Part shown: one piece after another, positions 1 to 64,000 of the stretch
How the letters are laid out: each line of letters opens with the position of its first letter
Numbering within the stretch: the first letter of the stretch is position 1
Origin: a virus
Taxonomy: Duplodnaviria > Caudoviricetes
DNA: 64,000 nt
Virus record (IMG/VR): IMGVR_UViG_3300023174_000048
Coordinates: 138,295 to 202,294 of that record
Strand: one strand, 5' to 3'
The notes under the pieces: model-generated
Seen by the model: only the letters and a program-made list of their open reading frames with translations
The model's database searches: none
What the model was told of the DNA's origin: nothing
Position numbers and translations under genes: made by a program

Positions 1-193
1 TAGCTATTACTTATAGTATCTAAAAGCTCATTAACATTTCCGCTTTGATCATATGTTCCGTAGTAACTAGGTTGTCCATTTGATCCTACAGAAGTAATAT
101 TACCAGTTAAAGCATTCCATGATGCTGAATTATTATAATTAGCGGTATTACAATTATTTAATAAATAACTCATCACGTTTCCTTATAGGGCTA

Positions 194-1693
194 TCAACAA
201 CTTGTAGTTCCGCCACATTGAACCGTTAATGTGTCAGTAGCAGTTTCTCCTGATGTTAAATTAGTAGTAATAACCCTTAATGCTCTTGTGTTGCTGTCAG
301 ATAAATCTGAAGTTAAGCGAGTACCAAAGGTTATATTTCCATTAATGTCAGTAACGGCTATGCCGCTAATTGGTAAAGTACTGATTTTCCCATCACTGAT
401 TGTTGGTATAAATTCATATCTGTATGCTTGAGCCGGTGAGCCAACAATAGTAGCCGTTAGGTCTCTTGTTCCGGTGCAACAAGGATAACTCAAACTTAGT
501 AACGGAGCATTAGTAAATCCTACAGAGTATTTATCGAGACAATTAGAACAAATAATAGTAGACTCTGAGCTAGATACTTTAGAATTATTACAGTCTTGAG
601 TTAGCTCCATCTTTAATTTGCATATTTTTTCTAATCTAGCAACACCATAAGATAATAATGTATTTATTGAATATGGCTCAACCCCAATAGTGTTTTGTGG
701 ACATAACCCTGTTGATGCACAAAACGACAGTCTAACAGATACTGTTTGGTTATCGCTAGTTGGTACAATAACTCCACTATTTGGATATAAAACAATTGGC
801 CAATTAGCATCAGAAGTAAAAAATCTATAACTATACTTTTCTCCAGCCTTAAGATTTGAAAGAGTAGCAGATACTGTTGTTTTGCTAGTTGTGGAACTGG
901 TCAGAGTAACAGAGTTTGGTAGTGAAACTGTTGGTTTTGTTAAACAATTATCACAAACTATTGAAAAAGAAGTTTGAGTTTTTGTTTGCAAAGCACTAAT
1001 ATCGATAGGAGTAATAGTTAGCTTAATTTTACCATAAAGTTCATCTCCAGCATAACACTGGTTAGACTGTTGATACTTTAGAATATCGCTTTGTGATTTC
1101 TGACAATTATCTGATGAATTGCAAAAAGAAGCTAAGGAGCTAAGAATATATGTTTCTTTTGTTGATTGTATTGTGCCAGATGATGGCAGAATACTAATGG
1201 GCCAATTGCCATCAATTCCTTCAAACTTATATGTATATTCCTGATTTGGAATTAATCCACTAATAGTTATTGGTATATTGTTAGCATTTTTAGTACTAGC
1301 ATTAAGAGTAACATCAGGAGCTGATATATCTATATTGGGTAAACAGGTGTCACATTCTACTAAACATGAACGACTATAAACAACGTTATTATTATTAGAG
1401 TTGGTGATAACTAGGTCTAAAACAGTATATAATGTTGTATTATCAACAGACAATGTTGTTTGTTTAAGATTAGTTGTTGGAATGTTATAAAACACACTAG
1501 GGTCACTTGGTGAGCATGAAGCGGCACTCGGACAAAAGTATGCATAAGAATTTAGTTGTGGAGGATAAAAAACTCCTGAACGAGGCATAATTTTTACTGG
1601 CCAATTCCCGCCTCTATTATTAAAAATAAAGTTATATTGTTCTTTATCATCTAATCCGTCCACAGATACATCTATAAGCTTGATTGTTGACAT
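194..1693 (-). CDS. Putative tail-tip/virion protein with 3-4 Cys-bracketed beta-rich repeats
   Basis: 499-aa ORF downstream of TMP. Repeats YNFIF..NWPVKIMPRSG / YTYKF..NWPISILPSSG / YSYRF..NWPIVLYPNSG, each unit closing with CxxC (CDTC, CDNC, CSNC). Confidence 0.55.
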   Translation of the reverse strand: MSTIKLIDVSVDGLDDKEQYNFIFNNRGGNWPVKIMPRSGVFYPPQLNSYAYFCPSAASCSPSDPSVFYNIPTTNLKQTTLSVDNTTLYTVLDLVITNSNNNNVVYSRSCLVECDTCLPNIDISAPDVTLNASTKNANNIPITISGLIPNQEYTYKFEGIDGNWPISILPSSGTIQSTKETYILSSLASFCNSSDNCQKSQSDILKYQQSNQCYAGDELYGKIKLTITPIDISALQTKTQTSFSIVCDNCLTKPTVSLPNSVTLTSSTTSKTTVSATLSNLKAGEKYSYRFFTSDANWPIVLYPNSGVIVPTSDNQTVSVRLSFCASTGLCPQNTIGVEPYSINTLLSYGVARLEKICKLKMELTQDCNNSKVSSSESTIICSNCLDKYSVGFTNAPLLSLSYPCCTGTRDLTATIVGSPAQAYRYEFIPTISDGKISTLPISGIAVTDINGNITFGTRLTSDLSDSNTRALRVITTNLTSGETATDTLTVQCGGTTSC

Positions 1694-1710
1694 TACATTA
1701 TACCTTTTAT

Positions 1711-2928
1711 TTATGAGTCTTGTATATTTTTTATATCTACAGATGAATTTATCGAGCTTGGTGCCGAATAATTCTTACATGTTAACTTTAAAACATTACT
1801 ATAGTGAATAATAGTAGGATAATCTTGATCAGTTAAAGATGCTCTTAATGTTATCGAAGGTCTATACCACGACTGTTTAGTTACGTTATTATTTTGAGAA
1901 ACGTATGTCAAAACGTTATTAGTATTACTAGGATACTGTTCTGTTGACGGGCAAAATACACCGTCTATTTTTATTGAATCTGTTGCTGAAGTAATTTTTA
2001 TTAGTCCTGTTGGATGAGAAACATAATAAGGCCATGTTGCAGATAGTGACTCTATTGAATATCTATATGTTTTATTTTTACTAAAATTTGTCAAATTAAC
2101 AGATAGTGTTTCTTTTTGGTTCTTGACTCTGTCATCCTCATTAGTAATACTAGAAGATATTATAGCTTGTGGCAAACAATCTATACACTTTATAGTAAAC
2201 TCATTACTTAATACAGAGTCTCCATCATATGATTGTGGCGTTAATTCAAGTTGTAATATTATGTGCTTATCATTTAAGTTAGAAACTAAACATGAAACAG
2301 GAATATTATATTCTATATTTGATACGTTACAGTTCTGGGTTGTTGGAGATAGAGTCAGTATTGATTGTATTGATCCAGAAGTTGAGGTGGATCTTAATGT
2401 TCCACTAATAGGGGTTATATTGGCTGGCCAATTACTATTAATGGTATTGAATTTATATGAATATGTTTCATTAATCTGTAAATTATCGGCATTAATATTT
2501 AAAAAACTACTATTGCCTGTCCTTGTATTTAAATCGACTGAATCAATACTAACTCTTGGTAATATATCGGGATCAGCAAAATTGGTTACTGTTCCACCTA
2601 ATACTGGTATGCTAAGTGGCAGAAATGATGTGTCTCTAACAATAAAATAATATGATAGTTTAGAGTCTAGATATTCTAATGTTGAATCGGGGTGTGGAAT
2701 ATAAGTATATTTTGTATTTCCTAATTCGTCAGTGGTTTCTGTTAGTTTTGTCCAAAATTTTAATATTTTACCATTAATGTCCTGACTACTATAAATACTC
2801 CCGATTGACTGAATAAATCTATCATATATAATCTTGTCTGTTGTAGACAAATTTTGTGGTTTAGTTTTTAATGGTAGTTGTGCTTTGCCATTATAGTGTG
2901 TAATAAAAAATTGGCTATTTATAATCAT
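1711..2928 (-). CDS. Putative tail-tip/virion protein, paralog of 194..1693
   Basis: 405 aa with the same repeat (YSYKF..NWPANITPISG; YRYSI..TWPYYVSHPTG; CIDC). Confidence 0.55.
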   Translation of the reverse strand: MIINSQFFITHYNGKAQLPLKTKPQNLSTTDKIIYDRFIQSIGSIYSSQDINGKILKFWTKLTETTDELGNTKYTYIPHPDSTLEYLDSKLSYYFIVRDTSFLPLSIPVLGGTVTNFADPDILPRVSIDSVDLNTRTGNSSFLNINADNLQINETYSYKFNTINSNWPANITPISGTLRSTSTSGSIQSILTLSPTTQNCNVSNIEYNIPVSCLVSNLNDKHIILQLELTPQSYDGDSVLSNEFTIKCIDCLPQAIISSSITNEDDRVKNQKETLSVNLTNFSKNKTYRYSIESLSATWPYYVSHPTGLIKITSATDSIKIDGVFCPSTEQYPSNTNNVLTYVSQNNNVTKQSWYRPSITLRASLTDQDYPTIIHYSNVLKLTCKNYSAPSSINSSVDIKNIQDS

Positions 2929-2961
2929 ATTTAATCCATTTATTTATGGTTTGTACTAATA

Positions 2962-2969
2962 ATTACACC
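2962..2969 (-). promoter_or_regulatory. Putative late-promoter motif (GGTGTAAT)
   Basis: In the intergenic gap, 34 nt upstream of ATG 2928. Matches the motif found upstream of other late genes. Confidence 0.5.
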
Positions 2970-2971
2970 AT

Positions 2972-4069
2972 TTAGATATTTGACATACATATAGAATCAT
3001 TTAAAACTCTGCCACCAAGCTTAATTATAGATACTTCTGGAATAGGGGCTGGTAAACTATCTTTTGCTAAAAGGGTTGTATTTTTAATAGGCAAAAAAAT
3101 TATTAAATTTGATAAACCAGTTGATACTTTTGGAATAAACTGTGCAATAATTTGATCTTTAACTTGATAGGTCCAATTATTATTCTGATCTAATACAGTA
3201 TAAAGGGGAGACTCTATTGTTGTTGATTCTGTACTTGTGAAACATCCGAAAATTGTTGTTAAAGAATAAATTCCAGAATATTCAATAGAATTACCAATTT
3301 GTTGGTTTAATTCAAATACTGTGTCAGATACTATACTTTTAACCGTTATTATTGCGCTGCCTGATCCGCTATTCGCAAATACTATAATTATATTAGCATT
3401 TAATGTTACAGACTTACTGATAACTACTTTTGAGGCGGCTTCATCTATAGAAACAATTGACCCTAATAGTGTTCCGTCTTGCTTATATGCCAACATGCCA
3501 ACAGATAAGCTTGAGATATTAGCAAGAGTAATACTTGTTGATGATGATACTGCAGAAGATACTATTTTGGATACTCTGTTGAGTGATTGATCCAATCCTG
3601 GTCCTTGGATCGTTGATCCAACCATAACGGATGATGTTGATTCATTATTTCCAGTTATTTGTATTAAACTACCACCATTAGGTCCAAAATTAGAAGAACT
3701 AGAACTCAATAATTTACCTGTAACAGAAACCACAGATTCTGGATAACAAACTATTAATATATAATCAGTATATATGATAGTATTATTTGTGTCTTTTATT
3801 ACTAATCTTAATAGTGTTTTTGTTTGTGTTTTACGTAAAGATTTTATCTTAATAAATACTGTAGGATTAAATAAATTAGATCCAAAAATAGAATAAGAAC
3901 CATTTGATGGCTCAAAACTTATAATATTAGCCGGGCTCTGTGGAAGACTAACGGGAGTATCAAAATACAGTATATATTGATTCTTCTGTTTTAGATTAGA
4001 TGGAGTTGGAAAGGATATAACTATCCCTTTTTCAGCCTCTTCTAAAGAATAATTAACAGTATTAATCAT
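2972..4069 (-). CDS. Hypothetical virion protein, S/T/I-rich beta-structure
   Basis: 365-aa ORF in the tail-tip cluster. No catalytic motif recognised. Confidence 0.45.
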   Translation of the reverse strand: MINTVNYSLEEAEKGIVISFPTPSNLKQKNQYILYFDTPVSLPQSPANIISFEPSNGSYSIFGSNLFNPTVFIKIKSLRKTQTKTLLRLVIKDTNNTIIYTDYILIVCYPESVVSVTGKLLSSSSSNFGPNGGSLIQITGNNESTSSVMVGSTIQGPGLDQSLNRVSKIVSSAVSSSTSITLANISSLSVGMLAYKQDGTLLGSIVSIDEAASKVVISKSVTLNANIIIVFANSGSGSAIITVKSIVSDTVFELNQQIGNSIEYSGIYSLTTIFGCFTSTESTTIESPLYTVLDQNNNWTYQVKDQIIAQFIPKVSTGLSNLIIFLPIKNTTLLAKDSLPAPIPEVSIIKLGGRVLNDSICMSNI

Positions 4070-4082
4070 ATATTATATCCAG

Positions 4083-4649
4083 TTAAGATTGTGTAGCACA
4101 TTTAATAGTAATAATTTTTTCAATTAATTTTTTACTATCTGTAATTGAAGATACTATGAATTTAAATATACTAATATTTTGTTGATTATTTGAAATAGAT
4201 AGATTTACTGGAACAACACCTTTTCTTACAGATATTGTTTCATTAGTTGTTGTCCCTGGTTTTGGGATTGTGTATTCAGAATACTTTACAGACTGTACGT
4301 TAATATCTGTTGGTAATGAATTTGTTGTCAATTCAACAAGCTCAAAAGAATACTGATAAGGATCTAATTTTAATTTACTAACTTCAAATTCTAATATTCC
4401 ACCTAAGCAACAGAAATTTTCTACTATATCATTTCCTACTATTGTATTCTCATAATTTAGTACAATTTCTGGAGTAGGATCAAAGCAAATTTTTTGAGCT
4501 ATCCATTCTACTATGGATCCATCGGTAAGTTTTGTATACAGTCTTCCAGTAACGCTATTTATTACTAATTCTCCAACTAAAACCTGATCGACACTTGGAA
4601 AGCCATTACCGCTTTCGTCTCTTTTTAATAGTAGTTTCATACTGAACAT
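4083..4649 (-). CDS. Virion protein with Mtd_N/hyaluronidase-like N-terminal module
   Basis: N-terminus LLLKRDESGNGFPSVDQVLVGELVINSVTGRLYTK resembles the N-termini of 41255..45547 and 45564..50429. Confidence 0.55.
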   Translation of the reverse strand: MFSMKLLLKRDESGNGFPSVDQVLVGELVINSVTGRLYTKLTDGSIVEWIAQKICFDPTPEIVLNYENTIVGNDIVENFCCLGGILEFEVSKLKLDPYQYSFELVELTTNSLPTDINVQSVKYSEYTIPKPGTTTNETISVRKGVVPVNLSISNNQQNISIFKFIVSSITDSKKLIEKIITIKCATQS

Positions 4650-7126
4650 ACTCCTGTAAATAATACTGTTCCGAAATCCCAGTTGCTTAATTGATCTGTT
4701 TGTTGTTGAGAAACAGCATCAGGATCATCTTCTGGTAGAACATTACCAGAACTATAAATATAAGAAAAAGCGCTTTGACCAAAAGAGTTCCATGCTGATA
4801 TTCTATAATAATAATTTATTTTAGATGTTGTGCCAGTAATTGTTTCTGTAGTATTAGTTATTAATTGATCAAGAGCGGAAACTGCAGGATCATAACTTGG
4901 ATAATATTGCCAAGTTAATCCATTATCAGATGATTCTTCTATTGAAAAACCCAATAAATTGGAAGATCCATTTTGTCCAGCGACCCAAGATAGTCTTATA
5001 TCTGAATATTCACTATTATCAAATGTCCTTACTTGGGTTAGGCCATATGGGGCTTTTGGAACAGATAATCCTGGAATTATTGTTGAAGAAGCATTGGAAT
5101 ATTCTCCTATTCCGATAGCATTTTGAGCAGCAACTCTAAATAGGTATGAGGTCAATGGTGACAACCCAATTATAGTAGCTTTATTAGAATATGCATTTGC
5201 TCTATTTATATAAAAATTATTATCATTGGGAATATCTGTCCATGTTGATCCGCCATTAGTAGAAAATTGTATTAGATAATTTATGATCTGACTATTGCCA
5301 TCACTTTCTGGAATAGTCCAAGATATAGAGGATTCAGCATTTCCTGACCCATTATTATCAGGGTCTAGTATCACGCCAGATGGTTTACCAGGTATTGTTG
5401 GATTAGTCTTTGGTACTCTTGATATTATTTTACCATTTTTATCAATAGTTAATAAAGCATTAGTTATATATTTATTACTATTATTTGATAATGGAGATGG
5501 TCTTAAATAAATATCTTCAGCAATAATATTAGGACTATAAGTTGTTCTGTTAACTGTTAAATCAGCATAGTCATAAATATATCCTGTTATCGTCACCTCT
5601 CCGATTTTATAGGTTCCAGTTGGTAGTGAACTTATAACATATGCGCCGCTGGTATTAATAGAAACTTTTGCTCTAGTATCATAACTCCATCCTGAAGGAT
5701 TTACTTTTTCTCTGTCTAAATACTTTGTGAAGTATACTCCAGAAGCTGGAGATCCGCTAGCTGCGTTTGGTATATTAGCATCTATTTTAAATGCAGGAAC
5801 TAAACCAGAGGGAATATTATTTGTATTTAGTCCAAAAATATTTTCATCATAGTTTCCATATCTTGTTTTTCTTTGTCCATAAACAAGGAAGTCTATATTT
5901 TCACCAAGCATATTAAATGCCGTATAAGTATCTGGTCTTATACTGATACTATTAAGTGTACTTGGTTTAAATTTTAATTGACTAGCTGGTAGTTCTTCTT
6001 GTATACAACTATATTGGTTCTTTGCAGTTCTTCCCAACTGCATGTCCATATATGCTCCCTTAGTAACAGAGAAAGCATAACCATTGCCTGAGTATGAAGT
6101 ACCACCGGACCAAGGTTTTGGAGTACAAATTTTAATAGCTAATCCTTGCACTGTTTGATCAGGCTCTCCATCAGGATCGACAAAATCAACATCAAAATAT
6201 AAATCACTTAATGGAGTAATTAAATCAATAGAGTCTTGTTCAGCACCGTATCTAACTTCTGCTGCAAATTTTACAAATGTAATTTCTCTAGTATCATTAC
6301 GCACCAATTCAATAGTATCAAAACCCACCCCAAATTCTGCTTCTAATATATCTTGCGTTAATGCTGTTGAGCTTATGCTAGCATCTGCCCATTTGGGTTT
6401 ATTTACATAAAATATAATTCTACCATCCTCAATCTTGATGGGTCTCTTTGAGAACCTATTCCACAAAACACCGTCCGCATTAAGATAGACTGCGGGAGAC
6501 CATTGTGCGGGTTGGTCTTTTCCCATGTGTGTTAAAATATTCCCCTTATATCCTTCAAAATTTGGAGCTATTTGTACTCCTTCTGCTAATTTTGTTAAGG
6601 CATTGATTGTAACGGTTGCTGGGATTTCTGTACCATCAATAGTTGCAGATGGAACGTACTCTATCTCTGGGAATGCTTTTATTTCATGAGTATTAGGATT
6701 ATCAAAATTTCCAGAACTAATATAAAGAGGTCCATATGGCTGGTTTGGCATTGTTAGAGCATTTAATCCAGTATTAAAAATTAATTTATTTCCAGGAATT
6801 GCTGCTAAGTCATTGTCTCCGGATCTGTATATCAACGATCCATCAGATCCAGGATAAGAAGGTACTATATTACCACTAGAGTCTATTTTACTCATGTTTT
6901 GATATAACAGGTTTTTAGATCTTAACCCACTAGTATCAACATACCCTTGAGATACTAACTGAATACCACTTGCTCCAACAAGCCACATATTTCCACTAGC
7001 AGCCAATTGGATGTTCTTATCTCCCAGGATATTATAATATTTTCCATCTATTTTTTTATTTCCGGTGTTAATACTAACTCCGGGCCAGCCGCTAGGTCCA
7101 ATAATTGTATACCAGGGATTACTCAT
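4637..7126 (-). CDS. Tail-tip protein with two C-terminal fibronectin type III domains
   Basis: PGKP...ISWTIP...GLSPLTSYLFRVAAQNAIG and PKAP...LSWVAG...YYYRISAWNSFG are FN3 signatures (~4760..5390). Confidence 0.65.
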   Translation of the reverse strand: MSNPWYTIIGPSGWPGVSINTGNKKIDGKYYNILGDKNIQLAASGNMWLVGASGIQLVSQGYVDTSGLRSKNLLYQNMSKIDSSGNIVPSYPGSDGSLIYRSGDNDLAAIPGNKLIFNTGLNALTMPNQPYGPLYISSGNFDNPNTHEIKAFPEIEYVPSATIDGTEIPATVTINALTKLAEGVQIAPNFEGYKGNILTHMGKDQPAQWSPAVYLNADGVLWNRFSKRPIKIEDGRIIFYVNKPKWADASISSTALTQDILEAEFGVGFDTIELVRNDTREITFVKFAAEVRYGAEQDSIDLITPLSDLYFDVDFVDPDGEPDQTVQGLAIKICTPKPWSGGTSYSGNGYAFSVTKGAYMDMQLGRTAKNQYSCIQEELPASQLKFKPSTLNSISIRPDTYTAFNMLGENIDFLVYGQRKTRYGNYDENIFGLNTNNIPSGLVPAFKIDANIPNAASGSPASGVYFTKYLDREKVNPSGWSYDTRAKVSINTSGAYVISSLPTGTYKIGEVTITGYIYDYADLTVNRTTYSPNIIAEDIYLRPSPLSNNSNKYITNALLTIDKNGKIISRVPKTNPTIPGKPSGVILDPDNNGSGNAESSISWTIPESDGNSQIINYLIQFSTNGGSTWTDIPNDNNFYINRANAYSNKATIIGLSPLTSYLFRVAAQNAIGIGEYSNASSTIIPGLSVPKAPYGLTQVRTFDNSEYSDIRLSWVAGQNGSSNLLGFSIEESSDNGLTWQYYPSYDPAVSALDQLITNTTETITGTTSKINYYYRISAWNSFGQSAFSYIYSSGNVLPEDDPDAVSQQQTDQLSNWDFGTVLFTGVCSV

Positions 7127-7142
7127 GATTAATTTCCTCTAT

Positions 7143-10100
7143 TTAATTAAACCATCCAGGACCATTATTATTTGTATCACACCACCAAGGAATCTCATTA
7201 TATGATAGAGTGTTATCGGAACATAGCGAGATAGTATCTTCATCTAATCTTAATGGCTTAGCATTAAATGAACAACCAGCAGATATGCAACTCGCAACAG
7301 AGCCAAAAACAGAAGCATAAGGATTATTATATTGGGTTAATAGATTTATTGATGGAGATACTGTGGTTGTCCCTTGTGATGTAGGAGTATCTACCACTAC
7401 TGGATCAGTTAACCCTGTAAAACTTTTTGCAGATCGTATGGTTCCGTCACCAACAACAATATGGTCAACATATAACCACCCACTAACACTAAGATTAGCA
7501 TATAATTTTGCTGCCGAACCTGTGATATCAATACCTGTAGCTATAATTTCTGGCTCACTACGCTTAATACTTACGGTAGATGTTCCTGTAAAATCGTTAG
7601 AATTAACAGGACGATAGTAGGCTGCCTTATGCCATTCATTAAGATTGGGCAACCAATACTTTCTATACGATGACTTAACAACATTATAAGAATTACTTCC
7701 TATACTATATATTGTATATGCTCCGACGCTTAAATTATAATCAATATCAGACTCACTTAGCGTAATACTTGCTCCATTATGTAGCCAATTAATGAATTTA
7801 ATAGCACTCAAGTAGCTAACAAAAACTACTGGTTTATCACCCATATTTGACTTTGTACTATACTCATATCCAGCATTACTAATACGAGTAATTCCTCCTT
7901 GAGCATTACTACTCATTCTAATGTCATATAGTTCACGATCATTAATTTTTGCTACTGCATTTAAAAATGCACAGTATTGTGTATTTGTTACTTCGTATTT
8001 ACCAATACGATAAATATTATTTACAACACCAAGATTATTAATAACTTGTTGAGAATAAACTGTTGGAGATCCTGCTGGGTTTTTAATATAAATAGGATTT
8101 AAATCTTCTATATTTTTAGGATTATTAACTCCAACAAAAGACATATTAAGACCATTTGTACTAGAGATATAAGTCTGGTCTGTTATACCTTGTAGACTAG
8201 CAATTCTAAACCCAACATAATTATATCCTGACGCTCTAATTAAGGACTCAATACTTTTTAAAACATTAGATCCTATTATGCTGTCATTTGCTGTAGAATA
8301 AGCTCCTCCCGCAATAAATTCTATACTATCTCTAGATTCTATTGCGTCTTGTTTTTCTATCCATTCAGCAGCATTACCGTTCTGATCGTATGTTCCATAG
8401 TAAGACGGCAATCCATTAGTGCCCACACTAGACAATAATCCAGAAAAAATATTTCTACTATTATCATATGCGTAATTTGCAGATGAATACTGGTTTGATA
8501 ATCCTACTCCTGTAATATTAATTATTGTAGAAAACATATCCGAACGACCCGTGGCAAAACCCGAATAGATTCCAGAAGGTATTAATATTCTTCCTGTATT
8601 TGCTTTAATGAATAATGCTGGATCATCTCCAAGTCCATATACTGAGAAATTAATATCTTTTTGACCAGCATTAAATGTTGTATCTACTAATGGTCTAATG
8701 CTTAAAGTATTAGAAGATGAATTTGAAATTATTCCATCATCAACACTCTTAGTCATTGTTAAATATCCACCCTTAGTTATGGAGTAAATATTAACATTTG
8801 ATGTTGTATTTTGTACGATACTTTCATCAACTAAAAGTCCAACAATAGCATTGCCATTTAACTCTAAACTAATAACTCTTCTATATAAATTAGATCCATT
8901 ATATGATATTACTATTTGGTCTCCAGGAGCAAACTCATCAGAAGGAACACTATCTGCGAAAGTAATTTGTCTTAAGCAAGCTGTTGCTGTTCGTGGAGAA
9001 TATTTCGTCCAGACTATGTCTCTCTCAGTTAAGAAATAGTCATCTAGAGTATATATTCCAGTAATTGCTCCGTTTGCTGTTGTGCTCAATAATTTATTTG
9101 CTGGAACAGGAATTCTTAATGATCCTGCTGAGTCAATACTGAGTGGACTATTAATTATTTTGCCACCAGAAACCATCAATAATCCGCTAGACCCTAAATT
9201 ACTAATGGTTATATTAGACGCATCAATATTTTGTGAAGATATGTTTGTTAAATATGATGTCCCTGTGGCATATAATGAGGCAGACGAGAATGTTATGGAT
9301 GATTGTGGACTAACTGTTATTTGACTGCTACCATTAGTTAATAGTAGATTACCATTATTATTAATCTGTAATCTATTTCCACTATATCCAACATATGTAG
9401 AATCTACTGTTGTTTGTATTGTTTTTATTCCTGTGACACCAGAAACTACTGTGATATCTAATGAGCCCTTTTCTCCATAAACTGTTGTATTGACTGCTCG
9501 TGATTCTATCTGGGCATAATTTGTTTGATTGCCTGTAGAGTTTTTAGCAGAAAGGTTGATCTGGGAAACTACGCTTCCACTAGTGATGTCTGTGGATGGT
9601 TTATGATAAAGTGTTATATTTGCTGGATAACAAGATGTTCTATTCTCTAGTCTTAGACCCTCTTGACAAACCGTATTAACAATATGAAATACTGTTGATG
9701 GTCGTGAGCCTGAGGGAATGTTGATTCCTACTCTTCCGTCATAAGAAAAAAATAAATTTTTATTTAATGATCCACTTCCATAAACTATAAAATCACTACC
9801 ATTACTATTGTTATTAACAACAAATGGATATGTGCCGCTGGTCGGTATGATAGTATCTGCGGATGATGCTGAATTTGCTCCGATAAATACTCTTTGAGAC
9901 CCTGAGTCCCAATACATTTCTGCATTATTGATGTCTGCACTCATTATAGAAAAAGTATCAGAATCATTATTTAATGACTGTACGCCCATTCTTTCTGGTG
10001 TCTTATTATTTAGTACTACCCAATCCTTCCCTGTTGACGCCAATCTTGCATAATTATTAAACGAATCTAGTGTGCATACTAGCGAACCATCCTTATCATT

Positions 10101-10598
10101 TATAAATAATGGGTTTGATGATTCTATTAGTTTTAATTCAATAATAATATTGTTTGACTGGTCTAATGATGGAAGATTAATACTGATAGATTTTGAAGAG
10201 CAGTCTACAAGATACAAGGCGCTTATAGGATCTAAAGATAAATCTTTATCAATAACGATTGTGTTGTTTAGTCCTTTGTCAAAAGAACTTTGATTAGCAA
10301 ATACATAAAAATCATTACCAGAAGATGGAAAATCTACTGTATTGTTATTATTAGACGATGAAATAGTCTCAATTCTTTTAACAACAATATTACCAATATT
10401 ATCAAATACTATTTCTCCAACACCAGTTTCAAATAGGCGACTATTTAAGTTTCTGGCTATGTAAGGAATTAAATATCCTACATGATTGGTATTAAGAATA
10501 TTATATGTTTTTATAGCAGATACTGGCTTAATACCGTCATTTTCTATAACGAAATTAAATCCAATATTATCAAATACTCTTATTAGTTTGTTTGACAT
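7143..10598 (-). CDS. Tail-tip/receptor-binding protein with a circularly permuted FGE-sulfatase (C-type lectin fold) domain
   Basis: Immediately after TMP. SYYGTYDQNGNAAEW..GFRIAS precedes YRIGKYEVTN..KPVVFVSY..NWLHNG..WLPNLNEWHKAAYY. Confidence 0.7.
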   Translation of the reverse strand: MSNKLIRVFDNIGFNFVIENDGIKPVSAIKTYNILNTNHVGYLIPYIARNLNSRLFETGVGEIVFDNIGNIVVKRIETISSSNNNNTVDFPSSGNDFYVFANQSSFDKGLNNTIVIDKDLSLDPISALYLVDCSSKSISINLPSLDQSNNIIIELKLIESSNPLFINDKDGSLVCTLDSFNNYARLASTGKDWVVLNNKTPERMGVQSLNNDSDTFSIMSADINNAEMYWDSGSQRVFIGANSASSADTIIPTSGTYPFVVNNNSNGSDFIVYGSGSLNKNLFFSYDGRVGINIPSGSRPSTVFHIVNTVCQEGLRLENRTSCYPANITLYHKPSTDITSGSVVSQINLSAKNSTGNQTNYAQIESRAVNTTVYGEKGSLDITVVSGVTGIKTIQTTVDSTYVGYSGNRLQINNNGNLLLTNGSSQITVSPQSSITFSSASLYATGTSYLTNISSQNIDASNITISNLGSSGLLMVSGGKIINSPLSIDSAGSLRIPVPANKLLSTTANGAITGIYTLDDYFLTERDIVWTKYSPRTATACLRQITFADSVPSDEFAPGDQIVISYNGSNLYRRVISLELNGNAIVGLLVDESIVQNTTSNVNIYSITKGGYLTMTKSVDDGIISNSSSNTLSIRPLVDTTFNAGQKDINFSVYGLGDDPALFIKANTGRILIPSGIYSGFATGRSDMFSTIINITGVGLSNQYSSANYAYDNSRNIFSGLLSSVGTNGLPSYYGTYDQNGNAAEWIEKQDAIESRDSIEFIAGGAYSTANDSIIGSNVLKSIESLIRASGYNYVGFRIASLQGITDQTYISSTNGLNMSFVGVNNPKNIEDLNPIYIKNPAGSPTVYSQQVINNLGVVNNIYRIGKYEVTNTQYCAFLNAVAKINDRELYDIRMSSNAQGGITRISNAGYEYSTKSNMGDKPVVFVSYLSAIKFINWLHNGASITLSESDIDYNLSVGAYTIYSIGSNSYNVVKSSYRKYWLPNLNEWHKAAYYRPVNSNDFTGTSTVSIKRSEPEIIATGIDITGSAAKLYANLSVSGWLYVDHIVVGDGTIRSAKSFTGLTDPVVVDTPTSQGTTTVSPSINLLTQYNNPYASVFGSVASCISAGCSFNAKPLRLDEDTISLCSDNTLSYNEIPWWCDTNNNGPGWFN

Positions 10599-10601
10599 AT
10601 A

Positions 10602-13600
10602 TTAGGTTCTCATTGGGCGATTGTTTGCGGCTGAGTTTAAATTGCCTTCAAATTGGGTTCTATCGTATTTAGCTACTGTATTTTGACTTGTAATAGCTCC
10701 AGCATAATGACCAGCACTTTCTCCAGCACTTTTTCCAGCAGCAGAAGCGTGGTTTTGTACAGAGCCTACGTCTAATCTAACCGATTGTGTACCATTTATT
10801 TCTGCTGTTAATGATGTTGGTATTTGACTAGCAGTCTCTGACCAAGTATTTGCTGAACTAGCAATTGTTTGTGAGGCACTAGAGAATGTTTGGCCGAAAT
10901 TGTTTAATGTTTCAGTACTGCTTTGTATCATTTGACTATATGTTTCCATTCCTGATTCGAGTGCGGTGCTTAGTTGGTTCATAGCCTGTCCTACTGCAGC
11001 GCTAATACTAGACGATATATCATTAGATACACCACTACTACCACTACTGCCGCCACTACCTCCACTAACTAATCCAGCCTCAGCATAATATTTGGGCGCA
11101 ACTATTCCACCATTGGCCAAATAGTTAACAATTCCACCTCTATTGAAATGGCCACTATTTATAGCATTAAGAAGAGGCATATGTTGCTGACTAGACTCTC
11201 TGTTAACAACAAACTCTCCAGGAGTTAGCATGGCTGGTACAGTATCTGTTCCCTGAGATAATGATGGAACTAATGCTCCATTATTAGCATATACCAAGCC
11301 GCCAGAAGCATACATCATTCTACCACCAGCAGGCTTAGGAACATTCTGTATTTGTCTTTCTCTTTCTGCTTTTTTATATTCTTGTGACTGAGTGTAGTGG
11401 TCAGGAATAAGTCCTTGCGCCCCTAACTCTTGTGTTCTCTGTTCTATTCTTTTTGATTCTGCTGCATTATCGGCCATTTGTCTGGTTGTGGATTCTGTTT
11501 CTACAACTAATTGTGCTGCTGCTCTTCCAGGACTAAACATGTTCTCGCCAAAATTTTGAGCATACCCTTGCTGTCTTTGTCTATCATTTTCTTTAGCATA
11601 GTCTTCTGCTGTTTTTTCTCCGCTCATTATTGCTGCTGCTTCGGATGCGTAACTGCCAGCAGCATAACCTCCATAAGCAGCAACGGCGCCAATGCCTGTT
11701 GCGGCAGCAGGACTTGAGGTTCCTAGTCCAAAAACTTTTGCTCCATGACCAACAGAGTGTGCTGTGTGTCGTGCTTCTCCGATCATATCAATTCCTTCTC
11801 CAACCAATGTTGCTGTGTGTCCTGTACCAAAATGGGCATCAAGATTAGATCCCATTGTTCTCATATTTAATGGATTTCTTCCTCTGGTAGCAACAGCGGA
11901 CAATCCTGTAGAAGCAGCATTTCCAGCCAAAGAACTAGTTGTCATACCATGATGACCATGAGAATCATGACTGTCATGATCGTCAACATGACCACCATTA
12001 CCATAATATCTTACTAGTCCACCTTTATTATATCCATGGAATTTCATTAACTTCTTTAAAATTCTTTCTGCTATTTTATTGCCTTTTACTTTTTCGATAT
12101 TTTCTACTAATGTTGTTAGTAGTTCTGATGGATTCTTTTTTATAGCCGATGAGCTGTATCCATTCTTGCTCTTGCCACCACTAATAGAAGATAATCCACT
12201 AGGATCATCAACAAATTTTTCTATTTCTTTCATTAAGGGCGATTTCTGTAAACTTCTTTTTCCAAAAGGATCTTTTTTACTACCTTTCGTACTTTTTTGA
12301 AATAGATGACCAAGCTCGTGTTTCACAATACTCTCATCAGCATATTGAGATCCAAAAACTAGTTTTGATTCTGCTGTTGTCATACCAACTTTACTAGAAT
12401 TTGTTACTGGTCTATTTATTCCTTTTATTTGTCTACTAGCATTGATTTTGTCTAGATCAACCGATACGGATTGTGGTGTAGATTTTTCAACAAATTCTGA
12501 TAAGAACTTATTCCTTCGTGCTGGAGTAACATAATCAGCCAAATCACTTGCTAAATTCTCCTGAACTTGTCTGAATGACACCGGGTCTGTAACATTAACT
12601 TTTGATTTTGTGGCTGTTGTTGGCTTAACTGGTTTAGTTGGAATAGTTGGTTTAGTTGGTTTGGGTTTTACTATAGATGGTCCGGCAACTGTTGTTTTAG
12701 CTTTTCCTAACACGCTTTGGGTCGCTGTGCTATTTGGAACACCTTGATTAACAAGATCTTGAATCTGTTGATATTGTGCTGCTGTTATTTTGGGCTTAAC
12801 TTGTGGACCGGGTGTTGGCATAGTCAAATCAATATTTGATAATTTTTCATCCAATGCTCTGCTTCTTGCTGCTTTAGCTTTGGCCGCTAGTCTACCATAA
12901 TTACCATCATACTCTAATGGATTAATATCGTCTATGCTTCTGATTTTGGTGGGAGCAGACTCTGGGAATGTTACTGGCTTTGCTGGTTTTAAATTCTTAT
13001 AAGAAGAAGTAGTGCCTGATCTATTAAGATTTGGTCTTGAATAACTTGGGGCAATACCTCTAACTCCTATAACATCACCCATTTGAGTAGCAACATCTTG
13101 AACGCCCTCAACAAAATTATTAACTGCCCTTCCGGCTCCACGAGCACCAGGAATTCTACCACCCAATCTTCCTGCTCCTCTGGCAGTTGATGTAATAGCT
13201 CTATCTACTGTTCCAGCAACTCTGCCAACACTAGCAGCACCAGGTATTTTACCAGCAGCCCTACCAACACTAGAAACACCAGGTATTCTACTAGCGACCC
13301 TTCCAGCAGCCCCTGCCATTCGACCGGCAACATTAAATACTGCTCCTTCAGCATTAACTAATGCTCCTGCGCCTTGAGTGCTTCCATACGCAGTAGTTTG
13401 AGCAAATGCTGTACCAAAGCCAGCCCAACTATCCATACCACCAGCCAGCTCCACATTTCTAGCATCATTACGTTGTAATGCTGTTTGCTCACCAGTTTGT
13501 ATCGGCCCCATACCAGCAACAGCTTGTCCGGCTTCAACAAAACTAGTTGCTCCAGCACCCATAGCCCTTAGTCCAACATCGGCGGCCGCAGAAGTTGCTG

Positions 13601-16600
13601 CAGAATAAGCTCCCTGTTGATTATTTAGTCTGTCGCTGTTTGCCGTAAATGTTCTTGCTCTTATAGCAGCAACATCTTGAGCAGCCGCTATCTCTTGAGG
13701 AGATGGCATTGGTCTGCCATTAGCTCTAGCCTCATCATACATATTTTCGGCTGTTCTGTTTCTTAAATTATTTTCGTCTCCAATTTTAAAAGCTGTATCA
13801 TCTCCAGACATAGCATATCCAATACCTCCAACAATAGGAGATGCAACTGTTGCAACTGCTCCGGCAGTTATATTTGCCGCCCCATAAAGGGCGTCTCCAA
13901 TACCCTGAGTTACTCCTCCAACATATCCTACTGCTGCCGTAGCAGGATTGCTACTATTTATATATAATGATGCTTGTCTATCTTCTTCGGCTTTTTGCTG
14001 TTGTGCTCTAACCTTTTCTGCCGCACTAACTTGTTGGGCCCCTTCAAATTGTGCTATCGCTTCGCTATTTGCTTGATCCTGTAATAGTTGTTCTGTTGTT
14101 GGAACCTTATAGCTTGCAACAGATTCCTTATAAGGTTTAGGCATATATGATCTTTGTTCATCTCTATATTTGTCTCTTTGCTCTTCTTTAACTTTTCCTT
14201 CGGCTAAGAATTTATTAAATTTATTATCTATTTCTGCTGTTTGAGCATCTTCTTTAGCTTTATTTCTTTCATTGATTACTTGCTGTCTTCTTTGTTTCTT
14301 ATAAGCTTCTCTATTTCCTTCATCATCTCTCCATGCTCCTGATTCTAATAGTTGGTTAAATTCAACATCAAATGCTTGTTCTTGAGCTGCTATTTGTGCT
14401 CTTTTTTCTATTCCTATTTTTGTGCTAGTAATAGCACTATCTGCTTCTCTCTTTTTCTTCGTGTCGCTTGAAGTTGTAGCCGTTTGAATTGAAGAAGATA
14501 ATCCTGGACTAGCAGTTATTCTATAAACATTTTGTGTTTCTGCTTTTGCTCGTATTTTTGGATCATTACTATATTCTAATGGATCTGTAGCGCCAACAGA
14601 TTGATAAGAATTTATTTGACTATTCGGCATAAACAACTGATTTGGATATTTTATCATTGTCTCAGTCGCTAGTACATTCGATGGTGATCCAAGAGGAAAG
14701 TTAAACCAATCTCTGCGTGAGCTTTCTCTATCTCTAGTTGTTTTTTGAGACTCAAACCTTGGGGTATTAGGATCTCCTCCATATGTATAATTTGTTCCAG
14801 CAACATAATCTCCAGGCAACGATACTCTAGGACTTGGAACCATTGGACCAATATTAACGCCTAATCTTCCATCCTGATTTTTAATTTCTGGTGTTCTCAA
14901 ATTAACAGAAGTATTAGTCTGGGTTGCTTGTTGAGTTTGCTGTGCCTCATAAGCTCTATTATCGGCTATGCGATTAACCATTCCTTCTAAAGGATTTCTT
15001 GTTTGGTATTTTGGATCATTTGGATCTGGCTTTTGTAAAACCTTATTGGTAGTATAAGATGCTAATCCTGTTTGAACACCAGAAGAGACCGCAGGATCAG
15101 TTATATCAGGTCTTGCAGTAGTATACTGCTGTCTAATTCCTGATTCGATTGCGGCATTTTGTTGGGCAGCCTGTTGCTCATTGCTTGGTCTTGAGTAGCC
15201 TTCATTTATTCTAGAGGCCGTTGCTGGATCAAGACCGCTAGGATTTACTGCGTTGCTAGTTATTGGAGGCAACGCAGCACTAAATGATAGAGCACGTAAA
15301 CTTCCTCTATTTCTACGATCAGAACCTAACTCTTTTAGGGCTGATCTTTCTTCTGGTGTTATCTCATTAGACTGAGCACCTTTACGATAAGCACTATTTA
15401 CTAAAGAAGAAATATTACGATCTTTTTCTACAGTATATGGACCGACCTCTCTTTTTATTTGATTAGATTTCAATGTTGCATATTCTGTTTCTTCTTCTGG
15501 ACTTCTTCCTTTGCTTCCTTTCATCCACAATGATCGTCTTCGTGAGTCTTCAGATTTGATTTTTTTCTTCTCGTCAATAGCTTCTTGAGTTGGTCTAATT
15601 TTTGTTGTTGTTCCTCTGCCCCACGGAATAACATCTGCTCTTACTAAAGGAACCGGTAATGATGGTTGTATTACTGGTTGTGAAAATTCTTGTGGAGACA
15701 GCGACGTTTGAGCTATTGGAGTATTTAATGCTGCTGTTTCAGCATCGCGTGCTTTTTCAAATCTTTCTGTAGCTCTTTTCTTTTCTTCGTTAAAAAAATT
15801 AGCACCAACAATAGCAGAATTAGGATCCTCCTTTATGCTACCATATCCTGCATCGTTAGCGCTTCTGAGCTGTGCATCGTTTTCTTTATTATTATAATTA
15901 TCCCATCTATTTTGAAATTCTGGTTCATATTTTTTGGCTTCTGATTGTCTTTCATCTTCTGTCATCCCCATCCATCTACCATCGCCTACCTGAGATTGTG
16001 CCCAGCTAGATGATGTTCTAGAAACTACCTCATCAGGTCTTCCTCCAGTTGCTTCTGACATCATCCATGATTCTTTTTGAGCATCTATTCTTTCTTCTTT
16101 TCTTTTTTGTACTTCGCCACCCTGTGCTAAATAAACCACTCCGCCCTTACTATAATTTCCACTATTAATAGCTTTCAATAATGGCAAGTGTTCTGAGGTT
16201 GATCTTGCATTAATCACAAACTCGCCCGGAGTTAACATAGCAGGAACAGTATCAGTTCCTTGTGGTTGGAAATTTACTAATTGACCTTCACTAGCATAAA
16301 TTAATCCTCCGCGAGCCTTCGGAGGAGCAACTGGGGCGGCAACTCCGATATTTAATGGAACTTTAGCTCCGCCAGGAGCATTAATTCTACCTTCATTCAT
16401 ATCATTATTAAGCATACTAGCTTCAACAGTTGTTCTAAGATCATCTATACTAACCTTAAGGTTGGCATTTGCTGATACTAGAGCCTGCTGAGATTCTAAT
16501 AAAGCCAACTCTCCTTGTGCCTTAGTAGCATCAGCCTGTAATCCAACAGACTGTAAATATTTGCTAGAAGCTTCTTTCATTGCGGGATCAGCGTTAGGAT

Positions 16601-19600
16601 TTTCCATAGCAGCTATTGATTGCTGAACAAGAGGATTATTCATCATTCCACTCTCGATAGCCATACTCTTTGTTAATTGTAATTGTTGTTGTTTAAAATA
16701 GTCAGCAACAGCTTGGTCAGCACTTACCCCAGGCTTTCCTTTACCCTGAGCATATTGATTTCTAATATTTAATTCTTGAGCAGCTCTTACTCCAGGATCT
16801 TGTGATAGGGCCAGTGTTTCTTTTCTTTGATTGGCTAATACTGTATTACCAGCCTTAGTAGCTTCTCTTACACTTCCTGTTTCTCTTAATGTTTGATTAA
16901 ATGCTTTGCGAGCATCTCTTTGATTACTAGCACCATTTAATCCTCCAGAAAGATTTCTTTGAAGTCTTATAAATGTTTTATTAAGTTTATCAGCTTCTTC
17001 TGGAGTATTTGTTAGTAATGTATTAACAAAACTTTCTCTATTCTTCTGAAGATCTCTAACATTCTTTAAATCATCAAATGCTTTTTCTACTAATTCTGTG
17101 CTACTTGCTAATGTGTCTAAAGCTTCTCTTGTATCTCTTAATTGATCGTCTAATGATCTTAGTTGTATAGCAGATTTTTTAAGTTCATCAGGATCGCTCA
17201 TGCCCTGTCTTTTTTCTTCTACTGCTGTTCTTTGTGCTTGTAAGTCAACAATTCTATTTTTAATTCCACCAACAGAGGTTTCTCCGCCAGCTAATCCGGC
17301 CACATCACCCATAACTCTTGCTTGTTTCTCATCATAAGTTTCACCAACGCCCGTCATAACCTCTCTAAGATTCATATCTCCTTGAGCTCTGATATCTCTA
17401 GCTTTCTTAAAATAGTTCTGAGCATCTTTTGCTGCTTTACTAGCATCTCTAAGACCTTCGGAGAAATCGGCTAATGCCCCTTGTTTAAACGATGATAATG
17501 CTTTTACTGCTTCAAGCGTTTTAACTCCAAAGGCCCCAAGAATATTATCGGCATCTCCTAATCCTTCTCTAAAAGCGTCTAATTCTGCTTGAGGCGTATC
17601 ATTTTTTTTCTTAGCTTCTTCTGCTAAATTATTTATTCTTGTTTCTGCTTGTTTTTTAAGGCTTGTCTTTTGTTCATCTGATAAGTTTGTTTTATCTATT
17701 TGTTCATTAGTAGTTTTAATAGCCTCTGTTTTGGCTTCTTCAACTCCCAAGCTTCCCTTGGTACTTAATTTTTCTGCTATGCTTTTTGTTATAGCATTTG
17801 GTAATTGTTGTTGTAGTTGTGCTCCGCCTATTAACTGGTTCCTAGTTTTTTCATCAACTCCTGCTGTTGCAGACTGTAAGGCTTGATTAAAATCTTTTTC
17901 AGAATAAGCATTTGGATTTTCAAGAACATTTAATTCTCTTAACTTTGGACCATTATCTTCTGATTGTCCTCTTAATGCTGATCTGCTTTTTTCTGCCGAT
18001 GATTTTCTAACATCAGATTCGAATTTAATTCTATTAACAGATTCACTAATAATATTTGATAATTTTTCAAAACTAGCTGCTAGTTTTCTGCCAGCTTTGT
18101 CTGCAGCCTCTAAAGCATCAGACATTTGTTTTGTTTTTATTGCAGATTGAACCTGAACATTTGTCAGTATTTTTTGATTAGCAACTTCATCTAATATTGC
18201 ATCTTGTTTTTCTTTAGAAACCTTCTCATACCCACCTTCTTCCATAATTCTTGCTCTAACCGTTTTAAGAGCATCTTCATCTGCTAATACTAATGCTCTT
18301 CTAGCCCCAATTAATTCTTTATCTGCTTGTATAGATTCTACACTAGCTCCAGTATTAATTTTTTGTGATATTAAAGCAAATGCTTTGTCTCCACTATCAG
18401 CATTTCTTTCAGCTATCTTGCTATCTAATTCATTAAAATCTTGAGTATCCATCTTTGGCTTTTCTGCTCCGGATAGAAACTCTGTCCATGTTCTAGTTTT
18501 ACCCTTTTCATTTTGTGCAACCTTAGTCTCAGCAGAAACAGCTTTTAGAGATGATTCTGAGGATCTAACAAGAGCCTTATCTAAAGCCTTTTGTAGATCT
18601 ATATTACCAAGATCTTTCTCAAAATCCTTGAAAGCCTTAGCCAAATCTTTTTCAGAAGCGGCCACTTCTTCAAATCGTAAATTCTTTTCCATCTCTAGAG
18701 CAGCAGTTTCTTGTGCTCCAGTAAAATCGGTAAAATAATCAGTAGCAGCATAGACTACTGTACCTAGTGCTGTTAATCCTCCTAATAGGGGATTTATAGC
18801 CATTAATTGAGAAGCAGTTGTTAAACCGGTTGCTAGTGTTGATCCGGCCTGTTCAATAGCGGCCCCTTTACCAGCAGCAGCAATCTTTCCTTCGTCTGTG
18901 GAAGTATCATACATTAGATTTGCAATATTTTTCCCTTGTCCACCAACTAATCCTGCCACCATTCCAACGTCTCCCAAAGCTGTTCCAATTCCTTGGGACA
19001 TTGTTCCTGAGAAGTATCTTTCTTGAACAGCTTTTTTAATAGGACTATTTCTAATATCAGTTAAACCACCAGCGCCAACTCCTTTTTCTCCCTGCTCTTT
19101 GGCCATCTCATTAATCATTTCTCTTCTTTTACTAACTTCTTCCTTAGCAAGAGAGAGTGCTTCTGATGCTGATTTGACTGAGACACCTCTAACAGTTCCA
19201 GCATTCTTATATTCTTCTAATCTCATTGCAATAAGCTGTTTATCCATCTGAGCTAATGTTTTACGATCAGTCATTGACTGAGAAACATAACTTTGAATAT
19301 CAGCTCCGCCGATGCCCATTCCTGAAAGTTCTGATCTTTTAATTCCAGTAACTTTTTCTGTGGCTGATGAGAATGCCTGCTCTTTAATCTGTCTTTGTTC
19401 TTTTTCTAATCTTCTATTAGTTCTTCGTTCTAGTTTATCTTTATCTCCTAATAATGATGGATCTTTTTTGATTAAATCTTTTTCTATTTGTGATTTTCTT
19501 TGTGCTGTAATTAATTTTTCTTTTTTCTCAGCTTCTGTTAAAATGGCTTGCTGGGCACCACCCGAACCAAGAACTTTACCTGTTTTTGATTCTTTTAATC

Positions 19601-22600
19601 CTGCTTCTAAAAATTGTCGTTTTGCTACTGCTGTTTTAGCTTGATCTCTAACATTCTTTAATGCTTTTTCTGCTGCTATTATAGTGTCTATTGATGCTCC
19701 AGTAATCTTGAGTCTTTCAACATCCTTAGTCATTGCCTTTTCAATATCTTTATAAGATATGTCAGCTCCTGCCCCAACTTGTTCAAGAACTTTCTTAAAG
19801 CTTATCATGCTATAACCAGCTTCTTCAAAACCTTTTGTTAATAGTTTAATATTATTAACTAGTTCTGATGAAGCTTCTATACTTTTACTATCAATAGTTT
19901 CTGGTCTGGTTTTTAATTTTTGAACTGCTGGTTCAGCAAAACCTTTTAATCCTTTCATTATTTCTTCAATACTAAAAACACTACCTCCAGTAGCAAATCT
20001 TTGAATTACTCCTCCACCAACTACTCCTCCCTTATTATAACCCTGTAATTTATCCGCTTTATTTAATGTCTCTAACTTGCCATATCCTATTTTTTCTGCT
20101 GCTTTCTTATTAACAACAAATTCACCAGGAGTTAATAATGCAGGAACAGTGTCCTTTGATGATATTCCTGCTTGTCCTCCTTGAGCAAAGGTCTCGATAT
20201 TGGTTGGCTTCAAGGGAGATGATCCAACATATTTTAATGCTAATCCTAGTGGTTTTTCAAAAAGTTTGGATTCAAAAGAATTTACTAATTCGGGATCTCC
20301 AGATTGTATTCTGGACATAAGCTGACCCAATAAAGCCCCTTCTCTTACATCTCCTTCACTTCCGGCATAAATAGATTTTCTTGATCCTCCAGGCAAGGTA
20401 AACTCTGTTCCGTCTTCGGACTTTAATGTTTGAGATCCTTCTTGAACACGTACTCCAACCGACATCATCCCAGCGTCTGGATTTTTATCAAACTTACCTT
20501 TTAATCCGGTTTGATTTTCAGTAGGAGCATATTTATCTTTAAGAGTATCGTAATTATCATGCATCCATTGTACCACTAGTCCTTTTTGTAATTCATAATC
20601 TAAATCATAAGTTTTTGGATCTAAAGTTTCATCAAAACTTAATACCATTGGTTTTCCTGATCTATCTCCTTGAGCAACAGTGAAGTTGCTTCCTCCATTA
20701 ACTCTCATCTTAGCTTGTTGTTCTGCTTTATTCTTTTCTGTATATAAGTAGAATCCTTCTCCTTGACCATATCCTTTAGCAATATTAGAAAGGGCACCTT
20801 TTTCTTTAAAGCTCTTTAAAACACTATCATCAACTCCGGTATTGCTTCCGTGATATAGTTTAACTTGTCCTCCAGTAGCATATCCTCTATTTTTTCTCCA
20901 CATTTTTTCATCATTAGTTTTGGTCTCAAACTCTTTTGGCTTGCGACCTTGTTTTTCCATAGCCTCTTGTATTCTTTTTTGTTTATTAGCCTGGGCAAGT
21001 TCATATCTTTCTTGTTCTGGTGATGTTTTTTTAGATGGTATTAGTCCAAATCTTTTGTTTATCTCCCAGTCTGGAATAGCATAGTCTTTATATCTATTAT
21101 CTAATCGTTCTTCTAATTTTGCTGTGAGTTCTTCTTGGCTCATGCCCAAAGTCTTTGCTCGTGCGGCAATATCGGGTGGGGAATATGATCCTCTTACCCA
21201 GCCACCCTCGGAAAGCATTTGTATGTCTTCTTTGACGGGTTCTGGAATTCCATATTGTTGTCTAAAATGTTTTTGGAATTCTTCAACAGCCTTGCCTCTA
21301 CTATTACTATCTATTGTTCTTTTAACTTCTGTTGGAATATCAGGATCGATACCAAATATTTTTGCTGCTTTAGATCCGATGCCCATTGGAAAGTCAATCG
21401 GACGAGTTCTTAAAGCATCGTCTAATATTGTAGCATCTGCTGATCCAAAAATTTGTTCTAGTAAAGCGCCTTCAATATTACCCTGACCTAATGTTTCTCT
21501 TTGTTTTTTAGTTAATTTCTTTGGAGATATTCCAAGAAGTTTGGCTGCTCCGCCTACAATTTCTTCTGTTTGACCACTAAGATAATCAATTACATTTTGA
21601 TATTGATTTGGTAATCCTCTCTGAACTATTGAAGCATCTATTGATCTTTCTTGTCCAGACGAATCAACTCCAAGATTCCAAGTTTCTGGCCCTAATAATC
21701 CAGTATATCCCAATGGATTTAATCCAACTAGTCCTAATTGTTTTGACGATAATACAGCGCTAGTTGTTTCTGCTAGTGACGTGGCCTTTTGAGTTCCTTG
21801 TGATTCATTAAATTTGTCTATTAGATAGTCTCTTGTTGCAATATAGTAAGCGAGCTTGTCTGCTTTTGTTTCTGGTCTAAATGCAGAATTCCAGTATTTT
21901 AATTTTCCTCCTTCGGCGGTATCTCTTACTGTTTTTCCTGAGAATGGACCAAAACTTGCGTCATTTGGTAATCTGTCTGTTCCAAATCTTTTTAATATCT
22001 CTGTTCCTTGTGCTGGTAATATCCCAGAAGACTTCTTGACCTGAGTAGCCTTTTCTACATTTTTTAGTATTGCTTCTTGTAGTCCAGAAGGCATTGCTGT
22101 TGGCACCCCACTAAATTCACCGGCCATGCCTTCAGACAATTGGGCCGATATGACATCTTTAGATAAGTCGGATGGCTGTGCTGATACTGATGCTCTGCGT
22201 GATGGATCTAATCCATAAGCATCTGGATATTTAGCAGATAATAAGGAGATTATATTGTGTGCTCTGTAGCCCAAAAGACTGGAACTCAATTCGTCTCTTT
22301 TCTCTCTCATAGCTTCAATTTGGGCTACTACATCTGGAGCATTGTCTCTTACCCTTTGAGTAATATTTTTGCCGTATGGGCCTCCTGGAGCTTCTGCTAA
22401 CATTTTTTGAATTTCAGCATTTGTTTGAGCTTTTTGATTTGCTCCATATTTTGTTATTTCTTCAATAAGCATAGGAACCATCACGCTGCGATTTCTTAGC
22501 TGTGCTCTATTGCCCATGAGAACAGAAGCAACTTCTGGGCTAACAAAACTAGTTAAAGCTTCATCATCTCCATTAATCACTGCTTGCCTAACTTTAGTAG

Positions 22601-25600
22601 CACTAATATCGTCTATCCTTGGAATATCTGTTACGTCAACTCCTGCTTTTTCATATTTTTGAAGAGCACCGGCTTTTTTCCCTGATGTGATTGCTAATGC
22701 TCCTTTTAGTTTAGCAAATTTTCTACGACCATTAGCTCCTTGAACCTCCATCATTTTTGGCAAAACATCTCCTCTGCCAGTTGATTCGGCACTTATCATG
22801 CCTCCAGGAAAATTAACTCCTGCTAATAATGCTCTAAAATCTGCTGGAAATATGCCATATCGTGCAGCATGTGCGAGCTTCTCTGCGTCGGTATCTCCTT
22901 CTCCTCTGTCCATCGATAAATTAGGAGCAACACTCACTATAATATCTTCTGCTGAAGCATTTGGATTTCTAGAAATCATATTACTTAATAAAGTATCAAA
23001 TGCTCCACGATGGCCTCTGGTCGGTGGAGCAAATCCACCAGTGTAGTATCCACCAGCCTGAACAATTTCTGGCAATTCTTCTTCAGTCTTACGTCTTAAA
23101 CCAAAACCTCCTGGTTTGCGACCAAGAACGGTTGCCCTTTTACCTAATTCATCCCTTAATATACTCTCTTCTACTGTAAAATCTCTAGGAGCAATATTTG
23201 TAATTCCTGGTTTACGACCATATAGACCTTCCCCCGTTAAATCTCTCTGAACTCTATTAGCTCCTATTTGATCTTGTTCTTCTGTTGTATTGGAACTTAA
23301 TATATATGCTCTATCAACATCTTTTAAATATGCATCTAATTTTTCTTGACTAGCAGTAGATGTTAAGACTATAACCTCATTAACTTTAGCAATATCTTCA
23401 GGGCTAAGAATTGAAGAGCGAATAGTTTTTCTTAAAGTTGCATCATCTGGAGATCCTTTTCCCGTAGCCAAACTACTTTTGCCTGATCCTGCTGCTCCAG
23501 CGATTGCTGTTAATTTTGATAAAGACTCTTCTTTTCTTGCTTGTGCTGCTAATTTTGCTAATTCTCTGCTATATAAACTAGTATTTGTAATTCCAAGTTT
23601 TTCCATGGCTGGTCCAACAATATCGGCATTTGCTGGATCTCGTAAAACATCTGTATCTATAATTCCTATATTTCTTTGTACTTTTCCACCAGCAGCATAA
23701 GTTTGTCTCTGAATACCAGCACTACCCAATAGATCAGTTAGTGTAGAATCTAAAGCTCCTTGAAGATTACTATCAAGTCTAGGATAGTTCTGAACTAGTG
23801 TTGTTAAAAATTCTTCTTTCCCACTATCTTCTATTCTATCAATATAAGATTGAGAAATACTATTATCTAATAATACCTGATTAACTTCTGGATTTAATGG
23901 TTTAAAATCTTTAGCCTTTTTAATACCAAGAGATTTTGCCCAAAGAGAGGATGCGGCGGTGGCTGCTTCGGGAGTTTTAGCAGGCTTGTCTCCCCTGCTA
24001 ATAGATCGATTTTGTTGTATAATTTGATCTAATGTTCCAACTTTGTATGAACGTCCATATACAACATCCGAACTATTATAGCTGGACTCTAAAGCATCAA
24101 ATGCATCTGCTAAATCATTATTATCTCCACTAAATAGTGAAACAACTCTTGATTTATATTTATCAAAACTCTCTGATGATCGTGTTCTTAATCCTTGAAA
24201 TAATTGATGGGTCATTTCATGATAAAAAGTATCATTTTTTCTACCAGAAAGTCTTCCGGTGCTCATGGTGATCGCGCCACGGCCAGTAGCTTTAGCTGTG
24301 GTTTGCATCTGATCCATAGCAGTTAATTCTGCTTGGTTTTTTAATTTTTTAGTATTAGATATCTTCATTTGAAGATCATTAATCTCATCCCAAGTTTGTT
24401 TAGCTAATGCTTCATCATATGAAAAAGATCCGTCATCAAAAGTTTTTACTGGTGTTTTTATTATTTTCTTCAATTCTTTTTGTTTTTCTGCTACTAATTT
24501 TTCATATCCATAAAGATCCTGGTCATTGGCCTCTGTATATCCAGAACCAGATAGGTCATAGCCAGATGTGCTTTTAGTACCCATACCCGTTCTATCAAAT
24601 TGACCAAGACCTTTTAATCCCAGATCAGTAAAATCAATATGACTTGGTAGAGCTAATGATAAATCTTCTTTTGGTAGTCCTATGAATTTAGCAAAGTCAC
24701 TCATTCTTCTATAAATAGCGCTATTAGCTAATTTACTCTTGAAAGAATCTGCAAACTGCTTTCTATCGAATGGTATTGAGTCAAAAGCTTCGGTTGCTTT
24801 TGCTTGATCCACTTTGAATCTAAAGTCTTCTGGATATTCCAAGAAGGATCCTCCACTAAAAGCTTTATCAACTTGTTCTTTATTTAGCTTGGCGTCTATT
24901 TCTTTGAAATAGGCATTACTAATTCTTTTGGGAAATGGAAAAGTTCCACTTCCAAATGATCGGGTTTCTTTTGCTTTTCCTCCGGCCATGAATTTTTGAA
25001 TTTTTCCACCAAGATTTTTTTCTGTAAATCTACCTGTTTTAAATTCATCAGATATAGTTAAAATATTTGAATCGCCTTCTATAAGTAATCTATTATATCT
25101 ATCTTTATCTCCTTGTACAATTTGTTTCTTTAACTGCTTCAATTTACCTTCATCTGCATTATTCAGATTTTTTTTCAGTTCTTCTGTAGCCTTGTTTCCA
25201 GCCTCCACAGCCGTTAGTCCTGAATCTGTTACTATTGTTTCTGGTGGTATAACCCAATCATTACTCTTTTTTCCTGTTTTTTTAACCTTACTTAATATAT
25301 TAGCATTTTTTTCATATTTTGATATTTGATCTAATTTTGCTTGACTGACTTTACTTTCTCCAGTTTTTTTAGAGTTAGCTCTCTCGCCCATAGTCTCATA
25401 TGCATCAAAACCTCCTACTCTGAATTCTACTTCAAAAGGCTTTGGTCTAGGAATAGCAGTTGCAATAAAGCTATCTCCATCTTTTACTTTTTTAATACTT
25501 TCAAGTGATCTTATCTCAACAGCACCACCGCTAGCAAACCCTTTTCTTCGGTTTGATCCTCCAGCTCTTATACTTCCTCCACCACCATACTTATTCATAT

Positions 25601-27299
25601 TATGAAGATTATCCGATCCTATAGTCTCAACAGCTTTTTTTCGTATCACAAATTCTCCTGGCTCTAACATTGCAGGAACAGTATCTCCACTACCAGTGCC
25701 TGGAACAACACCTCCTCTTGCGAATTTTCTAATTACTCCACCACTAGCTTTACCATCTGGTCCTCTTTTAACTCCAGTACTAAAACCACTAGCAAATTGA
25801 GTTAAAGCTTTGGCGCCCTTAAATGCTGTTATAACAGCAAGAGCGGGTAATATTCCTTTAACAGCATCTGTCACTTTAATTAGTCCACTAGCTAAACTTA
25901 AAGCTCCTCTTATTAATGACTGAAAACCTTTTGATTGTCCTATTTCTCTGAATAGAGCAAAAAACTCTTGTCTTACTTTGCTAATTTGATTGGCCAAAGA
26001 AAGTTGTGCTGTTGCAGCATCTTTCGCTAATGATCCTTGACCAGCTTGTGCAGTCTTTAATGCTTCTTGAGCAACTGTGAACTGCTGAATAAGCGGAATA
26101 ACTTTACCAATTTGTCGGAATCCACCAAGTTCTTCAACTATCTTAGAGAACTGAGCAGTTCTTGGATCAATTCCACTCAATCCCTTACTTAATAATTCAA
26201 CAGCTTTATAGGCTCCTACGAATTTACCTTCGGTATCAGTTAGATTAACTCCAAACTCTTTGAGAGAATCAATTGTGCTTCCTCTCTGAATACGAGTAAA
26301 AATAGTTCTTAAGCCAGTAGCAATAGTTTCAGCACTTTCACGAGTTGTAGCACGAACACTTGTGAACACTGCTATAAATTCATTTAAAGCATCCTTACCT
26401 TCACTAACTCCTTTACTTGCAGTTGCAAATACGCTACCCGTTCTTTGAACAGCAGTAATAATGTCAGAAGATTCAACAGCGAATCTTGCAGCAACAGTAT
26501 TTACAGCACCTAGTGCTCCTTCTAAATCATCAGCACTAATACCAAACTGTCTCATTAATGCGATACTTCCTTCTACTGTCTCATTCATATTATCAAATGA
26601 TGGAGCTAAACTACTTAAAGCTAAAGCTCTTAATGCTTTTTCTGTTTCTCTCGCACTCAAACCAGCCTGTGCTAATGTAGAAGCAACAGAGGTTAAATCT
26701 TTAGAACTAACACCAAATGTTGTTGACAGATTTGTAATTTGTTCTTGTAGTTTTGCAAGGCCAGATGACGATTCTCCGGTTACCTGTTGTAATTTAACTA
26801 ATTCTTTATCATAATCAATAAATGCTTGAACACCCTGACTAATACTATTTGTTAATCCGTATATAACACTAGTAACAGTACTAAATGCTACGAATCTTCT
26901 AATGGCAAGACCAGCCTGTTTACCGAACTCTTGCATCTCTGCTGATGCTGATCCAAGATCTTTTGCTGACGAGGCTGATGCTTTGTTAAGTTTATTAACA
27001 GCATTAGCTGCTGCATTTATTTGTTGTGGAACGTTATTTATTTTGACGCTATTTATGCTGTTACCAAAAGCTTTGATAGCTGCTGAAGCAGCAGTAGCAG
27101 ACGTTGTCGTTGAACCAAATGCGGCATTTAAGCCTTTGAGAGACGATGACAAAGCCGCAACATTTTTAGTAACAGCAGGATCAAGCTTAAAAGTAATATT
27201 TGCATTAATGTTACCAAGATCTTTTTTAATTTGTGCAGCAATTTGCTTTACATTTGTTGGTCCTTGTAAATTCAGTTGTGCAGTTAAGTTGAATGCCAT
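10602..27299 (-). CDS. Giant tape measure protein (5565 aa) with embedded enzymatic cargo domains
   Basis: Follows the tail tube and chaperones. TP901-like core near the N-terminus (RRFVAFS..QAFIDYDKELVKLQQVTG..LAQAGL..ETIATGLRTIFTRI), long A/K/E helical stretches and four DTVPA(M/L)LxPGEFV repeats. Confidence 0.9.
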   Translation of the reverse strand: MAFNLTAQLNLQGPTNVKQIAAQIKKDLGNINANITFKLDPAVTKNVAALSSSLKGLNAAFGSTTTSATAASAAIKAFGNSINSVKINNVPQQINAAANAVNKLNKASASSAKDLGSASAEMQEFGKQAGLAIRRFVAFSTVTSVIYGLTNSISQGVQAFIDYDKELVKLQQVTGESSSGLAKLQEQITNLSTTFGVSSKDLTSVASTLAQAGLSARETEKALRALALSSLAPSFDNMNETVEGSIALMRQFGISADDLEGALGAVNTVAARFAVESSDIITAVQRTGSVFATASKGVSEGKDALNEFIAVFTSVRATTRESAETIATGLRTIFTRIQRGSTIDSLKEFGVNLTDTEGKFVGAYKAVELLSKGLSGIDPRTAQFSKIVEELGGFRQIGKVIPLIQQFTVAQEALKTAQAGQGSLAKDAATAQLSLANQISKVRQEFFALFREIGQSKGFQSLIRGALSLASGLIKVTDAVKGILPALAVITAFKGAKALTQFASGFSTGVKRGPDGKASGGVIRKFARGGVVPGTGSGDTVPAMLEPGEFVIRKKAVETIGSDNLHNMNKYGGGGSIRAGGSNRRKGFASGGAVEIRSLESIKKVKDGDSFIATAIPRPKPFEVEFRVGGFDAYETMGERANSKKTGESKVSQAKLDQISKYEKNANILSKVKKTGKKSNDWVIPPETIVTDSGLTAVEAGNKATEELKKNLNNADEGKLKQLKKQIVQGDKDRYNRLLIEGDSNILTISDEFKTGRFTEKNLGGKIQKFMAGGKAKETRSFGSGTFPFPKRISNAYFKEIDAKLNKEQVDKAFSGGSFLEYPEDFRFKVDQAKATEAFDSIPFDRKQFADSFKSKLANSAIYRRMSDFAKFIGLPKEDLSLALPSHIDFTDLGLKGLGQFDRTGMGTKSTSGYDLSGSGYTEANDQDLYGYEKLVAEKQKELKKIIKTPVKTFDDGSFSYDEALAKQTWDEINDLQMKISNTKKLKNQAELTAMDQMQTTAKATGRGAITMSTGRLSGRKNDTFYHEMTHQLFQGLRTRSSESFDKYKSRVVSLFSGDNNDLADAFDALESSYNSSDVVYGRSYKVGTLDQIIQQNRSISRGDKPAKTPEAATAASSLWAKSLGIKKAKDFKPLNPEVNQVLLDNSISQSYIDRIEDSGKEEFLTTLVQNYPRLDSNLQGALDSTLTDLLGSAGIQRQTYAAGGKVQRNIGIIDTDVLRDPANADIVGPAMEKLGITNTSLYSRELAKLAAQARKEESLSKLTAIAGAAGSGKSSLATGKGSPDDATLRKTIRSSILSPEDIAKVNEVIVLTSTASQEKLDAYLKDVDRAYILSSNTTEEQDQIGANRVQRDLTGEGLYGRKPGITNIAPRDFTVEESILRDELGKRATVLGRKPGGFGLRRKTEEELPEIVQAGGYYTGGFAPPTRGHRGAFDTLLSNMISRNPNASAEDIIVSVAPNLSMDRGEGDTDAEKLAHAARYGIFPADFRALLAGVNFPGGMISAESTGRGDVLPKMMEVQGANGRRKFAKLKGALAITSGKKAGALQKYEKAGVDVTDIPRIDDISATKVRQAVINGDDEALTSFVSPEVASVLMGNRAQLRNRSVMVPMLIEEITKYGANQKAQTNAEIQKMLAEAPGGPYGKNITQRVRDNAPDVVAQIEAMREKRDELSSSLLGYRAHNIISLLSAKYPDAYGLDPSRRASVSAQPSDLSKDVISAQLSEGMAGEFSGVPTAMPSGLQEAILKNVEKATQVKKSSGILPAQGTEILKRFGTDRLPNDASFGPFSGKTVRDTAEGGKLKYWNSAFRPETKADKLAYYIATRDYLIDKFNESQGTQKATSLAETTSAVLSSKQLGLVGLNPLGYTGLLGPETWNLGVDSSGQERSIDASIVQRGLPNQYQNVIDYLSGQTEEIVGGAAKLLGISPKKLTKKQRETLGQGNIEGALLEQIFGSADATILDDALRTRPIDFPMGIGSKAAKIFGIDPDIPTEVKRTIDSNSRGKAVEEFQKHFRQQYGIPEPVKEDIQMLSEGGWVRGSYSPPDIAARAKTLGMSQEELTAKLEERLDNRYKDYAIPDWEINKRFGLIPSKKTSPEQERYELAQANKQKRIQEAMEKQGRKPKEFETKTNDEKMWRKNRGYATGGQVKLYHGSNTGVDDSVLKSFKEKGALSNIAKGYGQGEGFYLYTEKNKAEQQAKMRVNGGSNFTVAQGDRSGKPMVLSFDETLDPKTYDLDYELQKGLVVQWMHDNYDTLKDKYAPTENQTGLKGKFDKNPDAGMMSVGVRVQEGSQTLKSEDGTEFTLPGGSRKSIYAGSEGDVREGALLGQLMSRIQSGDPELVNSFESKLFEKPLGLALKYVGSSPLKPTNIETFAQGGQAGISSKDTVPALLTPGEFVVNKKAAEKIGYGKLETLNKADKLQGYNKGGVVGGGVIQRFATGGSVFSIEEIMKGLKGFAEPAVQKLKTRPETIDSKSIEASSELVNNIKLLTKGFEEAGYSMISFKKVLEQVGAGADISYKDIEKAMTKDVERLKITGASIDTIIAAEKALKNVRDQAKTAVAKRQFLEAGLKESKTGKVLGSGGAQQAILTEAEKKEKLITAQRKSQIEKDLIKKDPSLLGDKDKLERRTNRRLEKEQRQIKEQAFSSATEKVTGIKRSELSGMGIGGADIQSYVSQSMTDRKTLAQMDKQLIAMRLEEYKNAGTVRGVSVKSASEALSLAKEEVSKRREMINEMAKEQGEKGVGAGGLTDIRNSPIKKAVQERYFSGTMSQGIGTALGDVGMVAGLVGGQGKNIANLMYDTSTDEGKIAAAGKGAAIEQAGSTLATGLTTASQLMAINPLLGGLTALGTVVYAATDYFTDFTGAQETAALEMEKNLRFEEVAASEKDLAKAFKDFEKDLGNIDLQKALDKALVRSSESSLKAVSAETKVAQNEKGKTRTWTEFLSGAEKPKMDTQDFNELDSKIAERNADSGDKAFALISQKINTGASVESIQADKELIGARRALVLADEDALKTVRARIMEEGGYEKVSKEKQDAILDEVANQKILTNVQVQSAIKTKQMSDALEAADKAGRKLAASFEKLSNIISESVNRIKFESDVRKSSAEKSRSALRGQSEDNGPKLRELNVLENPNAYSEKDFNQALQSATAGVDEKTRNQLIGGAQLQQQLPNAITKSIAEKLSTKGSLGVEEAKTEAIKTTNEQIDKTNLSDEQKTSLKKQAETRINNLAEEAKKKNDTPQAELDAFREGLGDADNILGAFGVKTLEAVKALSSFKQGALADFSEGLRDASKAAKDAQNYFKKARDIRAQGDMNLREVMTGVGETYDEKQARVMGDVAGLAGGETSVGGIKNRIVDLQAQRTAVEEKRQGMSDPDELKKSAIQLRSLDDQLRDTREALDTLASSTELVEKAFDDLKNVRDLQKNRESFVNTLLTNTPEEADKLNKTFIRLQRNLSGGLNGASNQRDARKAFNQTLRETGSVREATKAGNTVLANQRKETLALSQDPGVRAAQELNIRNQYAQGKGKPGVSADQAVADYFKQQQLQLTKSMAIESGMMNNPLVQQSIAAMENPNADPAMKEASSKYLQSVGLQADATKAQGELALLESQQALVSANANLKVSIDDLRTTVEASMLNNDMNEGRINAPGGAKVPLNIGVAAPVAPPKARGGLIYASEGQLVNFQPQGTDTVPAMLTPGEFVINARSTSEHLPLLKAINSGNYSKGGVVYLAQGGEVQKRKEERIDAQKESWMMSEATGGRPDEVVSRTSSSWAQSQVGDGRWMGMTEDERQSEAKKYEPEFQNRWDNYNNKENDAQLRSANDAGYGSIKEDPNSAIVGANFFNEEKKRATERFEKARDAETAALNTPIAQTSLSPQEFSQPVIQPSLPVPLVRADVIPWGRGTTTKIRPTQEAIDEKKKIKSEDSRRRSLWMKGSKGRSPEEETEYATLKSNQIKREVGPYTVEKDRNISSLVNSAYRKGAQSNEITPEERSALKELGSDRRNRGSLRALSFSAALPPITSNAVNPSGLDPATASRINEGYSRPSNEQQAAQQNAAIESGIRQQYTTARPDITDPAVSSGVQTGLASYTTNKVLQKPDPNDPKYQTRNPLEGMVNRIADNRAYEAQQTQQATQTNTSVNLRTPEIKNQDGRLGVNIGPMVPSPRVSLPGDYVAGTNYTYGGDPNTPRFESQKTTRDRESSRRDWFNFPLGSPSNVLATETMIKYPNQLFMPNSQINSYQSVGATDPLEYSNDPKIRAKAETQNVYRITASPGLSSSIQTATTSSDTKKKREADSAITSTKIGIEKRAQIAAQEQAFDVEFNQLLESGAWRDDEGNREAYKKQRRQQVINERNKAKEDAQTAEIDNKFNKFLAEGKVKEEQRDKYRDEQRSYMPKPYKESVASYKVPTTEQLLQDQANSEAIAQFEGAQQVSAAEKVRAQQQKAEEDRQASLYINSSNPATAAVGYVGGVTQGIGDALYGAANITAGAVATVASPIVGGIGYAMSGDDTAFKIGDENNLRNRTAENMYDEARANGRPMPSPQEIAAAQDVAAIRARTFTANSDRLNNQQGAYSAATSAAADVGLRAMGAGATSFVEAGQAVAGMGPIQTGEQTALQRNDARNVELAGGMDSWAGFGTAFAQTTAYGSTQGAGALVNAEGAVFNVAGRMAGAAGRVASRIPGVSSVGRAAGKIPGAASVGRVAGTVDRAITSTARGAGRLGGRIPGARGAGRAVNNFVEGVQDVATQMGDVIGVRGIAPSYSRPNLNRSGTTSSYKNLKPAKPVTFPESAPTKIRSIDDINPLEYDGNYGRLAAKAKAARSRALDEKLSNIDLTMPTPGPQVKPKITAAQYQQIQDLVNQGVPNSTATQSVLGKAKTTVAGPSIVKPKPTKPTIPTKPVKPTTATKSKVNVTDPVSFRQVQENLASDLADYVTPARRNKFLSEFVEKSTPQSVSVDLDKINASRQIKGINRPVTNSSKVGMTTAESKLVFGSQYADESIVKHELGHLFQKSTKGSKKDPFGKRSLQKSPLMKEIEKFVDDPSGLSSISGGKSKNGYSSSAIKKNPSELLTTLVENIEKVKGNKIAERILKKLMKFHGYNKGGLVRYYGNGGHVDDHDSHDSHGHHGMTTSSLAGNAASTGLSAVATRGRNPLNMRTMGSNLDAHFGTGHTATLVGEGIDMIGEARHTAHSVGHGAKVFGLGTSSPAAATGIGAVAAYGGYAAGSYASEAAAIMSGEKTAEDYAKENDRQRQQGYAQNFGENMFSPGRAAAQLVVETESTTRQMADNAAESKRIEQRTQELGAQGLIPDHYTQSQEYKKAERERQIQNVPKPAGGRMMYASGGLVYANNGALVPSLSQGTDTVPAMLTPGEFVVNRESSQQHMPLLNAINSGHFNRGGIVNYLANGGIVAPKYYAEAGLVSGGSGGSSGSSGVSNDISSSISAAVGQAMNQLSTALESGMETYSQMIQSSTETLNNFGQTFSSASQTIASSANTWSETASQIPTSLTAEINGTQSVRLDVGSVQNHASAAGKSAGESAGHYAGAITSQNTVAKYDRTQFEGNLNSAANNRPMRT
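11990..12600 (-). other. TMP domain: second HExxH zinc metallopeptidase-like domain
   Basis: KHELGH at 12306..12320 (aa ~4994) and downstream NPSELLTTLVE, paralleling EEFLTTLVQ of the first copy. Boundaries approximate. Confidence 0.55.
20200..20880 (-). other. TMP domain: ADP-ribosyltransferase-like (H-Y-acidic clade)
   Basis: KLYHGS (H ~aa 2150), GEGFYLY (Y ~aa 2184), later DLDYE. Begins directly after YATGG. Confidence 0.55.
21240..21920 (-). other. TMP domain: PD-(D/E)xK restriction-endonuclease-like
   Basis: GALLEQ (E ~1948), RPIDFP (D ~1969), PTEVKR (E-x-K ~1991-1993). Boundaries approximate. Confidence 0.5.
22500..23050 (-). other. TMP domain: HxGH nucleotidyltransferase (NMNAT/cytidylyltransferase-like)
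   Basis: YTGGFAPPTRGH (23010..23039) and C-terminal ISATKVR (~22588..22608), matching the (T/H)xGH and ISSTxIR signatures. Confidence 0.7.
23060..23690 (-). other. TMP domain: P-loop small-molecule/nucleotide kinase-like
   Basis: Walker A GAAGSGKS at 23475..23498 after a hydrophobic strand (LTAIA), and a lid-like NRVQRD. Confidence 0.6.
23700..24975 (-). other. TMP domain: first HExxH zinc metallopeptidase-like domain
   Basis: FYHEMTH at 24207..24221 (aa ~1027) and distal GKEEFLTTLVQ (~23796..23820). Bounded by FMAGG and YAAGG. Confidence 0.6.
25040..25520 (-). other. TMP domain: staphylococcal nuclease (SNase/thermonuclease)-like
   Basis: KVKDGDSF (25470..25481), FRVGGFDAYET, AGNKATEELK and DKDRYNRLL, in the SNase order DGDT / R..GIDAPE / G..A / DRYGR.L. 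Confidence 0.7.
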
Positions 27300-27329
27300 A
27301 ATTTGATTGTCCTAATTAATTATTTAGCT

Positions 27330-27374
27330 AAAAAAATATTCCCAGCCACAAGAAAAATCTCATGATTGGGAATA
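27330..27374 (-). terminator. Intrinsic terminator between the tail chaperone and TMP
   Basis: Minus-strand RNA UAUUCCCAAUCAUGAGA-UUUU-UCUUGUGGCUGGGAAUA followed by U7. Confidence 0.7.
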
Positions 27375-27401
27375 CTAAAAAGAAGAATTATGTTATAAAA
27401 A

Positions 27402-28301
27402 CTAAGCTGGAGCAACCTCTTTTGATTCAGAAACGACGGGCTGAGCTGGTTGAGTCTCTGGCTCGACTGTTTCTGTTTTTGCTGTTGGTTCATCTTTTTT
27501 GTCTTCTTCTAAGATAACTGGGTTTCCGTTTTCATCTAGGAACGGCTGTGCATCAACGAGATAATCTCCATCAGAAGTTACTCTGTTACCATACTTATCA
27601 ACAAAGTTACCTTCTTCGTCTATAAATCGTCCACTCTCATCAATTAGCCTACTTTCCGCATCAATTAGTCTGCCCTTCTTGTCTACTAATCGTAGCTTAT
27701 CGTCAACAAACTTAAACTTCTTTAAGAATTTGTTTTCTGGTAAATTACTTTCATAGTCATTATCCAAACCATACAGCATATTGGCCAAGTTTTGTGCTCC
27801 TAGTAGTCCAACCTGATCAGTTGATCTATTAAGATAGTCTTCCATATTGTTGAAATACGGTTGCTTGCTATCATTATACACCACACAAACACTAACTAAA
27901 TAGTTAAATCTAGCATTATCAGCTTGACCTTCGGCACTATGGTTGTCTAGAGATGTACGAACACTGATAAGATCTCGTATTTCATCTCTGACGCCCTTCA
28001 TTTTAATTGCAAGGTCTTTGGCTTCGTTTAAACTAAATCCACCCTTAGCAAGTCTCTTCTCGCCATCAAGCAACTCTTTTTGCAAGGTGGTGAACTTAGC
28101 CTGTTTTTCATCGTTCCATAAACCCTGATCTTCTAATAGATCATCTAATTTTGCCCTCACAACACTTTTGCTTTTAATAGCATCAGTAAAAGCTTGATTA
28201 TAAACTTTTTGGGCTTCTCTTTGATCATTTAAAGACGGTGTTTTAACAAGAAACTCTTTTTCTGCACCATCAACTGTTGTCTTAAAAGTCTTAGTCTTCA
28301 T
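27402..28301 (-). CDS. Putative tail assembly chaperone
   Basis: Directly upstream of TMP. Start moved to MKTKTF (GGAG SD upstream). Contains short D..GR.ID..G repeats and an acidic tail. Confidence 0.55.
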   Translation of the reverse strand: MKTKTFKTTVDGAEKEFLVKTPSLNDQREAQKVYNQAFTDAIKSKSVVRAKLDDLLEDQGLWNDEKQAKFTTLQKELLDGEKRLAKGGFSLNEAKDLAIKMKGVRDEIRDLISVRTSLDNHSAEGQADNARFNYLVSVCVVYNDSKQPYFNNMEDYLNRSTDQVGLLGAQNLANMLYGLDNDYESNLPENKFLKKFKFVDDKLRLVDKKGRLIDAESRLIDESGRFIDEEGNFVDKYGNRVTSDGDYLVDAQPFLDENGNPVILEEDKKDEPTAKTETVEPETQPAQPVVSESKEVAPA

Positions 28302-28593
28302 ATCTATCTCCTTCTTTCTTTTTATCAAAGTTAAATTGATATTTTTGTTTTACTGTTCCGTTATTTCCAAAATAATTGCTAAGATCATCAATTGCTGATC
28401 GTGCTTGTTTATTTCCATTATTGAGTATGCTATTTCTAGCATATTCCCACATATCTTCAAATTCTTCAGCTTCTTTGCTATCATTTTCCCATAAATGTCC
28501 AAAAATAGCTTCGAATCTTGCTAGTGAGCCAATCATTGTGGTTTGAAATTTTTTATATACATTATCTACTAATATTTTTTGTTCGTTTGTCAT
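28291..28593 (-). CDS. Hypothetical protein (tail chaperone region)
   Basis: 100-aa ORF co-oriented with the operon; its end overlaps the next start. Confidence 0.5.
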   Translation of the reverse strand: MTNEQKILVDNVYKKFQTTMIGSLARFEAIFGHLWENDSKEAEEFEDMWEYARNSILNNGNKQARSAIDDLSNYFGNNGTVKQKYQFNFDKKKEGDRYED

Positions 28594-28604
28594 GGTGTTA
28601 CTTT

Positions 28605-29642
28605 CTATCTTTTTCTTGATTGAGATGCTTGATTCATTAAATCCATTCTAACGTCGGGTAAATTCCCGTCATCAACAGAGCCCACTTGCTGAATATAATT
28701 CATTTTCTCTTTCATCCTTCTTAAAGAATCTGGAGAATTTAATCCAATAATATCCTCAATTTCTTCCTTGCTTTGTGGTATTAAAAATACTTCCTGAGCA
28801 TTTTTTAATTTCGGATTCATCTCATCAATTTGGGCTTGTTTTTTCGCTTTTTGATTTTTCTCTCTTTGATGAATCATCCAACCATCTAACATATCGTCAT
28901 CTTCAATAACATTGTCTGACGGACACTCAGGATGATCATAAATATTATCATACATTCTAGTTACGCTAACTGTTGTACGCTGATCATCTGTCCAGTCACA
29001 TACTGCTTTATTAAAAACTTTTTCTTTATTGCAGTTCCAGTATGACCTCCACATGGAGCTTCGTGCTAATTCTTTATATGAGTCTATTCCTATATTTTTT
29101 TTATTAACTTCTGTTACTAAATCATTAAAGTAAATATACGATGCTTGGTCACTAGACACTTGTTTGGGAAAAACTCTCATATTATTTTTAAATAATGTAT
29201 TACAAAGTATATACTCATTTTTTATGGATGATGCATATCCTTCTAAACTATGAGAAAATAGATCGTTTTTATAGTCCATAATTTTATTTAATTGATTTCT
29301 ATATTCACTTAATGATCTTTTAATTTTTTTTACTTTATCCGATAATGCTGCTGATAAAAACATATCTACTTTGCTTCTTTCAATCTTTTTTTCTATATCT
29401 TTAATAATCTTGTTTGTGTCCTTTGACCACAGGCCCAAACTAATTAACATATTATCCAAATCTTCTGCTCTAATCCAATCATTATATTTTTCATCATTAA
29501 TAATACTATCATATAATATTTGAGCTTCATACTTAATATCAACAGATGAGTTTTTTAGCTCATATTGCTCATTTTTATATGTGAATAATATTTTTCCTGA
29601 CAACACTCTATATAATAGTAATTCCAGATCAGCATCAGTCAT
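28605..29642 (-). CDS. Hypothetical protein, possible tail assembly chaperone
   Basis: 345-aa helical ORF between tail tube and TMP. Confidence 0.5.
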   Translation of the reverse strand: MTDADLELLLYRVLSGKILFTYKNEQYELKNSSVDIKYEAQILYDSIINDEKYNDWIRAEDLDNMLISLGLWSKDTNKIIKDIEKKIERSKVDMFLSAALSDKVKKIKRSLSEYRNQLNKIMDYKNDLFSHSLEGYASSIKNEYILCNTLFKNNMRVFPKQVSSDQASYIYFNDLVTEVNKKNIGIDSYKELARSSMWRSYWNCNKEKVFNKAVCDWTDDQRTTVSVTRMYDNIYDHPECPSDNVIEDDDMLDGWMIHQREKNQKAKKQAQIDEMNPKLKNAQEVFLIPQSKEEIEDIIGLNSPDSLRRMKEKMNYIQQVGSVDDGNLPDVRMDLMNQASQSRKR

Positions 29643-29644
29643 CC

Positions 29645-29830
29645 TTGTTCCTGGTTTGTTTTAACTTTAGAATTTCAGAATCCTTGTCCTTTAACTGCTG
29701 CTGTAAACGCTCTAGCAGTTTTTGCATATTATACATGTCCACATATAATTTTCCTACTATACTGAATAGTTCATCCATAGTTGTCCTAAGTCCTGTTCAA
29801 TATCCCTTGTCTGCTTACAAATTTAACTAA
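29645..29830 (-). CDS. Small hypothetical protein (uncertain)
   Basis: 61-aa ORF exactly filling the gap. The annotated start may be wrong. Confidence 0.25.
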
Positions 29831-29833
29831 TTA

Positions 29834-30958
29834 TCAGTCACCTACTATGGTGGCATCATTGACACCATCTACAAAACTAATAGCCGTAGGATCAGTACCA
29901 GTGCCGAATGTTCCGCTACCAGTTACAACAAGCTTATTAAAGGTTTGATAGCTATATGTAACAGTAGCATTACCACCACCAGTATCTCCACCATTATAAT
30001 TAACACTTGTTAGTTTATTCTTTTTTCCAAGATCAAGCCTTAATGAATCATTAATACCAGAACCACAAATAACAATATTAACTTCTTTATCTTGTAAATT
30101 CTTATAAACAGTAGAACAGCTTGATGTTTGTGAGCTAAAGTCTGAAGCCTCAACCATATCTCCACTAGCAGCAATAATTTGGAATTCACTAGTAACTTCA
30201 AGAGGGAATGTTACATAACGATAGTATGGAGCCATGGTTCCTAATTCGTAAATTGCTTCACGACCAAGATTAGCACTAATCGTAACACTTTGCATTCTTG
30301 GCTTGCCACCACCAGGAGCAGGAATACCACCGCCAACACCAGTTGGAATAATACTTTGTGTTGTGTTATATTTATAACGTCTAGCAATTGATGGAGCTGT
30401 CATGGTTCCAGCGTCACTGCCTCCACCGAAGGTGCCATTGGAACTTGGAGCCCCATTTAATCCGCTATTCCATACTTTATTATTTCCAACAAGAGTAATG
30501 TCTTCTGTAGCATTTCCTTCAACAGGAATTGTATAGCTAATGCTTGATAAATACATTCCGCTGCAATCAACATAATTAGTTGGTGTTCCAGTAGCAGCTG
30601 TTAAATCGTCACTATAAAGACCTAAACGAACGTTAACTCTATTATTTGCTAAAGCAACAAGTTCTTTTCCACTAGCACTAGCAGGACCAGCGCTTCCACC
30701 CATACATAATAGGTATAGTGGGAATGTTCCATCAATAACTTTGCTCATTGTAACTTCAACTTCAGGAACATTTTCAATGTTGTCATAAAGTTCGATTTGA
30801 CCTAATTGGAAAACTTGTTCTAGTGTGAAGTTTGTTGTGATACCTATGCTCTGTAAGCCTCTGGGGTAGTACCAGTTACCATTAACTGATGTTCCGTCTA
30901 CGTTTTGTCCTTTAAGAGCAACACCTTGTGTGGCGTAAAAAATTCTATTAAATGGCAT
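29834..30958 (-). CDS. Major tail tube protein with internal duplication
   Basis: Lies after the tail terminator. Two copies of QS(I/V).I..N...E..(F/Y).LG and LS/TS(I/V).Y......GNAT. Confidence 0.7.
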   Translation of the reverse strand: MPFNRIFYATQGVALKGQNVDGTSVNGNWYYPRGLQSIGITTNFTLEQVFQLGQIELYDNIENVPEVEVTMSKVIDGTFPLYLLCMGGSAGPASASGKELVALANNRVNVRLGLYSDDLTAATGTPTNYVDCSGMYLSSISYTIPVEGNATEDITLVGNNKVWNSGLNGAPSSNGTFGGGSDAGTMTAPSIARRYKYNTTQSIIPTGVGGGIPAPGGGKPRMQSVTISANLGREAIYELGTMAPYYRYVTFPLEVTSEFQIIAASGDMVEASDFSSQTSSCSTVYKNLQDKEVNIVICGSGINDSLRLDLGKKNKLTSVNYNGGDTGGGNATVTYSYQTFNKLVVTGSGTFGTGTDPTAISFVDGVNDATIVGD

Positions 30959-30997
30959 TTGTATTCTCCGAATAAGGGGTGTTTTGATTTATATGTA

Positions 30998-31006
30998 ATA
31001 TACACC
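30998..31006 (-). promoter_or_regulatory. Putative late-promoter motif (GGTGTATAT)
   Basis: 40 nt upstream of the tail tube ATG. Confidence 0.6.
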
Positions 31007-31009
31007 AAG

Positions 31010-31945
31010 TCATGGAAAAATTTCTATCGACCATCTGATAAGACCATTATATAAGTTGCTGCTCAAAGTATTCATTTCGCCAAGACTGCTACTTTTAATA
31101 TTACACCAATACTGCCTAAAATTAGATACCAAATCAGGATAATTTTGTCCATTTCGATTAATACTTCCTTCAGAAGTTAATGAATAAACTTGGTTTTTGG
31201 CTACTTTATCAGAGTCGTATAAAAATAAAACTTTATCTTTTTGAGCTAATAATATGTCAATTAAAATGTTTCTTTGGGTTGCTGTTGGAGAGAAAACGTG
31301 AAGAAAAACATCCTGAGTCCAAACATTTTGAGTAGTTCCTAATTGGAAAGGAGTTAATTCTGTTCTTGGAGCAAGCTCTATCATAACTGCTGGTAATTGA
31401 ACTCTATGAACAGAGGTAATAGCATAATCTCCATTGGGTTTATAATTAGCCGGATTATATGTTTCTTTTTGAACCTCTTTCCACCATAATGAATCACTAG
31501 ATTTATAAGTTTGAATATATCTATATGAATATCCTGCAGTAACAGAACTAGTGGCCGAAACAGCATTAGTAAATTTAATTTGACCTAATGGATAATTTAC
31601 AGAATATGTATAACTACCACTTCCTGATGGAGCAGGCAAGAGGGTATTATTTAAATATACTCCAGAGAATAAAGACGGCGAAACTCCACTGTATACTATT
31701 CCTGATTCGTAAACCCAATCTTTTCTTGGGGCCTCCCATAATCTATTTCCTGCAATAGTCGGGTCGGTTGACAACTTTAATGTTTGAAAACCAACTGTTC
31801 CGGTTATAGCCACTGTTGGAGTTGATACATTTATGAATCCTCCAATATTTAAAAATGACCAATCTAGAAAACTCTTTAAATTGTCTTCTAAATTTGATAT
31901 TTTATCTTTATATGTTATTGAGCCAACATTATGAAATTGTGTCAT
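31010..31945 (-). CDS. Putative tail terminator/completion protein
   Basis: Synteny (immediately upstream of tail tube) and RVQLPAVMIE..PFQLG motif. Confidence 0.5.
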   Translation of the reverse strand: MTQFHNVGSITYKDKISNLEDNLKSFLDWSFLNIGGFINVSTPTVAITGTVGFQTLKLSTDPTIAGNRLWEAPRKDWVYESGIVYSGVSPSLFSGVYLNNTLLPAPSGSGSYTYSVNYPLGQIKFTNAVSATSSVTAGYSYRYIQTYKSSDSLWWKEVQKETYNPANYKPNGDYAITSVHRVQLPAVMIELAPRTELTPFQLGTTQNVWTQDVFLHVFSPTATQRNILIDILLAQKDKVLFLYDSDKVAKNQVYSLTSEGSINRNGQNYPDLVSNFRQYWCNIKSSSLGEMNTLSSNLYNGLIRWSIEIFP

Positions 31946-32583
31946 AGATTTTTTTCTATATTCTCTTGAATAATTTTATAGACACTATCTTCTACACTAT
32001 TTATGGCCCTGGTTGTCCAATTATCATTTTCTGTTCCGGCAAACTGTGGAGGAACTCTCCAAGAACTTGACGATGGAATCATAATGGCCATTCCTGATCT
32101 TGAATATGGAGATGGAAAATATGATACCTCATAGTTTTTAACTAATATTTCATTACCTTTTAATAATAGCCATTCTAGCCATGGCAAAGAATATCCACTA
32201 GCATCTTTTACAGACGCTGGTTCGGTATATATTACTCCATTCATATCATCAGATTTCATCATTGTAAGCACGAATCCACCAGATAAACCTTTATTTGTAA
32301 CTTTTATATCGTTTCTTTGAACAGCTAATGTCTCTATTAGAGCGTCTATGACAGAATTGATTGAAGTAGCATCAGCTATGCCTAATTCAGCTTTTAGCGT
32401 TCCTGTCATTAAAGAAGAATATTCTGGTTGGTTTCTTAAAGATTCACTAATAAGAATTTTAATTTCTGTTGAGATTTTTGGAAGGGCTGTATTGATAGCT
32501 TTATCTAGAATAATCTTTAATTCATCCATGATTAGTTTAGAAATTTGACTATCAGTTTCTAACAATCGTAAAGAAAATTTCAT
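31942..32583 (-). CDS. Putative neck/tail-completion protein
   Basis: Synteny within the head-tail joining module. 4-nt overlaps with both neighbours. Confidence 0.45.
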   Translation of the reverse strand: MKFSLRLLETDSQISKLIMDELKIILDKAINTALPKISTEIKILISESLRNQPEYSSLMTGTLKAELGIADATSINSVIDALIETLAVQRNDIKVTNKGLSGGFVLTMMKSDDMNGVIYTEPASVKDASGYSLPWLEWLLLKGNEILVKNYEVSYFPSPYSRSGMAIMIPSSSSWRVPPQFAGTENDNWTTRAINSVEDSVYKIIQENIEKNL

Positions 32584-33113
32584 TTACGTTTCCACATGGT
32601 TATAATATATGAATTATTACCAAGTCCTGCCGGTTCTGGATCTCCAGCTCTTTCATAAGTATAATTACCATATTTGCTGATCTTAGAGTCTATAATAATT
32701 TCAGAAGCATTTTTAATTTTGGGTAAAAGTTCAACTTTACATATTGTTTGAACCATTCCATCTGGAATATTAATGGTTTTTGAAGACCAATTCATCCAAT
32801 ATTTACTATCGAATATGCAAGCTAAATATACTGTTTCGCTTGAGGATGATGATGTTGTCATGCCCATACCCATACAAGAAGGACATATTGAACCTTCTGG
32901 AAATGGATTTGGTCCTCTATTATTATATTTATTTGAAGATAATCCAGATATAGTATCAAAAATACAGTTATTACAATAAACAGTATTTCCCGCACCAGAG
33001 TATTTAAAAATACAAGGAACAGTCAATGCTGTGGTTTCCAACAAAGAGTCTATGGCGTCTTTATATAATTGTTTAAATTCTGAATTTATTAAACTAGAAA
33101 AAGGATTTGTCAT
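32580..33113 (-). CDS. Putative head-closure/stopper protein
   Basis: Synteny. Contains CNNC and CPSC pairs. Confidence 0.45.
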   Translation of the reverse strand: MTNPFSSLINSEFKQLYKDAIDSLLETTALTVPCIFKYSGAGNTVYCNNCIFDTISGLSSNKYNNRGPNPFPEGSICPSCMGMGMTTSSSSSETVYLACIFDSKYWMNWSSKTINIPDGMVQTICKVELLPKIKNASEIIIDSKISKYGNYTYERAGDPEPAGLGNNSYIITMWKRK

Positions 33114-33307
33114 TTTGATATATAAACCATATTTGGTGGACTATTTTGCAAATCAACAGATGTTTTAGTTAAATTTTGACTATATTGTAGAATAATTTTA
33201 GAAATACTAATAGTATTTGTAATAAGATTATTCATGGATATTGATAGAGTTGACTGCTCTATATTAACATATCCAATAGAGTTATAGTTTTCTTTAACAA
33301 TATTCAT
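33110..33307 (-). CDS. Small hypothetical protein
   Basis: 65 aa, with start/stop overlaps to both neighbours. Confidence 0.4.
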   Translation of the reverse strand: MNIVKENYNSIGYVNIEQSTLSISMNNLITNTISISKIILQYSQNLTKTSVDLQNSPPNMVYISK

Positions 33308-33549
33308 TATGGATTATTGGCTGGTGGAGTTTTAGCTTCTCCTGGAACTCCGGGTGCAGAAGGAGCATAAGGAGCGTCTTTATCAACTATTGCCTGAATG
33401 CATAATTGTGCCCATAATTCGGCTTCTGTAGCGGATGCCCAAGGTGTTGAGTCTGGCCAATCTGGTTGATATACAATTGGCTCAGTTCGTCCTTCAGTAA
33501 AAATATTAATCGCAAAACTATTGGGATCTACTGTGTAAGTTAAATTCAT
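33307..33549 (-). CDS. Small hypothetical virion-associated protein
   Basis: 80 aa, GGAG SD upstream. YQPDWPDSTPW motif. Confidence 0.5.
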   Translation of the reverse strand: MNLTYTVDPNSFAINIFTEGRTEPIVYQPDWPDSTPWASATEAELWAQLCIQAIVDKDAPYAPSAPGVPGEAKTPPANNP

Positions 33550-33580
33550 AAAATCATCTCCTATATTTAAAATTAAAATA

Positions 33581-34894
33581 TTATGTAATACTATACCAAT
33601 TGTCTGTAGTTATTGATCTTTGTGTCCAAGATATTCCATTTGTTGATGTTGCTACTATACTACCATTACCAATAGCAATAAAAGTACTGTTTTTATATAT
33701 TATACTACTCCACTGATTAGCAAAAATAGTTTGACTTGACCAACTGGATGTATTGCTAGATAGGGCAACAGCCGATGAGCCGTTTGCTATGGCAACATAA
33801 ACTCCATTACCATAGGCTACTGTTGTCCAATAATCAGAAGATGGCAGTGTTGCAGAAGTCCAGCTTATTCCATCTGAACTAATTAAAACATCGTTTGTAT
33901 TAGCGCCAACAATCACAAAATTACCATTTCCAAAAGTTATGTCTTTCCATTCTCTGGATAATGGCAATGATCTTTGAGTCCATGTGGTGCCATTTGTTGA
34001 TGTTGCTATTGTTGATGATGAATCTACTATAGCAACAAATATACCATTCCCATATACTACAGATTTCCATGTGGCACTAGCTGGTAGATTTACTGCGTTC
34101 CAAGTTAATCCATCAGACGATGTGGCAGCAATATATGATGTTGATAGCACAAGGAATATACCATTAGCATAGATTGCCTTCGTCCATTGATTATTGACAT
34201 TAGCAATATTAAAATTATTACTGGCCCAAGTTATACCATTCGACGAATAATCATAATCTGAACTATTATATGCACATGCTATAACTTTATTGCTTCCAGA
34301 AGCTACGCCTGTCCAATATCTAGAAGCTGTTAAATTATTAATATTCCATGTTGCTCCATTATTTGTAGAAGCTGCTGATCTGTTACTATTAAAGGCCACA
34401 GCAACAGGAAAACCCCCAACAGGATATACAACGGGTATTGTGGGATCGGGTGTTGGACTTGGTTCTGGCATTGGGCTTGGTTCTGGCGTTGAAGTAACAG
34501 TTTGAGTAATTGATGGAGTAGGGGTGACGTAAGGAGTAACAGATATTGTTGGTGTTACTGTCATTGTTGGTGTTACTGTTTGAGTTACTGAAATTGTTGG
34601 AGTTTGTGTTGGACTTATACTAATTGTGGGAGTAACAGTTCTTGTTTGTGTTGGAGTTTTGGTAACTGTGCGAGTTGGTGTTCTTGTTACTCCGGGCAGT
34701 GCTGCTCCTGGCCCAAGCTTATAATAAGCAGGATCATCAAACTTTTCATCATATTTATCTATATCGGATGGATTAATTGGATCAGTATCTTTTGAGCTAT
34801 CATAGCGACCTATTCCTTGTCCACCTGTATTTACAGTACTAGAACCATTACTTATTGGTTTGTCTTCTCTTGCTTTTGAAATATCTGTCATCAA
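33581..34894 (-). CDS. Virion protein with T/P-rich linker and beta-propeller (W..VAYGNG.FVA repeats)
   Basis: TVTP/PEPSP run, then ~5-6 repeats such as WKSVVYGNGIFVA, WKDITFGNGNFVI and WTTVAYGNGVYVA. Confidence 0.65.
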   Translation of the reverse strand: MMTDISKAREDKPISNGSSTVNTGGQGIGRYDSSKDTDPINPSDIDKYDEKFDDPAYYKLGPGAALPGVTRTPTRTVTKTPTQTRTVTPTISISPTQTPTISVTQTVTPTMTVTPTISVTPYVTPTPSITQTVTSTPEPSPMPEPSPTPDPTIPVVYPVGGFPVAVAFNSNRSAASTNNGATWNINNLTASRYWTGVASGSNKVIACAYNSSDYDYSSNGITWASNNFNIANVNNQWTKAIYANGIFLVLSTSYIAATSSDGLTWNAVNLPASATWKSVVYGNGIFVAIVDSSSTIATSTNGTTWTQRSLPLSREWKDITFGNGNFVIVGANTNDVLISSDGISWTSATLPSSDYWTTVAYGNGVYVAIANGSSAVALSSNTSSWSSQTIFANQWSSIIYKNSTFIAIGNGSIVATSTNGISWTQRSITTDNWYSIT

Positions 34895-34914
34895 TATATC
34901 CTTTATTTATAAGA

Positions 34915-35913
34915 TTATGGTTTGTATGTTAGTACAAGTTTCCAGCCACCTATTGATCCAGAAATTGTGGGATCGGTATCTTTTACTATGAGATTCCAAA
35001 CTCCGGTTACGCTATTTCCAAATAAATGATTAAAATTATATGCTAAAGTTTCATTTGAGTATTTGATAGAGTTTATTTTTTGACTATTATTATATATATT
35101 ACATAGATTACCGTTAGATACATTATGTAGATATACTGTTGGTAGTGCTTTATTAGAAAACATAAAACTAAAGTTATTACTATTATTAGATATTTTATGA
35201 TTACCAGCCAAGAGTATTTTATTACCAGAAGGTGGAGCTAATAGTAATTGCAAATCTTGTGGAGATGAATGGTTTAGATTATTTATAACAAGTTCCACAT
35301 TTTCTATTTGTCTGGTATCTGTTGTAGAAACTGATCCAGTAACGGATGATAGGTCGGGTATTTGTAGTGACGATCCTTCATATACTTTAGAATAAATATC
35401 AATGTCTAAACAGTCAGTTTTTAAGCATAGATCTTCAGCATCTGGTACTGGGGTGGTTGTAGGAGTTGATGTTCCCCCATCGGTATTGCCTCCTGCTGTT
35501 CCTGTGCCGGTTCCTGTACCTGAGTTTGTCTGTAATAGTTGACAATTTGGAAATGGAGTTTGTCGTTTCTGAATAGTTATAGAACCAGAAACTAATCTAA
35601 TAACTTTGGTTCCTTGTATAAGATCTAAATCATATACGGCACTATTGAATGAATATAATTTAGTTAATGAATTATCAAGCTTTAAACTAATAAGACCTTT
35701 ATCAGAACCAATTAAAGAATAATTACTAGCCTGAGTTGTTGTTGAGAAAGATGTTGTTGCATCTACTCCTGAATTGGGTATCATTTGTAAAACAACACAA
35801 GAATTCTGATTATTGCTTAGGTCAACAGGATTATTATTTTCATCATTATATTGAAAATTAATTTCAAAATCAGAACCCTGTTCAATAATAAAATTATAAT
35901 TTACTGCTGGCAT
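34915..35913 (-). CDS. BppU-like adaptor fused to a proprotein-convertase P-domain
   Basis: N-terminal YNFIIEQGSDF..YDLDL and C-terminal IENVELVINNLNHSSPQDLQLLLAPPSG..GVWNLIVKDT..GSIGGWKL. Confidence 0.6.
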   Translation of the reverse strand: MPAVNYNFIIEQGSDFEINFQYNDENNNPVDLSNNQNSCVVLQMIPNSGVDATTSFSTTTQASNYSLIGSDKGLISLKLDNSLTKLYSFNSAVYDLDLIQGTKVIRLVSGSITIQKRQTPFPNCQLLQTNSGTGTGTGTAGGNTDGGTSTPTTTPVPDAEDLCLKTDCLDIDIYSKVYEGSSLQIPDLSSVTGSVSTTDTRQIENVELVINNLNHSSPQDLQLLLAPPSGNKILLAGNHKISNNSNNFSFMFSNKALPTVYLHNVSNGNLCNIYNNSQKINSIKYSNETLAYNFNHLFGNSVTGVWNLIVKDTDPTISGSIGGWKLVLTYKP

Positions 35914-35925
35914 AAGATTTCCTTA

Positions 35926-36435
35926 TTAAAATAAGTCTCGTCCTCTATTATCAGAGAATAGTGATCGTGGATCAAATTTGTTACCAACAAACGGACCAAG
36001 AATTGCTCTAACAGCAGTAGCCTGACTAACATCCCAGTGAGAAGTTAATTCTTCGTATGATGCGCATGGGCCATTTTCTAATATCTTAATAAATCCTTCA
36101 AGACTACCTTTAACTGTTAGGGTGGCTGGTCCAAGAGCTGCTCTTATGCCTTCTAATGCTGCTTTTGTTCTTAAGGCGCTTTGATCAACTATACAAGCAG
36201 CTTTCAAAGATACTAAACTAATAAAAATCTCATCATTATCATCAGTAGGGTCAGGACTAATATTGCCCTCTACGACATCAACATTATATAAATGGTCAAG
36301 AACAACGTCAAATTGAACATATTTAGCAGCGACTGCTATTATTTGTTTTAATCTTTCATCGCTATATGTTGGTTGATCACTTAAATCATTAATAAGTGTT
36401 CTTACGATTATTGGTATTTCAATATCCCAAGACAT
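35926..36435 (-). CDS. Putative head-tail adaptor/connector
   Basis: Helical 169 aa (VRTLINDL..YSDERL..IAVAA) at the start of the head-tail joining module. Confidence 0.5.
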   Translation of the reverse strand: MSWDIEIPIIVRTLINDLSDQPTYSDERLKQIIAVAAKYVQFDVVLDHLYNVDVVEGNISPDPTDDNDEIFISLVSLKAACIVDQSALRTKAALEGIRAALGPATLTVKGSLEGFIKILENGPCASYEELTSHWDVSQATAVRAILGPFVGNKFDPRSLFSDNRGRDLF

Positions 36436-36487
36436 AATATGGCCTTTTTTAAAAATGAAATCTTAAGTACTTATAGGCTTTATCTAT

Positions 36488-36496
36488 TTATACACT
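36488..36496 (-). promoter_or_regulatory. Putative late-promoter motif (AGTGTATAA)
   Basis: 53 nt upstream of ATG 36435. The context AGTGTATAAATAGA also contains TATAAATA. Confidence 0.55.
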
Positions 36497-36498
36497 TT

Positions 36499-36846
36499 TT
36501 AAACTGATCCTGATGGATTTGGGAGCTGGTCCTGAATAGTCACAGTACCATCTTCATTCATTGTGAATTGACCAATTAAACCTAATCCTGACGATATTGA
36601 TTCTGGTTTAATATTGGCTATTAATTGACCAAGAGCATAATGTAATTCGAACACCTCTTTGGCATCTGTTCCTAATGCTTGTGCTATTTCTGAAGGAGTT
36701 GCTCGTGGATTGCTCCAAAAGGTTCGTGACCCCATATTAAAAGCATTAACCATAGACTGAAATGTTTGTCTAGCAGTAACTTTGATGTTTCCTGCTATAA
36801 CTTCTGGAACGGTTTTTTGTGACGATGAATTATCTAGAATACTCAT
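36499..36846 (-). CDS. Hypothetical protein
   Basis: 115-aa ORF in the operon. Confidence 0.5.
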   Translation of the reverse strand: MSILDNSSSQKTVPEVIAGNIKVTARQTFQSMVNAFNMGSRTFWSNPRATPSEIAQALGTDAKEVFELHYALGQLIANIKPESISSGLGLIGQFTMNEDGTVTIQDQLPNPSGSV

Positions 36847-37025
36847 AAATTTTCTCCATTATTAGGATTTTGTAATTGTAAATAGTTTGATACTAGTTCA
36901 TTAACTTCTTCTTGGGTTGGATAGTGGTCAAATCTGAAGAATTGACTAGAATTTTCGTCAATAACTACTCTTACCCTATATTTATCAGCTTCGTCAAGAA
37001 AAACTTCAGTAATTTTATAGTTCAT
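36843..37025 (-). CDS. Small hypothetical protein
   Basis: 60 aa, GAGG SD upstream, 4-nt overlap with the next gene. Confidence 0.5.
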   Translation of the reverse strand: MNYKITEVFLDEADKYRVRVVIDENSSQFFRFDHYPTQEEVNELVSNYLQLQNPNNGENL

Positions 37026-37032
37026 ATTATCC

Positions 37033-40000
37033 TCATATTTGTATTATAGTAAGATCATCTACATAACCAGTAAATGTTGAGCCTCCCCAACATTCCGCCA
37101 ATATTTCAACAACACCCGCTTCGGTAGGAGTGAAGCTTAAGGAAACTTGTTCCCAAGTATCTGCAGCTGCTGTCATATATCCAGTAACATCGTTAGTTAC
37201 TCCTGCTATTTGTCCGCCCTTCACTCTTAATCTCATTATTAAACCAATGGCGCTTCTTCTCATCCAAGCCTTAACAGTAACCTGACTATTTGCACTAACA
37301 GCAACAGTTGCTAAACTAAGATCCAAAGGAAAATTTACATATCTAACATTTACGTTAGTCGGAGCCATTGCCCAAGCAATGCCGTTATTGCTGTATCTAA
37401 CAGACGTTGTTGAATAGATTAATCCATAGTCACACCATATATAATGAAGATTAGGTGTTTGATCATGATTATGAGAGAATATCTTACTATTATTACCATA
37501 TCCGGGGGATGCTATAGCTACTTCAGTAGTATCATTTAAAGCGCAGTTAATAAAATACGTTGGTCCACCAGTATTATTTCTATGAGAAGCTGTAGTATTT
37601 GTAGAGAATGTAATATTTTTGAAAATATTGTTCCATCCAAGAGTATTATTGTCTAAACCATAATTCCAATTATCGGATATTGTTCCACTATTAGCAACTA
37701 GGTTGTGAGCAGAAATAAAGGATATACCATTGATATTATTTTTAATTGTAAAGTTATCTATTGAATTATATTGAGCATTATAATACTGAATTCCTGGCCC
37801 ATTATTACTGCATATAATCATATTTTTAAATGATGTCTGTCCTAATTGAGCAAATGCGTAAACTCCACCAGCACTACTATAGCAGCAATATATAGTATCG
37901 TATGTAAAATTTCTGTGTTCTCTGGCGTAAAGACCAAATTGATCACAATTATTACAATGACAGTTTGTTGCTGTAGAATGCATATTTCCTGGTAAGAATA
38001 GTCCATAATAAAATCTAACAAAACAAGCTCTATCTACTGTTAGATTTCCACCAGAAAGGTAATAAGAATAATTTCCATATCCGAATCCGTTTCTTCCATC
38101 AAACCATGTTTCTCCGGTTCTGGTACTCATATCAGTTCTGTTCCAACCAAAAGAATAATTAATAGGATTGCCAACCCCATAAGATTGAGGTGGTCTTCCT
38201 CCGAGTTGAAAATTCAATAAAGATGTTGTTGTAGCTGTGGCGGTCGCCGCCAATGGTGCCTTTATTGTTTCTCTTTTATATGTTGTTACTGTTTCGCTAG
38301 TTCCATAATATCCTGGTATCTGTATGCTTGAAGACCCAATTGAAACCGGACCCCATTGTCCACCAGTATCAAGCATAACTCTTGTTCCATTAATGCTTTG
38401 GATACCACACCAAGTTTCTCCGCTAGTATTTTTTCCAATCAACGAACAAAGATTAAGACTATCTGCACTAGAGCTTGCCTTACAAGCAATAATATTAGAT
38501 AACAGAAATGTTTGGGCTCCATTATCAGTATTCACATAGAATCCTATACTTTGAATGCTCGCTCCTAAATTAGTACCAAGATCTATTGTTATAGGAGTCC
38601 ATCTATTGAGTACGGTCAGATTTTCGATGTTGAATGTATTTACTGCTGTGGCCCCTGCTGTATCAGAGCATAGCTTTAAAGATAATGCGCCAGATGCTCC
38701 TATTGTGCCTGCTGTTTGTTTTATCCAGAAACTGATCTGTTGATATCCGCTAAGATTCAAAGTTCCGGTCGCTTTGTATGCTGCTAATCCTGTAGTAAAG
38801 TTTACCCCAACAGCTATAGAGTCTGAACAGTCGCCTTCTTTGATGCCGCCCAAAGCATCAGTAGTAGCCAAAGATGTTGTTATATCAGCAGTCTGTGCTG
38901 TCCATGCTGTTCGTCCATTCCCTCTATTTCCATGACTGGCAATATTAACTATTGGGGATGATGCCAATATTACTCTTTGATTGGAAACTTTTCTTAAAAA
39001 TCCGGCAGCTCCAACTCCGTTTCCTGTTGATCCTACAAGGGCGCAGGTTGATCCGCTAACACTAGTAACTTCCCATGTGCCGTTCGCATTGGTGTTGGTT
39101 GTGTGGCCGGTAACGACCACAGTATCTCCATTGCTTATTCCTAAAGTTGCCATGGTGCTAGCGCAAGTCATAACAATAGGAGAAGCGTTTGTGCTGCTAC
39201 TCACAGAGTTTGCTCCTTGCATTTTTGAACCCACCCATGTGGCACTGCCAATACTAGTGGGATCGGTGCTACTCATTATTCGTAAAGTGTCATCACTTGC
39301 CAATCTTGTGGCCGACGCTCCTGTGCTAGAGAAAGTTTTCCATCTTCCTCCTATATAATATTGTCTGCTGCTCTGAGATGAAACCGCCGTTGCTGATGTT
39401 GGAGTTTGATTTATTCGTAAGCTAGTAGAGCTTAGCCTTTGGACTATATGATACATTATATAACTAGTTCCATTGAATATACTCAGATACTGCTCCGGAG
39501 GCTTTTCGTAAGTTGTTGCCGATGCGGCCTGCTCTATCTGTATACCACAAATATAAAGTCCACTATTATTATCTCCATTATATGTTGCATATGTTAATCC
39601 GGTATTATCATTTGGAACCAAAATAATTTGTATATTATCTGCAGCACCATTGCTAGTAGCGGTTATTGATATTCTGTACCAACCGTTTCCTATGCTGCTT
39701 ATTGCTGATGTGGCGCTTGCTCCTGTTTGCTCTATGGTGCCACTACTAAGATTAAATCTTGCGGCCTTAGCATCATTATCAAATCTCAAAATAACTTTTG
39801 TTCTTTCAGCAGCCTTGACATATACGGATATTGTATACTGAGTTGTTGCGGAGAGTGGATTATACCATGTTGTACTTCCCCAATAACGATTACTATTTTG
39901 TGAATCCTCCCATAGTTTATACACAGTAGCATCTACGCCACTTGGTCCTGTTATGGAGCTTTTTTCAACAAAGGACGCAGTACCAGCCAAACTATTTAAA

Positions 40001-40206
40001 TATAAACAGTTCGAGTACCAGGCAAGATTTTTTGTTGGAGCTAATGTTCCGTTATTTAAAAAATTTGCACTTGCAGAAGAAAATGTGCCAAACACAGTAC
40101 TGGACCCGGCTGTTGTTGCTCCGTCTGCCGCACTCGCCAATAAAGCAAAACTAGTGCCAGAATAGTTATCATTTCCATTTTCATAATCTAAGTAAAATGT
40201 TGGCAT
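37033..40206 (-). CDS. Fibre/spike protein with CBM-like domains and a right-handed beta-helix
   Basis: N-terminal YLDYENGNDNYSG, CBM-like YTISVYVK..GNGWYRISIT, and N-rich beta-helix repeats ~37550..38050. Confidence 0.6.
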   Translation of the reverse strand: MPTFYLDYENGNDNYSGTSFALLASAADGATTAGSSTVFGTFSSASANFLNNGTLAPTKNLAWYSNCLYLNSLAGTASFVEKSSITGPSGVDATVYKLWEDSQNSNRYWGSTTWYNPLSATTQYTISVYVKAAERTKVILRFDNDAKAARFNLSSGTIEQTGASATSAISSIGNGWYRISITATSNGAADNIQIILVPNDNTGLTYATYNGDNNSGLYICGIQIEQAASATTYEKPPEQYLSIFNGTSYIMYHIVQRLSSTSLRINQTPTSATAVSSQSSRQYYIGGRWKTFSSTGASATRLASDDTLRIMSSTDPTSIGSATWVGSKMQGANSVSSSTNASPIVMTCASTMATLGISNGDTVVVTGHTTNTNANGTWEVTSVSGSTCALVGSTGNGVGAAGFLRKVSNQRVILASSPIVNIASHGNRGNGRTAWTAQTADITTSLATTDALGGIKEGDCSDSIAVGVNFTTGLAAYKATGTLNLSGYQQISFWIKQTAGTIGASGALSLKLCSDTAGATAVNTFNIENLTVLNRWTPITIDLGTNLGASIQSIGFYVNTDNGAQTFLLSNIIACKASSSADSLNLCSLIGKNTSGETWCGIQSINGTRVMLDTGGQWGPVSIGSSSIQIPGYYGTSETVTTYKRETIKAPLAATATATTTSLLNFQLGGRPPQSYGVGNPINYSFGWNRTDMSTRTGETWFDGRNGFGYGNYSYYLSGGNLTVDRACFVRFYYGLFLPGNMHSTATNCHCNNCDQFGLYAREHRNFTYDTIYCCYSSAGGVYAFAQLGQTSFKNMIICSNNGPGIQYYNAQYNSIDNFTIKNNINGISFISAHNLVANSGTISDNWNYGLDNNTLGWNNIFKNITFSTNTTASHRNNTGGPTYFINCALNDTTEVAIASPGYGNNSKIFSHNHDQTPNLHYIWCDYGLIYSTTSVRYSNNGIAWAMAPTNVNVRYVNFPLDLSLATVAVSANSQVTVKAWMRRSAIGLIMRLRVKGGQIAGVTNDVTGYMTAAADTWEQVSLSFTPTEAGVVEILAECWGGSTFTGYVDDLTIIQI

Positions 40207-41252
40207 TATACGTTCCTACTTAAAGATGTTTGGAATGCTTGTATAGCATTGTAGTAGTTTGTTACCTGTGTACTGTCCATCGAAAGTCCTATTGAATAGG
40301 ATGCTAATGTTCCTGTGGTCATACCGTCACCAGTAGTCCCGTTATCATTTAGTGCGAATACCCAGTAGGTCAAACTTTGAGCTGTTCTTGTTGATGGAGT
40401 TGCTGTTCCTTGTTGTGTGCTATTTTTGTAGATAGTGCTACTTGTAGCTGTAGCATTAGTACCAAACCAAAAAGCTCCGGTTTCAGCATAAGAACTAGCT
40501 GATGCTCTGTTATTTCCTCCTAAAGAGGAACATCCATAAATTAAAGGAGAGGTTGCGGCATTAGTCAATAGGTGTTCATTATTACTAGATGCTCCTCTGG
40601 AACCTATTCTAGTTTTATAAGAACCAGAAGGCTGTGATCGCTCATAAATGGATAAATGACAACTATTAACTCCCAAATCAGTTTGTTTAAGTCCAGTATC
40701 CAATCTTTTTAAATTATTACCATTTGGGGATAATCCTCCATTAGCTCCGGTTTCGGCATAGTCAGATGAAATAAAATTATAATTCATATCAGAAAAAAAT
40801 CCATAATTAGTAGAATATATTCTACCAATTTCTAGCGATACTGGACCAACATAAAGAGGAACTAAACAAGCTTGCAAATTATTTCCACAAAATAAATTAA
40901 GTCTATAGAATCTGTTTCTTATTCCTGCATTGTCTATGGCCGCACAGAAAGTATTTAAAGCTGATATTGTTGTACTATTAGCACTACCTCCATTCCAAGA
41001 AATAGTATTCAGCCAATTCTGAACATCTATATGATTAGAACTGACATTTATTATCGGACCAGTCAATCTATTATTATAAGCAGCAACAAATGGTTGAGCA
41101 TTATATGCAACATCAAGACCTAATGTATTTTCATTCTTCGCTATAACTCTAGCTAATGGTTGAGCTAAATAAGAAGTATCTAAAGTCAGTAGTTGACTTT
41201 TTTTAGGTAGTCTAGTTGATCCTTTTATGAAATTTTGTCTTATACTAAACAT
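40206..41252 (-). CDS. Putative virion lectin-like (beta-sandwich) protein
   Basis: Start moved to MFSIRQ to avoid overlap. S/T/N/G-rich, within the fibre cluster. Confidence 0.45.
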   Translation of the reverse strand: MFSIRQNFIKGSTRLPKKSQLLTLDTSYLAQPLARVIAKNENTLGLDVAYNAQPFVAAYNNRLTGPIINVSSNHIDVQNWLNTISWNGGSANSTTISALNTFCAAIDNAGIRNRFYRLNLFCGNNLQACLVPLYVGPVSLEIGRIYSTNYGFFSDMNYNFISSDYAETGANGGLSPNGNNLKRLDTGLKQTDLGVNSCHLSIYERSQPSGSYKTRIGSRGASSNNEHLLTNAATSPLIYGCSSLGGNNRASASSYAETGAFWFGTNATATSSTIYKNSTQQGTATPSTRTAQSLTYWVFALNDNGTTGDGMTTGTLASYSIGLSMDSTQVTNYYNAIQAFQTSLSRNV

Positions 41253-41254
41253 GA

Positions 41255-44200
41255 TTAACCATAATTTTGAGAAAAACTTCCATACCAATAAGTTCCATCG
41301 CTAATAAAACTATATATATCAACTTTACTAGCAGTAATTGTTGCTGTTGGTGTGGCGCTATCGGCCCATCTTACGCCAGTAAATGTTGCGGTATAGTTTC
41401 CAGCACCGCTATTCAAGAACAATGTGAAACTCTTACCAGCAGTTGCTGTTGGCATAGTAAATGTACAGTTACCGGTTAGGGTACAAGTATGGACCGTTCC
41501 GCTGGTCAAACTGAGAGTTTTACTAGTCCCACTATTACCATTAGCTACTACGCTTTCAGTATAGCTAGTAAAAGTAACATTACCATTAAGATTAATTTGA
41601 TTACTAACAGCAGAAGTTATGTCTATTGCCCCATCGCCAGCTAAAACTAAGTCATATGGACCACTATCAATACTAATGTTAGTTGGACTATTATCAGTTA
41701 TAGTTAGTCCATTAAATGATCCGGCTCCTAGTGAATTACCATTTACTAATCCAAATGAGGCATTACCATCAGCATCAATAGTCCAGTTGATATGAGATAA
41801 TGTAGTAAGATCTCCAATAGTAACATCGCCAACAACACCACTGGCCCAATCATTATAAGATAATAATATATTAGAGGCTATATAATTACATTTAATCGTA
41901 CCGTTTCCGCCATTAACTGGTTGAACATCTAATTCAGCTTCTGGAGATGCTGTTCCTATACCTATTCTACCATTAGATCTATCGGTATTGAAAAAGTCAT
42001 TTGATGCAATATCATATAGCGTTAATCCATCAACACCGATTTCTGCAGCATAATTAGGTCCAGAGTCAATTAACCTTAAAATTGGCGTTACCGGATCAAC
42101 ATATAATCCTTGGCCTCCACTGATAGGATCATTACCAGGACTACCGCAAGAAAAACTTCCATTAACTTGTAGTGTTGTAGTTGGACTAGAATTGTTTATT
42201 CCAATATTTCCAATATTATTTACTCTTAGTCTTTCAACTCCACTAGTACTAATGCCGAAAGTATTTGCTGCTGGACTAAATAATCCGGTATCAGGATCAT
42301 TAACAAACTTAAATGATGGTAATAATGCTGTTCCTGATCCAGCAATGAATGAGCCTGTTGAGCTAACATCTCCATTAAGTATACTATTCCCAATAACATG
42401 AAGAACACTGGTGGGACTAGAGACTCCTATACCTAATCTATTATTAGTGCTGTCCCAAACTAATTGACCACTATCAGCAATTATATCGCTAGAACTACTC
42501 CAATAGGCTATATGATTAATAATACCAGTACCAGTAACAGGATTGGTAATAGTATTTTGTTTGTTATTTAATTGAGTTTGAATCGCACTTGTAACACCTT
42601 TGACATAACTTAATTCAGTAAGAGATGGATAAGTTCCTGTGCTCAATGACACTACTTTTTTATTGCTGTCAAAACTAGCAATAGTACTAGCAGTTTGATC
42701 AGTTAAAAATAGTCCACTCGCTATTGATCCACTTCCAGTTATTGTTAATAATGACCCATCAAAAGTTAAATTAGATTCAGCATTGATACCTAATGATGAT
42801 CCTGTGCTGGTAAGAACTCTATTATCTCCACTGTTTGAAATAGTTGGAAGTAAACCACTTACAGAGCTATTAAAATTACTAATATCAGAAGAAGTGTGAG
42901 TATGACCACTAATACTAACTCCAGTACCATTAACTTGTAAAGCCTGAGTAAAATTACCAGTACCTATCACATGTAGTTGAGTACTGGGGGACATTGTACC
43001 TATTCCAACATTTGTTCCATTATCATAGATTAAACTATTACTCAATCCGCTAGCGCTACTCCATTTTGGAACGTATGAAGCTGTTCCTGTTCCTGTAACG
43101 GGATTGATTAACGTTGTTTGTTTATTATTCAATTGAATTTGAATACCACTAGTAACACCCTTAATATAGCTTAATTCTGTTAGTGATGGATAAGTTCCTG
43201 TGCTTAATGAAACTATATTTTTATTACTGTCAAAACTAGCTATTGTACTAGCTGTTTGACTACTGATATTAACTCCACTAGAAAATGCGCCTGATGTACT
43301 AACGCTTAAGCTACCAGCAATATCTACTGAGGCTCCTCCTGTTATACCACCATTACCATTGATAGAAACATTATATCCCATTCCATTAAAACCAACACCA
43401 ATATCATGATATGTATGAATAGTTCCATTACTTATAATAGTTTTCCAATCAGTTAAATCTGTTCCATTATTGGGATCATTGGCAATGTTTAATGTTGAAT
43501 AAGTATTAATACTACTCGAAGTAAAATTACCATTTATATTTGTTACAATGTCTCCATCAAAAGCCCATCCATTAATATTAGTAAATGTACTATTTAAATT
43601 GGTAGTATCATTATAAGCATTACCAATATTTATAACTCCATCGCCTTCTGTGGCAGATTGAATATCTACTGTTTGAGCACTTCCAAATGTTGATAAAATA
43701 ATACCATTATTTGAACAATTTATGCTCGATCCTTCTAAGTTTTCTGGGTCGCTATAAACATTAAAACTGCCTTGAACATCTAATTTGGCTGATGGTGAAA
43801 CCGTACCCATGCCAACATTTCCGCCGCTTGCGACAACCAAATTTCCAGCACTATAATTACCACCGCCATAGTGGTAAGACCCATCACTCATTCTAAGTGC
43901 AAGAGCTTCATCATAATCTGTAGTAAAACCTAATTCTCCGCCTATTCTATCATCACCAAAGTAAATAGAGCCATATAGGCCAGCTCCAAATTTAGCGGCG
44001 CCAGAAACATCGATAGCTAGTACATAAGGATCGGTAATAAATGTACCGACTCCATCAACTCTAACATCTCCAGAAACATGAAGTTTGCTAAATGGAGAAT
44101 TTGTTCCTATTCCAACACTACCGTCATTACGCACACATAATCCGCTATTAAATATGGTATTAAAATATATTTCTTGTCTAGTATAAGCGAATCCACCACC

Positions 44201-45547
44201 TCCATACTGAGTCCAACTAGAAAATTTAATTTTCCAATATCTTTCTGTTGGAACATGCTTCATAATTAATTCTACATTAGGTAAATTATATCCTAAATTA
44301 CCTCCAACAGTATTCATTAAAGTATCATATGTTCTAGTTTTGATATTAGTAATGTTTGACCATCCATCATTATTCCACAACGTATTTGATGGTCCGCTAC
44401 TATCCCATATTGATTGAAGTACTAAATTATATATTCCTCCACCATTACCTCTAGTTAATATTAGTGCTCCTGGTATGATGGTATCATAATCATTTGCATA
44501 AACGTTATCTGGATGAGTATATGAGATTACAGAGCCGCTTCCTGTAACTATAGATGTATTTCCAATAATGTTTCCACCCATTACATGAATATTACCACTA
44601 ACAGCTAATTTCTCTGATGGTACTGTTGTGCCTATTCCAATATTATTACCGCTTTGATAGATGATACTATTATTCAAACTTGATGAATTAGTAAATTTTC
44701 CTAAGTATCCAGCAGCTCCTCCACTACTAACAACAACTCCCGTACTATTAACATTTAATGTTGTGAAATTTCCGCTACTAGTTGGAATCCATAATCCACT
44801 ACCACTATTATATTGAAGAAATTGTCCATTAGTAACACCACTAATAGCAACATTATGTAATTCTTCTAGTTCAAATCCATTTTGAACTCTTACTTCTACA
44901 ACTCCTTCATTTTGATGGGTTCTTATTATAGTTCCAACATAAACCATATGATTAGGAGCTGTAGGTTTAGTTAGAGTTACGCTACCAGAAACCGATGGAC
45001 TAAGCCATAATGCAGAACCATTAACATCTCCAACTGGTGCAGTAGGGTTAAATTGATCAGTATTAACTCCGGTTAGCGCCCCGGCAACAACAACTATACC
45101 AGTACCCATACTTGATATAGCTTCCGAAGTGACACCATAAGTTTTACTAGATCCTGCCTCGTTACTAGCAATAGCCAGATTTATAGTTGGTTGATCGCCC
45201 TGACCACCATTGATATAAACAACACTGAATTTGGGAATGGTGCTACTAGTTTTATTAAAGACAGCTGTGGTTAATGATCCGGCGCTTGTTACACGATCAT
45301 GATTATGGCCGCTAACGCTAACTTCAATCCCATTAACTTTTAAACTACTACTAAAATTACCACTGGCCGGAGTTATACTAGTTCCACTAATGCTAGTAAC
45401 TCCAAGATTAATTACAACATTACTGCTATTTTTAGTATACAATCTACCATCAGCAATATTTATTCCTAATTCACCCTGAGCTAATCCTGTAGCAGAAGGA
45501 GTAGCACCACTTGTGCTGTTCCTTTTGTGTTGTATAGTATTTGGCAT
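41255..45547 (-). CDS. Long fibre protein (1430 aa)
   Basis: N-terminal IQHKRNSTSGATP..QGELGINIADGRLYTK, repeated GNVGIGT.SP...L.V.G units, and an internal duplication of TASTIASFDSNK..YPSLTELSY.KGVTS. Confidence 0.75.
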   Translation of the reverse strand: MPNTIQHKRNSTSGATPSATGLAQGELGINIADGRLYTKNSSNVVINLGVTSISGTSITPASGNFSSSLKVNGIEVSVSGHNHDRVTSAGSLTTAVFNKTSSTIPKFSVVYINGGQGDQPTINLAIASNEAGSSKTYGVTSEAISSMGTGIVVVAGALTGVNTDQFNPTAPVGDVNGSALWLSPSVSGSVTLTKPTAPNHMVYVGTIIRTHQNEGVVEVRVQNGFELEELHNVAISGVTNGQFLQYNSGSGLWIPTSSGNFTTLNVNSTGVVVSSGGAAGYLGKFTNSSSLNNSIIYQSGNNIGIGTTVPSEKLAVSGNIHVMGGNIIGNTSIVTGSGSVISYTHPDNVYANDYDTIIPGALILTRGNGGGIYNLVLQSIWDSSGPSNTLWNNDGWSNITNIKTRTYDTLMNTVGGNLGYNLPNVELIMKHVPTERYWKIKFSSWTQYGGGGFAYTRQEIYFNTIFNSGLCVRNDGSVGIGTNSPFSKLHVSGDVRVDGVGTFITDPYVLAIDVSGAAKFGAGLYGSIYFGDDRIGGELGFTTDYDEALALRMSDGSYHYGGGNYSAGNLVVASGGNVGMGTVSPSAKLDVQGSFNVYSDPENLEGSSINCSNNGIILSTFGSAQTVDIQSATEGDGVINIGNAYNDTTNLNSTFTNINGWAFDGDIVTNINGNFTSSSINTYSTLNIANDPNNGTDLTDWKTIISNGTIHTYHDIGVGFNGMGYNVSINGNGGITGGASVDIAGSLSVSTSGAFSSGVNISSQTASTIASFDSNKNIVSLSTGTYPSLTELSYIKGVTSGIQIQLNNKQTTLINPVTGTGTASYVPKWSSASGLSNSLIYDNGTNVGIGTMSPSTQLHVIGTGNFTQALQVNGTGVSISGHTHTSSDISNFNSSVSGLLPTISNSGDNRVLTSTGSSLGINAESNLTFDGSLLTITGSGSIASGLFLTDQTASTIASFDSNKKVVSLSTGTYPSLTELSYVKGVTSAIQTQLNNKQNTITNPVTGTGIINHIAYWSSSSDIIADSGQLVWDSTNNRLGIGVSSPTSVLHVIGNSILNGDVSSTGSFIAGSGTALLPSFKFVNDPDTGLFSPAANTFGISTSGVERLRVNNIGNIGINNSSPTTTLQVNGSFSCGSPGNDPISGGQGLYVDPVTPILRLIDSGPNYAAEIGVDGLTLYDIASNDFFNTDRSNGRIGIGTASPEAELDVQPVNGGNGTIKCNYIASNILLSYNDWASGVVGDVTIGDLTTLSHINWTIDADGNASFGLVNGNSLGAGSFNGLTITDNSPTNISIDSGPYDLVLAGDGAIDITSAVSNQINLNGNVTFTSYTESVVANGNSGTSKTLSLTSGTVHTCTLTGNCTFTMPTATAGKSFTLFLNSGAGNYTATFTGVRWADSATPTATITASKVDIYSFISDGTYWYGSFSQNYG

Positions 45548-45563
45548 TTAAATCTCTAGCTAA

Positions 45564-48500
45564 TTAGAACGTTCCACCATCTAGTGAACAATCAACAATA
45601 GAGGCACATACTGTTGCTGCTGTTAAGTATGTTGCAGTAGTTACTGCTGTTACGTGTCCCATTCCGTCAACAGTGAAACTAGCAATACCATTACTTCCTT
45701 GGGCTCCGCTTAGAGTTGATGTGTCATTATGTCCAATTGTTATACTACCAGTACTATTAGTAATATCTATTGCTGTACCTTGTGTCAATGTGGCTTTAGT
45801 TAAAGTATTTCCAGTAGAATTACCAATTAATAATTGACCATTAGTATATGTAGTATCTCCTGTTCCACCATTAGCAACAGGTAATGTTCCAGTAACATGA
45901 GTGGTTAATCCAATCTTACCCCAAGACGGTGCAACTCCTACTCCGCCAGCTAGTAGAGCATTACCAGTAGCAACATCGGCTAATTTGGCTAAAGTAGATG
46001 AGGTATCAGCATATAATAAATCACCAACAGCATATGAACTTTGACCAGTTCCGCCCTTATTAGCAGCTATAGTTGTGGCGCTCCATGTGCCGGTACCAAT
46101 TGTTCCAAGAGTTGTAATATTGGTGCTTCCTGCCCAGGTACTAAGAGCAGTATTTTGTACATTATCAAGACTTAAATCTGTTTTAAGTTCTGATGCTGAA
46201 CGACTTGTTACAGTATTATCAGCATTCACTCTAATAAAAGAAACCGCACTAGGATTAGTTAGTGTGAAGAAATTAGAACCAACAGTAGTAGCTCCTAATG
46301 ATGTTCTATAAGTAGAATTACTTTCTGTAGATACCGTATTATCTGCGTTTATTTTTGGAAAAGTAATTGCTGAAGGATTAGTTAAATTGATAAGATTTCC
46401 ACCAACTGTTGTTGGAACAAAAGATGAATTTTTAATGAGTTTGCCAGTAGCTCCATTATATACTGCTAAAGCATTATCTGTTGATGAAGCTGGTCCCACA
46501 ACAGCCCCATCAATATTGGTTTGAGCAACAGTCCAGGTACTATTTACATTACCAGCAGCATCAGCAACACCTATAATTAAATCTCCAATTTCGCAAACCA
46601 CACCAGCATATGTTCCTGTTGCAACCACCCTATAGGTCCAACCAGCACTGATTGTTCCTGTTGGAAGAGTTCCTGGCGTACCTCCTCCAATAGTACCTTT
46701 AAAAATCATAGCATCATTAGCAGCTAATAAACTATCAACATAAGTTATAACAGCATCTGCCCTAGGAATAGCAGTAGAGCTACTAGATAGAGTGGTTTGT
46801 ACGCTATATCCATCAGATAAAGCATCTCCTGTTGTTCCATTCCATATCGGAATATTGCCATTAGTTGAAGATGCTAGCTTTTTAATTTGAGCATCATTAG
46901 TAACATTGCTTAATCCTACCTTAGATTTAGCTAAACTACTTATCCATGTTGGATCAGCATATGAACCAGATGTATACACTCCACTGGTTACTGTAGCAGC
47001 ATTTCCACTAATGCTTATATTCCATGTTCCAGTAGCATTAGTTCCGCTTATGGAAGGAGATCCAATACTGTTATAAGAAATGGTTCTTGCTGCACTACCA
47101 TTAAATGTGAAACTGGAACTATCACCAGCACCACCATTATTAATAGTGATAGAATTAGTAGTATTTCTAGTATCGCTTAGCCTACTATCATTACCCTGGC
47201 AGAAAGTATTAGCTGTTGATCCAAAGTTTCCTGTTGTTAATGCTCCAGCAGTTGTTGTTATAATTGGCAAGTTGGCTGTTGAGCCGATAGCGCCAGCATT
47301 TGTTATACTACCTAGTTGTGGTATGTCACTAGATACTAAAGCTCGAAAAGATGGAGCACCAGAGCTTCCATTAGGAGCAGCCAAAACAGTATTAGCAGTT
47401 TTACTTCCATAAGGATTTACAGTATCTCCATAAGCTGTTGCTAATCCAAGAGTATTACCGGACTTAGTTAAACCAGAACCAGCAGTAATTTGACCAGCAC
47501 CGCTAAATTGAGCAAACGCCAACGCTGTGGTTCCTAATGTGATAGAATCATTAGTTGTTAATACCCAACCGCTATCAGCATTGGTTGTACCTTCTGCTAC
47601 AAAAGTAAACATGCCAGCAGTAACTTCAGCATCAAGATCAGCATCTGTTGCTCTGCTCCAAGCTCCTGCGGCAACAACATAAATACCATTTTGACTACCG
47701 GTACTTTGGTCTTTAACAAGAACTCTATCTCCGGCACTTAAAACAACACCGTCAATAGTTTGAGTTCCAGACAGAGTTATATTGGCTGTGGTGGCAACTC
47801 TAACACTTTGCTTCACATCAAGGCCGCTTCGTGCAGCATCAACATAAGCTTTTGTTGCAGCATCTTGGGGATTGGTCGGATCTAACACATTGGTTAAAGC
47901 TTGACTATTCATTGAAACAGAAGCTGTCGGTACCGCCATCTGATCCAAACGGTTAGTTCTTACAGCAGTATTAAAATCATTGATATTGCTGGCTACTAAC
48001 CCAGTACCAGTAACGGTAAGATTTCCTCCAATACTAACATTTCTAAAATTACTAACATCTCTATTAGCGTCTGCAGTTACAACCTTATTTGCCTGTACTG
48101 TTCCAACAGTTGTAATTCCATCAATTCTACCTAATTCTGTTGTATCTAGAGTAACACCACTAACTGTAATAGTGCCACCATTAACCGTTAGAGTACCTCC
48201 TAGTGTCTGATTACCTGTTGTTCTAACTACTGTAGAATCAACTGCTATTGTATCTGCTGTTACACTAATACCATCACCTTGTCCAATATCAAAAATCTTA
48301 TCAGAACTTAAGTCTCCTCCACCAACCAATCCGCTTCCGGCAGTAAGCGTTCTTGATGTGTAAACCCCACTTGTTACTGTAGCAGCATTTCCATTTATAC
48401 TAATTCCCCATGTTCCTGTAGCATTAGTTCCACTTATTGACGGGGCCCCAATACTATTGTAAGATATTGTTTGAGCAGTATTTCCATTAAAGGTGAACGA

Positions 48501-50429
48501 AGATGCTGTTCCGGCCCCTCCATTATTCACAGTTAAGGTATTGGTAGTAAGACCTATTCTACTATCATTGCCTTGACAGAAAGTATTGGCTGTAGTACCG
48601 AAACTACCCGTAGTTAAAGCTCCTGCTGTTGTTGTTATGATTGGCAAATTAGCATTTGATCCGATAGCTCCAACATTACTTATATTCCCGTGAGTATGAC
48701 TTGCAGTAGCAAAACTACTAGAATTTAAAGAACTATCCTTAACAATCTTGCCTGTTGTTCCATCAAACATAGCAAAATTACCACTAGTAGCACTAGCTGG
48801 ACCAGTAACAAGAATACTAGAGTCAACAATATTAGTTTGAAGAATATTCCAATTACTACCAACGGATGCGTGAGTGCCAGCGGCAGTGCTGTCTGTTCCA
48901 CAAATTATTGTATCATTAACCTCTACTACTGGACCAGAAGCTCCACCAATTCTACCAGCAACGCTAATTTTATATACCCAACCTCTATCAGCAGCCGGAT
49001 AGTTGGGATTGGCTGAACAATCTATTGTTCCTTTGAAAATCATAGCGTCATTAATTGCTATACCACTGACTATAGCATTATCAACATATGTTTTAACAGC
49101 ATCAGCTCTTGGTAATGCTGATGATCCGCCAGTTAATGTTGTTTCAACACTATAAGGAGCTGATATTGCGCTAGTTCCATTACCAACAAGAATATTGTTA
49201 GCTGTTAATGTTGTTGCTCCAGTACCACCTTTATCTACAGCGATTGTGGATGCTCTCCATTCTCCATTAGTTATAGCAGCTACTCCAACAAGATCAAAAG
49301 TTATTCTGAATGGAGCAGATGACGTGTCACCGTGTAATCCTGCTAAAAAATATCCAGAAGATACACCTTGTTGACCAGTATAATAATCAAAATAGTTATC
49401 TCCACCGCCACCAATACTCAAAGATGGAATATTACTAAAAGACCCAGTATGAGATATATTTATTCTGTCGCCAAAAGTTTTTCTTCCATTTACAGTTTGA
49501 TTTCCTGTGGTTCTAACAACAGTACTATCACTAGTAGATACTTTACCATCTATTTGTGTCTGAATAGCACTAGTAACACCTTTTACATATGCTAATTCTG
49601 TTAATGATGGATATGTAGCTGTAGATAACGATGTAACATTTTTATTAGCGTCAAAACTTGCGATTGTGCTAGCTGTTTGATTAGCTATATTTAATCCGCT
49701 AGCAAAGATTCCGCTGCCATTAACATGAAGTTTTGCCGAAGGAGTTGAAATTCCAATACCAACATTGCCACTATCCTCTCTTACTGCTATTCTGGGACTA
49801 GCTAATGTTCCTCCGCCATAAGCATAATGAATTATACTATCTGATCCAAGCCAATACTCTGCAGCAATTGGAGTAGCAAGTCCATCAAATAATCCTGCTC
49901 CACTAGCTCCAGGTCCAAGTTGGTCTCCAAGTCTAAATCCTGATTGGTATCCTGTTCCAAATTCTGCATTGCCATCAAATGATTTAAAACCCGCCATTCT
50001 CTGTGCTCCTGTTGTTCTAATAACAGTACTATCAACAGCAATGCTATCAGCACTAACGCTTATCCCATCACCTTGTCCAATATTAAATGTTCTATCAGTA
50101 CTAAGATCAAGAGCCGCTGACCCAGCTAAGCCGCTTCCAGGAGTGATAGTTCTACTAGTATAAACTCCACTAGTTACTGTGCCAGCATTTCCTGTTATTG
50201 CTATTGGCCAGGTACCAGTGGCGTTAGTTCCACCTCTTAATGAATATGCTCCGCTACCACCAATAGCAGGAACAGACTGAGATACGCCACCGGTTCCGCT
50301 GCCGTAAGCATAATATAATATATTATCATTTTCATTAAAGGCTAATTCACCATTGTATAACGATGCTGATGATGGGGCGCCAGCTGATCCGCTTGATGGT
50401 CTTCTTTTAATTCTGATAGTATTAGCCAT
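45564..50429 (-). CDS. Long fibre protein (1621 aa)
   Basis: N-terminal IRIKRR..NGELAFNE, KQSVRVATTANITLSGTQTIDG..GDRVLVKDQ fibre domain, internal repeats and C-terminal DGGTF. Confidence 0.75.
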   Translation of the reverse strand: MANTIRIKRRPSSGSAGAPSSASLYNGELAFNENDNILYYAYGSGTGGVSQSVPAIGGSGAYSLRGGTNATGTWPIAITGNAGTVTSGVYTSRTITPGSGLAGSAALDLSTDRTFNIGQGDGISVSADSIAVDSTVIRTTGAQRMAGFKSFDGNAEFGTGYQSGFRLGDQLGPGASGAGLFDGLATPIAAEYWLGSDSIIHYAYGGGTLASPRIAVREDSGNVGIGISTPSAKLHVNGSGIFASGLNIANQTASTIASFDANKNVTSLSTATYPSLTELAYVKGVTSAIQTQIDGKVSTSDSTVVRTTGNQTVNGRKTFGDRINISHTGSFSNIPSLSIGGGGDNYFDYYTGQQGVSSGYFLAGLHGDTSSAPFRITFDLVGVAAITNGEWRASTIAVDKGGTGATTLTANNILVGNGTSAISAPYSVETTLTGGSSALPRADAVKTYVDNAIVSGIAINDAMIFKGTIDCSANPNYPAADRGWVYKISVAGRIGGASGPVVEVNDTIICGTDSTAAGTHASVGSNWNILQTNIVDSSILVTGPASATSGNFAMFDGTTGKIVKDSSLNSSSFATASHTHGNISNVGAIGSNANLPIITTTAGALTTGSFGTTANTFCQGNDSRIGLTTNTLTVNNGGAGTASSFTFNGNTAQTISYNSIGAPSISGTNATGTWGISINGNAATVTSGVYTSRTLTAGSGLVGGGDLSSDKIFDIGQGDGISVTADTIAVDSTVVRTTGNQTLGGTLTVNGGTITVSGVTLDTTELGRIDGITTVGTVQANKVVTADANRDVSNFRNVSIGGNLTVTGTGLVASNINDFNTAVRTNRLDQMAVPTASVSMNSQALTNVLDPTNPQDAATKAYVDAARSGLDVKQSVRVATTANITLSGTQTIDGVVLSAGDRVLVKDQSTGSQNGIYVVAAGAWSRATDADLDAEVTAGMFTFVAEGTTNADSGWVLTTNDSITLGTTALAFAQFSGAGQITAGSGLTKSGNTLGLATAYGDTVNPYGSKTANTVLAAPNGSSGAPSFRALVSSDIPQLGSITNAGAIGSTANLPIITTTAGALTTGNFGSTANTFCQGNDSRLSDTRNTTNSITINNGGAGDSSSFTFNGSAARTISYNSIGSPSISGTNATGTWNISISGNAATVTSGVYTSGSYADPTWISSLAKSKVGLSNVTNDAQIKKLASSTNGNIPIWNGTTGDALSDGYSVQTTLSSSSTAIPRADAVITYVDSLLAANDAMIFKGTIGGGTPGTLPTGTISAGWTYRVVATGTYAGVVCEIGDLIIGVADAAGNVNSTWTVAQTNIDGAVVGPASSTDNALAVYNGATGKLIKNSSFVPTTVGGNLINLTNPSAITFPKINADNTVSTESNSTYRTSLGATTVGSNFFTLTNPSAVSFIRVNADNTVTSRSASELKTDLSLDNVQNTALSTWAGSTNITTLGTIGTGTWSATTIAANKGGTGQSSYAVGDLLYADTSSTLAKLADVATGNALLAGGVGVAPSWGKIGLTTHVTGTLPVANGGTGDTTYTNGQLLIGNSTGNTLTKATLTQGTAIDITNSTGSITIGHNDTSTLSGAQGSNGIASFTVDGMGHVTAVTTATYLTAATVCASIVDCSLDGGTF

Positions 50430-50463
50430 TATTAATATTCCTTAAGAGAGAGAGATTAAAACT

Positions 50464-50472
50464 ATATACACC
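50464..50472 (-). promoter_or_regulatory. Putative late-promoter motif (GGTGTATAT)
   Basis: 35 nt upstream of ATG 50429. Confidence 0.6.
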
Positions 50473-50481
50473 TATATTTTA

Positions 50482-51183
50482 TTAAATAATTCCTCCATCA
50501 ATACTACCAGAATTGGTCCACATAGACGAGGAACTATCATATTTTAATAAGTCTGTATTTTTTTCATTATCAATGTCTATTCCATTTAATTCTTTTAATT
50601 TTGGATTTATAAATGGCCTAGTTAATATGCTTCCGTTAATGTTGCTGTATAATATCAAACCAACTAAAATAATATTATATTTGGGTTTAACATTTGTCAG
50701 CTTTCCATAGTCATATCTATTTACATATAATATATCTCCATTAGACCATGATTCATTTCCGATAGCCAAATTGCTTATATTTCCAGTAGTGTCTATTCCA
50801 GATAAAACCCCAAATAATATTACATATCCTGAAGATCCATTAGGAATATATGACGATGATAATCCTAAAAATTTTTTTTCATTTAAAGTATTGTTTGCAA
50901 TATATAGTCCAACATAAGGCAAATTACTAACAGAATCATATCCAGATATATAAACAGCCTGTCCTTTATTAATAGCATAGCCAGTATTGTTTTTAACCTC
51001 AAGAACATTTTCTGAAGATCCTATATATTTTAGATTATTCCAAGTATCACTACCATTACCTATTTTGAGCTTATTAGTATCTATTTCAAATCCAAGTTCT
51101 CCAATAGACAAAATAGGATTTATTAACATCCATTCACTAGATGATCCTCTTCTTACTTGAATCAAATGGCTTTGTGCAGGCAT
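50482..51183 (-). CDS. Mtd_N/hyaluronidase-like N-terminal domain protein (fibre adaptor)
   Basis: IQVRRGSSSEW..NPILSIGELGFEIDTNKLKIGNGSDTWNNLKY; ends IDGGII. Confidence 0.7.
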   Translation of the reverse strand: MPAQSHLIQVRRGSSSEWMLINPILSIGELGFEIDTNKLKIGNGSDTWNNLKYIGSSENVLEVKNNTGYAINKGQAVYISGYDSVSNLPYVGLYIANNTLNEKKFLGLSSSYIPNGSSGYVILFGVLSGIDTTGNISNLAIGNESWSNGDILYVNRYDYGKLTNVKPKYNIILVGLILYSNINGSILTRPFINPKLKELNGIDIDNEKNTDLLKYDSSSSMWTNSGSIDGGII

Positions 51184-51509
51184 TAGGGGCTTCCTCCGTC
51201 AATAAGAGCAGGCCCAACAAGAGTTATATGGTATTGTAAAATATGATTTTGCATAGAAGTGGTTGATGACTGATCGACATAATCTGTTAAGCCACTAACT
51301 CTAGTATAAGGAAGATCTCCGATAGTATTTTCTATAGGATATCCATAAGGCAAATCACTAGCTAATATTTTTTCAGTATTAACTATGTTAATAGTGTTAT
51401 TATATTGATGTTCAACTGTTATATTATCAGTAACAGTATCTAATATGCTTGTTTCTATCTCAATAGTATTAGCTACTGGCTCTAAAATTTCAAGTATAAA
51501 ATCACTCAT
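51183..51509 (-). CDS. Small virion protein ending in DGG
   Basis: 108 aa, acidic and beta-rich; ends LIDGGSP. Confidence 0.5.
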   Translation of the reverse strand: MSDFILEILEPVANTIEIETSILDTVTDNITVEHQYNNTINIVNTEKILASDLPYGYPIENTIGDLPYTRVSGLTDYVDQSSTTSMQNHILQYHITLVGPALIDGGSP

Positions 51510-51908
51510 TTAGCACACTAGTTGGTTTAAAGATTGACTAAATCGTTTAACAAAAGATATTGTTCCAAACAATAATCTTATAGTATATTTTCCTCCACTA
51601 GCATATAAATCATCTGGGCTTTGTAATTCTAAATCATATTTAGCCATACTAAAAGTATAAGTATTAGTGACTGATGCGGGAATCATAAGAGTTAATTTGC
51701 CATTAACTCCATCTATAGTAAATTTATATAAACTATAATCTGTATTTTTAGAGCTAAAAGTTTGAGAAGCATTAGTATTGGTTTTCCAGATTAATCGGGC
51801 ACACCAATTAGTTAAATTTATAGGATTTCCATTAGAATCTTTATAAACTAGACTAATTTTAAATGATGTACCTTGCTCTATAGCAAAATCATATTTACTT
51901 GCTGCCAT
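51510..51908 (-). CDS. BppU-like adaptor protein
   Basis: YDFAIEQGTSF..YKDSNGNPINLT..KYDLEL. Paralog of the N-terminus of 34915..35913. Confidence 0.6.
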   Translation of the reverse strand: MAASKYDFAIEQGTSFKISLVYKDSNGNPINLTNWCARLIWKTNTNASQTFSSKNTDYSLYKFTIDGVNGKLTLMIPASVTNTYTFSMAKYDLELQSPDDLYASGGKYTIRLLFGTISFVKRFSQSLNQLVC

Positions 51909-51942
51909 AGTATTTACCCATTAGTGTTAGTGGTACAATAAG

Positions 51943-51951
51943 TAATACACC
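51943..51951 (-). promoter_or_regulatory. Putative late-promoter motif (GGTGTATTA)
   Basis: Immediately after the MCP terminator, 35 nt upstream of ATG 51908. Confidence 0.6.
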
Positions 51952-51955
51952 TAAT

Positions 51956-51984
51956 AAAAAAGGCCAGCCGCGAGGCCAGCCTTT
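51956..51984 (-). terminator. Intrinsic terminator after the major capsid gene
   Basis: AAAGGCUGGCC-UCGC-GGCUGGCCUUU followed by further U residues. Confidence 0.8.
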
Positions 51985-52015
51985 CTTATTTTGGTTATTA
52001 GAACCAGTTTAATAA

Positions 52016-53035
52016 TTAGAGAGCGCCAACAAGTACTCTACGATTATCAAGAACAGCAAAGCCAAGCTCTGCCCAGCCGTAGAAACCGGCTCTCTTCTGA
52101 CGATGTAGTGTTTCGTCTTCAAAGATTTGAACTTCTTGACGAATTGGCATTATGAAACTGTCTCTCTTGCGTTGATCAAGACCAACTACAATCTCAGTCT
52201 TGCCTCCTGGCATTGAGGCACCCAGGCCACCAGAAGCAGAACTGTAGAATAGTTGATACTGTTGACCAACACCTAGTTCGTCAAGGTCGTGAAGGTTAAC
52301 GCCGAATACTCTATTGATAGCGCCATCATTGGCAGTATAGATTTCTCTGCGTGTTACTTCGTCAACTTGATCGATACCCCAGTTACGAATATCTTCCATG
52401 GCCTCTGGACTAACGTAAAGATCAGTTAGTAAGCCTCTATTGTTTGATGTGCTGTTACCACCACCGTTACGACGCATAACAGTTTTCATGAGACTCACTA
52501 AACGCTTTGTGAACTGACTAGCATTAGCATCACTATCATATACTACGATATTGCGATCAACACCAGCAGCAAGTAGTGTGTGCCAACCATCATCATTCAT
52601 CTTCTTTACGAAAGAAGCTTCGAGAACTTCCATAGCACGACCAACAACGTCCCAGCGGGCGTCACGAGCATACTTTAGAAGATAGTCGATACTAGCACCA
52701 ACGTCATAGGTTGGAACCATGACGTAATCGCCTTCAACATGGCGCTCTGGAATGTAGCCATGATTTGGGATTGTATAGGCAACGAAGTCTTTTTCTGTGC
52801 CTGGAGCTAAGAAATCGAGTGGGAATTCTGGAGTAGCACTTTGAGCTAATTGGATTGGCTCGAAGATACCATCAAGAACATCGCCACTAAGAATACCCTT
52901 ACGAAGAGGAAGCTCAAGAGCTTTTGCAAATTCTGCATTAGCAGCAAGAGCGGTCTCTCTGTTGGCCGAACCAGAACGCATTAGAAGGTCTGTTAATTCT
53001 GGTGTTGGCTGAAATCTTTCGGTTTTAGCTGACAT
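52016..53035 (-). CDS. Major capsid protein (HK97-fold, inferred)
   Basis: 339 aa after protease and decoration genes and followed by a strong terminator. DLYVSPEAMEDIR and GFYGWAELGFAVLD motifs. Confidence 0.8.
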   Translation of the reverse strand: MSAKTERFQPTPELTDLLMRSGSANRETALAANAEFAKALELPLRKGILSGDVLDGIFEPIQLAQSATPEFPLDFLAPGTEKDFVAYTIPNHGYIPERHVEGDYVMVPTYDVGASIDYLLKYARDARWDVVGRAMEVLEASFVKKMNDDGWHTLLAAGVDRNIVVYDSDANASQFTKRLVSLMKTVMRRNGGGNSTSNNRGLLTDLYVSPEAMEDIRNWGIDQVDEVTRREIYTANDGAINRVFGVNLHDLDELGVGQQYQLFYSSASGGLGASMPGGKTEIVVGLDQRKRDSFIMPIRQEVQIFEDETLHRQKRAGFYGWAELGFAVLDNRRVLVGAL

Positions 53036-53064
53036 GTGTTTTTCTCCCTTTATTTAAAAATGAA

Positions 53065-53541
53065 TTATAGGTTAACTGATACTTTGGCATAACCGTCGGC
53101 GTCTTTGGCACTTAGGAACTGGCCAATCTTAACAGCGTTAGTTGAGCTTGTTCCAATTAGACCGCTGACACCAACATAAGCATCAGCACCAGCAGATGGT
53201 GTTGTGCCTGCAACTAGTTGATTTGTGGTTACTTGACCTACTCGAAGTAGGGTTACCTTTCCACCAACTTGTGTTTCGTCTTTGTGCCAATTGATATGTT
53301 GTCTTGTTAGATCAAGATTAACAACATCATTTAGTAGAATGCCTACTGGCTTAGCGCCAGAAGCAACAGCAGCATATGCTACGACAGCATTGCCATCATC
53401 CATTGAAACGCCAACGCCGCTAGTAGCTGTTACAACACTAGCAACACCACCACGCTCAACATAAGTTGAACCAGCTGGGATAGATGTCATGAAGAATGAA
53501 ACGTCAGTTAAAAGTTCGATACGATCTGGTTTTAGAGCCAT
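53065..53541 (-). CDS. Putative head decoration/cement protein
   Basis: 158 aa between protease and MCP; KPVGILLNDVV..GGKVTLLRVG. Confidence 0.6.
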   Translation of the reverse strand: MALKPDRIELLTDVSFFMTSIPAGSTYVERGGVASVVTATSGVGVSMDDGNAVVAYAAVASGAKPVGILLNDVVNLDLTRQHINWHKDETQVGGKVTLLRVGQVTTNQLVAGTTPSAGADAYVGVSGLIGTSSTNAVKIGQFLSAKDADGYAKVSVNL

Positions 53542-53575
53542 TGTAATTTCTCCGTATTTAGTTGGTTATTACTTA

Positions 53576-55105
53576 TTAGTTTTTCTTGCCTAGTTTACTT
53601 GATACAAATTCGACCAATGCTGCTCTAGTTGATTCTAGTGCAGATTCTACATCGCTACTGCCAACACCTAGATTAATATTAGCTTCAACCTCGGCTGTTT
53701 CTAATACCGATGGATCTGCTTCAACGACAGCTTCTTCTGATGCTGTTTTGCGCATCATCATAGCTTTGTCATCTTTCTTTTTGAACTTCTCTAACCAAGG
53801 TGGTAACTTACCAGCAAAAAGTGAAGTCATGGCTTCAAAAGCCTCATCATCCAAACTTTCGAATTTGTCAACTGTTGCTTCGGCTGATTCACTATCAATG
53901 CCAGCCTCAATTAAATTGGCCATTCTTTTCATCTTCTTTTCTTTCTTCATCATAGCCTCTTCTTTAGCAACGTATTCTGCGATAGTTGTAAGAGCAGCTT
54001 CTAATTCAGCCTTAGATTTCTTCATCATATCTTCTTCTTTTTTCATCTGCTCTTCGGTCTTTTTAGCTGCTTCTGATTTGATTTGTTCAATTTCAGCTTG
54101 AAGTGCCTGATTAGCAACAGTTAGCTCTTCAATTTTGGATGTTAATTCAGCAGCATTTACTTCAGCAACTTGAACTTCTTCTGTTGCTGTTTCTACTGCT
54201 ACTTCTGCTACTGTTGGAACTTCTTTTGTTTCCATCTCTACTTCTGTATTAGCTGAACTCATAATTAAAGTCTCCGATTGTATATTGGATTGAAAATTAA
54301 ATACACCTGAATTGACAATTTCTTCATTTTTTTCTTCAATATTATCATTACTAGTAACTGTATTTACTGGAACTATTATATTTTTAGAAAAAATAACACT
54401 ATCTTCATTAGCTGGTCTGTTCACAAAACCCTTACCTGTAAAGGTTATATTTCTTAAAACTCGACCAATTTTATAGTTCTCGTGTTCTCCGACTCCCCCA
54501 TAAGATCTTAAAAATTTTGTTAAATATGCTGTATCTTCATTGCGTCCAAGAACATGATATTGACCAGTACTATTATCTAGTAGACCATAATCAAATCCCT
54601 TAAAAAAACATTCCATACTAACATATTTAGTTCCGTCTTCTATTTCTGATATTAATTTCATGGATCTTTCGCGTAAATCTTCGTCGCTAAAACCCCTATA
54701 TATAACTGATCCTGTTAAAATATGATATTTCTCAGGAAGATTCTCTATTGGAGTATTTTCATCAATTAAAATACCATCTTCTGTGATGGGCCAATTAGAA
54801 ACAATATGACCGATAATAGAGTGTTCGTCATGTTCAAGATTAGTAGGTTTATGCTCTGGAGTATTTTTAGCATTCCATACTTCTACTTTGTCAAAAATAT
54901 CATCATTTTTATTCCAGGATGACGAAACTAAAATAGATTGAACATAATATAAATCTTCATCATCAAACGACGCTATGCTTTTAAAGTATTTTGAATCTTT
55001 TTTGGAGCCGCCATATGGCTCAACAACACAAGCATATGATATAGAAGCAGAGGCCTTAAGAGACTCCTCTAATCCATCAAGTTTTTCTTGCTCATATATT
55101 TTCAT
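53576..55105 (-). CDS. Prohead protease with C-terminal scaffold
   Basis: NLEH..IIGHI and YVSMEC (His/Ser) in the N-half; E/K/A/M-rich coiled coil in the C-half. Confidence 0.7.
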   Translation of the reverse strand: MKIYEQEKLDGLEESLKASASISYACVVEPYGGSKKDSKYFKSIASFDDEDLYYVQSILVSSSWNKNDDIFDKVEVWNAKNTPEHKPTNLEHDEHSIIGHIVSNWPITEDGILIDENTPIENLPEKYHILTGSVIYRGFSDEDLRERSMKLISEIEDGTKYVSMECFFKGFDYGLLDNSTGQYHVLGRNEDTAYLTKFLRSYGGVGEHENYKIGRVLRNITFTGKGFVNRPANEDSVIFSKNIIVPVNTVTSNDNIEEKNEEIVNSGVFNFQSNIQSETLIMSSANTEVEMETKEVPTVAEVAVETATEEVQVAEVNAAELTSKIEELTVANQALQAEIEQIKSEAAKKTEEQMKKEEDMMKKSKAELEAALTTIAEYVAKEEAMMKKEKKMKRMANLIEAGIDSESAEATVDKFESLDDEAFEAMTSLFAGKLPPWLEKFKKKDDKAMMMRKTASEEAVVEADPSVLETAEVEANINLGVGSSDVESALESTRAALVEFVSSKLGKKN

Positions 55106-55127
55106 ATTATTTAACCTTTTATTTTGG

Positions 55128-57332
55128 TTAGTTATCTATTTCGTTATACACCATAGAATAAAAAGAGGCTTTTGCTTGTTTAGTTTCATCGACAGATAAT
55201 TCTCTGCCAAGATCTGACTGTAATGCTTTTAACCACATATAGTATTGATTAAGATTAGTACTATTATCTTGTGCAGATGCTAAGTGGCCGGTGATTGAGT
55301 CTTCTCCTATTGAAGAAAATGGACTAATAGATAATAATATATTGGTTTTAATATCTTCTAGTTTTTGTGATTCTAAATGACTCAAGCTTCTTAGGTTCTT
55401 CTTCTGGAAAAACTCTAATATTATTGGATTAATTATTTCACTTATTTTATCTTGTGCTCCAGAAGCCCATAGTGATAGCTTTGCACCAGTTTGAGGAGAG
55501 AACTTTTTGGTTTGTCTTTTTTCACTATCTTTAGATAATTTTGGGCGACCAGCTCCAGGCTGTTTTGGTAGCGAGGAATCTTTGGGTTGTGGTGCTCCTC
55601 CACCAAATGGAGTTGATGGAACCTTCATTTCTAATGCAGATTTTTCCCCACCTTTTTTCTTATCTAATTCTAAACCAACCTGACTTGGGGCAACGACTCC
55701 TGTTTGTAATGCTATTTTCTTTAATGAATTCTCAAACTGAGGATCAAACCATGGACCGGATTTAGCAACCATTCTATTGCTATCTCTTTCTCGACTTTCT
55801 CTATTGAGCCTGCTCTTCTCCATGTCAGGATCAAAGCCAAATCGAGTTTGTAATAATTCATCACTAATAAGATTACGATCTGCTAATTGAACTAATAAAG
55901 CTTTCTCGGTATCTTCATTACTAAGATCCATTCTATCAAATTCAATTTTAGCTGGAAATTTAAAACCCATAGCCTTCTGAACAATAGCAATTTCTTCTTC
56001 CCAGAATTCTATTAATCTATCTCTACCATACTGCAGTCTTTGAGTTAGTGTCTTTAAGCTAATAAAGTTATTTGTTGTCCCTGCTGCACCAAATGTTCCA
56101 GTTAATGTCGGTGGAATGCCCAAACCAGCATATATTGCATTAAGGTGTGGAATATATTTACCTTCTCCCAAGAAATTATGAACATTAGTATTACTTTCCA
56201 TTAATTCAATATCTGGTCCCCAAATCAAATCCATAGTTCCTCCACCAACGTTATTACCAAGAATTTGGGCAAGCTTGGATGTTGCCGCTTTTGTTGGAGC
56301 AATCTTGTGTTCTAAGCTTCCTAATTTAAAAATTCTAATATTACTAATAGCGCCATCAAGAGCCGCCATATCAGCTAATTTAAGCTTTTCCACAACTGTT
56401 ATATCGTCCATGATTGCATAAATCATAGGATATGCCCACGCTTGCCAATCGTCTTTTTTGTAGTGGAACACTAATGTCTTATCATGATCAAGAGGATATG
56501 GTTTTTTATTTTTAGCAGCTTCAATTATTTGCGATGGCAAACTATTAACAACTTTTTTCTCATTTTCTGTTTTAGGATTATTGATAATTCTACGTAATGT
56601 TGCTGGTAGAATTAATTCATATGTTTTATCATTTTCATTTAAAAAAGAAGAAAGTGCTCCTGCTGATACCTCTACGCAAATAGGATCTATAAAAGTATAC
56701 TTCCATGGGATTTCTCTTTTTTCTACAGTAACCTCTGGCAGATCATTCAGCTGCATATCTGCTGTTCCAAGGGCTTTATATAGTTTATCAGCAACTTTTA
56801 TACTTATCTTTGCTGTTCGTCTATCTATAACTAGATTGCCACTCTTATAAAGATTATTAAGAAATCTTTCACTACGATCCTTGCCATTTATTTTTTTAAA
56901 CCATCTTCTATAAAATCTTTCTATTCTTTTATTTCTATGAACTAATCGTATTCCTTGACTAGCAAAATCACCCATAAGATCTATTACATTTTTTACTAAG
57001 CCTACTCTTTGGTAAACTCTTTCTGCTCTTTGCAAGATCATTTTGATCTCGTTAGGAGGAGCTTCTTGTGGTCTAAATGTATAGTAATCGTCTTTTGTTA
57101 ATCCTGGGCGACTTCCAGTAAGACCGTCTAAACTAGAAAAATCAAGACTATATCTTCTTCCTCCTGCGGCAGTTGCTCTTTCTACCAGAGTAAATTCATC
57201 TAGTGATGCTCCAGCAATTTTTAAGGCTTCTTGTTTGCTAGATAAATCGTCCCCCCATGTTACATAAGCTTCTGGTGGTGCAGTGTTGGATGTTCCTAGT
57301 ACTTCCTCTTTTGTTCTTTTTTTATTGGCCAT
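55128..57332 (-). CDS. Portal protein
   Basis: 734 aa between TerL and protease; YQRVGLVKNVIDLMGDF..GIRL and GIPPTLTG motifs. Confidence 0.8.
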   Translation of the reverse strand: MANKKRTKEEVLGTSNTAPPEAYVTWGDDLSSKQEALKIAGASLDEFTLVERATAAGGRRYSLDFSSLDGLTGSRPGLTKDDYYTFRPQEAPPNEIKMILQRAERVYQRVGLVKNVIDLMGDFASQGIRLVHRNKRIERFYRRWFKKINGKDRSERFLNNLYKSGNLVIDRRTAKISIKVADKLYKALGTADMQLNDLPEVTVEKREIPWKYTFIDPICVEVSAGALSSFLNENDKTYELILPATLRRIINNPKTENEKKVVNSLPSQIIEAAKNKKPYPLDHDKTLVFHYKKDDWQAWAYPMIYAIMDDITVVEKLKLADMAALDGAISNIRIFKLGSLEHKIAPTKAATSKLAQILGNNVGGGTMDLIWGPDIELMESNTNVHNFLGEGKYIPHLNAIYAGLGIPPTLTGTFGAAGTTNNFISLKTLTQRLQYGRDRLIEFWEEEIAIVQKAMGFKFPAKIEFDRMDLSNEDTEKALLVQLADRNLISDELLQTRFGFDPDMEKSRLNRESRERDSNRMVAKSGPWFDPQFENSLKKIALQTGVVAPSQVGLELDKKKGGEKSALEMKVPSTPFGGGAPQPKDSSLPKQPGAGRPKLSKDSEKRQTKKFSPQTGAKLSLWASGAQDKISEIINPIILEFFQKKNLRSLSHLESQKLEDIKTNILLSISPFSSIGEDSITGHLASAQDNSTNLNQYYMWLKALQSDLGRELSVDETKQAKASFYSMVYNEIDN
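55144..55152 (-). promoter_or_regulatory. Putative late-promoter motif (GGTGTATAA)
   Basis: In the last codons of portal, 39 nt upstream of the protease ATG. Confidence 0.55.
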
Positions 57333-57380
57333 AATTTTTAATTCTAATGTAATGGGATTGTAAAGAAATTACTAGATTAG

Positions 57381-57389
57381 TAATACACT
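57381..57389 (-). promoter_or_regulatory. Putative late-promoter motif (AGTGTATTA)
   Basis: Directly after the TerL stop, 49 nt upstream of the portal ATG. Confidence 0.55.
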
Positions 57390-59414
57390 TTATCTATAAA
57401 TTCCTGTATATACGTCATCATTTGCTCCGTTAACGAACCATTCTGGTCCTTTATACATATTTCCGTTATTTTTAACTGAATCCTTAGCATTGGCTCCTAT
57501 TATATCATAATCAACTGGTTTTAAGGCTTTATTAAGTTGTCTAGCTAACATATTTGCTATTATTAAAGAACTATATCGGTCTTTTCTTAGTCTTCCTTTT
57601 TTACCATGGCCAAGCTTAGTTTCTGGGGTATCCCATCGATCTCTAGCATTTGGGCCTTGACTAGTTTGTGACATAACTATTGTTGTCAATTCATTTTTTA
57701 ATTCTTCTATTTCTAAAATACATTCACTTACGCTATCATATAAGGGATTAAGATCTGCTTCTAATATACTCTTGCCTTCTCTTTCAATAGCTAGTCCCAA
57801 GGTTAAATTATCAAATGCTGGAAATAATAACGCTTTATCCTCTAGGTCTTTTCTTAAACCGTGGTTAGCTTGACTTGTCCATTCTGCTTTTGCAAACTGA
57901 ATCAATTCTAAAATATGTAATCCTGGCTGATCGTCTGTGTCTTTGCTTTTATCATCTATTGTCGGCCAAATTAAAACCTCTCCCTCTTCGAGCTTATTTG
58001 GGTCGTGTAGTGATTCTTCAATAGCGACACCACCACCTTGAGCATCCATTCCTATTTTAATTGGCTTAAAGGTTTTCATTAGATTTCTAATTTTACGAGT
58101 ACAGAAACCATAGAAATCATGTTCCGTTATTAATCCAGTTTTTTGACGCTCTTTAAAATTAGCTCTATTAGTAGTCCAGCAATACACGATCTTGGAATGC
58201 GTAGGATTTACTTCTAATATAACTATACTAAAATTATCTTGTTCACTCGCAGGATCGATACCATATACATATTCTTTATTAGCATCTCCTCTTGTGATAG
58301 CATCAAACATTACAGGTTTTCCATCAATCAAAATTTGAGTATTTGATACCACACAGCTTTCAATTAAACTTCGTCTAAAGAATCCTTCGCTATCTTTCAC
58401 AAAACAAGCGGCATACTCCATATTATAGATACCAGTATGTATGGTAGCCTTAGCACGACTTACTTGCTTGTCATCCATAAATCCTTTTGGAATAAGCTCA
58501 TAAGGAATACGAATGATACTATAGTCTTTCCAATTAAAGCTATCAGGAACTTCTCCTTTAAATATATCTTCAAGTTTTCTCTTTTCTCCTTTGCTTTCTA
58601 TTATTGCTTTGTATCTTTTCCAATAACTAGCAAAGTGTTTAAAATCATAATCTGCTGTTCCACTAATTATTGCTTGATTACCCATTTTAGTATTTAGTAC
58701 TTCAAGTTCTTCATTCCATATTCCTGCTTCAATCATTGCTTGTTTTTTAGCTTCTTCTTTAACATTTTGAATAGGGCTGGCAGATACCGCAGCGAATCCA
58801 GACACTACTGTTTCATAAATATCTGACGATATAGATGCAAATTCGTCAGCAATAATAATGTGTGCGCGTAAACCTCTGATCTTGCTTCCATCTCCCATGG
58901 GAATAGCAATTGTCCAACTGTCTCCTAATCTTATAGTACATCTATCAACATCTCGTCGCGGACCATCATCATTACCATTAAAAATACTTCTTAATATAGG
59001 ACTACTACGCCAAATAGTTTCCATATATTCAAAGATGATTTTACTTTGACGAAACGCAGCACCAACTACTACAATTTTAGTACCAGGACAAAATGTGCAT
59101 TTTATAACACAATATAAAGCTAATAGGAATGACTTACCCCAACCGCGACTAGCGATATACATTGGAAATGGTCGTATCCAAAACTCTTGTAATATTAAAA
59201 TTTGCATAGGATGTAATTCAATATTGAATAAAAGCTTCACCATGCTTCCAATATACTTTGGATCTTTTAAAACTTTCATTAAATGCAAATCAGGAAGTTC
59301 AATATCTCTCTCTGATCTATTAATCATCACATTCTTTGTTAATTTTATTTTATTTATATCGCCCAGATCTAACCAAGCATCATCAAATGATATTCTATTT
59401 TTAGATTCACTCAT
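57390..59414 (-). CDS. terL: Terminase large subunit
   Basis: Walker A SRGWGKS, RGLRAHIIIADEF (Walker B), and nuclease-domain YGIDPA and KDRYSS. Confidence 0.9.
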   Translation of the reverse strand: MSESKNRISFDDAWLDLGDINKIKLTKNVMINRSERDIELPDLHLMKVLKDPKYIGSMVKLLFNIELHPMQILILQEFWIRPFPMYIASRGWGKSFLLALYCVIKCTFCPGTKIVVVGAAFRQSKIIFEYMETIWRSSPILRSIFNGNDDGPRRDVDRCTIRLGDSWTIAIPMGDGSKIRGLRAHIIIADEFASISSDIYETVVSGFAAVSASPIQNVKEEAKKQAMIEAGIWNEELEVLNTKMGNQAIISGTADYDFKHFASYWKRYKAIIESKGEKRKLEDIFKGEVPDSFNWKDYSIIRIPYELIPKGFMDDKQVSRAKATIHTGIYNMEYAACFVKDSEGFFRRSLIESCVVSNTQILIDGKPVMFDAITRGDANKEYVYGIDPASEQDNFSIVILEVNPTHSKIVYCWTTNRANFKERQKTGLITEHDFYGFCTRKIRNLMKTFKPIKIGMDAQGGGVAIEESLHDPNKLEEGEVLIWPTIDDKSKDTDDQPGLHILELIQFAKAEWTSQANHGLRKDLEDKALLFPAFDNLTLGLAIEREGKSILEADLNPLYDSVSECILEIEELKNELTTIVMSQTSQGPNARDRWDTPETKLGHGKKGRLRKDRYSSLIIANMLARQLNKALKPVDYDIIGANAKDSVKNNGNMYKGPEWFVNGANDDVYTGIYR

Positions 59415-59892
59415 CTGACTTTTTTACCATTTCTACATAATGTATTTTTTTTAGAATAAACTCTGCTATTTTTTCTGCACTATTAGCATTGCCACAAAAT
59501 ATAACTTTAATATTATGGTTTAGTTGTAGCTCTAAAATATGCTTAATAAGAAATGCTGGAGTGATTTTAACTTTGTCCCACATTCTTTTGGGTACGGTAC
59601 TTCTTTCTGGATATACTAATAGATCTTCAAGATCAAATTCTAATAATAAAAATGAATATTTAAATTGGCTCAAGCGCATCACAACATCTTTGAATCTACT
59701 CTCAACAATATTTGTTGCAAATTCACTGGAACTTTTTTTTCTTTCGATGGTTAGTATATGCTCCAAGCCTTCAATACTATAGTCTCCAGTATCTAGCTTC
59801 TTATGAGCCTTAGCGTAATTATCAAAGATCCACGGTTGTTGTTCTCGTGTATCTACTATAATGGTAAAATTATTATAAGTATTATTTATCAT
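59407..59892 (-). CDS. ERCC4 (XPF/Mus81-type) nuclease domain protein
   Basis: IIVDTREQ..LDTGDYS..IERKKS..RFKD motif order. Confidence 0.85.
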   Translation of the reverse strand: MINNTYNNFTIIVDTREQQPWIFDNYAKAHKKLDTGDYSIEGLEHILTIERKKSSSEFATNIVESRFKDVVMRLSQFKYSFLLLEFDLEDLLVYPERSTVPKRMWDKVKITPAFLIKHILELQLNHNIKVIFCGNANSAEKIAEFILKKIHYVEMVKKSDE

Positions 59893-60157
59893 ATTTTTTA
59901 TTCTGTTTTATAATATTGTAAAAAACGGCCTCATAATAAGTTTCTACACCAGTAATCATTTTATGATGATCTTTGCATAAGGTTATTCCATTATCAACTT
60001 CGAATCGTAGTCCCGGACAATCTGCCCAGCGACGAATATGATGAGCATTCAATTTTTTCTTACTAGAACATCCTGGCCACTGACAAGTATGGTGGTCTCT
60101 TGCATAAATTTTGTTTCTCCATTTTTTATATTCTGGATCATTAAAATTCCTAACCAT
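59882..60157 (-). CDS. HNH endonuclease
   Basis: RDHHTCQWPGC..LNAHHI..NGITLCKDHH. Start moved to MVRNF. Confidence 0.85.
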   Translation of the reverse strand: MVRNFNDPEYKKWRNKIYARDHHTCQWPGCSSKKKLNAHHIRRWADCPGLRFEVDNGITLCKDHHKMITGVETYYEAVFYNIIKQNKKYDK

Positions 60158-61148
60158 GACCACATAGTTCAATATCAGAACTAACCATATCATGAACTAG
60201 TTGTTGAAATGTAATTTTAGGAATCCAATTTAGAACCTTTTTAGCTTTACTACAATCCCCTTTAAGATATTCAACTTCAGCCGGTCTATAAAGAGACGGA
60301 TCAATTATCACATAGTCCCTATAATCTTTATTAACAAAGGAAAATGATTCTATTAAGAAGTTTTCAACACTTTGGCATTGTCCGGTACTTATAACAAAAT
60401 CATCAGCTTTATCTTGAGATAACATTAATCTCATAGCTTCAACATAATCTTTAGCATGTCCCCAGTCTCTTACTGCATTAATATTTCCAAGTTTTAGTTT
60501 TTCGTTAGGTTCTAGTTTGTTATTAACTAGTCGCCCAATATATTTGGTTATTTTTCGCGTAACAAAGTTTTCGCCACGACGAGGACTTTCATGATTAAAT
60601 AGTATGCCGCTACAAGCATATAAATTATAAGCTTCCCTATATATTTGAACCATTCGGTGACTAGCAAGTTTGGCTACAGCGTATGGACTTTGTGGTAAAA
60701 GGGATGTTTCTTCGTTTTGATATTTATTACCATCAGAGTCAATTGAATAATTTCGCCCAAACATTTCGCTGGTACTTGCTTGATAAAATCGTGTTGTGCT
60801 GCTAAATTTTCTAATATTTTCTAAGATGTTAATTACTCCCACAGCATCAATTTCAAATGTGGTGGTTGGCTGTTTAAAACTTGTGGCCACATGACTCTGG
60901 GCCGCCAGATTATAAAATTCTTTGGGGCGATGCTTGGTTATCATATCTGTACAGTCACTAGGATCAGTAAGATCAAATTCTTCCAGTATCAATCGTGGAT
61001 GATTAACTATGTTTTTAATACGTTCAAAATTCACTGAACTGGTTCGTCGGTATAATCCAACAACTCCGTATCCTTTTTGTAAAAGACTTTCTGCCAGATA
61101 ACTTCCGTCTTGGCCAGTTATGCCCGTAATAATTGCTGTTTTACTCAT
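60150..61148 (-). CDS. gmd: GDP-mannose 4,6-dehydratase
   Basis: GITGQDGSYLAE, NLAAQSHV, FYQASTSEMFG, SPYAVAK, GILFNHESPRRGENFVTRKI and RDWGHAKDYV. Start moved to MSKTA. Confidence 0.95.
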   Translation of the reverse strand: MSKTAIITGITGQDGSYLAESLLQKGYGVVGLYRRTSSVNFERIKNIVNHPRLILEEFDLTDPSDCTDMITKHRPKEFYNLAAQSHVATSFKQPTTTFEIDAVGVINILENIRKFSSTTRFYQASTSEMFGRNYSIDSDGNKYQNEETSLLPQSPYAVAKLASHRMVQIYREAYNLYACSGILFNHESPRRGENFVTRKITKYIGRLVNNKLEPNEKLKLGNINAVRDWGHAKDYVEAMRLMLSQDKADDFVISTGQCQSVENFLIESFSFVNKDYRDYVIIDPSLYRPAEVEYLKGDCSKAKKVLNWIPKITFQQLVHDMVSSDIELCGHG

Positions 61149-61962
61149 TGTTATTAACACTCTCTGAGTTTAAGAATGGTTTGTCTACTGTGCCGTCCTG
61201 ATAATTATGATAATCATAAAGTTTCTGCTTAACCTTCCCTGCTGCCATGCTGAGAATCTCCATTTCTCGTCCTTCTTTTTCTCTTATCTCTTCATCCTCT
61301 AGCATTCGTATTAGTCCTGTCCAACTGCTTTTTCCATCTTCAATTCTTTTGATTCGTTGCTCTCTGGTGGCCTTAAGATCTTTGCTTATTTTTTGCTGTT
61401 CGTTAAGCAATTTGGTATATTCATTAGTATAATTTGCGATACTATTTCTTGCAAAGCTGAGTTGAGTTTCCAAGTTGGCTAATTTGGGTATGTCTCTTTC
61501 AACTTCTGGTTTAGCATAAATTTCATCCACCATTCGTTGAAGCTTTTCAGTTTCGCTAATGTGACGTTTTCGCTCTTTCATGCTTCGGTTAATAAGAATA
61601 TCAATAGTTATAAACTGTTTGATCTGAAGTTCTTCGGCCGGAAGAACGTCTTCTCTAAACTGCTTGACCAGATTAATCCATGTGCTTTCAAAGTATTCTA
61701 ATTCGCCGCTATCACTATCAAACTGACGAGTAATTTCTGGCCAAAACGTTTTAGTATGAAGTTTCTGGCTAAGTATCTGATTATCATTACTGCTATTAAT
61801 AACAGACAATTGATTTTCATTAACATATCGTTGTACTGGACCAACTGTTCTATTAAGATAGTCAGCAATTTGTTGCAGGGAGGACGATGTGTAATTATCT
61901 CTTATGTATTTTTCTTCATCAAGGCTTAGTTGTCCTCTTTTTCTGGGAGCATTGTTTTCCAA
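61141..61962 (-). CDS. DNA-binding coiled-coil protein, candidate terminase small subunit
   Basis: TTG start with GGAGG SD, N-terminal HTH-like EEKYIRDNY..IADYLNRT and a long coiled coil, upstream of TerL. The TerS call rests on position only. Confidence 0.45.
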   Translation of the reverse strand: MENNAPRKRGQLSLDEEKYIRDNYTSSSLQQIADYLNRTVGPVQRYVNENQLSVINSSNDNQILSQKLHTKTFWPEITRQFDSDSGELEYFESTWINLVKQFREDVLPAEELQIKQFITIDILINRSMKERKRHISETEKLQRMVDEIYAKPEVERDIPKLANLETQLSFARNSIANYTNEYTKLLNEQQKISKDLKATREQRIKRIEDGKSSWTGLIRMLEDEEIREKEGREMEILSMAAGKVKQKLYDYHNYQDGTVDKPFLNSESVNNNE

Positions 61963-62585
61963 TTGTTGTCCTCCATTAGTTTAGTGATATGATTTTGAAG
62001 TTTTTTAAGATCACCCTTATTTATTTTGAGGCCGTGTTTGAGTTTTAAATAAATTTCTCTATATTCGGTCTGAATATTAGAGTCTAAGAATTTAATTAGT
62101 TCTTTATTTTCTAATAGTGGCTCAATAGTTGTTGACGGCGAAAATGATGTGTTACTTTCAATGTATCCTGGTTGAATAATATTCTTTTTGGCCTCATTTC
62201 TTTTTGCCCATGCTGCATATAATTCACAGTCATCTTTATTGGTAAATTTTTCACATTGATTAATACTAACCTTGCAACCTTTGTCGAAGAAAGGACAAGA
62301 GTGACAGGGTTTGTCGGGCCTTTGATAGTTATTTCTTTTATAATTAAAGAGACGATTACGAACATGGGTCCAAAGGAAGTTTTCTAACGGTCTTTTTTTG
62401 TCATAATTTTTAAGACCTTCCAATGCAAAAATAGCAGCTTGTTGCTTCATATCATCTACGCTATGGTAGGCGAATCTGAATTTATGGGCTAATCTTTTGC
62501 TAATATTTTCTAATACTAATAGAAATTCTTCTGTGCTAACGCCATTTGGTAATTCAGTCGGATTTGTTGTCTTTTTCTTGGTCAT
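61926..62585 (-). CDS. Phage sigma-70-like factor with a Cys-rich insert
   Basis: Region-2-like DDMKQQAAIFALEGLKNYD..LENFLWTHVRNRLFNYKR, Cys cluster at 62226..62306 and a degenerate C-terminal region 4. Confidence 0.7.
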   Translation of the reverse strand: MTKKKTTNPTELPNGVSTEEFLLVLENISKRLAHKFRFAYHSVDDMKQQAAIFALEGLKNYDKKRPLENFLWTHVRNRLFNYKRNNYQRPDKPCHSCPFFDKGCKVSINQCEKFTNKDDCELYAAWAKRNEAKKNIIQPGYIESNTSFSPSTTIEPLLENKELIKFLDSNIQTEYREIYLKLKHGLKINKGDLKKLQNHITKLMEDNNWKTMLPEKEDN

Positions 62586-62718
62586 GTAATAGTTCTGCTA
62601 TGCTCTTTCCGTTGTCTAATAATAAATCATTAATAATATCGTCATTAATAGATCCAGAGGCTCTAACGAATAATACGCTATCAGCAACAGTGTCTGGTTC
62701 AAAATTGTGATCTATCAT
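62554..62718 (-). CDS. Unlisted 54-aa acidic ORF (MIDHNFEPDTVADSVLFVRASGSINDDIINDLLLDNGKSIAELLHDQEKDNKSD)
   Basis: Translated by hand. AAGGA SD upstream; overlaps the sigma start; below the ORF track cutoff. Confidence 0.5.
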   Translation of the reverse strand: MIDHNFEPDTVADSVLFVRASGSINDDIINDLLLDNGKSIAELLHDQEKDNKSD

Positions 62719-62751
62719 ATTTTTTTCCTTGCTCTAAACTGATCAAACCTT

Positions 62752-62782
62752 ATTATAGTATGTTTTGGAGCGAGATTGTCAA
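62752..62782 (-). promoter_or_regulatory. Host sigma70-type promoter for the sigma/packaging operon
   Basis: TTGACA (62777..62782), with TACTAT at 16-nt spacing or TATAAT at 19-nt spacing. Confidence 0.55.
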
Positions 62783-62806
62783 CAAATTAAAAGATAGGAG
62801 CGATTT

Positions 62807-63043
62807 ATGGCCAACTATAAAAAGTGGACAAATGCGGAACTAGACTATATTAACAATAATCATACTCTATTATGTGATGAAGGACTAGCATCATCATTGA
62901 GCAAGATGACGGGCGAAACTATTAGTACAGCAATGGTAAGACGCCAACGAAGAAAGTTGGCATTGAAGAAGAGCAGGGGCCGTCCAAAGAAGATTAAGGA
63001 AATTAATAGCTCAAAAGATACTACAGCTACTGCTATTAGTTGA
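62807..63043 (+). CDS. Small HTH-like protein with AT-hook-like RGRP
   Basis: AGGAG SD; KKWTNAELDYI..LASSL..ISTAMVRRQRRKL..KSRGRPKK. Confidence 0.6.
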   Translation: MANYKKWTNAELDYINNNHTLLCDEGLASSLSKMTGETISTAMVRRQRRKLALKKSRGRPKKIKEINSSKDTTATAIS

Positions 63044-63074
63044 AATTTAGCAGATAAATAATTGAAGGGCGGAA

Positions 63075-63120
63075 CAGCGGTCACGATTAATAACTTTTAG
63101 TCGTGGCCGTTGTTGTTTTA
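63075..63120 (+). terminator. Intrinsic terminator after 62807..63043
   Basis: 16-bp stem CAGCGGUCACGAUUAA/UUAGUCGUGGCCGUUG (3 G.U pairs, valid only on the + strand), 6-nt loop, then UUGUUUUA. Confidence 0.65.
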
Positions 63121-63180
63121 TGGGGGTTGGCCGTTATAATAAGGTGACATGAAGTCAAAAATACCTTTAGGAGATTAATC

Positions 63181-63486
63181 ATGAAAATTTTTATGCTGTT
63201 AGTTTGTGGATTGTTTTGTTGTGCTGGAAATAACATTTATGGATGTGAATGGATAAGAGCAAGAAATGTTCAGCCAGTTTATGTTCCTGTTCAGCAGTTT
63301 CAACCAGCAATATCATGGTCTTATGTTCAACAAAATTCTATTAGCTATGTTCCAACAGTGGTTTATCAGCCTGTAGTAAATACTAAAATAGTACCTGTTC
63401 AAACAGTAATTTATCCGGTTTATCCAGTTTATAGTCCTGTTCCGACTGCTCCTTATTTCTATGGATATAATGTTTATAGATACTAG
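63181..63486 (+). CDS. Secreted V/P/Y/Q-rich small protein
   Basis: AGGAG SD, TATAAT at 63135..63140, hydrophobic signal-like N-terminus and low-complexity VYP/PVY repeats. Confidence 0.6.
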   Translation: MKIFMLLVCGLFCCAGNNIYGCEWIRARNVQPVYVPVQQFQPAISWSYVQQNSISYVPTVVYQPVVNTKIVPVQTVIYPVYPVYSPVPTAPYFYGYNVYRY

Positions 63487-63494
63487 GGGAATTC

Positions 63495-63699
63495 GGCTAA
63501 TATATAGTAAGTAATCTGTAGATAAATAAAAGATGGTGCAGGGTTGACTGTTAATTGGTGGAAACTGGCCAATTGTAATATGTCCGGCCAATTATTTTTT
63601 AGAACAGGTGTCTTAGGGTCATTGTTGATGCTTGTATCAGTATAAAAAATTATTTGTGAAAGATTATTATGGGGAAACTGGCTAATAAACTGGCCAATT
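63495..63699 (+). repeat. Five GGC(C/T)AAT(T/A) direct repeats
   Basis: At 63495, 63567, 63586, 63680 and 63692; three are extended to AAACTGGCYAAT. Confidence 0.55.
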
Positions 63700-63920
63700 A
63701 CGTATGGTGGTCCTTATTGTTTTTGCACCACCCGCGAGGTACGGCGATTTTCTAAACCCCTTGATATAAAACGAAAAAACCCCCTCTTGCCCTAAAGTGT
63801 TGTGGCGTAAGACTTTACGACGAGTTATGGCCGCAAAAGTTGTCATAAACTCTTATGGGATAAGGACTTACGTTAAATGACCCTAGCAAATGCTATGCCA
63901 AAAAATAAAGAATAATATAT

Positions 63921-63983
63921 TCTCTAAAAAAAATAAAAAAAATAAAAGATTTCGCTTGCAACCTAAAGGTATGCCTGTATAAT
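63921..63983 (+). promoter_or_regulatory. Strong sigma70-type promoter with A-tract UP element
   Basis: TTGCAA at 63956..63961, 16-nt spacer, TATAAT at 63978..63983 and A-tracts upstream. Points out of the window. Confidence 0.65.
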
Positions 63984-64000
63984 GTCGATATAAGAAGTAA

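Follow-up and report, generated by a model that had tools for sequence, protein, structure and literature searches.

The locus and its genes

The window referred to here is the whole stretch of viral DNA that was analysed, 64,000 nucleotides in length. Within it, a tail protein of 1151 amino acids, hereafter P0001, is encoded between two further tail genes on the same strand, as follows (coordinates are those of the window).

10602..27299, minus strand: tape measure protein (TMP) gene, 5565 amino acids, with PF10145 (PhageMin_Tail) at residues 185-391 (E 4e-24)
7143..10598, minus strand: gene of tail protein P0001, 1151 amino acids, carrying the permuted domain
4637..7126, minus strand: FN3-containing minor tail protein, 829 amino acids, with matches to fn3 (PF00041) and to minor-tail PHROGs, downstream of P0001

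The first-pass annotation had placed P0001 directly downstream of the TMP gene, and the PF10145 match in the upstream 5565-residue frame bears this out; the stop of the TMP frame and the start of the 1151-residue frame are separated by a gap of 3 nt. This position, directly after the tape measure gene, is that of siphovirus tail-tip proteins (Dit/Tal), and from gene position P0001 may be guessed to lie at the tail tip. Portal, major head, and tail-fibre-like genes are found farther upstream on the same strand, and the locus is therefore regarded as belonging to the structural module of a tailed phage that is divergent. An orthologue of P0001 with 98% identity is encoded by the nearest record (G001), a virus contig of 131 kb that is 95% complete. 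In total, 387 homologues of P0001 were found, mostly 1150-1260 amino acids in length. Furthermore, in relatives of 1810-1834 amino acids (e.g., P0090, P0097, and P0112), residues 1 to ~1060 of P0001 are fused to residues 17-827 of the 829-residue protein, and the last ~90 Cys-rich residues of the P0001 orthologue are missing from these fusions. Because the orthologues are fused in these relatives, P0001 and the downstream FN3 protein probably act together in one structure.

Outside the FGE part, P0001 has no match in Pfam, PHROG, or NCBIfam profiles, and no firm identity was obtained for its N-terminal 670 residues from Foldseek, a PDB-sequence profile search, or ESM Atlas features. A Foldseek search with the full-length model returned weak matches to trimeric fibres and tailspikes, and a tblastn search of the whole protein against 50,697 GenBank phage records returned no match. 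A module of ~70 residues (...SIRP...FN...D.NF.VYG...) adjoins the FGE domain upstream, at residues 605-675 of P0001 (window ~8574-8786, minus strand); it occurs again in the 829-residue FN3 protein at residues 352-467 (~5726-6071, minus strand), where the two copies cross-match via the fused relatives, and a third copy was recognized by eye at P0001 residues ~245-300.

Order of the halves in the FGE-type domain

The first-pass annotation described, at window positions 7615-8484 on the minus strand (P0001 residues 706-995), an FGE-type domain whose C-terminal half precedes its N-terminal half. The domain limits obtained here, about residues 675-998 (window 7605-8576), are slightly wider, and the domain and the sequence that follows it are divided as follows, in the order of the protein.

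8196..8576, minus strand: C-type half, residues ~675-801, C-terminal in canonical FGE (ANY ... SYYGTYDQNGN..EW ... GG ... VGFR), standing first
8112..8195, minus strand: linker between the two HMM blocks, residues 802-829, running from the GFR strand (old C-terminus) to the FVGV strand (old N-terminus)
7605..8111, minus strand: N-type half, residues ~830-998 (YRIGKYEVTN, KPVVFVS, NWLHNG, WLPNLNEWHKAAYY), standing second
7146..7604, minus strand: C-terminal tail, residues 999-1151, not an FGE half, with no Pfam match and pLDDT 28-59

The swapped order was evaluated with three kinds of profile, and the matches taken together place it far beyond chance. The Pfam profile PF03781 aligns residues 861-995 with its positions 35-124 of 255 (E 2.5e-11; 44.2 bits against a cut-off of 23.3), and the piece comprising residues 712-771, scanned alone, matches positions 155-226 of 255 weakly (E 0.03). 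The partial matches to the FGE-sulfatase profile, which the first-pass annotation had predicted to occur in reversed order, are indeed found in that order. Since the generic profile is weak here, a sub-family HMM of 284 positions was constructed from four canonical domains of tandem-array relatives; it aligns residues 718-801 with HMM positions 192-282 (iE 3.5e-13) and residues 851-997 with positions 24-167 (iE 9e-38). In close homologues, the first block reaches back to position 169 and the second begins at position 3-4. Finally, in a profile-profile comparison of the family alignment, the first block falls on seed columns 170-272 (99.2%) and the second on columns 2-167 (100%).

All positions of the FGE-type domain are thus present once each, HMM 169-283 first and HMM 3-168 thereafter, and the breakpoints dovetail in the turn that connects the AAYY helix with the ANY segment. 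On this sequence evidence, the domain is a member of PF03781 that passes the family cut-off and retains all parts, with the canonical N-to-C order not kept. The linker is modelled as a short helix with pLDDT >90, and its sequence varies more than that of the halves (mean entropy 1.86 vs 1.48 and 1.50). The tail that follows the domain contains an invariant G-W...D...D...S motif (SGWLYVDH..VGDGTI) and then a Cys-rich end.

Predicted fold and structural relatives

Residues 668-1003 were modelled as a single chain by AlphaFold2 with an alignment of 104 homologues (alignment A1), and one compact domain was predicted with a mean pLDDT of 91.5 and a pTM of 0.92. Two independent pieces on a flexible linker would not reach such a pTM, and the model thus supports the expectation of the first-pass annotation that the halves form one folded domain rather than two truncated ones. 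In the full-length model, the same residues are the most confidently predicted part of the protein.

An exhaustive VIA-align comparison with 48,161 PDB representatives yielded only 15 chains with Z of at least 2, all of which are FGE/CLec-fold proteins, namely CarF, TvpA, ToxD, PorK, PvdO, CalU17, OvsA, EgtB, SenA, pFGE, OvoA, TaqVP, and Mtd. Residues 149-333 of the model align with the N-terminal parts of these targets and residues 6-139 with their C-terminal parts, and never both together. The N-type half matches the N-terminal parts of CarF (5aoh) and TvpA (2y3c) with Z 5.4-5.7, and the C-type half matches the C-terminal parts of FGE, PvdO, PorK, EgtB, and OvsA with Z 4-4.7. These Z values (4-5.7) are modest, and weak if taken alone, because only half a domain is alignable in sequence order. 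Likewise, Foldseek searches of the domain model against PDB and BFVD returned no significant match (E >0.1), the weak rows being FGE family members, since a sequential aligner places only one half. The only matches in a shape search of the ESM Atlas were clusters of canonical FGE, and these align with the N-type half (TM 0.34-0.46). Together, the pTM and the half-by-half matches suggest that the two halves would pack as in canonical FGE.

Conservation and distribution of the permuted register

The single C-then-N architecture occurs in 105 of the 121 homologues listed, at 45-91% identity over the domain. A profile search with alignment A1 of 1.84 billion proteins retrieved 8960 cluster representatives at E≤1e-3, 2217 of them at E≤1e-30. 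Among 140 further top cluster representatives, 76 contain canonical-register units only (FF, FFF, NF, and similar). A C-type half stands first in another 60, which include the patterns CN (16), CNCN (14), and CNCNCN. The units of CNCN and CNCNCN proteins are separated by spacers of 300-500 amino acids; P0139 (1535 residues) carries permuted units at residues 17-302, 669-938, and 1245-1519. In CFN and CFFN arrays, both ends lie exactly at the permuted boundaries. Judging from their sequences, the simplest reading of the CNCN, CFN, and CFFN patterns is that self-contained permuted modules have been strung together. When P0001 is compared with canonical tandem arrays, it aligns unbroken across their inter-domain junction.

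A second permuted domain is encoded by the same lineage, and the start of its gene lies at the edge of the window:

1..182, minus strand: first part of a paralogous fibre gene that continues beyond the window edge, with a six-frame HMM match at 3-182 (HMM 180-225, iE 7.5e-14)

In G001, this paralogue is an open frame of 1228 amino acids (G001:C1 about 91104-94787; L004:3105-6788), which opens with a permuted FGE domain comprising a C-type half at residues 12-99 and an N-type half at residues 115-309.

One array gene (P0086) is complete and resides in a 93-kb phage-like contig, beside genes for a ClpP-type protease, a second FGE protein, and an Mtd_N protein. The Mtd_N protein (PF18454; L005:16753-19303, plus strand) is encoded two genes downstream of the second FGE protein, which has 1593 amino acids. 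This contig, from an unrelated phage, additionally carries glycosyltransferases and a sigma-like gene.

The evolutionary association between the two registers was examined with a FastTree of 427 N-type halves (168 columns), which is unrooted and in which support at the key split is moderate (0.6-0.98). Along this tree, the register changes between permuted and canonical seven times, where shuffled labels give 136 changes on average, and one split (support 0.975) gathers 237 of the 240 permuted units together with 28 canonical ones. As far as an unrooted tree can indicate, the sequences suggest one or a few origins of the permuted register, and the pattern fits a route of permutation by duplication. 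The matches collected here indicate that the rotated FGE-type domain is common among uncultured phages. A full-text literature search yielded no account of an FGE or CLec domain in permuted form, and Iyer et al. (2021; PMC7824862) reported that lectin domains of this kind were absent from 224 cultured jumbo phages.

Comparison with known systems

Natural circular permutations are known in saposin/swaposin, in DNA methyltransferases, and in lectins such as concanavalin A/favin, all of which have other folds, and the route usually proposed for them is duplication followed by truncation. The P0001 domain resembles these cases in that the same fold is presented in a rotated order, although the folds themselves differ. 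The closest relatives outside the permuted clade are tandem canonical arrays (FF/FFF), such as P0035, which is named for a Chthoniobacterales bacterium, with 33-39% identity. These bacterial-type arrays have an N-type half first and a C-type half last, often with TSP3 repeats; they look like plausible intermediates of permutation by duplication and are not permutants themselves.

Among proteins of determined structure, CarF (5aoh) is the best match of the N-type half (Z 5.7). CarF, FGE, pFGE, PvdO, EgtB, and PorK (the PF03781 group) all have the canonical order, and the catalytic residues of the enzymes among them are absent from P0001. TvpA (Treponema denticola variable protein 1, 2y3c) likewise has an FGE-type CLec fold and is a non-enzymatic binding scaffold; its residues 53-214 align with model residues 136-331 (Z 5.4; 136 residues; 22% identity). 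In TvpA, the order is canonical and the C-terminal variable region is written by a diversity-generating retroelement (DGR), whereas in P0001 the order is rotated, the corresponding segment is internal, and a DGR is absent. Mtd of Bordetella phage BPP-1 (1yu0), a CLec-type receptor-binding protein of the phage tail fibre, matches the C-type half weakly (Z 2.2). It is only distantly related, its order is canonical, and its DGR variable region lies at the C-terminus, on a trimeric globular tip.

Interpretation and alternative explanations

The reading that we favour, to which a rough probability of 0.82 is assigned, is that residues ~675-998 constitute a single natural circular permutant of the FGE-type CLec fold, which would serve as a non-enzymatic binding knob, be reusable as a module, and have originated by duplication. 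Briefly, the old C-terminal segment (ANY to GFR) would come first, followed by a linker of ~25 residues and by the old N-terminal segment (up to NEWHKAAYY), and the new termini would sit at a turn that is internal in the canonical domain. The permuted unit is taken to be an independent module, used again by phages either alone or in series. Its probable source is tandem canonical FGE arrays that lost their outer half-domains, i.e., permutation by duplication.

The FGE fold could also be rebuilt by pairing between chains. Tail fibres are usually trimers, and in an oligomeric (e.g., trimeric) fibre the C-type half of one chain might pair with the N-type half of a neighbouring chain by domain swapping. 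The weak matches of the full-length P0001 model to trimeric fibres and tailspikes agree with such an arrangement; arrays with a C-type half first and an N-type half last also permit head-to-tail pairing, and the AlphaFold2 prediction, being of a monomer, is compatible with halves exchanged between fibre subunits. However, the monomer prediction is itself compact and confident, the linker (about 20-25 residues) is conserved in its length class and well modelled, and the CNCN proteins with their long spacers are most simply self-contained units; complementation between subunits is therefore considered unlikely. Still less credence is given to the view that no permutation has occurred and that P0001 preserves the junction of two complete but degenerate canonical FGE domains as a relic of a tandem array. 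The existence of relatives with canonical tandem arrays, over whose domain junctions P0001 aligns, is what this view would lead one to expect, but the degenerate outer halves that it calls for in the flanks were sought and rejected: when the 260 upstream amino acids and the 153-residue tail were compared by hhalign with each half and with the complete domain, the probabilities were 0.1-0.2%; the C-terminal tail is poorly modelled in the full-length model; and the C-type half of paralogues and relatives starts at residue ~10, too early for a missing N-type half to precede it. An extension of the HMM match into the tail in P0013 and P0017 was only apparent, being due to low-posterior alignment.

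A different proposal concerns sequence variation. The FGE-type CLec fold is a classic DGR target (PMC5758913), and the first-pass annotation suggested a check for a retroelement, of which the permuted domain might be the variable protein, with its variable region now internal; the presence of TvpA, TaqVP, and Mtd among the structural matches, and of an Mtd_N protein in the phage with a related array (the P0086 contig), points in the same direction. A reverse transcriptase (RT) and an A-mutated copy of the segment were searched for, and the suggestion failed. No repeat of segment 8150-8500 exists within the window, and none of the window ORFs of at least 120 amino acids resembles a reverse transcriptase. 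In G001, at 95% completeness, no RVT_1 match and no second copy of the segment were found, with only chance matches of at most 33 nt, and the segment equivalent to the variable region is 100% identical between the window and this 98% relative over 351 nt. DGR activity on the permuted domain is accordingly rejected for this lineage, and the idea is regarded as very improbable; in the permutant reading as well, no retroelement would act on the domain in this phage lineage.

Function and implications

FGE enzymes carry a catalytic Cys pair. The C-type half of P0001 (residues 675-801) contains no Cys at all, and no Cys occurs in the invariant or nearly invariant columns of alignment A1, so the FGE catalytic pair is absent. 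The proposal of the first-pass annotation that the domain lacks this pair and is probably a binding domain thus agrees with the present results, which fit binding and not an FGE enzyme. The domain is most likely a non-enzymatic host-binding knob that would recognize a ligand on the host surface, either a glycan or a protein. It would be carried by a multi-domain tail or fibre protein, functioning with the downstream FN3 protein. Variable, indel-rich stretches are present at residues 749-757, 768-775, 837-851, and 944-954, and, by analogy with DGR variable regions, these stretches are candidates for loops that contact the ligand.

More tentatively, and at odds that we place somewhat below even, the rotated unit may be a phage-specific, self-contained plug-in adhesin with one origin or a few, whose permutation was selected for stringing or insertion with the variable ligand-binding loops exposed. 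If so, a large unnamed class of receptor-binding domains would exist in uncultured large phages, and some members may carry an internal DGR variable region. Internal variable regions would escape searches for DGR targets that assume a C-terminal position.

Among the ligand-binding scaffolds of phages and bacteria, the FGE-type CLec fold is a major one. Only half of the rotated domain is detected by PF03781 (44 bits), and the same holds for sequential structure aligners (Foldseek E >0.1); many uncultured phages consequently have receptor-binding domains that are under-annotated. With tandem canonical arrays, arrays that are out of register, and permuted units standing singly all in existence today, the family would represent a well-populated natural case of permutation by duplication. 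For the phage analysed here, the results point to P0001 as a tail protein that probably contacts the host.

Other features of the window

Just past the packaging and head genes, the region 59407-62585 (minus strand) encodes a GDP-mannose 4,6-dehydratase (E 7e-112), an ERCC4-type nuclease, and another protein whose match to sigma-70 region 2 is weak and falls below the threshold (21.6 bits vs a cut-off of 24). Furthermore, three very large structural genes of 1057, 1430, and 1621 amino acids are located at 37033-50429 (minus strand); one of them has a right-handed beta-helix (PF13229) and one a BppL_N baseplate motif, and internal direct repeats of 117-194 nt are common to the 1430- and 1621-residue genes.

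Follow-up and report, generated by a model that had tools for sequence, protein, structure and literature searches.

A giant tape measure protein in a freshwater jumbo phage lineage, with conserved enzyme-like modules that suggest a swappable payload ejected before the DNA

A single, uninterrupted ORF of 5,565 aa, designated P0001, occupies positions 10602-27299 (minus strand) of the window, that is, of the whole 64,000-nucleotide stretch of DNA that was analysed. Its source is an uncultured freshwater (lake-water) jumbo phage, and its product is the tape measure protein (TMP). The analysis suggests that a string of conserved, enzyme-like modules has been spliced into this TMP, and that the inner protein of the tail doubles as a swappable payload that is ejected before the DNA. 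The original prediction, made from the sequence alone, had read the product as one ORF with a TP901-like TMP core, enzyme cargo, a helical region and a second HExxH peptidase. That ORF and that architecture proved to be real, the latter conserved under selection in more than 100 relatives, and the motifs it quoted are all present at the residues given (DGDS 607, HEMTH 1027, GAAGSGKS 1268, TRGH 1427, LYHGS 2150 and HELGH 4994), as are the PD-(D/E)xK motif residues E1948, D1969 and E1991-x-K1993.

The tape measure gene and its modular plan

The TMP core (aa 17-506) matched PF10145 over aa 185-391, scoring 88.9 bits where the cut-off is 33.2 (E 5.5e-25), and also matched 14 PHROG tape-measure families, which bears out the predicted TP901-like core. 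No other ORF of the tail gene module matched a TMP family, leaving P0001 as the sole TMP candidate there. The gene lies within a head-tail module, with TerL, portal, and MCP genes upstream and large tail proteins carrying fn3 and FGE-sulfatase domains downstream, and the same gene order was found in relative L001. Misassembly or a fusion of genes was ruled out because more than 100 independent assemblies hold equally long ORFs. A chaperone frameshift upstream was also ruled out, the 100-aa and 308-aa ORFs there being adjacent and each having its own ATG and ribosome-binding site. A search of 185,579 species genomes gave no host or prophage clues, and the locus was not found in the RNA runs searched.

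The relatives of P0001 are more than 100 metagenomic proteins of 3,000-7,700 aa with a common plan, and the 101 giant ones were placed in a module map. About 93 of the 101 keep the TP901-type core. The cargo modules of the lineage have [FY]xxGG linkers and repeated DTVPAMLTPGEFV cassettes between them, and from relative to relative the modules are gained, lost, or found in another order, so that the comparison with related TMPs called for in the original prediction did reveal cargo modules that are present, absent or re-ordered. In P0001, the TMP core and four DTVPAMLTPGEFV cassettes frame two blocks of cargo. The N-proximal block (aa 596-2373) comprises the SNase-like module, a large HExxH module, a unit made up of a P-loop domain, a nucleotidyltransferase (NTase) and M5, and an ART-fold domain, with [FY]xxGG between them. 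The features of the gene, in order from the N-terminus of the protein, are as follows.

25725..27299, minus strand: TP901-type tape measure core, aa 1-525 (PF10145, PHROG, hydropathy)
25515..25724, minus strand: cassette 1 (FARGG...GSGDTVPAMLEPGEFV...FASGG), aa 526-595 (repeat in the TMPs of 130 phage records)
24984..25514, minus strand: M1, SNase-like module carrying a Lys-rich insert, aa 596-772 (alignment and hhalign)
23691..24974, minus strand: M2, HExxH module, putative zincin-like metallopeptidase, aa 776-1203 (invariant motif, AF2 model)
23070..23681, minus strand: P-loop NTPase (kinase-like), aa 1207-1410, Walker A G1268-K1274 (alignment invariants, weak matches)
22200..23069, minus strand: HIGH-motif nucleotidyltransferase, aa 1411-1700 (PF16581/PF01467 and PDB profile matches)
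21204..22199, minus strand: M5, E/D/ExK-motif domain invariably joined to the NTase with no linker between them, aa 1701-2032 (alignment, AF2)
20868..21203, minus strand: M5b, helical insert present in few relatives only, aa 2033-2144 (module map, AF2)
20181..20867, minus strand: M6, ADP-ribosyltransferase-fold domain, aa 2145-2373 (H2150, Y2184, E2236)
19965..20180, minus strand: cassette 2 (FAQGG...DTVPALLTPGEFV...FATGG), aa 2374-2445 (repeat analysis)
16320..19964, minus strand: helix-prone region rich in A/E/L/K/Q/R, aa 2446-3660, with a hydrophobic segment at 2831-2853 (composition, hydropathy)
16095..16319, minus strand: cassette 3, aa 3661-3735 (repeat analysis)
11340..16094, minus strand: variable second block, aa 3736-5320 (few relatives share it)
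12024..12602, minus strand: M7, short HExxH module (HELGH 4994), aa 4900-5092 (motif, hhalign)
11085..11339, minus strand: cassette 4, aa 5321-5405 (repeat analysis)
10602..11084, minus strand: C-terminal tail rich in Ser/Gly/Thr/Gln, aa 5406-5565 plus the stop (composition)

P0001 contains 17 copies of [FY]xxGG, compared with 2.4 +/- 1.5 in shuffled sequences, and the motif marks 52-100% of module borders, its background frequency being 5%. It was seen at the M34/M5 junction in only 1 of 77 cases, and the P-loop domain, the NTase and M5 form one unit without internal linkers. The DTVPAMLTPGEFV cassette is widespread in ordinary TMPs, including annotated ones of 130 phage records. Cassette 1 is also a repeat at the DNA level (family D1). 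A role of the cassettes as recombination substrates is unsupported, since their four DNA copies are just 44 nt long and 68-82% identical.

Hydropathy placed hydrophobic segments at aa 131-149, 462-500, 2831-2853, and 4472-4499. The region that follows the cargo (aa ~2450-3660) is rich in A/E/L/K/Q/R/M, in agreement with the long, helical, ruler-like region that had been predicted, the composition being helix-prone at aa 2550-3600, and aa 3050-3700 are conserved in about 80 relatives; from its composition, aa 2446-3660 is probably the ruler or channel-forming part. The second block contains polar low-complexity stretches, the hydrophobic segment at 4472-4499, M7, and a His-rich stretch at ~5103-5117.

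Evidence for the enzyme-like modules

P0001 itself lies under the Pfam thresholds for every cargo domain, and profile searches against PDB with the SNase, ART, HExxH, and M5 modules returned chance matches only, being informative for the NTase alone. The catalytic-type residues of the cargo modules are invariant even though the relatives share only about 35-50% identity, and no free drift of these residues was seen among close relatives; conservation of catalytic residues in homologs, a check proposed with the original prediction, was thus found across diverged relatives.

The 20 aligned M1 sequences all have D607, G608, D609, R627, D632 (R+5), E635 (D+3), and R737. The Ca2+ and catalytic residues of Staphylococcus aureus nuclease are D19-G-D21, R35, D40, E43, and R87, and we take the invariant D-G-D/R/D/E/R spacing of M1 to be that of the staphylococcal enzyme. 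P0001 gave no direct match to PF00565, even at E 5, while the modules of two relatives did match it, P0029 (in the same slot as M1) at 1.6e-7 and P0063 at 0.014. An hhalign comparison of the M1 alignment with these two modules gave 92.4% (E 5e-7), the aligned part being limited to the N-terminal 50 columns; short M1 fragments were misplaced by MAFFT in joint alignments. With the spacing of catalytic residues and the profile link to PF00565-positive modules, there is good support for an SNase-like nuclease, as had been predicted at about aa 607.

The HExxH motif of M2 (Y1026-H1027-E1028-x-x-H1031-Q1032) is invariant in 51 sequences and is accompanied by S-x-D1078-x-x-Y1081-G. Folded alone, M2 gave an AF2 model with a pLDDT of 90, in which Y-H-E-x-T-H-Q lies in a helix (247-265) that follows a strand (234-238). 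Candidates for a third zinc ligand, chosen by sequence only, are the invariant D1068 and D1078 (of S-x-D-x-x-Y-G) and E1157/E1162/E1163. No convincing fold relative of M2 was detected in Foldseek PDB, VIA wide, AFDB clusters or ESM Atlas; we refrain from calling the fold new, as the model is a little larger than the size from which splitting is advised for fold searches. Among proteins of similar size, free-standing homologues were limited to two short matches, probably fragments. The second predicted HExxH site, HELGH at 4994, falls in M7, where the motif is kept in 6 sequences, and M7 is probably a paralogue of the M2 core, as an hhalign comparison with the M2 alignment (72.6%, E 3.2e-5) indicates. 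For the two predicted peptidases, then, the invariant motif and the confident M2 model hold up, but a zincin fold match was not found.

The P-loop domain that begins the central unit gave weak matches to nucleoside/nucleotide kinases and gluconate kinase, and its ESM Atlas neighbours are viral proteins combining Zeta_toxin/AAA_33 with CTP_transf_like (score 0.88). The kinase predicted at about residue 1268 does have a Walker A motif, but the designation 'kinase' draws its support from that motif only. All 51 NTase sequences share G-G-F-x-P-x-T1427-x-G-H1430 and I-S1566-x-T1568-x-x-R1571 unchanged. PF16581 was matched by 45 of 51 members (best 6.3e-6) and PF01467 by 19 of 51 (best 9.7e-4), all below gathering scores, and the profile matched MJ0951 in PDB at 0.0023, with NMNAT, NaMNAT, PPAT, and NadR between 0.13 and 2.3. 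There is good evidence, from motifs and Pfam profiles, for a HIGH-motif nucleotidyltransferase at the level of the cytidylyltransferase-like superfamily (PF01467, PF16581, PF05636), as predicted for HxGH at about 1427, but the direct matches lean to the HIGH_NTase1/MJ0951 branch (PRK13670/HIGH_NTase1) and not to NMNAT. Specificity for NMN is only hinted at: the nearest non-TMP matches of the P-loop plus NTase profile are proteins of 180-255 aa (E 1e-4 to 1e-3), and 6 of the 10 scanned matched NMNAT/NaMNAT NCBIfams, a transitive and weak link from the NTase to NMNAT-like proteins. This profile retrieved only 126 proteins among 1.84 billion, almost all of them giant and TMP-like, and no free-standing P-loop/NTase unit was found among proteins of similar size. 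In NadR the NMNAT domain precedes the P-loop kinase; the unit has the opposite order (P-loop, NTase, then M5) and a third domain, and none of its members matched a NadR model.

M5 carries invariant E1943, E1948, D1969, E1991, and K1993, and its PD-(D/E)xK-like motif residues are invariant in 20-34 sequences. The AF2 model is confident at aa ~1739-1909 and 1969-2019; E1948 falls in a helix and E-V-K in a strand, with a low-confidence stretch in between. Neither Pfam, PDB nor the fold libraries held a match, the ESM Atlas feature search returned none that was usable, and no nuclease was among the matches listed for the M5 region, which the ART domain dominated. Of the PD-(D/E)xK nuclease predicted at ~1948-1993, the motif is invariant, but no fold or family match was found. 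Since no relatives of M2 or M5 could be recognised by fold, 'peptidase' and 'nuclease' are terms taken from their motifs alone.

For the ART predicted at about 2150, the fold is strongly supported by a structural match and an H-Y-E triad. M6 was assigned to the ADP-ribosyltransferase superfamily (H-Y-E clade: PARP/diphtheria-toxin-like; DUF3990; ART-PolyVal), and one AFDB match was named 'ART-PolyVal-like'. Across 38 sequences, some with as little as 34% identity, H2150 and E2236 do not vary and Y2184 is kept in at least 90%. Their contexts are H-G-S, G-x-G-F-Y, and Y-E, and the residues were assigned to the triad by motif context and not by superposition. Model and motifs together strongly support an ART fold, with a predicted use of NAD.

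Proposed function and alternative explanations

We think it probable that the TMP of this lineage is a modular enzyme carrier, expelled at infection, with cargo that acts in the host cytoplasm before phage expression. Like T5 pb2 and P23-45 gp96, the TMP would sit in the tail lumen in a metastable state, unfolded at least in part, until it is expelled. The C-terminus, whose small HELGH module is placed like the muralytic peptidase of pb2, would exit first and handle the envelope, and the hydrophobic segments would build a channel. The N-proximal cargo would enter the cytoplasm next, just before the DNA, a destination proposed because its ATP- and NAD-dependent modules work only there. The cargo would then refold, perhaps once cut at the linkers, and act on the nucleic acids and proteins of the host, and on its pools of nucleotides and NAD, ahead of phage gene expression. 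TMPs reach the cell envelope, and to our knowledge cytoplasmic delivery of a TMP is documented only for P23-45. Delivery of the cargo into the host is proposed here by analogy with T5 pb2 and the TMP-fused RNA polymerase of P23-45. The HExxH modules may be self-processing proteases, and the NTase may make NAD+, given its superfamily membership and its weak, transitive link to NMNAT-like proteins. Some 1,800 globular cargo residues per chain, in a probable trimer, would be hard to fit in folded form into a lumen of ~4 nm.

A more elaborate version, which we regard as tentative, sees in the lineage TMP a programmable, recombination-shuffled cartridge in which the in-cis HExxH modules cut apart the cassettes at their [FY]xxGG borders after ejection, freeing a nuclease, an ART, and a NadR-like cofactor-rebuilding unit. 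That kinase/adenylyltransferase unit would rebuild NAD+ or another nucleotide cofactor, and the freed enzymes would enter the cytoplasm ahead of the DNA as a pre-loaded counter to abortive-infection defences, for example NAD+ depletion.

Staphylococcal nuclease is a Ca2+-dependent extracellular enzyme, and this would suit a TMP that serves only to breach the envelope, its HExxH modules cutting peptidoglycan cross-links, its SNase clearing extracellular or periplasmic DNA, and the rest being adhesion or spacer sequence. The location of M7 near the C-terminus behind a hydrophobic segment, like pb2, points the same way, as do the annotation of SPbeta-type TMPs with transglycosylase and the presence in T5 pb2 and P23-45 gp96 of metallopeptidase domains 'characteristic of many TMPs' (PMC10038345; bioRxiv 10.1101/2022.12.01.518664). 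We consider this unlikely, however, as NAD+ is required by an ART whose H-Y-E triad is intact and ATP by a unit with Walker A and a HIGH NTase, both of them cytoplasmic cofactors, and these are the commonest cargo modules, occurring in 78 and 42 of 101 relatives. The cargo might instead be excised during tail assembly, by HExxH or a prohead-type protease, from a late polyprotein, and act in the producing cell or be discarded unpackaged. Lambda gpH and T5 pb2 are indeed processed proteolytically in tail morphogenesis (PMC10038345), the linkers at module borders resemble processing sites, and the steric difficulty of holding the cargo inside the lumen would be removed; yet the cleaved fragment of T5 remains in the tail (PMC10038345), and enzymes that act late require no linkage to a TMP. 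Physical linkage is argued to be a selected trait because the modules sit between the TMP core and the cassettes in more than 100 relatives and never as free genes, a search among proteins of matching size having given just two short matches for M2 and none for the P-loop/NTase unit, and excision at assembly appears distinctly improbable to us.

That the modules are mostly structural, being decayed enzyme folds kept as length spacers or lumen fillers of a very long tail, with their motifs as relics, is the least credible of these explanations, and we would be surprised if it were correct. It would accommodate the sub-threshold Pfam scores of P0001 for every cargo domain and the large insert in M1, and a TMP of ~5,000 aa can set a tail of 800 nm in P23-45 (bioRxiv 10.1101/2022.12.01.518664). 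Against this, catalytic-type residues have stayed invariant while their surroundings diverged to 35-40% identity, and spacers are not expected to come and go as discrete cassettes with intact active sites.

If the cargo is delivered as in the enzyme-carrier reading, the TMP would be, beyond a ruler and channel former, a general protein-delivery vehicle with a payload that evolves by cassette exchange, and a single documented case, the virion RNA polymerase of P23-45, would become a principle. It would also explain how phages without capsid-internal effector proteins pre-empt fast defences. The lineage further points to new enzyme families found almost only in giant TMPs, namely the P-loop/NTase/M5 unit and the HExxH module, which folds confidently but is unmatched. 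To engineers who wish to load contractile injection systems or phage tails with cargo, it offers a natural model whose linkers are conserved and whose scaffold is compatible with a tube. The storage of ~200 kDa of globular domains per chain in such a narrow lumen is a physical puzzle.

Comparison with known systems

No description of multi-enzyme TMPs of this kind was found in the literature searched, which agrees with the original prediction that the combination is undescribed in a TMP, but the concept is less unprecedented than was implied, given P23-45, T5 pb2, and the effectors of contractile injection systems. One of the closest known systems is gp96 of Thermus phage P23-45, a TMP of 5,002 aa that carries a virion RNA polymerase at its N-terminus (Chaban et al., bioRxiv 10.1101/2022.12.01.518664; PMC10770324). 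Both are giant TMPs with N-proximally fused enzyme sequence, a metallopeptidase (putative in P0001), and membrane segments, and the gp96 enzyme is also proposed to pass through the tail channel and to act at the very start of infection. Gp96, however, carries one enzyme (a two-barrel RNAP) where P0001 has a string of 4-6 unrelated modules, and, unlike in the P0001 lineage, no linker/cassette system or module shuffling has been described for it. No Thermus phage was among the tblastn matches of P0001, which has no detectable sequence similarity to P23-45.

T5 pb2 is a metastable trimer in the tail lumen that is expelled on receptor binding, with possible refolding, and it is cut between a hydrophobic stretch and a C-terminal, muralytic metallopeptidase part (Linares et al. 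2023, PMC10038345). P0001 has its DTVPAMLTPGEFV cassette in common with many ordinary TMPs, but the enzymatic parts of pb2 and other muralytic TMPs are aimed at the cell wall, whereas the P0001 cargo is ten times larger and of a cytoplasmic type of chemistry (NAD+, ATP, nucleic acid). Contractile injection systems have modular effectors that are related to TMPs, and two of these, Tme from Streptomyces davawensis and Sle1 from S. lividans (Nagakubo et al., PMC11126660, PMC13277306), resemble P0001 in having a tape-measure-like scaffold inside a tail-like tube and exchangeable functional domains that differ between relatives. They belong to bacterial systems and have one functional domain per protein, while P0001 belongs to an infectious phage and has many modules; in sequence they are presumably unrelated to P0001.

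In the polyvalent proteins of phages and conjugative elements, a single virion-associated polypeptide joins enzymatic domains of disparate kinds (ART, nucleases, nucleotide-metabolism enzymes), and the HExxH metallopeptidase domains interspersed among them have been proposed to cleave it (Iyer, Burroughs, Anand, de Souza, Aravind 2017, PMC5512222). P0001 is similar in combining several biochemically disparate domains in one polypeptide among virion genes. The text of PMC5512222 makes no mention of tape measure proteins, the carriers named there being MuF/portal-associated head proteins, N4-type vRNAP, and T4SS substrates, whereas the carrier in P0001 is a TMP. A HIGH NTase plus P-loop unit is absent from the passages of that paper that were searched, in which 'nucleotidyltransferase' denotes the Pol-beta type, and M2 has no fold match that would group it with the MPTases of polyvalent proteins. 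T4 Alt, an ART, and N4 vRNAP are pre-made proteins that are injected with the DNA and act before phage transcription (cited in PMC5512222, PMC7824862); these are separate proteins stored in the capsid, whereas the modules of P0001 are part of the TMP of the tail.

The giant gene and its surroundings

The 5,565-codon ORF encoding the tape measure protein (TMP) P0001 is uninterrupted (window 10602-27299, minus strand), and the genes flanking it, all on the minus strand too, form with it a virion module.

Genes of the virion module
57390-59414, minus strand, large terminase
55128-57332, minus strand, portal
52016-53035, minus strand, major head protein
37033-50429, minus strand, very large fibre-like proteins
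after the giant ORF, minus strand, 829-aa protein with fn3 domains
7143-10598, minus strand, 1,151-aa protein (FGE-sulfatase-type domain), immediately after the TMP gene

Residues 17-506 of P0001 score 88.9 bits against the tape measure family PF10145, whose cut-off is 33.2, and were matched by 14 PHROG tape-measure families; known phages, such as SPbeta (YomI, ~24% identity), were matched by tblastn in this part only. Metagenomes of lake and fresh water contain the phage DNA (at least 12 studies), and no relatives were found in 185,579 species genomes.

The 1,151-aa protein occupies the distal-tail/hub position, an arrangement retained in the relative L001, and its formylglycine-generating-enzyme-like domain (PF03781, E 2.5e-11, aa 861-995) is unusual for a tail-tip protein. 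Four very large fibre/spike-like ORFs (1,621 aa, BppL_N motif; 1,430 aa; 360 aa; 1,057 aa, right-handed beta-helix) lie between the head and tail-tube/TMP genes (37033-51183, minus strand), whereas in most long-tailed phages such genes follow those of the baseplate; a further ORF there, of 233 aa and on the same strand, has a fibre N-terminal motif. A 332-aa virion-module protein (34915-35913, minus strand) carries a C-terminal proprotein-convertase P-domain (PF01483, E 2e-10), and just past the terminase, adjoining the structural module, lies a homologue of nucleotide-sugar epimerases (phrog_540, E 1e-71; 60150-61160, minus strand). Directly upstream of the TMP gene, in the tail assembly chaperone position, are ORFs of 100 aa and ~300 aa (27402-28593, minus strand); the C-terminus of the longer one is acidic and rich in repeats. 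Each is a gene in its own right, with its own start, and no frameshift signal was seen.

Enzyme-like modules of P0001

In module M6 (aa 2145-2373), H2150 (L-Y-H-G-S) and E2236 (D-L-D-Y-E) were invariant across 38 sequences with identities as low as 34%, and Y2184 (G-x-G-F-Y) nearly so (at least 90%). Matches among AFDB clusters were a 206-aa unnamed protein (E 2.5e-11, TM 0.71 by hit) and DUF3990, PARP and ART-PolyVal entries; the fold of the ADP-ribosyltransferase (ART) that the original prediction placed near aa 2150 is strongly supported. A nuclease (SNase) had been proposed near aa 607. In M1 (aa 596-772), D607-G-D609, R627, D632, E635 and R737 were invariant across 20 sequences (32-50% identical apart from the closest four), with the spacing (R+5=D, D+3=E) of staphylococcal nuclease. 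M1 of P0001 itself had no Pfam match; modules in the same slot of relatives P0029 and P0063 matched PF00565 (1.6e-7 and 0.014), and profile-profile comparison linked M1 to them (92.4%, E 5e-7) over the first 50 columns only, with a Lys-rich insert downstream. Residues, spacing and profile link together suggest an SNase-like module.

The P-loop and nucleotidyltransferase (NTase) unit M3/4 (aa 1207-1700) has an invariant Walker A (G1268...K1274), G-G-F-x-P-x-T1427-x-G-H1430 and I-S1566-x-T1568-x-x-R1571. PF16581 was matched by 45 of 51 members (best 6.3e-6) and PF01467 by 19 of 51; against PDB, the profile found MJ0951 (0.0023) and, weakly, NMNAT, NaMNAT, PPAT and NadR, the last with a domain order differing from that of M3/4. 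When 1.84 billion representatives were searched exhaustively with the M3/4 profile, only 126 proteins came back, nearly all of them giants that carry the module around residue ~600-2,000. Its weak tail consisted of 180-255-aa proteins, and six of ten scanned matched NMNAT/NaMNAT families, including NadD, archaeal NMNAT, NadM and the NadR domain. The closest ESM Atlas clusters (score 0.88) were viral Zeta_toxin/AAA_33 + CTP_transf_like proteins, which is no more than a lead, and direct NCBIfam matches (PRK13670 nucleotidyltransferase, nucleoside/nucleotide kinase) were marginal. Membership in the NTase superfamily is well supported; the proposed kinase drew marginal matches, and NAD+ synthesis by the NTase is possible.

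In M5 (aa 1700-2032), invariant E1943, E1948, D1969, E1991 and K1993 fit the PD-(D/E)xK signature expected at aa 1948-1993; a search for a family or fold match gave none, and the predicted model was confident in parts only. The second HExxH motif (M7, aa 4994) is kept in the module's five relatives, and M7 aligned with the core of M2, the module of the first motif (72.6%, E 3.2e-5). Beyond this HELGH module and its Y-x-x-G-G linkers, a His/Asp-rich stretch H-V-D-D-H-D-S-H-D-S-H-G-H-H-G (aa ~5103-5117, window ~11949-11993) is a possible metal-binding site.

Relatives, cassettes and linkers

Searching with the cargo region, that is the enzyme-like modules, recovered 101 further proteins (3,075-7,733 aa), almost all with PF10145; their contigs reach 247 kb.

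Prevalence of P0001 segments (relatives, of 101, mapped onto P0001)
aa 1-525, TMP core, ~93
aa 596-772, M1, 20-37
aa 776-1203, M2, ~58
aa 1207-1700, M3/4, ~78
aa 1700-2032, M5, ~43-48 over full length
aa 2033-2144, insert, few
aa 2145-2373, M6, 42
aa 2446-3660, helix-prone region, 43-83 (~80 for aa 3050-3700)
aa 3736-5320, variable second block, <10
aa ~5321-5405, C-terminal cassette, most

Cargo modules were present, absent or reordered among these TMPs, the comparison that the original prediction had called for: M2 precedes M3/4 in some relatives and in others follows it at a distance of ~1,000 residues, and M6 lies near residue 4,400-4,600 in P0071 and P0088. The lineage's repertoire is wider than P0001 alone displays, with EF-hands, an R-S-E type ART (Pfam-positive in P0067, PF03496), canonical SNase, PF03983 and PF28597 lacking counterparts there; extra cargo occurs in P0054, P0055, P0071, P0067, P0029, P0042 and P0099, the EF-hands as pairs. 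Essentially no free-standing homologues of M2 and M3/4 were found.

A cassette (a.GG.iya..g..v.f.p.GTDTVPAMLTPGEFVvNk...L.aINng) recurs at aa 539, 2383, 3683 and 5352; most relatives have 2-6 copies (364 across 102 proteins). It is a generic TMP element, since annotated TMPs of ~130 cultured phages contain it, including Gordonia, Clavibacter, Achromobacter and Stenotrophomonas phages, and its recurrence therefore marks the whole polypeptide, beyond the N-terminus, as TMP-like. The same cassette (DTVPAMLTPGEFV; P0001 aa 505-600, window 25500-25787) matched no Pfam family and occurs also in the T4-like cyanophages S-SM2, P-TIM68 and Bellamy, in proteins annotated merely hypothetical or 'transmembrane'.

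The linker [FY]xxGG occurs 17 times in P0001; shuffled sequences had 2.4 +/- 1.5 copies, and at most 7 in 500 shuffles. In relatives it flanks M1 (20/20 and 19/20), M2 (52/58 and 54/58) and M6 (23/42 and 33/42) and precedes M3/4 (71/77), on a background of 5%. Only 1/77 M3/4-M5 junctions have it, so that P-loop, NTase and M5 form one unit.

Proposed delivery and comparison with known systems

T5 pb2 is a metastable trimer filling the tail lumen, cut after R1127 between a hydrophobic stretch and the muralytic metallopeptidase part, and receptor binding expels both pieces (PMC10038345). By analogy, the C-terminal end of P0001 (tail, cassette 4, HELGH module, hydrophobic segment 4472-4499) would exit first and act on the envelope; the helix-prone region and hydrophobic segment 2831-2853 would form a conduit; and the N-proximal cargo would enter last, immediately before the DNA. 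This cargo would reach the cytoplasm; ATP and NAD+ are found only there. M2/M7 may cut [FY]xxGG, an idea modelled on what has been proposed for the MPTases of polyvalent proteins (PMC5512222).

That the modules serve as a toolkit acting in the envelope only is unlikely, and a late polyprotein whose cargo stays unpackaged slightly more so; decayed domains retained as spacers are a very improbable reading. Against all three, the most conserved cargo modules have cytoplasm-type chemistry and occur near-exclusively within TMPs, and catalytic residues are invariant.

Injection of the N-proximal cargo would have a parallel in P23-45, whose gp96 is a 5,002-aa TMP with a virion RNA polymerase in its N-terminal 1,200 residues that transcribes pre-early genes, proposed as a chain of folded domains ~3.5 nm wide in a 4.5-nm channel (bioRxiv 10.1101/2022.12.01.518664); the polymerase occupies the same relative position as the P0001 cargo block. 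The original prediction knew of no description of this enzyme combination in a TMP, and searches of the available literature for tape measures that carry an ART, a nuclease, cargo or a fused enzyme gave only P23-45, TMPs with muralytic domains, and the CIS effectors Tme/Sle1; the polyvalent-protein paper nowhere mentions tape measure proteins (PMC5512222). A virion protein as effector carrier and an enzyme fused to a TMP are already known; what is remarkable in P0001 is the number and diversity of its modules, their cassette-like exchange, and module families near-absent elsewhere.

Follow-up and report, generated by a model that had tools for sequence, protein, structure and literature searches.

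A conserved module of siphophage tape measure proteins is multiplied at the cassette borders of a giant tape measure protein

Results

The tape measure protein (TMP) whose gene lies in a 64,000-nt stretch of a Caudoviricetes virus (IMG/VR virus record IMGVR_UViG_3300023174_000048, positions 138,295–202,294; hereafter the window) contains four ~80-residue modules together with a half module, and four (F/Y/L)xxGG joints that stand alone. Sequence comparison with its relatives places these modules and joints at the exact borders where a cassette is found in one TMP and missing from another, gives way to a different one, or shifts in identity. Profile comparisons further indicate that the ~80-residue block is an old element of siphophage TMPs that has had no name. 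Tape measure proteins are cut in phages lambda and T5, and those of some phages carry single cell-wall enzymes.

Architecture of the tape measure protein

The TMP, P0001, is by translation a single ORF of 5,565 residues (10602–27299, minus strand, as are all features below) that is flanked by tail-type ORFs and located inside a terminase-portal-capsid-tail module. It includes a PhageMin_Tail domain (PF10145, residues 185–391) and a TIGR01760 match (tape_meas_TP901, residues 146–479), and contains no cysteine. The conserved N-terminal TMP core (25737–27299; residues 1–521), present in 117–119 of the 119 relatives, closes with a hydrophobic stretch at residues 472–501, identified from hydrophobicity. 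Module 1 (25503–25736; residues 522–599), of the short type, follows and is comprised of FARGG, DTVPAMLEPGEFV and FASGG, with 48 homology blocks ending at residue 602. Variable cargo region B (20202–25502; residues 600–2366), where coverage by relatives is stepwise and identity jumps from cassette to cassette, consists of six cassettes (residues 600–769, 776–1198, 1206–1700, 1701–2028, 2034–2139 and 2145–2366) and includes all four stand-alone joints. These are GGKIQKFMAGGKA (24972–25010; residues 764–776), with 20 block edges at residue 771; GIQRQTYAAGGKV (23679–23717; residues 1195–1207), with 29 block starts at residue 1200; DIQMLSEGGWV (21195–21227; residues 2025–2035), with 40 block ends at residue 2026; and KNRGYATGGQV (20862–20894; residues 2136–2146), with 20 block starts at residue 2139.

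Module 2 (19968–20201; residues 2367–2444), also of the short type, is formed from FAQGG, DTVPALLTPGEFV, YNKGG and FATGG, and is bounded by 54 block starts at residue 2361 and 18 block ends at residue 2445. It precedes the conserved helical block C (16329–19967; residues 2445–3657), found in 70–116 of the 119 relatives and containing a hydrophobic stretch at residues 2831–2853. Module 3 (16095–16328; residues 3658–3735), of the long type, comprises KARGG, DTVPAMLTPGEFV, YSKGG and LAQGG, with 73 block ends at residue 3738. Beyond it lies hypervariable region D (11319–16094; residues 3736–5327), which is common to 0–27 relatives and includes HELGH at residue 4994 and the half module (11985–12095; residues 5069–5105), a C-terminal half only with the sequence YNKGGLVRYYGNGG, where seven blocks end at residue 5103; the half module is the fifth stretch counted in P0001 by the profile search. 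Module 4 (11085–11318; residues 5328–5405), also long, is composed of YASGG, DTVPAMLTPGEFV, FNRGG and LANGG, with 71 block starts at residue 5324 and 24 ends at residue 5410. The C-terminal tail (10605–11084; residues 5406–5565) consists of a Ser/Gly linker and a conserved end that is also found in short relatives and, on the basis of the lambda, JBD30 and Douge structures, is presumed to be the tip anchor. Residues 1–600 match the lambda-like order of ruler, hydrophobic stretch and module, and residues 5328–5565 that of module, linker and anchor. The ~4,700 residues between them hold two further full modules, the 1,200-residue helical block and the two variable cargo regions.

Composition of the modules and joints

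All 11 short motifs listed in a preliminary description of this DNA are found in the translated ORF (FARGG 526, FASGG 588, FMAGG 770, YAAGG 1201, LSEGG 2029, YATGG 2140, FAQGG 2371, FATGG 2435, LAQGG 3724, YASGG 5330 and LANGG 5394), seven of them as flanks of the four modules and four standing alone. The longer block, said there to occur four times, was recovered exactly four times as DTVPA[ML]L[TE]PGEFV, at residues 539, 2383, 3683 and 5352, and its positions in the window (25685–25647, 20153–20115, 16253–16215 and 11246–11208) agree with those described. P0001 contains nine copies of [FYL]AxGG, compared with 0.62 ± 0.81 in 2,000 shuffled sequences (shuffle maximum, 5).

The module runs from (F/Y)AxGG over ~12 residues to DTVPAMLTPGEFV, and from there through a helix to YxxGG and (F/Y/L)AxGG. 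The stand-alone motifs share the consensus GG-K-V/I-Q-K-F/Y/L-A-x-G-G-K-V, which matches the C-terminal tail of the module. A self-comparison run on chunks of the protein (BLAST of the whole protein against itself gave no matches) revealed that the ~80-residue module is the only repeated unit and that the module flanks share no similarity; an origin of the four modules as relics of four fused whole TMPs was ruled out because of this lack of similarity. No family for the module was found in Pfam or NCBIfam.

Cassette borders among relatives

The role of the motifs as cassette delimiters, claimed in the preliminary description together with a check on the indels of related TMPs, was investigated with 119 related TMPs of 3,000–7,800 residues and, at the DNA level, with four IMG/VR contigs. 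The result was positive at both levels, with indels, replacements and identity jumps starting and stopping at the motifs. Homology block edges in P0001 were observed at residues 602, 771, 1200, 2026, 2139, 2361, 2445, 3738, 5103, 5324 and 5410, and in the edge test, which counted five stand-alone joints, each joint was no more than 6 residues away from such an edge (P ~5e-7). Family-wide, 116 edges fall at [FYLMW]AxGG where 11 were expected, although the joint motif is found at only ~15% of all homology edges outside the modules. The accompanying statement that most cargo domains start right after a motif is true of roughly half of the block edges (600, 776, 1206, 2034, 2145 and 3736) but not of those at 1704, 1846 and 1921, nor of most edges inside 3740–5300, which have no motif.

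Among individual relatives, P0009 lacks exactly residues 776–1198, and P0003 lacks residues 2037–2139, with a single hybrid joint remaining in each. A tract of 96% identity between P0002 and P0001 stops at module 3, and the identity of P0004 to P0001 in successive cassettes is 99, 30, 97, 65, 94 and 100%. At the DNA level, blastn blocks stop at residues 590/593, 770, 1204, 2021, 2141, 3731, 5100 and 5336; homology to contig L003 resumes at residue 770, with another L003 block stopping at residue 5100, and homology to L004–L006 begins at residue 1204. Free shuffling of cassettes between slots was mostly rejected, as the cassettes stay on the same side of block C; the exception is the cassette at residues 2145–2365, which is located after block C in P0053, P0083 and L009.

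Homology to the cut zone of lambda gpH

A profile of 54 modules (alignment A2), searched with hmmsearch against the PDB sequences, matched Douge gp16 twice (8zdo_S, E 1e-17), lambda gpH at residues 733–788 (8iyk_H, E 2e-5) and JBD30 gp46 at residues 1017–1087 (8rk3_A, E 9e-5). The reverse comparison of lambda gpH with the module gave an E of 8e-9, and a single module used as the query against the PDB sequences gave a chance match only. The module in lambda gpH falls within TIGR01541 and has no Pfam entry. The local order in lambda gpH is the same as in P0001, with a hydrophobic stretch (691–722), FATGG (733), the core and YATGG (778), followed in both proteins by a linker and a C-terminal anchor helix, the anchor of P0001 being a presumed one. 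Lambda gpH differs in having one module and no cargo, compared with the four modules, half module and four mini-joints of P0001. In lambda-like TMPs the single module comes after the hydrophobic segment and before the C-terminal tip anchor. When the same positions were sought in P0001, module 1 was found after the hydrophobic stretch at 472–501 and module 4 was found 160 residues from the C-terminal end, with modules 2 and 3 and the mini-joints internal; no single module combines both positions.

The module is widespread. Its profile matches at least 18 TMP families in PHROG, mostly near their C-terminal ends, in keeping with the earlier claim that a single copy is common near TMP C termini. 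Matches also extend to 36,401 cluster representatives, in which a single sequence holds up to 14 copies; at least 150 of these representatives carry 4–14.

Lambda gpH matures to gpH* and gpHC (Tsui & Hendrix 1983, as summarized in the review PMC12617516). The cut has been placed only as far as a glycine-rich zone, and residues ~690–817 are not resolved in the structure (PMC12617516). A cut after FATGG would yield a fragment with a calculated mass of 80.1 kDa, compared with the ~78–79 kDa reported. For the homologous stretch of JBD30, the authors predict a β-hairpin and a two-helix "hook" and propose a cut at the end of the stretch (PMC11445458).

Predicted structure

AlphaFold2 (AF2) gave a β-hairpin and two helices for the module 2 region, at low confidence, the same arrangement as that predicted by the JBD30 authors; the isolated module was poorly predicted, with a pLDDT of 62 and one helix only. 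The joints are placed in low-confidence linkers, that around DIQMLSEGGWV having a pLDDT below 50, and the first strand of the next domain is predicted to begin at residue 2145, right after YATGG. A complex prediction with three copies of the module scored 0.02 in a run without controls, and was used neither for nor against self-association. Foldseek with the model of residues 1995–2450 gave only weak matches to ADP-ribosyltransferase folds (E 0.2–1), and the cassette was not assigned.

Discussion

Several modules per TMP are also found in cultured actinophages whose TMPs include cell-wall hydrolase domains (Douge gp16, BoyNamedSue gp17 and TM4-type motifs). Douge gp16 has two modules (at residues 963 and 1409) and gp17 of the Gordonia phage BoyNamedSue has four (near residues 950, 1236, 1629 and 1969), with an SLT transglycosylase domain (1543–1633) adjoining module 3; many Gordonia phages have two module matches per record. 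Unlike P0001, these TMPs are only 1,700–2,150 residues long and, in place of cassette strings, contain one or a few cell-wall enzymes. No description of the actinophage modules as a feature was found in the literature searched, nor was anything relevant found there on the motif or on multi-module TMPs. Of the TMPs with a known cut, T5 pb2 is cut after R1127 into pb2* and pb2C, and the new C terminus anchors in the hub (PMC10038345). The T5 cut lies between a hydrophobic stretch and a C-terminal, enzyme-bearing piece, with AEGGMMY directly after it; the module profile, however, gives no significant match in pb2 (best E 0.18–0.29, at other positions). The TMP of the cultured Thermus siphophage P23-45, gp96, is a giant of similar size (5,002 residues) and has neither the module nor [FYLMW]AxGG, indicating a different construction.

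Two further systems are comparable in function or layout. In polymorphic toxins (CdiA VENN, Rhs PxxxxDPxGL) a short peptide likewise borders exchangeable domains. The likeness is functional only, as P0001 shares no sequence relation with them, has its borders in series inside a tail protein and has no immunity genes: its variable parts are internal, its C-terminal end is conserved and the downstream ORFs are large and of tail type, so that there is no toxin-immunity layout. Phage polyvalent proteins likewise combine many effector-like domains in one phage polypeptide (PMC5512222), and the paper describing them (Iyer et al. 2017; PMC5512222) does not mention tape measure proteins. An embedded zincin domain is not general here, as HExxH occurs twice in P0001 and is absent from 60 of the 120 joint-bearing relatives.

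The explanation that we favor, while still holding it tentatively, is that the modules and mini-joints are protein-level maturation joints, which would be cut or at least hinged, with cutting preferred. Since the same element sits in the zone where lambda gpH is cut, cleavage appears plausible and the repeated copies offer good candidate sites for a cut or a hinge; we read the joints most readily as inherited from a lambda-type module. The TMP would be stored as an extended polyprotein and cut or hinged at the joints, which would let every cassette fold anew and work on its own once it has left the tail, before the DNA. Any cutting would be done by something other than the embedded HExxH domains. 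Cassette exchange may look joint-bounded because only junctions with an intact joint give a working TMP, and occasional duplication of a module could create new cassette slots. Several observations argue against cutting. The lambda gpH cut may lie upstream of the module, as mass estimates point to residues 710–725. Pfam searches of the ten ORFs neighboring the TMP gene revealed no peptidase family, and Prok-JAB (PF14464) is absent from G001, the nearest 95%-complete relative genome; the idea of a lambda gpK-like JAB peptidase cutting after GG accordingly gained no support from that genome. The module was also not detected in T5 pb2, the sole TMP with a mapped cut. Moreover, the 1,699-residue, two-module TMP of Douge fits its 270-nm tail, which places the modules within the measuring length, so that no cut is needed for assembly.

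The agreement between TMP and tail length in Douge is equally what would be expected if the modules and mini-joints stayed in one chain, either as flexible Gly-Gly hinges or as hairpin hooks latching into the opened baseplate hub or the tube wall, keeping consecutive segments in register or setting the rate at which they leave while neighboring domains refold independently. This is possible, if doubtful. For the JBD30 authors, the homologous stretch resembles the end of T5 pb2*, anchored between hub subunits (PMC11445458), the AF2 hairpin and helices lie between low-confidence linkers, and position-specific paralogues have been retained over a long time. A plain linker, however, would not require ~12 conserved residues on either side of GG, the lambda homologue belongs to the piece that is cut off, and no tail structure so far resolves the module. 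A role for the nucleotides alone, as crossover points for cassette shuffling between phages with no role of the peptide itself, seems improbable. Linkers have been proposed as crossover points in modular phage evolution, as have VENN/Rhs-type motifs in polymorphic toxins, and the suggestion in the preliminary description that the copies are recombination points retains some support at the DNA level: homology blocks and identity jumps stop at the motifs, in relative L009 the module core is directly repeated on the two sides of an 870-nt cassette (103 nt, 99% identical), and module 2 is 87% identical in DNA to L006 with flanks at ~70%. It is weakened in that the copies themselves share little DNA: the joints of this gene, compared in register, are on average 46% identical and have no more than 12 identical bases in common, synonymous third-position differences are seen among the four cores, and the stand-alone joints are only ~15–40 nt long. 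The copies group by position across phages rather than by genome, with no gene conversion seen, the cassettes mostly retain their slots and order, and the peptide is kept across lambda, the actinophages and the relatives of P0001, far beyond any DNA similarity. This scant DNA similarity and the grouping by position indicate that the joints are conserved as protein, not as a DNA recombination signal. Very improbable, finally, is that the joints are substrate sites of the embedded HExxH peptidases, cutting after Gly-Gly, as the preliminary description also proposed. P0001 does contain two HExxH strings, at residues 1027 and 4994, and processing by zincin-type peptidases is named as a theme of phage polyvalent proteins (PMC5512222). 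But half of the relatives are without any HExxH, yet every one has 2–11 modules, and the embedded peptidases therefore cannot be the general protease; moreover, the two HExxH cassettes of P0001 are found in only ~32 and ~7 of the 119 relatives, and lambda, JBD30 and Douge have the module without an HExxH-type domain.

Returning to maturation joints, a wider form of that explanation can be put forward, although we consider it rather unlikely: the joint would be a general TMP processing signal, every copy being cut during tail maturation or ejection by an activity that is not recognizable as a protease, maybe the module itself, and lambda gpH would be cut at FATGG 733–737 or its surroundings. 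If true, giant TMPs would become trains of separate enzymes, entering the host ahead of the DNA.

In these TMPs a conserved element from the lambda cut zone is multiplied and borders every major exchangeable block. The module provides a testable candidate for a signal of processing or hinging, both in lambda and in cultured phages of Gordonia and Mycobacterium that have 2–4 copies. The arrangement suggests that modular enzyme cargo is delivered through the tail lumen in a very large group of uncultured phages, and for the engineering of phage tails the joints would offer natural places at which to insert cargo.

Organization of the tape measure protein and its repeated module

P0001 is encoded by a single uninterrupted ORF on the minus strand (window translation, 10602-27299 (-); 5,565 aa) and contains a PhageMin_Tail domain at aa 185-391 (Pfam) and TIGR01760 (tape_meas_TP901) at aa 146-479 (NCBIfam). 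The neighboring genes belong to a phage structural block and encode terminase, portal, capsid and fibronectin-bearing tail proteins. These domains and this setting identify P0001 as the tape measure protein (TMP) of a large uncultured phage, for which the nearest related genome record is 131 kb and 95% complete. The 1,151-aa ORF directly downstream (7143-10598 (-)) carries an FGE-sulfatase-type domain (aa 861-995, E 2.5e-11), unusual in a tail protein. From the coverage by relatives and the module positions, P0001 comprises a ruler, hydrophobic stretch and module (aa 1-600), cargo region B (aa 600-2366), module 2, a conserved helical block (block C, aa 2445-3657), module 3, hypervariable region D (aa 3736-5327), and a module, linker and conserved end (aa 5328-5565). 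The protein has no cysteine, which is compatible with a chain stored and exported unfolded, and 112 of 120 relatives are likewise cysteine-free.

P0001 contains each of the eleven short motifs and each of the four DTVPA[ML]L[TE]PGEFV cores at the positions given in the preliminary description. Chunked self-BLAST revealed that the repeat unit is a module of ~80 aa alone, with unrelated sequence flanking the copies. The module opens with (F/Y)AxGG, followed after about 12 residues by DTVPAMLTPGEFV; then come a short helix, YxxGG and a closing (F/Y/L)AxGG. Seven of the short motifs flank the four modules, and the other four, at aa 770, 1201, 2029 and 2140, stand by themselves; a fifth copy, comprising only the C-terminal half, occupies aa 5069-5105. 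The junction consensus, GG-K-V/I-Q-K-F/L/Y-A-x-G-G-K-V, corresponds to the module's C-terminal tail. P0001 has nine copies of [FYL]AxGG, where shuffling predicts 0.62. In an AF2 model of aa 1995-2450, LSEGG sits in a linker (pLDDT <50), the first strand of the next domain begins at aa 2145, directly after YATGG, and this domain finishes just ahead of FAQGG. The corresponding cassette (aa 2145-2366; window 20202-20861 (-)) was modeled with pLDDT 70-86 and gave only weak matches to ADP-ribosyltransferase folds (cholera toxin A, Tpt1/KptA, tankyrase; E 0.2-1).

The motifs as cassette borders

Coverage of P0001 by its 119 relatives shifts stepwise, with the sharpest homology edges at aa 602, 771, 1200, 2026, 2139, 2361, 2445, 3738, 5103, 5324 and 5410, and each of the five stand-alone joints is found no more than 6 aa from an edge (P about 5e-7). 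Indels in related TMPs begin and end at the motifs, as had been anticipated, at both the protein and the DNA level. One relative (P0009) lacks exactly aa 776-1198, leaving one hybrid joint, and another (P0003) lacks aa 2037-2139 in the same manner. The 96%-identical tract shared with P0002 halts at the end of module 3, and identity to P0004 changes cassette by cassette (99, 30, 97, 65, 94, 100 and 99%). Alignments by blastn to four IMG/VR contigs break off at aa 590/593, 770, 1204, 2021, 2141, 3731, 5100 and 5336. Family-wide, 116 homology edges fall at [FYLMW]AxGG against 11 expected, counts that are not independent events because related proteins share junctions by descent; 45% of stand-alone motifs coincide with an edge. 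Outside modules, such a motif marks only about 15% of homology edges, and no motif was found at the P0001 edges at aa 1704, 1846 and 1921. It is very probable that the motifs delimit cassettes at the protein level.

Distribution of the module

No model in Pfam or NCBIfam covers the module. A profile built from 54 diverse copies and searched against solved-structure sequences matched mycobacteriophage Douge gp16 twice (aa 963-1038 and 1409-1472; E 1e-17), lambda gpH at 733-788 (E 2e-5) and Pseudomonas phage JBD30 gp46 at 1017-1087 (E 9e-5). In gpH the local order is a hydrophobic stretch (691-722), FATGG (733), core, YATGG (778), linker and anchor helix (818-849). The module is also matched by at least 18 PHROG TMP families, mostly near their C-terminal ends, by 155 GenBank phage records, many at two places, and by 36,401 cluster representatives of a large protein library, in which single proteins carry as many as 14 copies. 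A single copy toward the C terminus is therefore common in TMPs, as previously held. The two adjacent cores in the 3,404-aa TMP of the cultured cyanophage Nodularia phage vB_NpeS-2AV2 (L002:9046-19260; aa 1004-1042 and 1076-1124) lie far from the C terminus, and further matches include cyanomyovirus "hypothetical proteins" (P-TIM68, S-BM3) and Pelagibacter phage HTVC103P.

Module counts range from 2 to 11, most often four or five, across all 120 relatives of 3,000-7,800 aa, and even in complete relatives of about 2,000-3,000 aa they do not fall below two. The multi-module principle is already present on a small scale in cultured phages: the Gordonia phage BoyNamedSue TMP has four modules, the third adjoined by an SLT domain, and Douge gp16 has two. 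The module is absent from the giant TMP of Thermus phage P23-45. Neither the module nor its multiplication was described in the literature searched, and the polyvalent-protein paper makes no mention of tape measures (PMC5512222). In the module tree, copies group by position and not by genome, the first and second being of a short type and the internal and last of a long type, which identifies them as old paralogues with no sign of gene conversion.

Possible functions of the joints

Cleavage at the joints ranks highest among the explanations considered, at somewhat below an even chance, followed by uncut hinge or hook elements, a signal acting only in DNA, and sites for embedded peptidases. The joints would be cut by an activity other than the embedded peptidases, which has real precedent because lambda gpH sheds a ~14-kDa piece from the glycine-rich zone holding the module, the cut being placed only to that zone (PMC12617516). 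Cleavage after FATGG would leave a predicted 80.1-kDa fragment compared with the reported ~78-79 kDa, and cleavage of TMPs is now suspected to be a widespread phenomenon. Against this, Pfam gave no protease candidate in the ten ORFs flanking the TMP, Prok-JAB is absent from the 95%-complete, 131-kb relative genome, and T5 pb2 (L011:17122-20781 (-)), the one TMP with a mapped cut, after R1127 (PMC10038345), has no significant match to the module profile. Directly after that cut lies an AxGG-hydrophobic-Y string (AEGGMMYPGV) resembling the N-flank of long-type modules (KARGGLIY, YASGGLVY). That the motifs are instead hinges or hooks left uncut is a weaker possibility; for the module stretch, a hook made up of a β-hairpin and two helices was predicted by the JBD30 authors (PMC11445458), and the same elements appear, at low confidence, in the AF2 model of the P0001 module region, with the module resolved in none of the solved tail structures (lambda, JBD30, Douge). 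Recognition by the embedded HExxH peptidases, as originally suggested, is very improbable and cannot be the general explanation because half of the relatives lack HExxH.

DNA-driven recombination within the P0001 gene is poorly supported: its four module cores differ at synonymous sites, and its twelve joints have no more than 12 identical bases in common, with 46% mean identity in register. The profile matches show the module peptide conserved well past any DNA similarity, and cassettes mostly keep their slot among relatives, so that a purely DNA-level signal is improbable. The cassette at aa 2145-2366 is an exception, being placed after rather than before block C in two relatives (P0053, P0083) and in L009, a 226-kb JGI contig. 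L009 also contains a direct repeat of the module core (103 nt, 99% identical) around an 870-nt cassette, with frameshifts; at L009:17450-18458 the TMP ORF ends within a module and a 1,947-aa ORF resumes in the second copy, the repeats being spaced by 872 nt. The arrangement stems either from a recent duplication of the module accompanied by frameshifts or from an error in assembly or sequencing; in the former case, module duplication does give rise to new cassette slots.

Follow-up and report, generated by a model that had tools for sequence, protein, structure and literature searches.

To our knowledge, all characterised kinases of the zeta family (zeta/PezT, ng-zeta-1 and AvrRxo1) phosphorylate a hydroxyl of a nucleoside-diphosphate (NDP)-linked compound, their substrates being UDP-GlcNAc, UDP-MurNAc and NAD or NaAD (AvrRxo1 is a NAD 3'-kinase). 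The NMNAT, NadD and PPAT enzymes of the HIGH superfamily transfer an NMP from an NTP to a phosphate ester, giving an NDP-linked product. The ng-zeta-1 toxin, which causes lysis, adds its phosphate to the 4'-OH of UDP-MurNAc, UDP-GlcNAc and UDP-Glc; its sequence blocks are swapped, the catalytic Asp56 lying 59 amino acids before the P-loop Lys115 (PMC5923241). The Neisseria zeta-1 toxin is the case from which this permuted layout is known to date.

In the window (the whole stretch of 64,000 nucleotides of phage DNA analysed here), domains resembling these two kinds of enzyme stand side by side. A preliminary description had pointed to a P-loop kinase adjoining an HxGH nucleotidyltransferase in one cassette. 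That architecture, with an (H/T)xGH motif and inside a tape measure protein that has other effector-like modules, is borne out here, together with an NMNAT-type match for the transferase, but not the NadR-like character or the role in NAD+ rescue that the description also proposed. All features given below lie on the minus strand.

The carrier protein and its cassette

The carrier is a single open frame of 5565 amino acids (P0001; 10602..27299), which its matches identify as a tape measure protein of the TP901 type: in a profile search PF10145 (PhageMin_Tail), whose cut-off is 33.2 bits, reaches 91.7, matching a tape-measure core at aa 185-391 (26127..26747), several PHROG tape-measure families match it too, and its neighbours make up a phage structural module of terminase, portal and tail genes. 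Besides the cassette it contains other effector-like modules, including an ART-like domain.

The cassette itself, of about 450 amino acids in two domains (aa 1199-1650; 22350..23705), recurs as a conserved unit in 108 sequences at 28-100% identity. None of the full-length homologues has one domain without the other, and AlphaFold models the two domains together with confidence (pLDDT 85, pTM 0.79), so that kinase and transferase can be taken as one cassette, just as had been suggested from three motifs. All three are present in the one minus-strand frame of P0001, with GGFAPPTRGH following the Walker A motif after 153 residues (an estimate of about 150 had been given). The span originally assigned, 22500-23690, corresponds to aa 1204-1600, and the full module is wider. 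The motifs had also been said to have no GG delimiter between them; a [FY]xxGG string does occur there (YYTGG, aa 1418-1422), but it forms the transferase's own first strand and HIGH motif and is not a linker. At the N-terminal boundary lies the linker YAAGGKV (23679..23699; family consensus GGxxQKFAxGG, columns 1-16 of the alignment), a motif that reappears weakly at other module junctions, and the cassette alignment places the C-terminal boundary at APGGPYG (22371..22391).

Where else does the cassette occur? It is present in more than 100 giant tape-measure-like proteins of 2,500-7,700 amino acids, and no other type of protein carrying it was found: the 87 cluster representatives with the cassette, among 1.84 billion, are essentially all giant proteins or their fragments, and 34 IMG/VR viral contigs carry it. 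Neither free-standing copies of the cassette nor free-standing relatives of the transferase were found, from which it seems important that the cassette is physically joined to the protein that is ejected. All 108 sequences of the cassette alignment keep D1215, D1217, G1268, K1274, D1302, R1362, G1429, R1480, R1489, Y1549, S1566, R1571 and R1604, and H1430 is kept in 107. Such recurrence and conservation go far beyond chance, and the module, its catalytic residues intact and almost invariant, is apparently active.

The module that accompanies the cassette most regularly, in 94 of 104 cassette-bearing proteins and usually directly downstream, is represented in P0001 by aa 1651-2033 (21201..22349), which end in a PD-(D/E)xK-like motif set (E..IDFP..TEVKRT, with E, D and K invariant in the alignment); Pfam and PDB searches with this module gave no match, and its label rests on the motifs. 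The cassette-bearing tape measure proteins also contain peptidase-like modules with an HExxH motif, and GG linkers recur in them.

A putative zeta-type kinase

The first domain (aa 1203-1411; 23067..23693; model pLDDT 91) is, judging from its model, a zeta-toxin-type P-loop kinase for small molecules, and not a ribosylnicotinamide kinase of the NadR type. Its best structural match is the ng-zeta-1 toxin kinase (6epg, 6eph and 6epi) at Z 8.3-8.5, 8.5 being only moderately above background for the structural aligner used; the alignment takes in 153-154 residues spread over model residues 7-209, and among the structural matches these three structures alone cover both the N-terminal strand and the core. 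The Foldseek probability is 0.99, and the top Atlas match is a PF06414 Zeta_toxin cluster (TM 0.61); the Pfam Zeta_toxin profile matched no cassette member at E <= 1. Adenylate and UMP kinases come about 2 Z below ng-zeta-1, AvrRxo1 reaches Z 5.8, and polynucleotide kinases (4gp6, Z 5.9; Pnkp1, Z 5.0) and human NR kinase 1 (Z 4.5) are weaker matches; dephospho-CoA kinases and ATP sulfurylases are also among the weaker matches of the cassette domains.

The strand IGIIDTDVLRD (23637..23669), with the invariant D1215 and D1217, lies upstream of the P-loop and is proposed to carry the catalytic base, the Asp residues of its IIDxDV motif preceding by 57-59 residues the invariant K1274 of the Walker A motif GAAGSGKS (aa 1268-1275; 23475..23498). 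The cassette kinase appears to have the same permuted arrangement as ng-zeta-1, the correspondence of the Asp to Asp56 being deduced from the alignment ranges. In the loop GLYGRKPG (23205..23228), R1362 may be the lid arginine.

A putative HIGH-superfamily nucleotidyltransferase

By its structural and Pfam matches, the second domain (aa 1412-1640; 22380..23066) is a HIGH-superfamily nucleotidyltransferase, to which NMNAT/NadD/NadM and PPAT are equally close in structure, so that the substrates of either are candidates. These enzymes match it at Z 11-13 over about 150 residues (NMNAT 1f9a and PPAT 4nah, 13.0 each; NadM, 12.9), Foldseek also picks PPAT and NMNAT, and the tRNA-acting HIGH enzyme TmcAL follows at Z 10.4, with the C-terminal helices included. 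In the Pfam search, PF16581 matched 59 of 66 members and PF01467 matched 25. With hhalign, the transferase aligns to the NMNAT domain of Escherichia coli NadR (E 8e-5, 142 columns, both motifs covered) and to CoaD (E 6e-5). No member attains a family-level profile, the NCBIfam models of NadD, CoaD and NadR matching a minority of them at only E 0.008-0.02.

The (T/H)xGH nucleotide-binding motif is GGFAPPTRGH (aa 1421-1430; 23010..23039), ending in G1429 and H1430. The segment HAARYGIF..ADFRALLA (22821..22871), with R1480 and R1489, is proposed to be the acceptor-phosphate loop and following helix, a role that we take over from the equivalent position in NadD and PPAT. The ISxTxxR motif, ISATKVR (aa 1565-1571; 22587..22607), with S1566 and R1571, aligns with the equivalent motif of MJ0951 (3gmi) and of a NadR-type NMNAT in the PDB (9x6f), which has unusual FAPLTRGH and ISAT strings in common with the window transferase. 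LRNRS (22485..22499), with R1604, starts the long C-terminal helix. The ISAT and FAPPTRGH strings are specific to the window, the family consensus being ISGT and GxFxPxTxGH.

Proposed function and its rivals

What might such a pair do? Since the transferase would yield an NDP-linked product and zeta kinases phosphorylate such compounds, the two may act on one NDP-linked metabolite, for which NAD/NaAD, a UDP-sugar or a CoA-like compound would be candidates. In the simplest order the kinase would follow the transferase, as happens in the conversion of dephospho-CoA to CoA, or of NMN through NAD to 3'-NADP. If brought into the cell together with the tape measure as the DNA enters, the pair could change the metabolism of the host or weaken a defence based on nucleotides ahead of phage gene expression. 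The balance tips modestly towards this explanation, that is, towards a catalytically intact zeta-type kinase and HIGH transferase, delivered at entry, that modify an NDP-linked metabolite. Against delivery, a 450-residue module cannot fit inside a tail tube in its folded state.

The NAD+ salvage of the preliminary description, in which a virion-delivered kinase would convert NR to NMN and the transferase NMN and ATP to NAD+, either countering NAD+-depleting defences or feeding the tape measure's own ART domain, is a minority possibility that we regard as unlikely. The best structural matches of the transferase include NMNAT, NadM, NadD and NadR, the hhalign alignment to NadR spans both motifs, 9x6f has similar strings, and an ART-like domain is present in P0001 itself; on the other hand, PPAT equals NMNAT as a match, the likeness of the strings does not extend to the family consensus, and an ART domain accompanies the cassette in just 20 of the 104 proteins. 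Enzymes of the NMNAT type are among the best matches; given the tie with PPAT, NMN is only a candidate substrate. The NadR likeness does not hold for the kinase, to which the kinase of E. coli NadR aligned over the 20-residue P-loop only (hhalign probability 7.7%) and human NR kinase 1 scores far below zeta-1. The context supports neither NAD+ rescue nor ART-feeding: apart from the low co-occurrence of the ART domain, the most closely related phage genome, about 95% complete, yielded no gene of the PF04095 (Nampt/NAPRTase) family. The handful of tape-measure copies in a virion would be kinetically ill-suited to refilling a millimolar NAD+ pool. NADase defences produce ADPR and nicotinamide, neither of them NR nor NMN (PMC13728456).

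We also doubt a zeta-toxin-style attack on cell-wall precursors, in which phosphorylation of UDP-GlcNAc or UDP-MurNAc would bring peptidoglycan synthesis to a halt on entry, with the transferase as an accessory or regulatory part. Wall-directed activities are frequent in tape measure proteins, and the closest structural relative of the kinase targets just these UDP-sugars; but the fused transferase, equally conserved and apparently intact catalytically, is left without explanation, and a wall damaged so early might make the cell lyse too soon. The UNAM-contacting Lys59 and Asn75 of ng-zeta-1 (PMC5923241) have no clearly conserved counterparts, R/A and G being found at the approximate positions.

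Similarly improbable is a kit for nucleic-acid ends, in which a polynucleotide-kinase-like domain, the nucleotidyltransferase and the PD-(D/E)xK-like nuclease would work on RNA or DNA ends (for instance to repair tRNA, to modify the ends of phage DNA or to sabotage host nucleic acids). That constant neighbour could point to a nucleic-acid substrate, against a small-molecule reading, and the many invariant arginines of both domains and the TmcAL match agree with this; its nuclease label is, however, predicted from motifs, the polynucleotide kinases lie about 2.5 Z below zeta-1, the transferase core is nearer to small-molecule adenylyltransferases than to TmcAL, and domain searches detected no ligase or phosphatase domain. 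Least probable is that the module works in virion assembly (for example, in modifying a tail component) or is cleaved off and stays in the producer cell, as the narrowness of the tail tube for folded globular domains and the hint of processing in the HExxH modules and GG linkers might suggest, for linker processing is equally typical of polyvalent injected proteins (PMC5512222) and the finding of the cassette in tape measure proteins only, with no free-standing copies, argues for the importance of its linkage to an ejected protein.

Comparison with known systems

The metabolite-modifying pair that we favour can be compared with several known systems. With ng-zeta-1 (6EPG/6EPH/6EPI) and the zeta/PezT/AvrRxo1 family the kinase shares the P-loop fold with extra N-terminal elements and, with ng-zeta-1, the permuted topology, the predicted catalytic Asp strand lying some 59 residues before the Walker A lysine. 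Identity is only 10-18%, with no match to the Pfam Zeta_toxin profile; the cassette kinase has neither the OB-fold C-terminal domain nor an epsilon antitoxin, and it forms part of a phage structural protein, joined to a nucleotidyltransferase. The transferase has in common with NMNAT (1F9A), NadM, NadD and CoaD the Rossmann-like HIGH fold, the GxFxPx(T/H)xGH and ISxTxxR motifs and an arginine loop after strand 2; it differs in its 12-18% identity, its extra inserts and a long C-terminal helix in which one Arg is invariant.

NadR likewise joins a HIGH transferase, with similar motifs, to a P-loop kinase in one polypeptide; the cassette has the reverse order (kinase first), a kinase of another class and no HTH domain, and does not belong with NadR. 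In bifunctional CoA synthase (PPAT and dephospho-CoA kinase) and in PAPS synthase (APS kinase and ATP sulfurylase), a HIGH transferase and a P-loop kinase already work one after the other on a single NDP-linked metabolite, although their matches are weaker than those of zeta-1 or NMNAT/PPAT and there is no relationship at the sequence level. Finally, the polyvalent proteins of phages and conjugative elements (Iyer et al. 2017, PMC5512222) are likewise very large; they link enzymatic domains of unrelated kinds and metallopeptidase-like modules in one chain, and their entry into the cell together with the DNA is presumed, as it is here. The text of that paper mentions no tape-measure carrier, HIGH transferase or zeta-type kinase; here, the carrier is a tape measure protein of the TP901 type.

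A catalytic cassette in a giant tape measure protein

The three motifs singled out in the preliminary description, GAAGSGKS (Walker A; aa 1268-1275, window 23475-23498), GGFAPPTRGH (aa 1421-1430, window 23010-23039; 153 residues after GAAGSGKS) and the transferase motif ISATKVR (aa 1565-1571, window 22587-22607), all on the minus strand, do indeed lie within one giant ORF. They belong to a cassette (aa 1199-1650, window 22350-23705) in which a kinase domain (aa 1203-1411) precedes a nucleotidyltransferase domain (aa 1412-1640), and the two intact active sites form an invariable fusion that only tape measure proteins carry.

The carrier is a single open frame of 5565 aa (P0001; window 10602-27299, minus strand), the N-terminal part of which contains the tape-measure domain PF10145 (91.7 bits, cut-off 33.2) and which is also matched by several PHROG tape-measure families (E 1e-28). 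The surrounding genes are in the order terminase, portal, head, tail (the major-head match in the same structural module is weak, E 6e-4). With its PF10145 domain and its position between tail genes and downstream of head genes, the giant ORF is a tape measure protein of the TP901 type. Its terminase shares only about 24% identity with the terminases of Bacillus and Microcystis phages, and we therefore assign the virus to an uncultivated lineage; the nearest record found, a viral contig of 131 kb, has an open frame of 5646 aa that is 69% identical over the stretch.

Two minus-strand ORFs with a 38-nt overlap (window 27402-28593) are located just upstream of the tape measure gene, the expected site of tail assembly chaperones. 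The overlap contains the run GATAAAAAGAAAG. Relative to its predecessor, the second ORF occupies the +1 frame, and the two would therefore not be joined by a classical -1 slip. The gene immediately downstream of the tape measure gene (window 7143-10598, minus strand) encodes a 1151-aa tail-region protein, aa 862-997 of which weakly match a PHROG with the annotation 'kinase' (phrog_18508, E 1.8e-6). A 1621-aa protein (window 45564-50429, minus strand) strongly matches head-decoration and virion-structural families (phrog_2647, E 4e-58), and has tail-fibre-like matches at its C-terminus.

Distribution and conservation of the cassette

A word-indexed search found 53 proteins with the cassette, and an exhaustive HMMER search gave 87 matches among 1.84 billion cluster representatives; short fragments aside, the matches are all giant proteins (about 2,500-7,700 aa), almost all of them with PF10145. 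The cassette is present at 34 loci on IMG/VR viral contigs of 28-244 kb, and is absent from isolated phages (tblastn against 50,697 phage records). The GTDB reference genomes, searched with a narrower alignment, yielded no relatives, and so provide no evidence for prophage or cellular copies.

Kinase and transferase occur together in all of the 108 sequences that cover the module, the position of which ranges from about residue 430 to residue 2,130 of the protein; in these sequences the cassette behaves as a mobile yet indivisible unit. The residues D1215, D1217, G1268, K1274, D1302, R1362, G1429, R1480, R1489, Y1549, S1566, R1571 and R1604 are kept in 108/108, and H1430 in 107. Such near-invariance, at pairwise identities as low as 28%, is the mark of selection acting on both active sites.

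No free-standing relatives of the transferase domain were found by profile search. Two candidates, P0123 and P0126, were rejected as fragments on contigs of about 2 kb: the frame of P0126 extends upstream into a P-loop, and the upstream P-loop region of P0123 is broken by two stop codons. On the ENA contig that encodes this distant homologue (L036:1-140), the frame before the called start of P0123 reads AAAGAG-stop-TTLA-stop-GNKG, TAA and TGA replacing K and M of the P-loop region in the related contig L037 (PAGAGKTTLAMGNKG). A decayed copy, sequencing errors or recoding could each account for these stops.

Sequence searches of the PDB with the cassette returned noise only (phmmer) or motif-level matches only (profiles: P-loop; ISxTxxR/TxGH strings). 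The module forms a new, orphan clade, in which enzymes of two known superfamilies are united in a carrier that is new for them. Parts of our structural model (m586bc8b9c312) are matched in BFVD by proteins of uncultured Caudovirales (600-1,270 aa) that bear the names 'Cytidyltransferase-like domain-containing' or 'Zeta toxin domain containing', and such multi-domain proteins may be commoner in phages than sequence searches suggest.

The transferase domain

AlphaFold models aa 1190-1650 with confidence (pLDDT 85, pTM 0.79), and in this model aa 1413-1609 are predicted to fold as a Rossmann-like HIGH nucleotidyltransferase. The (H/T)xGH element follows strand 1 of the modelled fold (in model numbering, strand 228-232, then TRGH, then helix 239-255), as is characteristic of the HIGH (PF01467-clan) superfamily. 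The second superfamily motif, ISxTxxR, is also present (S1566, T1568 and R1571 each occur in 107 or 108 of the 108 sequences), and aligns with the same motif in 3gmi and 9x6f.

In an exhaustive structural comparison, the domain matched more than 25 members of the HIGH superfamily at Z 8-13. The NMNAT of M. jannaschii (1f9a; 156 aa, rmsd 3.1) and a PPAT (4nah; 144 aa, rmsd 2.8) tied at Z 13.0, followed by NadM (Z 12.9), many NadD enzymes (Z 11-12.6), TmcAL (Z 10.4), NadR structures (Z 10.1-10.3, below NMNAT and PPAT), FAD synthetase (Z 9.3), ATP sulfurylases (Z about 9) and cytidylyltransferases (Z about 8); Foldseek against the PDB and Swiss-Prot models likewise gave PPAT and archaeal NMNAT. 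At the level of Pfam, the window's own copy matched only PF16581, at 17.5 bits (cut-off 26.7); among 66 diverse members, 59 matched PF16581 (best E 2e-7) and 25 matched PF01467 (best E 6.5e-7). The NCBIfam models for the generic family, NadD, CoaD, NadR-NMNAT and NadM were each weakly matched by a minority of members, TIGR01526 by 5/66 only (best E 0.016). Comparison by hhalign with the NMNAT domain of E. coli NadR gave E 8e-5 (probability 61%, 142 columns, both motifs), and the profile matched the CoaD sequence at E 6e-5 over 57 columns; against the NadD sequence it gave nothing useful. Membership of the HIGH superfamily is thus solid; assignment to a subfamily, and with it the choice of substrate, is not. 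The window's strings FAPPTRGH and ISATKVR do resemble those of the NadR-type NMNAT 9x6f, but the consensus of the family is GxFxPxTxGH and ISGTxVR, so the likeness does not hold for the family as a whole.

The kinase domain

Folded alone (66 sequences), the kinase domain gave a model with a pLDDT of 91. Its Walker A motif is of the form GxxGxGK[ST], as in zeta toxins, with the catalytic lysine, K1274, in every one of the 108 sequences. The only structural matches to run from the first strand to the end of the domain were the three crystal forms of ng-zeta-1, a toxin kinase of Neisseria gonorrhoeae (PDB 6EPG, 6EPH and 6EPI; Z 8.3-8.5 over 153-154 residues, model residues 7-209 corresponding to chain residues 48-232), and Foldseek agreed on this match (probability 0.99). 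The next families were at Z ≤6.7: adenylate, UMP and guanylate kinases, polynucleotide kinase and dephospho-CoA kinase matched only in the P-loop core (Z 5-6.7), and the match to AvrRxo1 (Z 5.8) extends back to model residue 20. The best structural neighbour in the ESM Atlas (TM 0.61) is a cluster in which 92% of members have PF06414 (Zeta_toxin). The model thus suggests a fold similarity to ng-zeta-1 above that to generic P-loop kinases, by a margin that is moderate rather than overwhelming, a Z of 8.5 being moderate for this aligner.

The layout of the domain points in the same direction. Two sequence blocks are swapped in ng-zeta-1 compared with classical zeta toxins, so that the catalytic base, Asp56, is upstream of the P-loop Lys115 (PMC5923241). 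The cassette kinase has the same layout, with the putative catalytic Asp strand about 59 aa upstream of the P-loop lysine: in its invariant IIDxDV strand, D1215 and D1217 are 59 and 57 residues, respectively, before K1274. The alignment ranges (model residue 7 being equivalent to chain residue 48) suggest that D1217 approximately corresponds to Asp56. A HAD-phosphatase reading of this DxD motif was rejected, since it belongs to strand 1 of the kinase fold and there is no HAD domain. The cassette kinase differs from the zeta-toxin kinases of PF06414 in sequence-profile membership: this family was absent, at E ≤1, from the 25 most-matched families listed for 29 or 66 members.

Is the cassette a NadR-like NAD+ rescue module?

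The preliminary description proposed a NadR-like kinase and nucleotidyltransferase, delivered by the virion to restore NAD+ or to feed an ADP-ribosyltransferase (ART). The union of a kinase with a HIGH transferase in one unit has held up, and the likeness of the kinase to that of NadR has not: hhalign against E. coli NadR aligned 20 columns, the P-loop only, at a probability of 7.7%, the NadR kinase was not among the structural matches of the kinase domain, and human NRK1, a nicotinamide riboside kinase, reached only Z 4.5. The order of domains is also reversed. In NadR the NMNAT is N-terminal and the ribosylnicotinamide kinase C-terminal (NMNAT at residues 63-214 and P-loop at residues 230-249 in the hhalign alignments to E. 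coli NadR), whereas in the cassette Walker A (aa 1268) precedes TxGH (aa 1427). As to context, no PF04095 (Nampt/NAPRTase family) gene for the supply of NMN was found in the nearest related phage genome (about 95% complete). For these reasons of kinase class, domain order and context, a NadR-type path in which the kinase acts first on nicotinamide riboside is disfavoured. There are few copies of a tape measure protein per virion, and catalysts in such numbers are better suited to low-abundance targets than to refilling a millimolar NAD+ pool.

An ART-like domain is present in the giant ORF (about aa 2143-2371, window 20186-20871, minus strand; KLYHGS...GEGFYLY), but among the 104 proteins of at least 2,500 aa that bear the cassette only 20 have it, so it is not the regular partner of the cassette; it is an optional extra and not part of the core. 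These and the following counts are from coverage-filtered profiles, since iterated profiles for the ART, SNase and C-terminal regions otherwise drift onto repeated linker motifs. The most constant companion is the module directly downstream of the cassette (aa 1651-2033, window 21201-22349, minus strand), in 94 of the 104; it has the motif set E...IDFP...TEVKRT (invariant E...(I)D(F)P...(T)(E/D)xK(R)T in alignment A4, which covers this module), which is PD-(D/E)xK-like, and has no match in sequence searches of Pfam or the PDB. An HExxH module is found in 50/104 and an SNase-like block in 16/104. In some related giant tape measure proteins, precomputed Pfam annotations include an EF-hand (PF13202/PF00036; homologues P0045 and P0053), an ADP-ribosylating exotoxin (PF03496; P0048) and PF03983 (P0019, P0021 and P0022); the effector block evidently differs greatly from one lineage to another.

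The cassette is preceded by an 18-aa motif of the GGxxQKFxxGG type, which recurs weakly at other module junctions, in this and related proteins (for example, giant ORF aa 760-777 and 1199-1207; homologues P0027, P0030 and P0051), which explains how iterated profiles come to drift between unrelated modules. Its placement would fit a linker or a processing site.

How might the two active sites work together?

By analogy with the known chemistry of their superfamilies, the two sites would carry out nucleotidyl transfer to a phosphate ester and transfer of a gamma-phosphate to a hydroxyl. Transferases of the PF01467 type yield NDP-linked products (NAD, NaAD, dephospho-CoA, CDP-alcohols, ADP-heptose). 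To our knowledge, the substrate of zeta-family kinases has been NDP-linked in every characterised case: it is UDP-GlcNAc for zeta/PezT, and NAD or NaAD for AvrRxo1. The substrates of ng-zeta-1 are UDP-MurNAc, UDP-GlcNAc and UDP-Glc (PMC5923241). As such transferases make, and such kinases use, NDP-linked compounds, the simplest mechanism would be two steps on one metabolite, the transferase acting first and the kinase second. The module would be delivered together with the tape measure at DNA entry, a plausible route to which ejected tape measure proteins and polyvalent proteins offer analogies.

Two-step conversions of this kind have precedents in dephospho-CoA to CoA, and NMN to NAD to 3'-NADP. 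Speculatively, and with rather low confidence, we suggest that the cassette might be a phage-injected antimetabolite synthase, in which the transferase builds an NDP-linked compound and the zeta/AvrRxo1-type kinase turns it into a dead-end or signalling product, or else that the kinase directly phosphorylates a host NDP-sugar or immune signalling nucleotide. As an example of the former, NMN or NaMN might be converted to NAD or NaAD by the transferase, and then to 3'-NADP by the kinase.

Comparison with known virion proteins

Virion-carried enzymes act before phage gene expression, and with them the phage thus makes its opening move against host and defences; T4 Alt, the N4 virion RNA polymerase and the peptidoglycan hydrolase domains of tape measure proteins are known cases. 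The zeta-toxin-type kinase and the adenylyltransferase, conserved as a pair in over 100 giant tape measure proteins, would widen this repertoire to small-molecule chemistry on nucleotide metabolites. We know of zeta/AvrRxo1 kinases so far only from toxin-antitoxin systems and one plant-pathogen effector; the family would now extend to phage entry and, if the antimetabolite reading were true, the cassette would contain the first zeta-family toxin kinase to serve as a virion-delivered phage effector. An NAD-related substrate would bear on the NAD+ arms race of phage defence, and a UDP-sugar on the way in which long-tailed phages deal with the cell wall. Because the module is compact (about 450 aa) and well modelled, and is an orphan clade with clear catalytic residues, it is directly testable.

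We found no literature report of the combination of kinase, transferase and tape measure. The closest conceptual precedent, the paper on polyvalent proteins, mentions no tape-measure carrier, HIGH transferase or zeta-type kinase (PMC5512222). In the giant ORF the kinase and transferase are verified, and HExxH, PD-(D/E)xK, SNase and ART are seen as motifs or conserved blocks only; an assembly of this sort may be comparable to the polyvalent proteins, in which several unrelated catalytic domains and a zincin-like peptidase are combined in one very large phage protein (Iyer et al., 2017).
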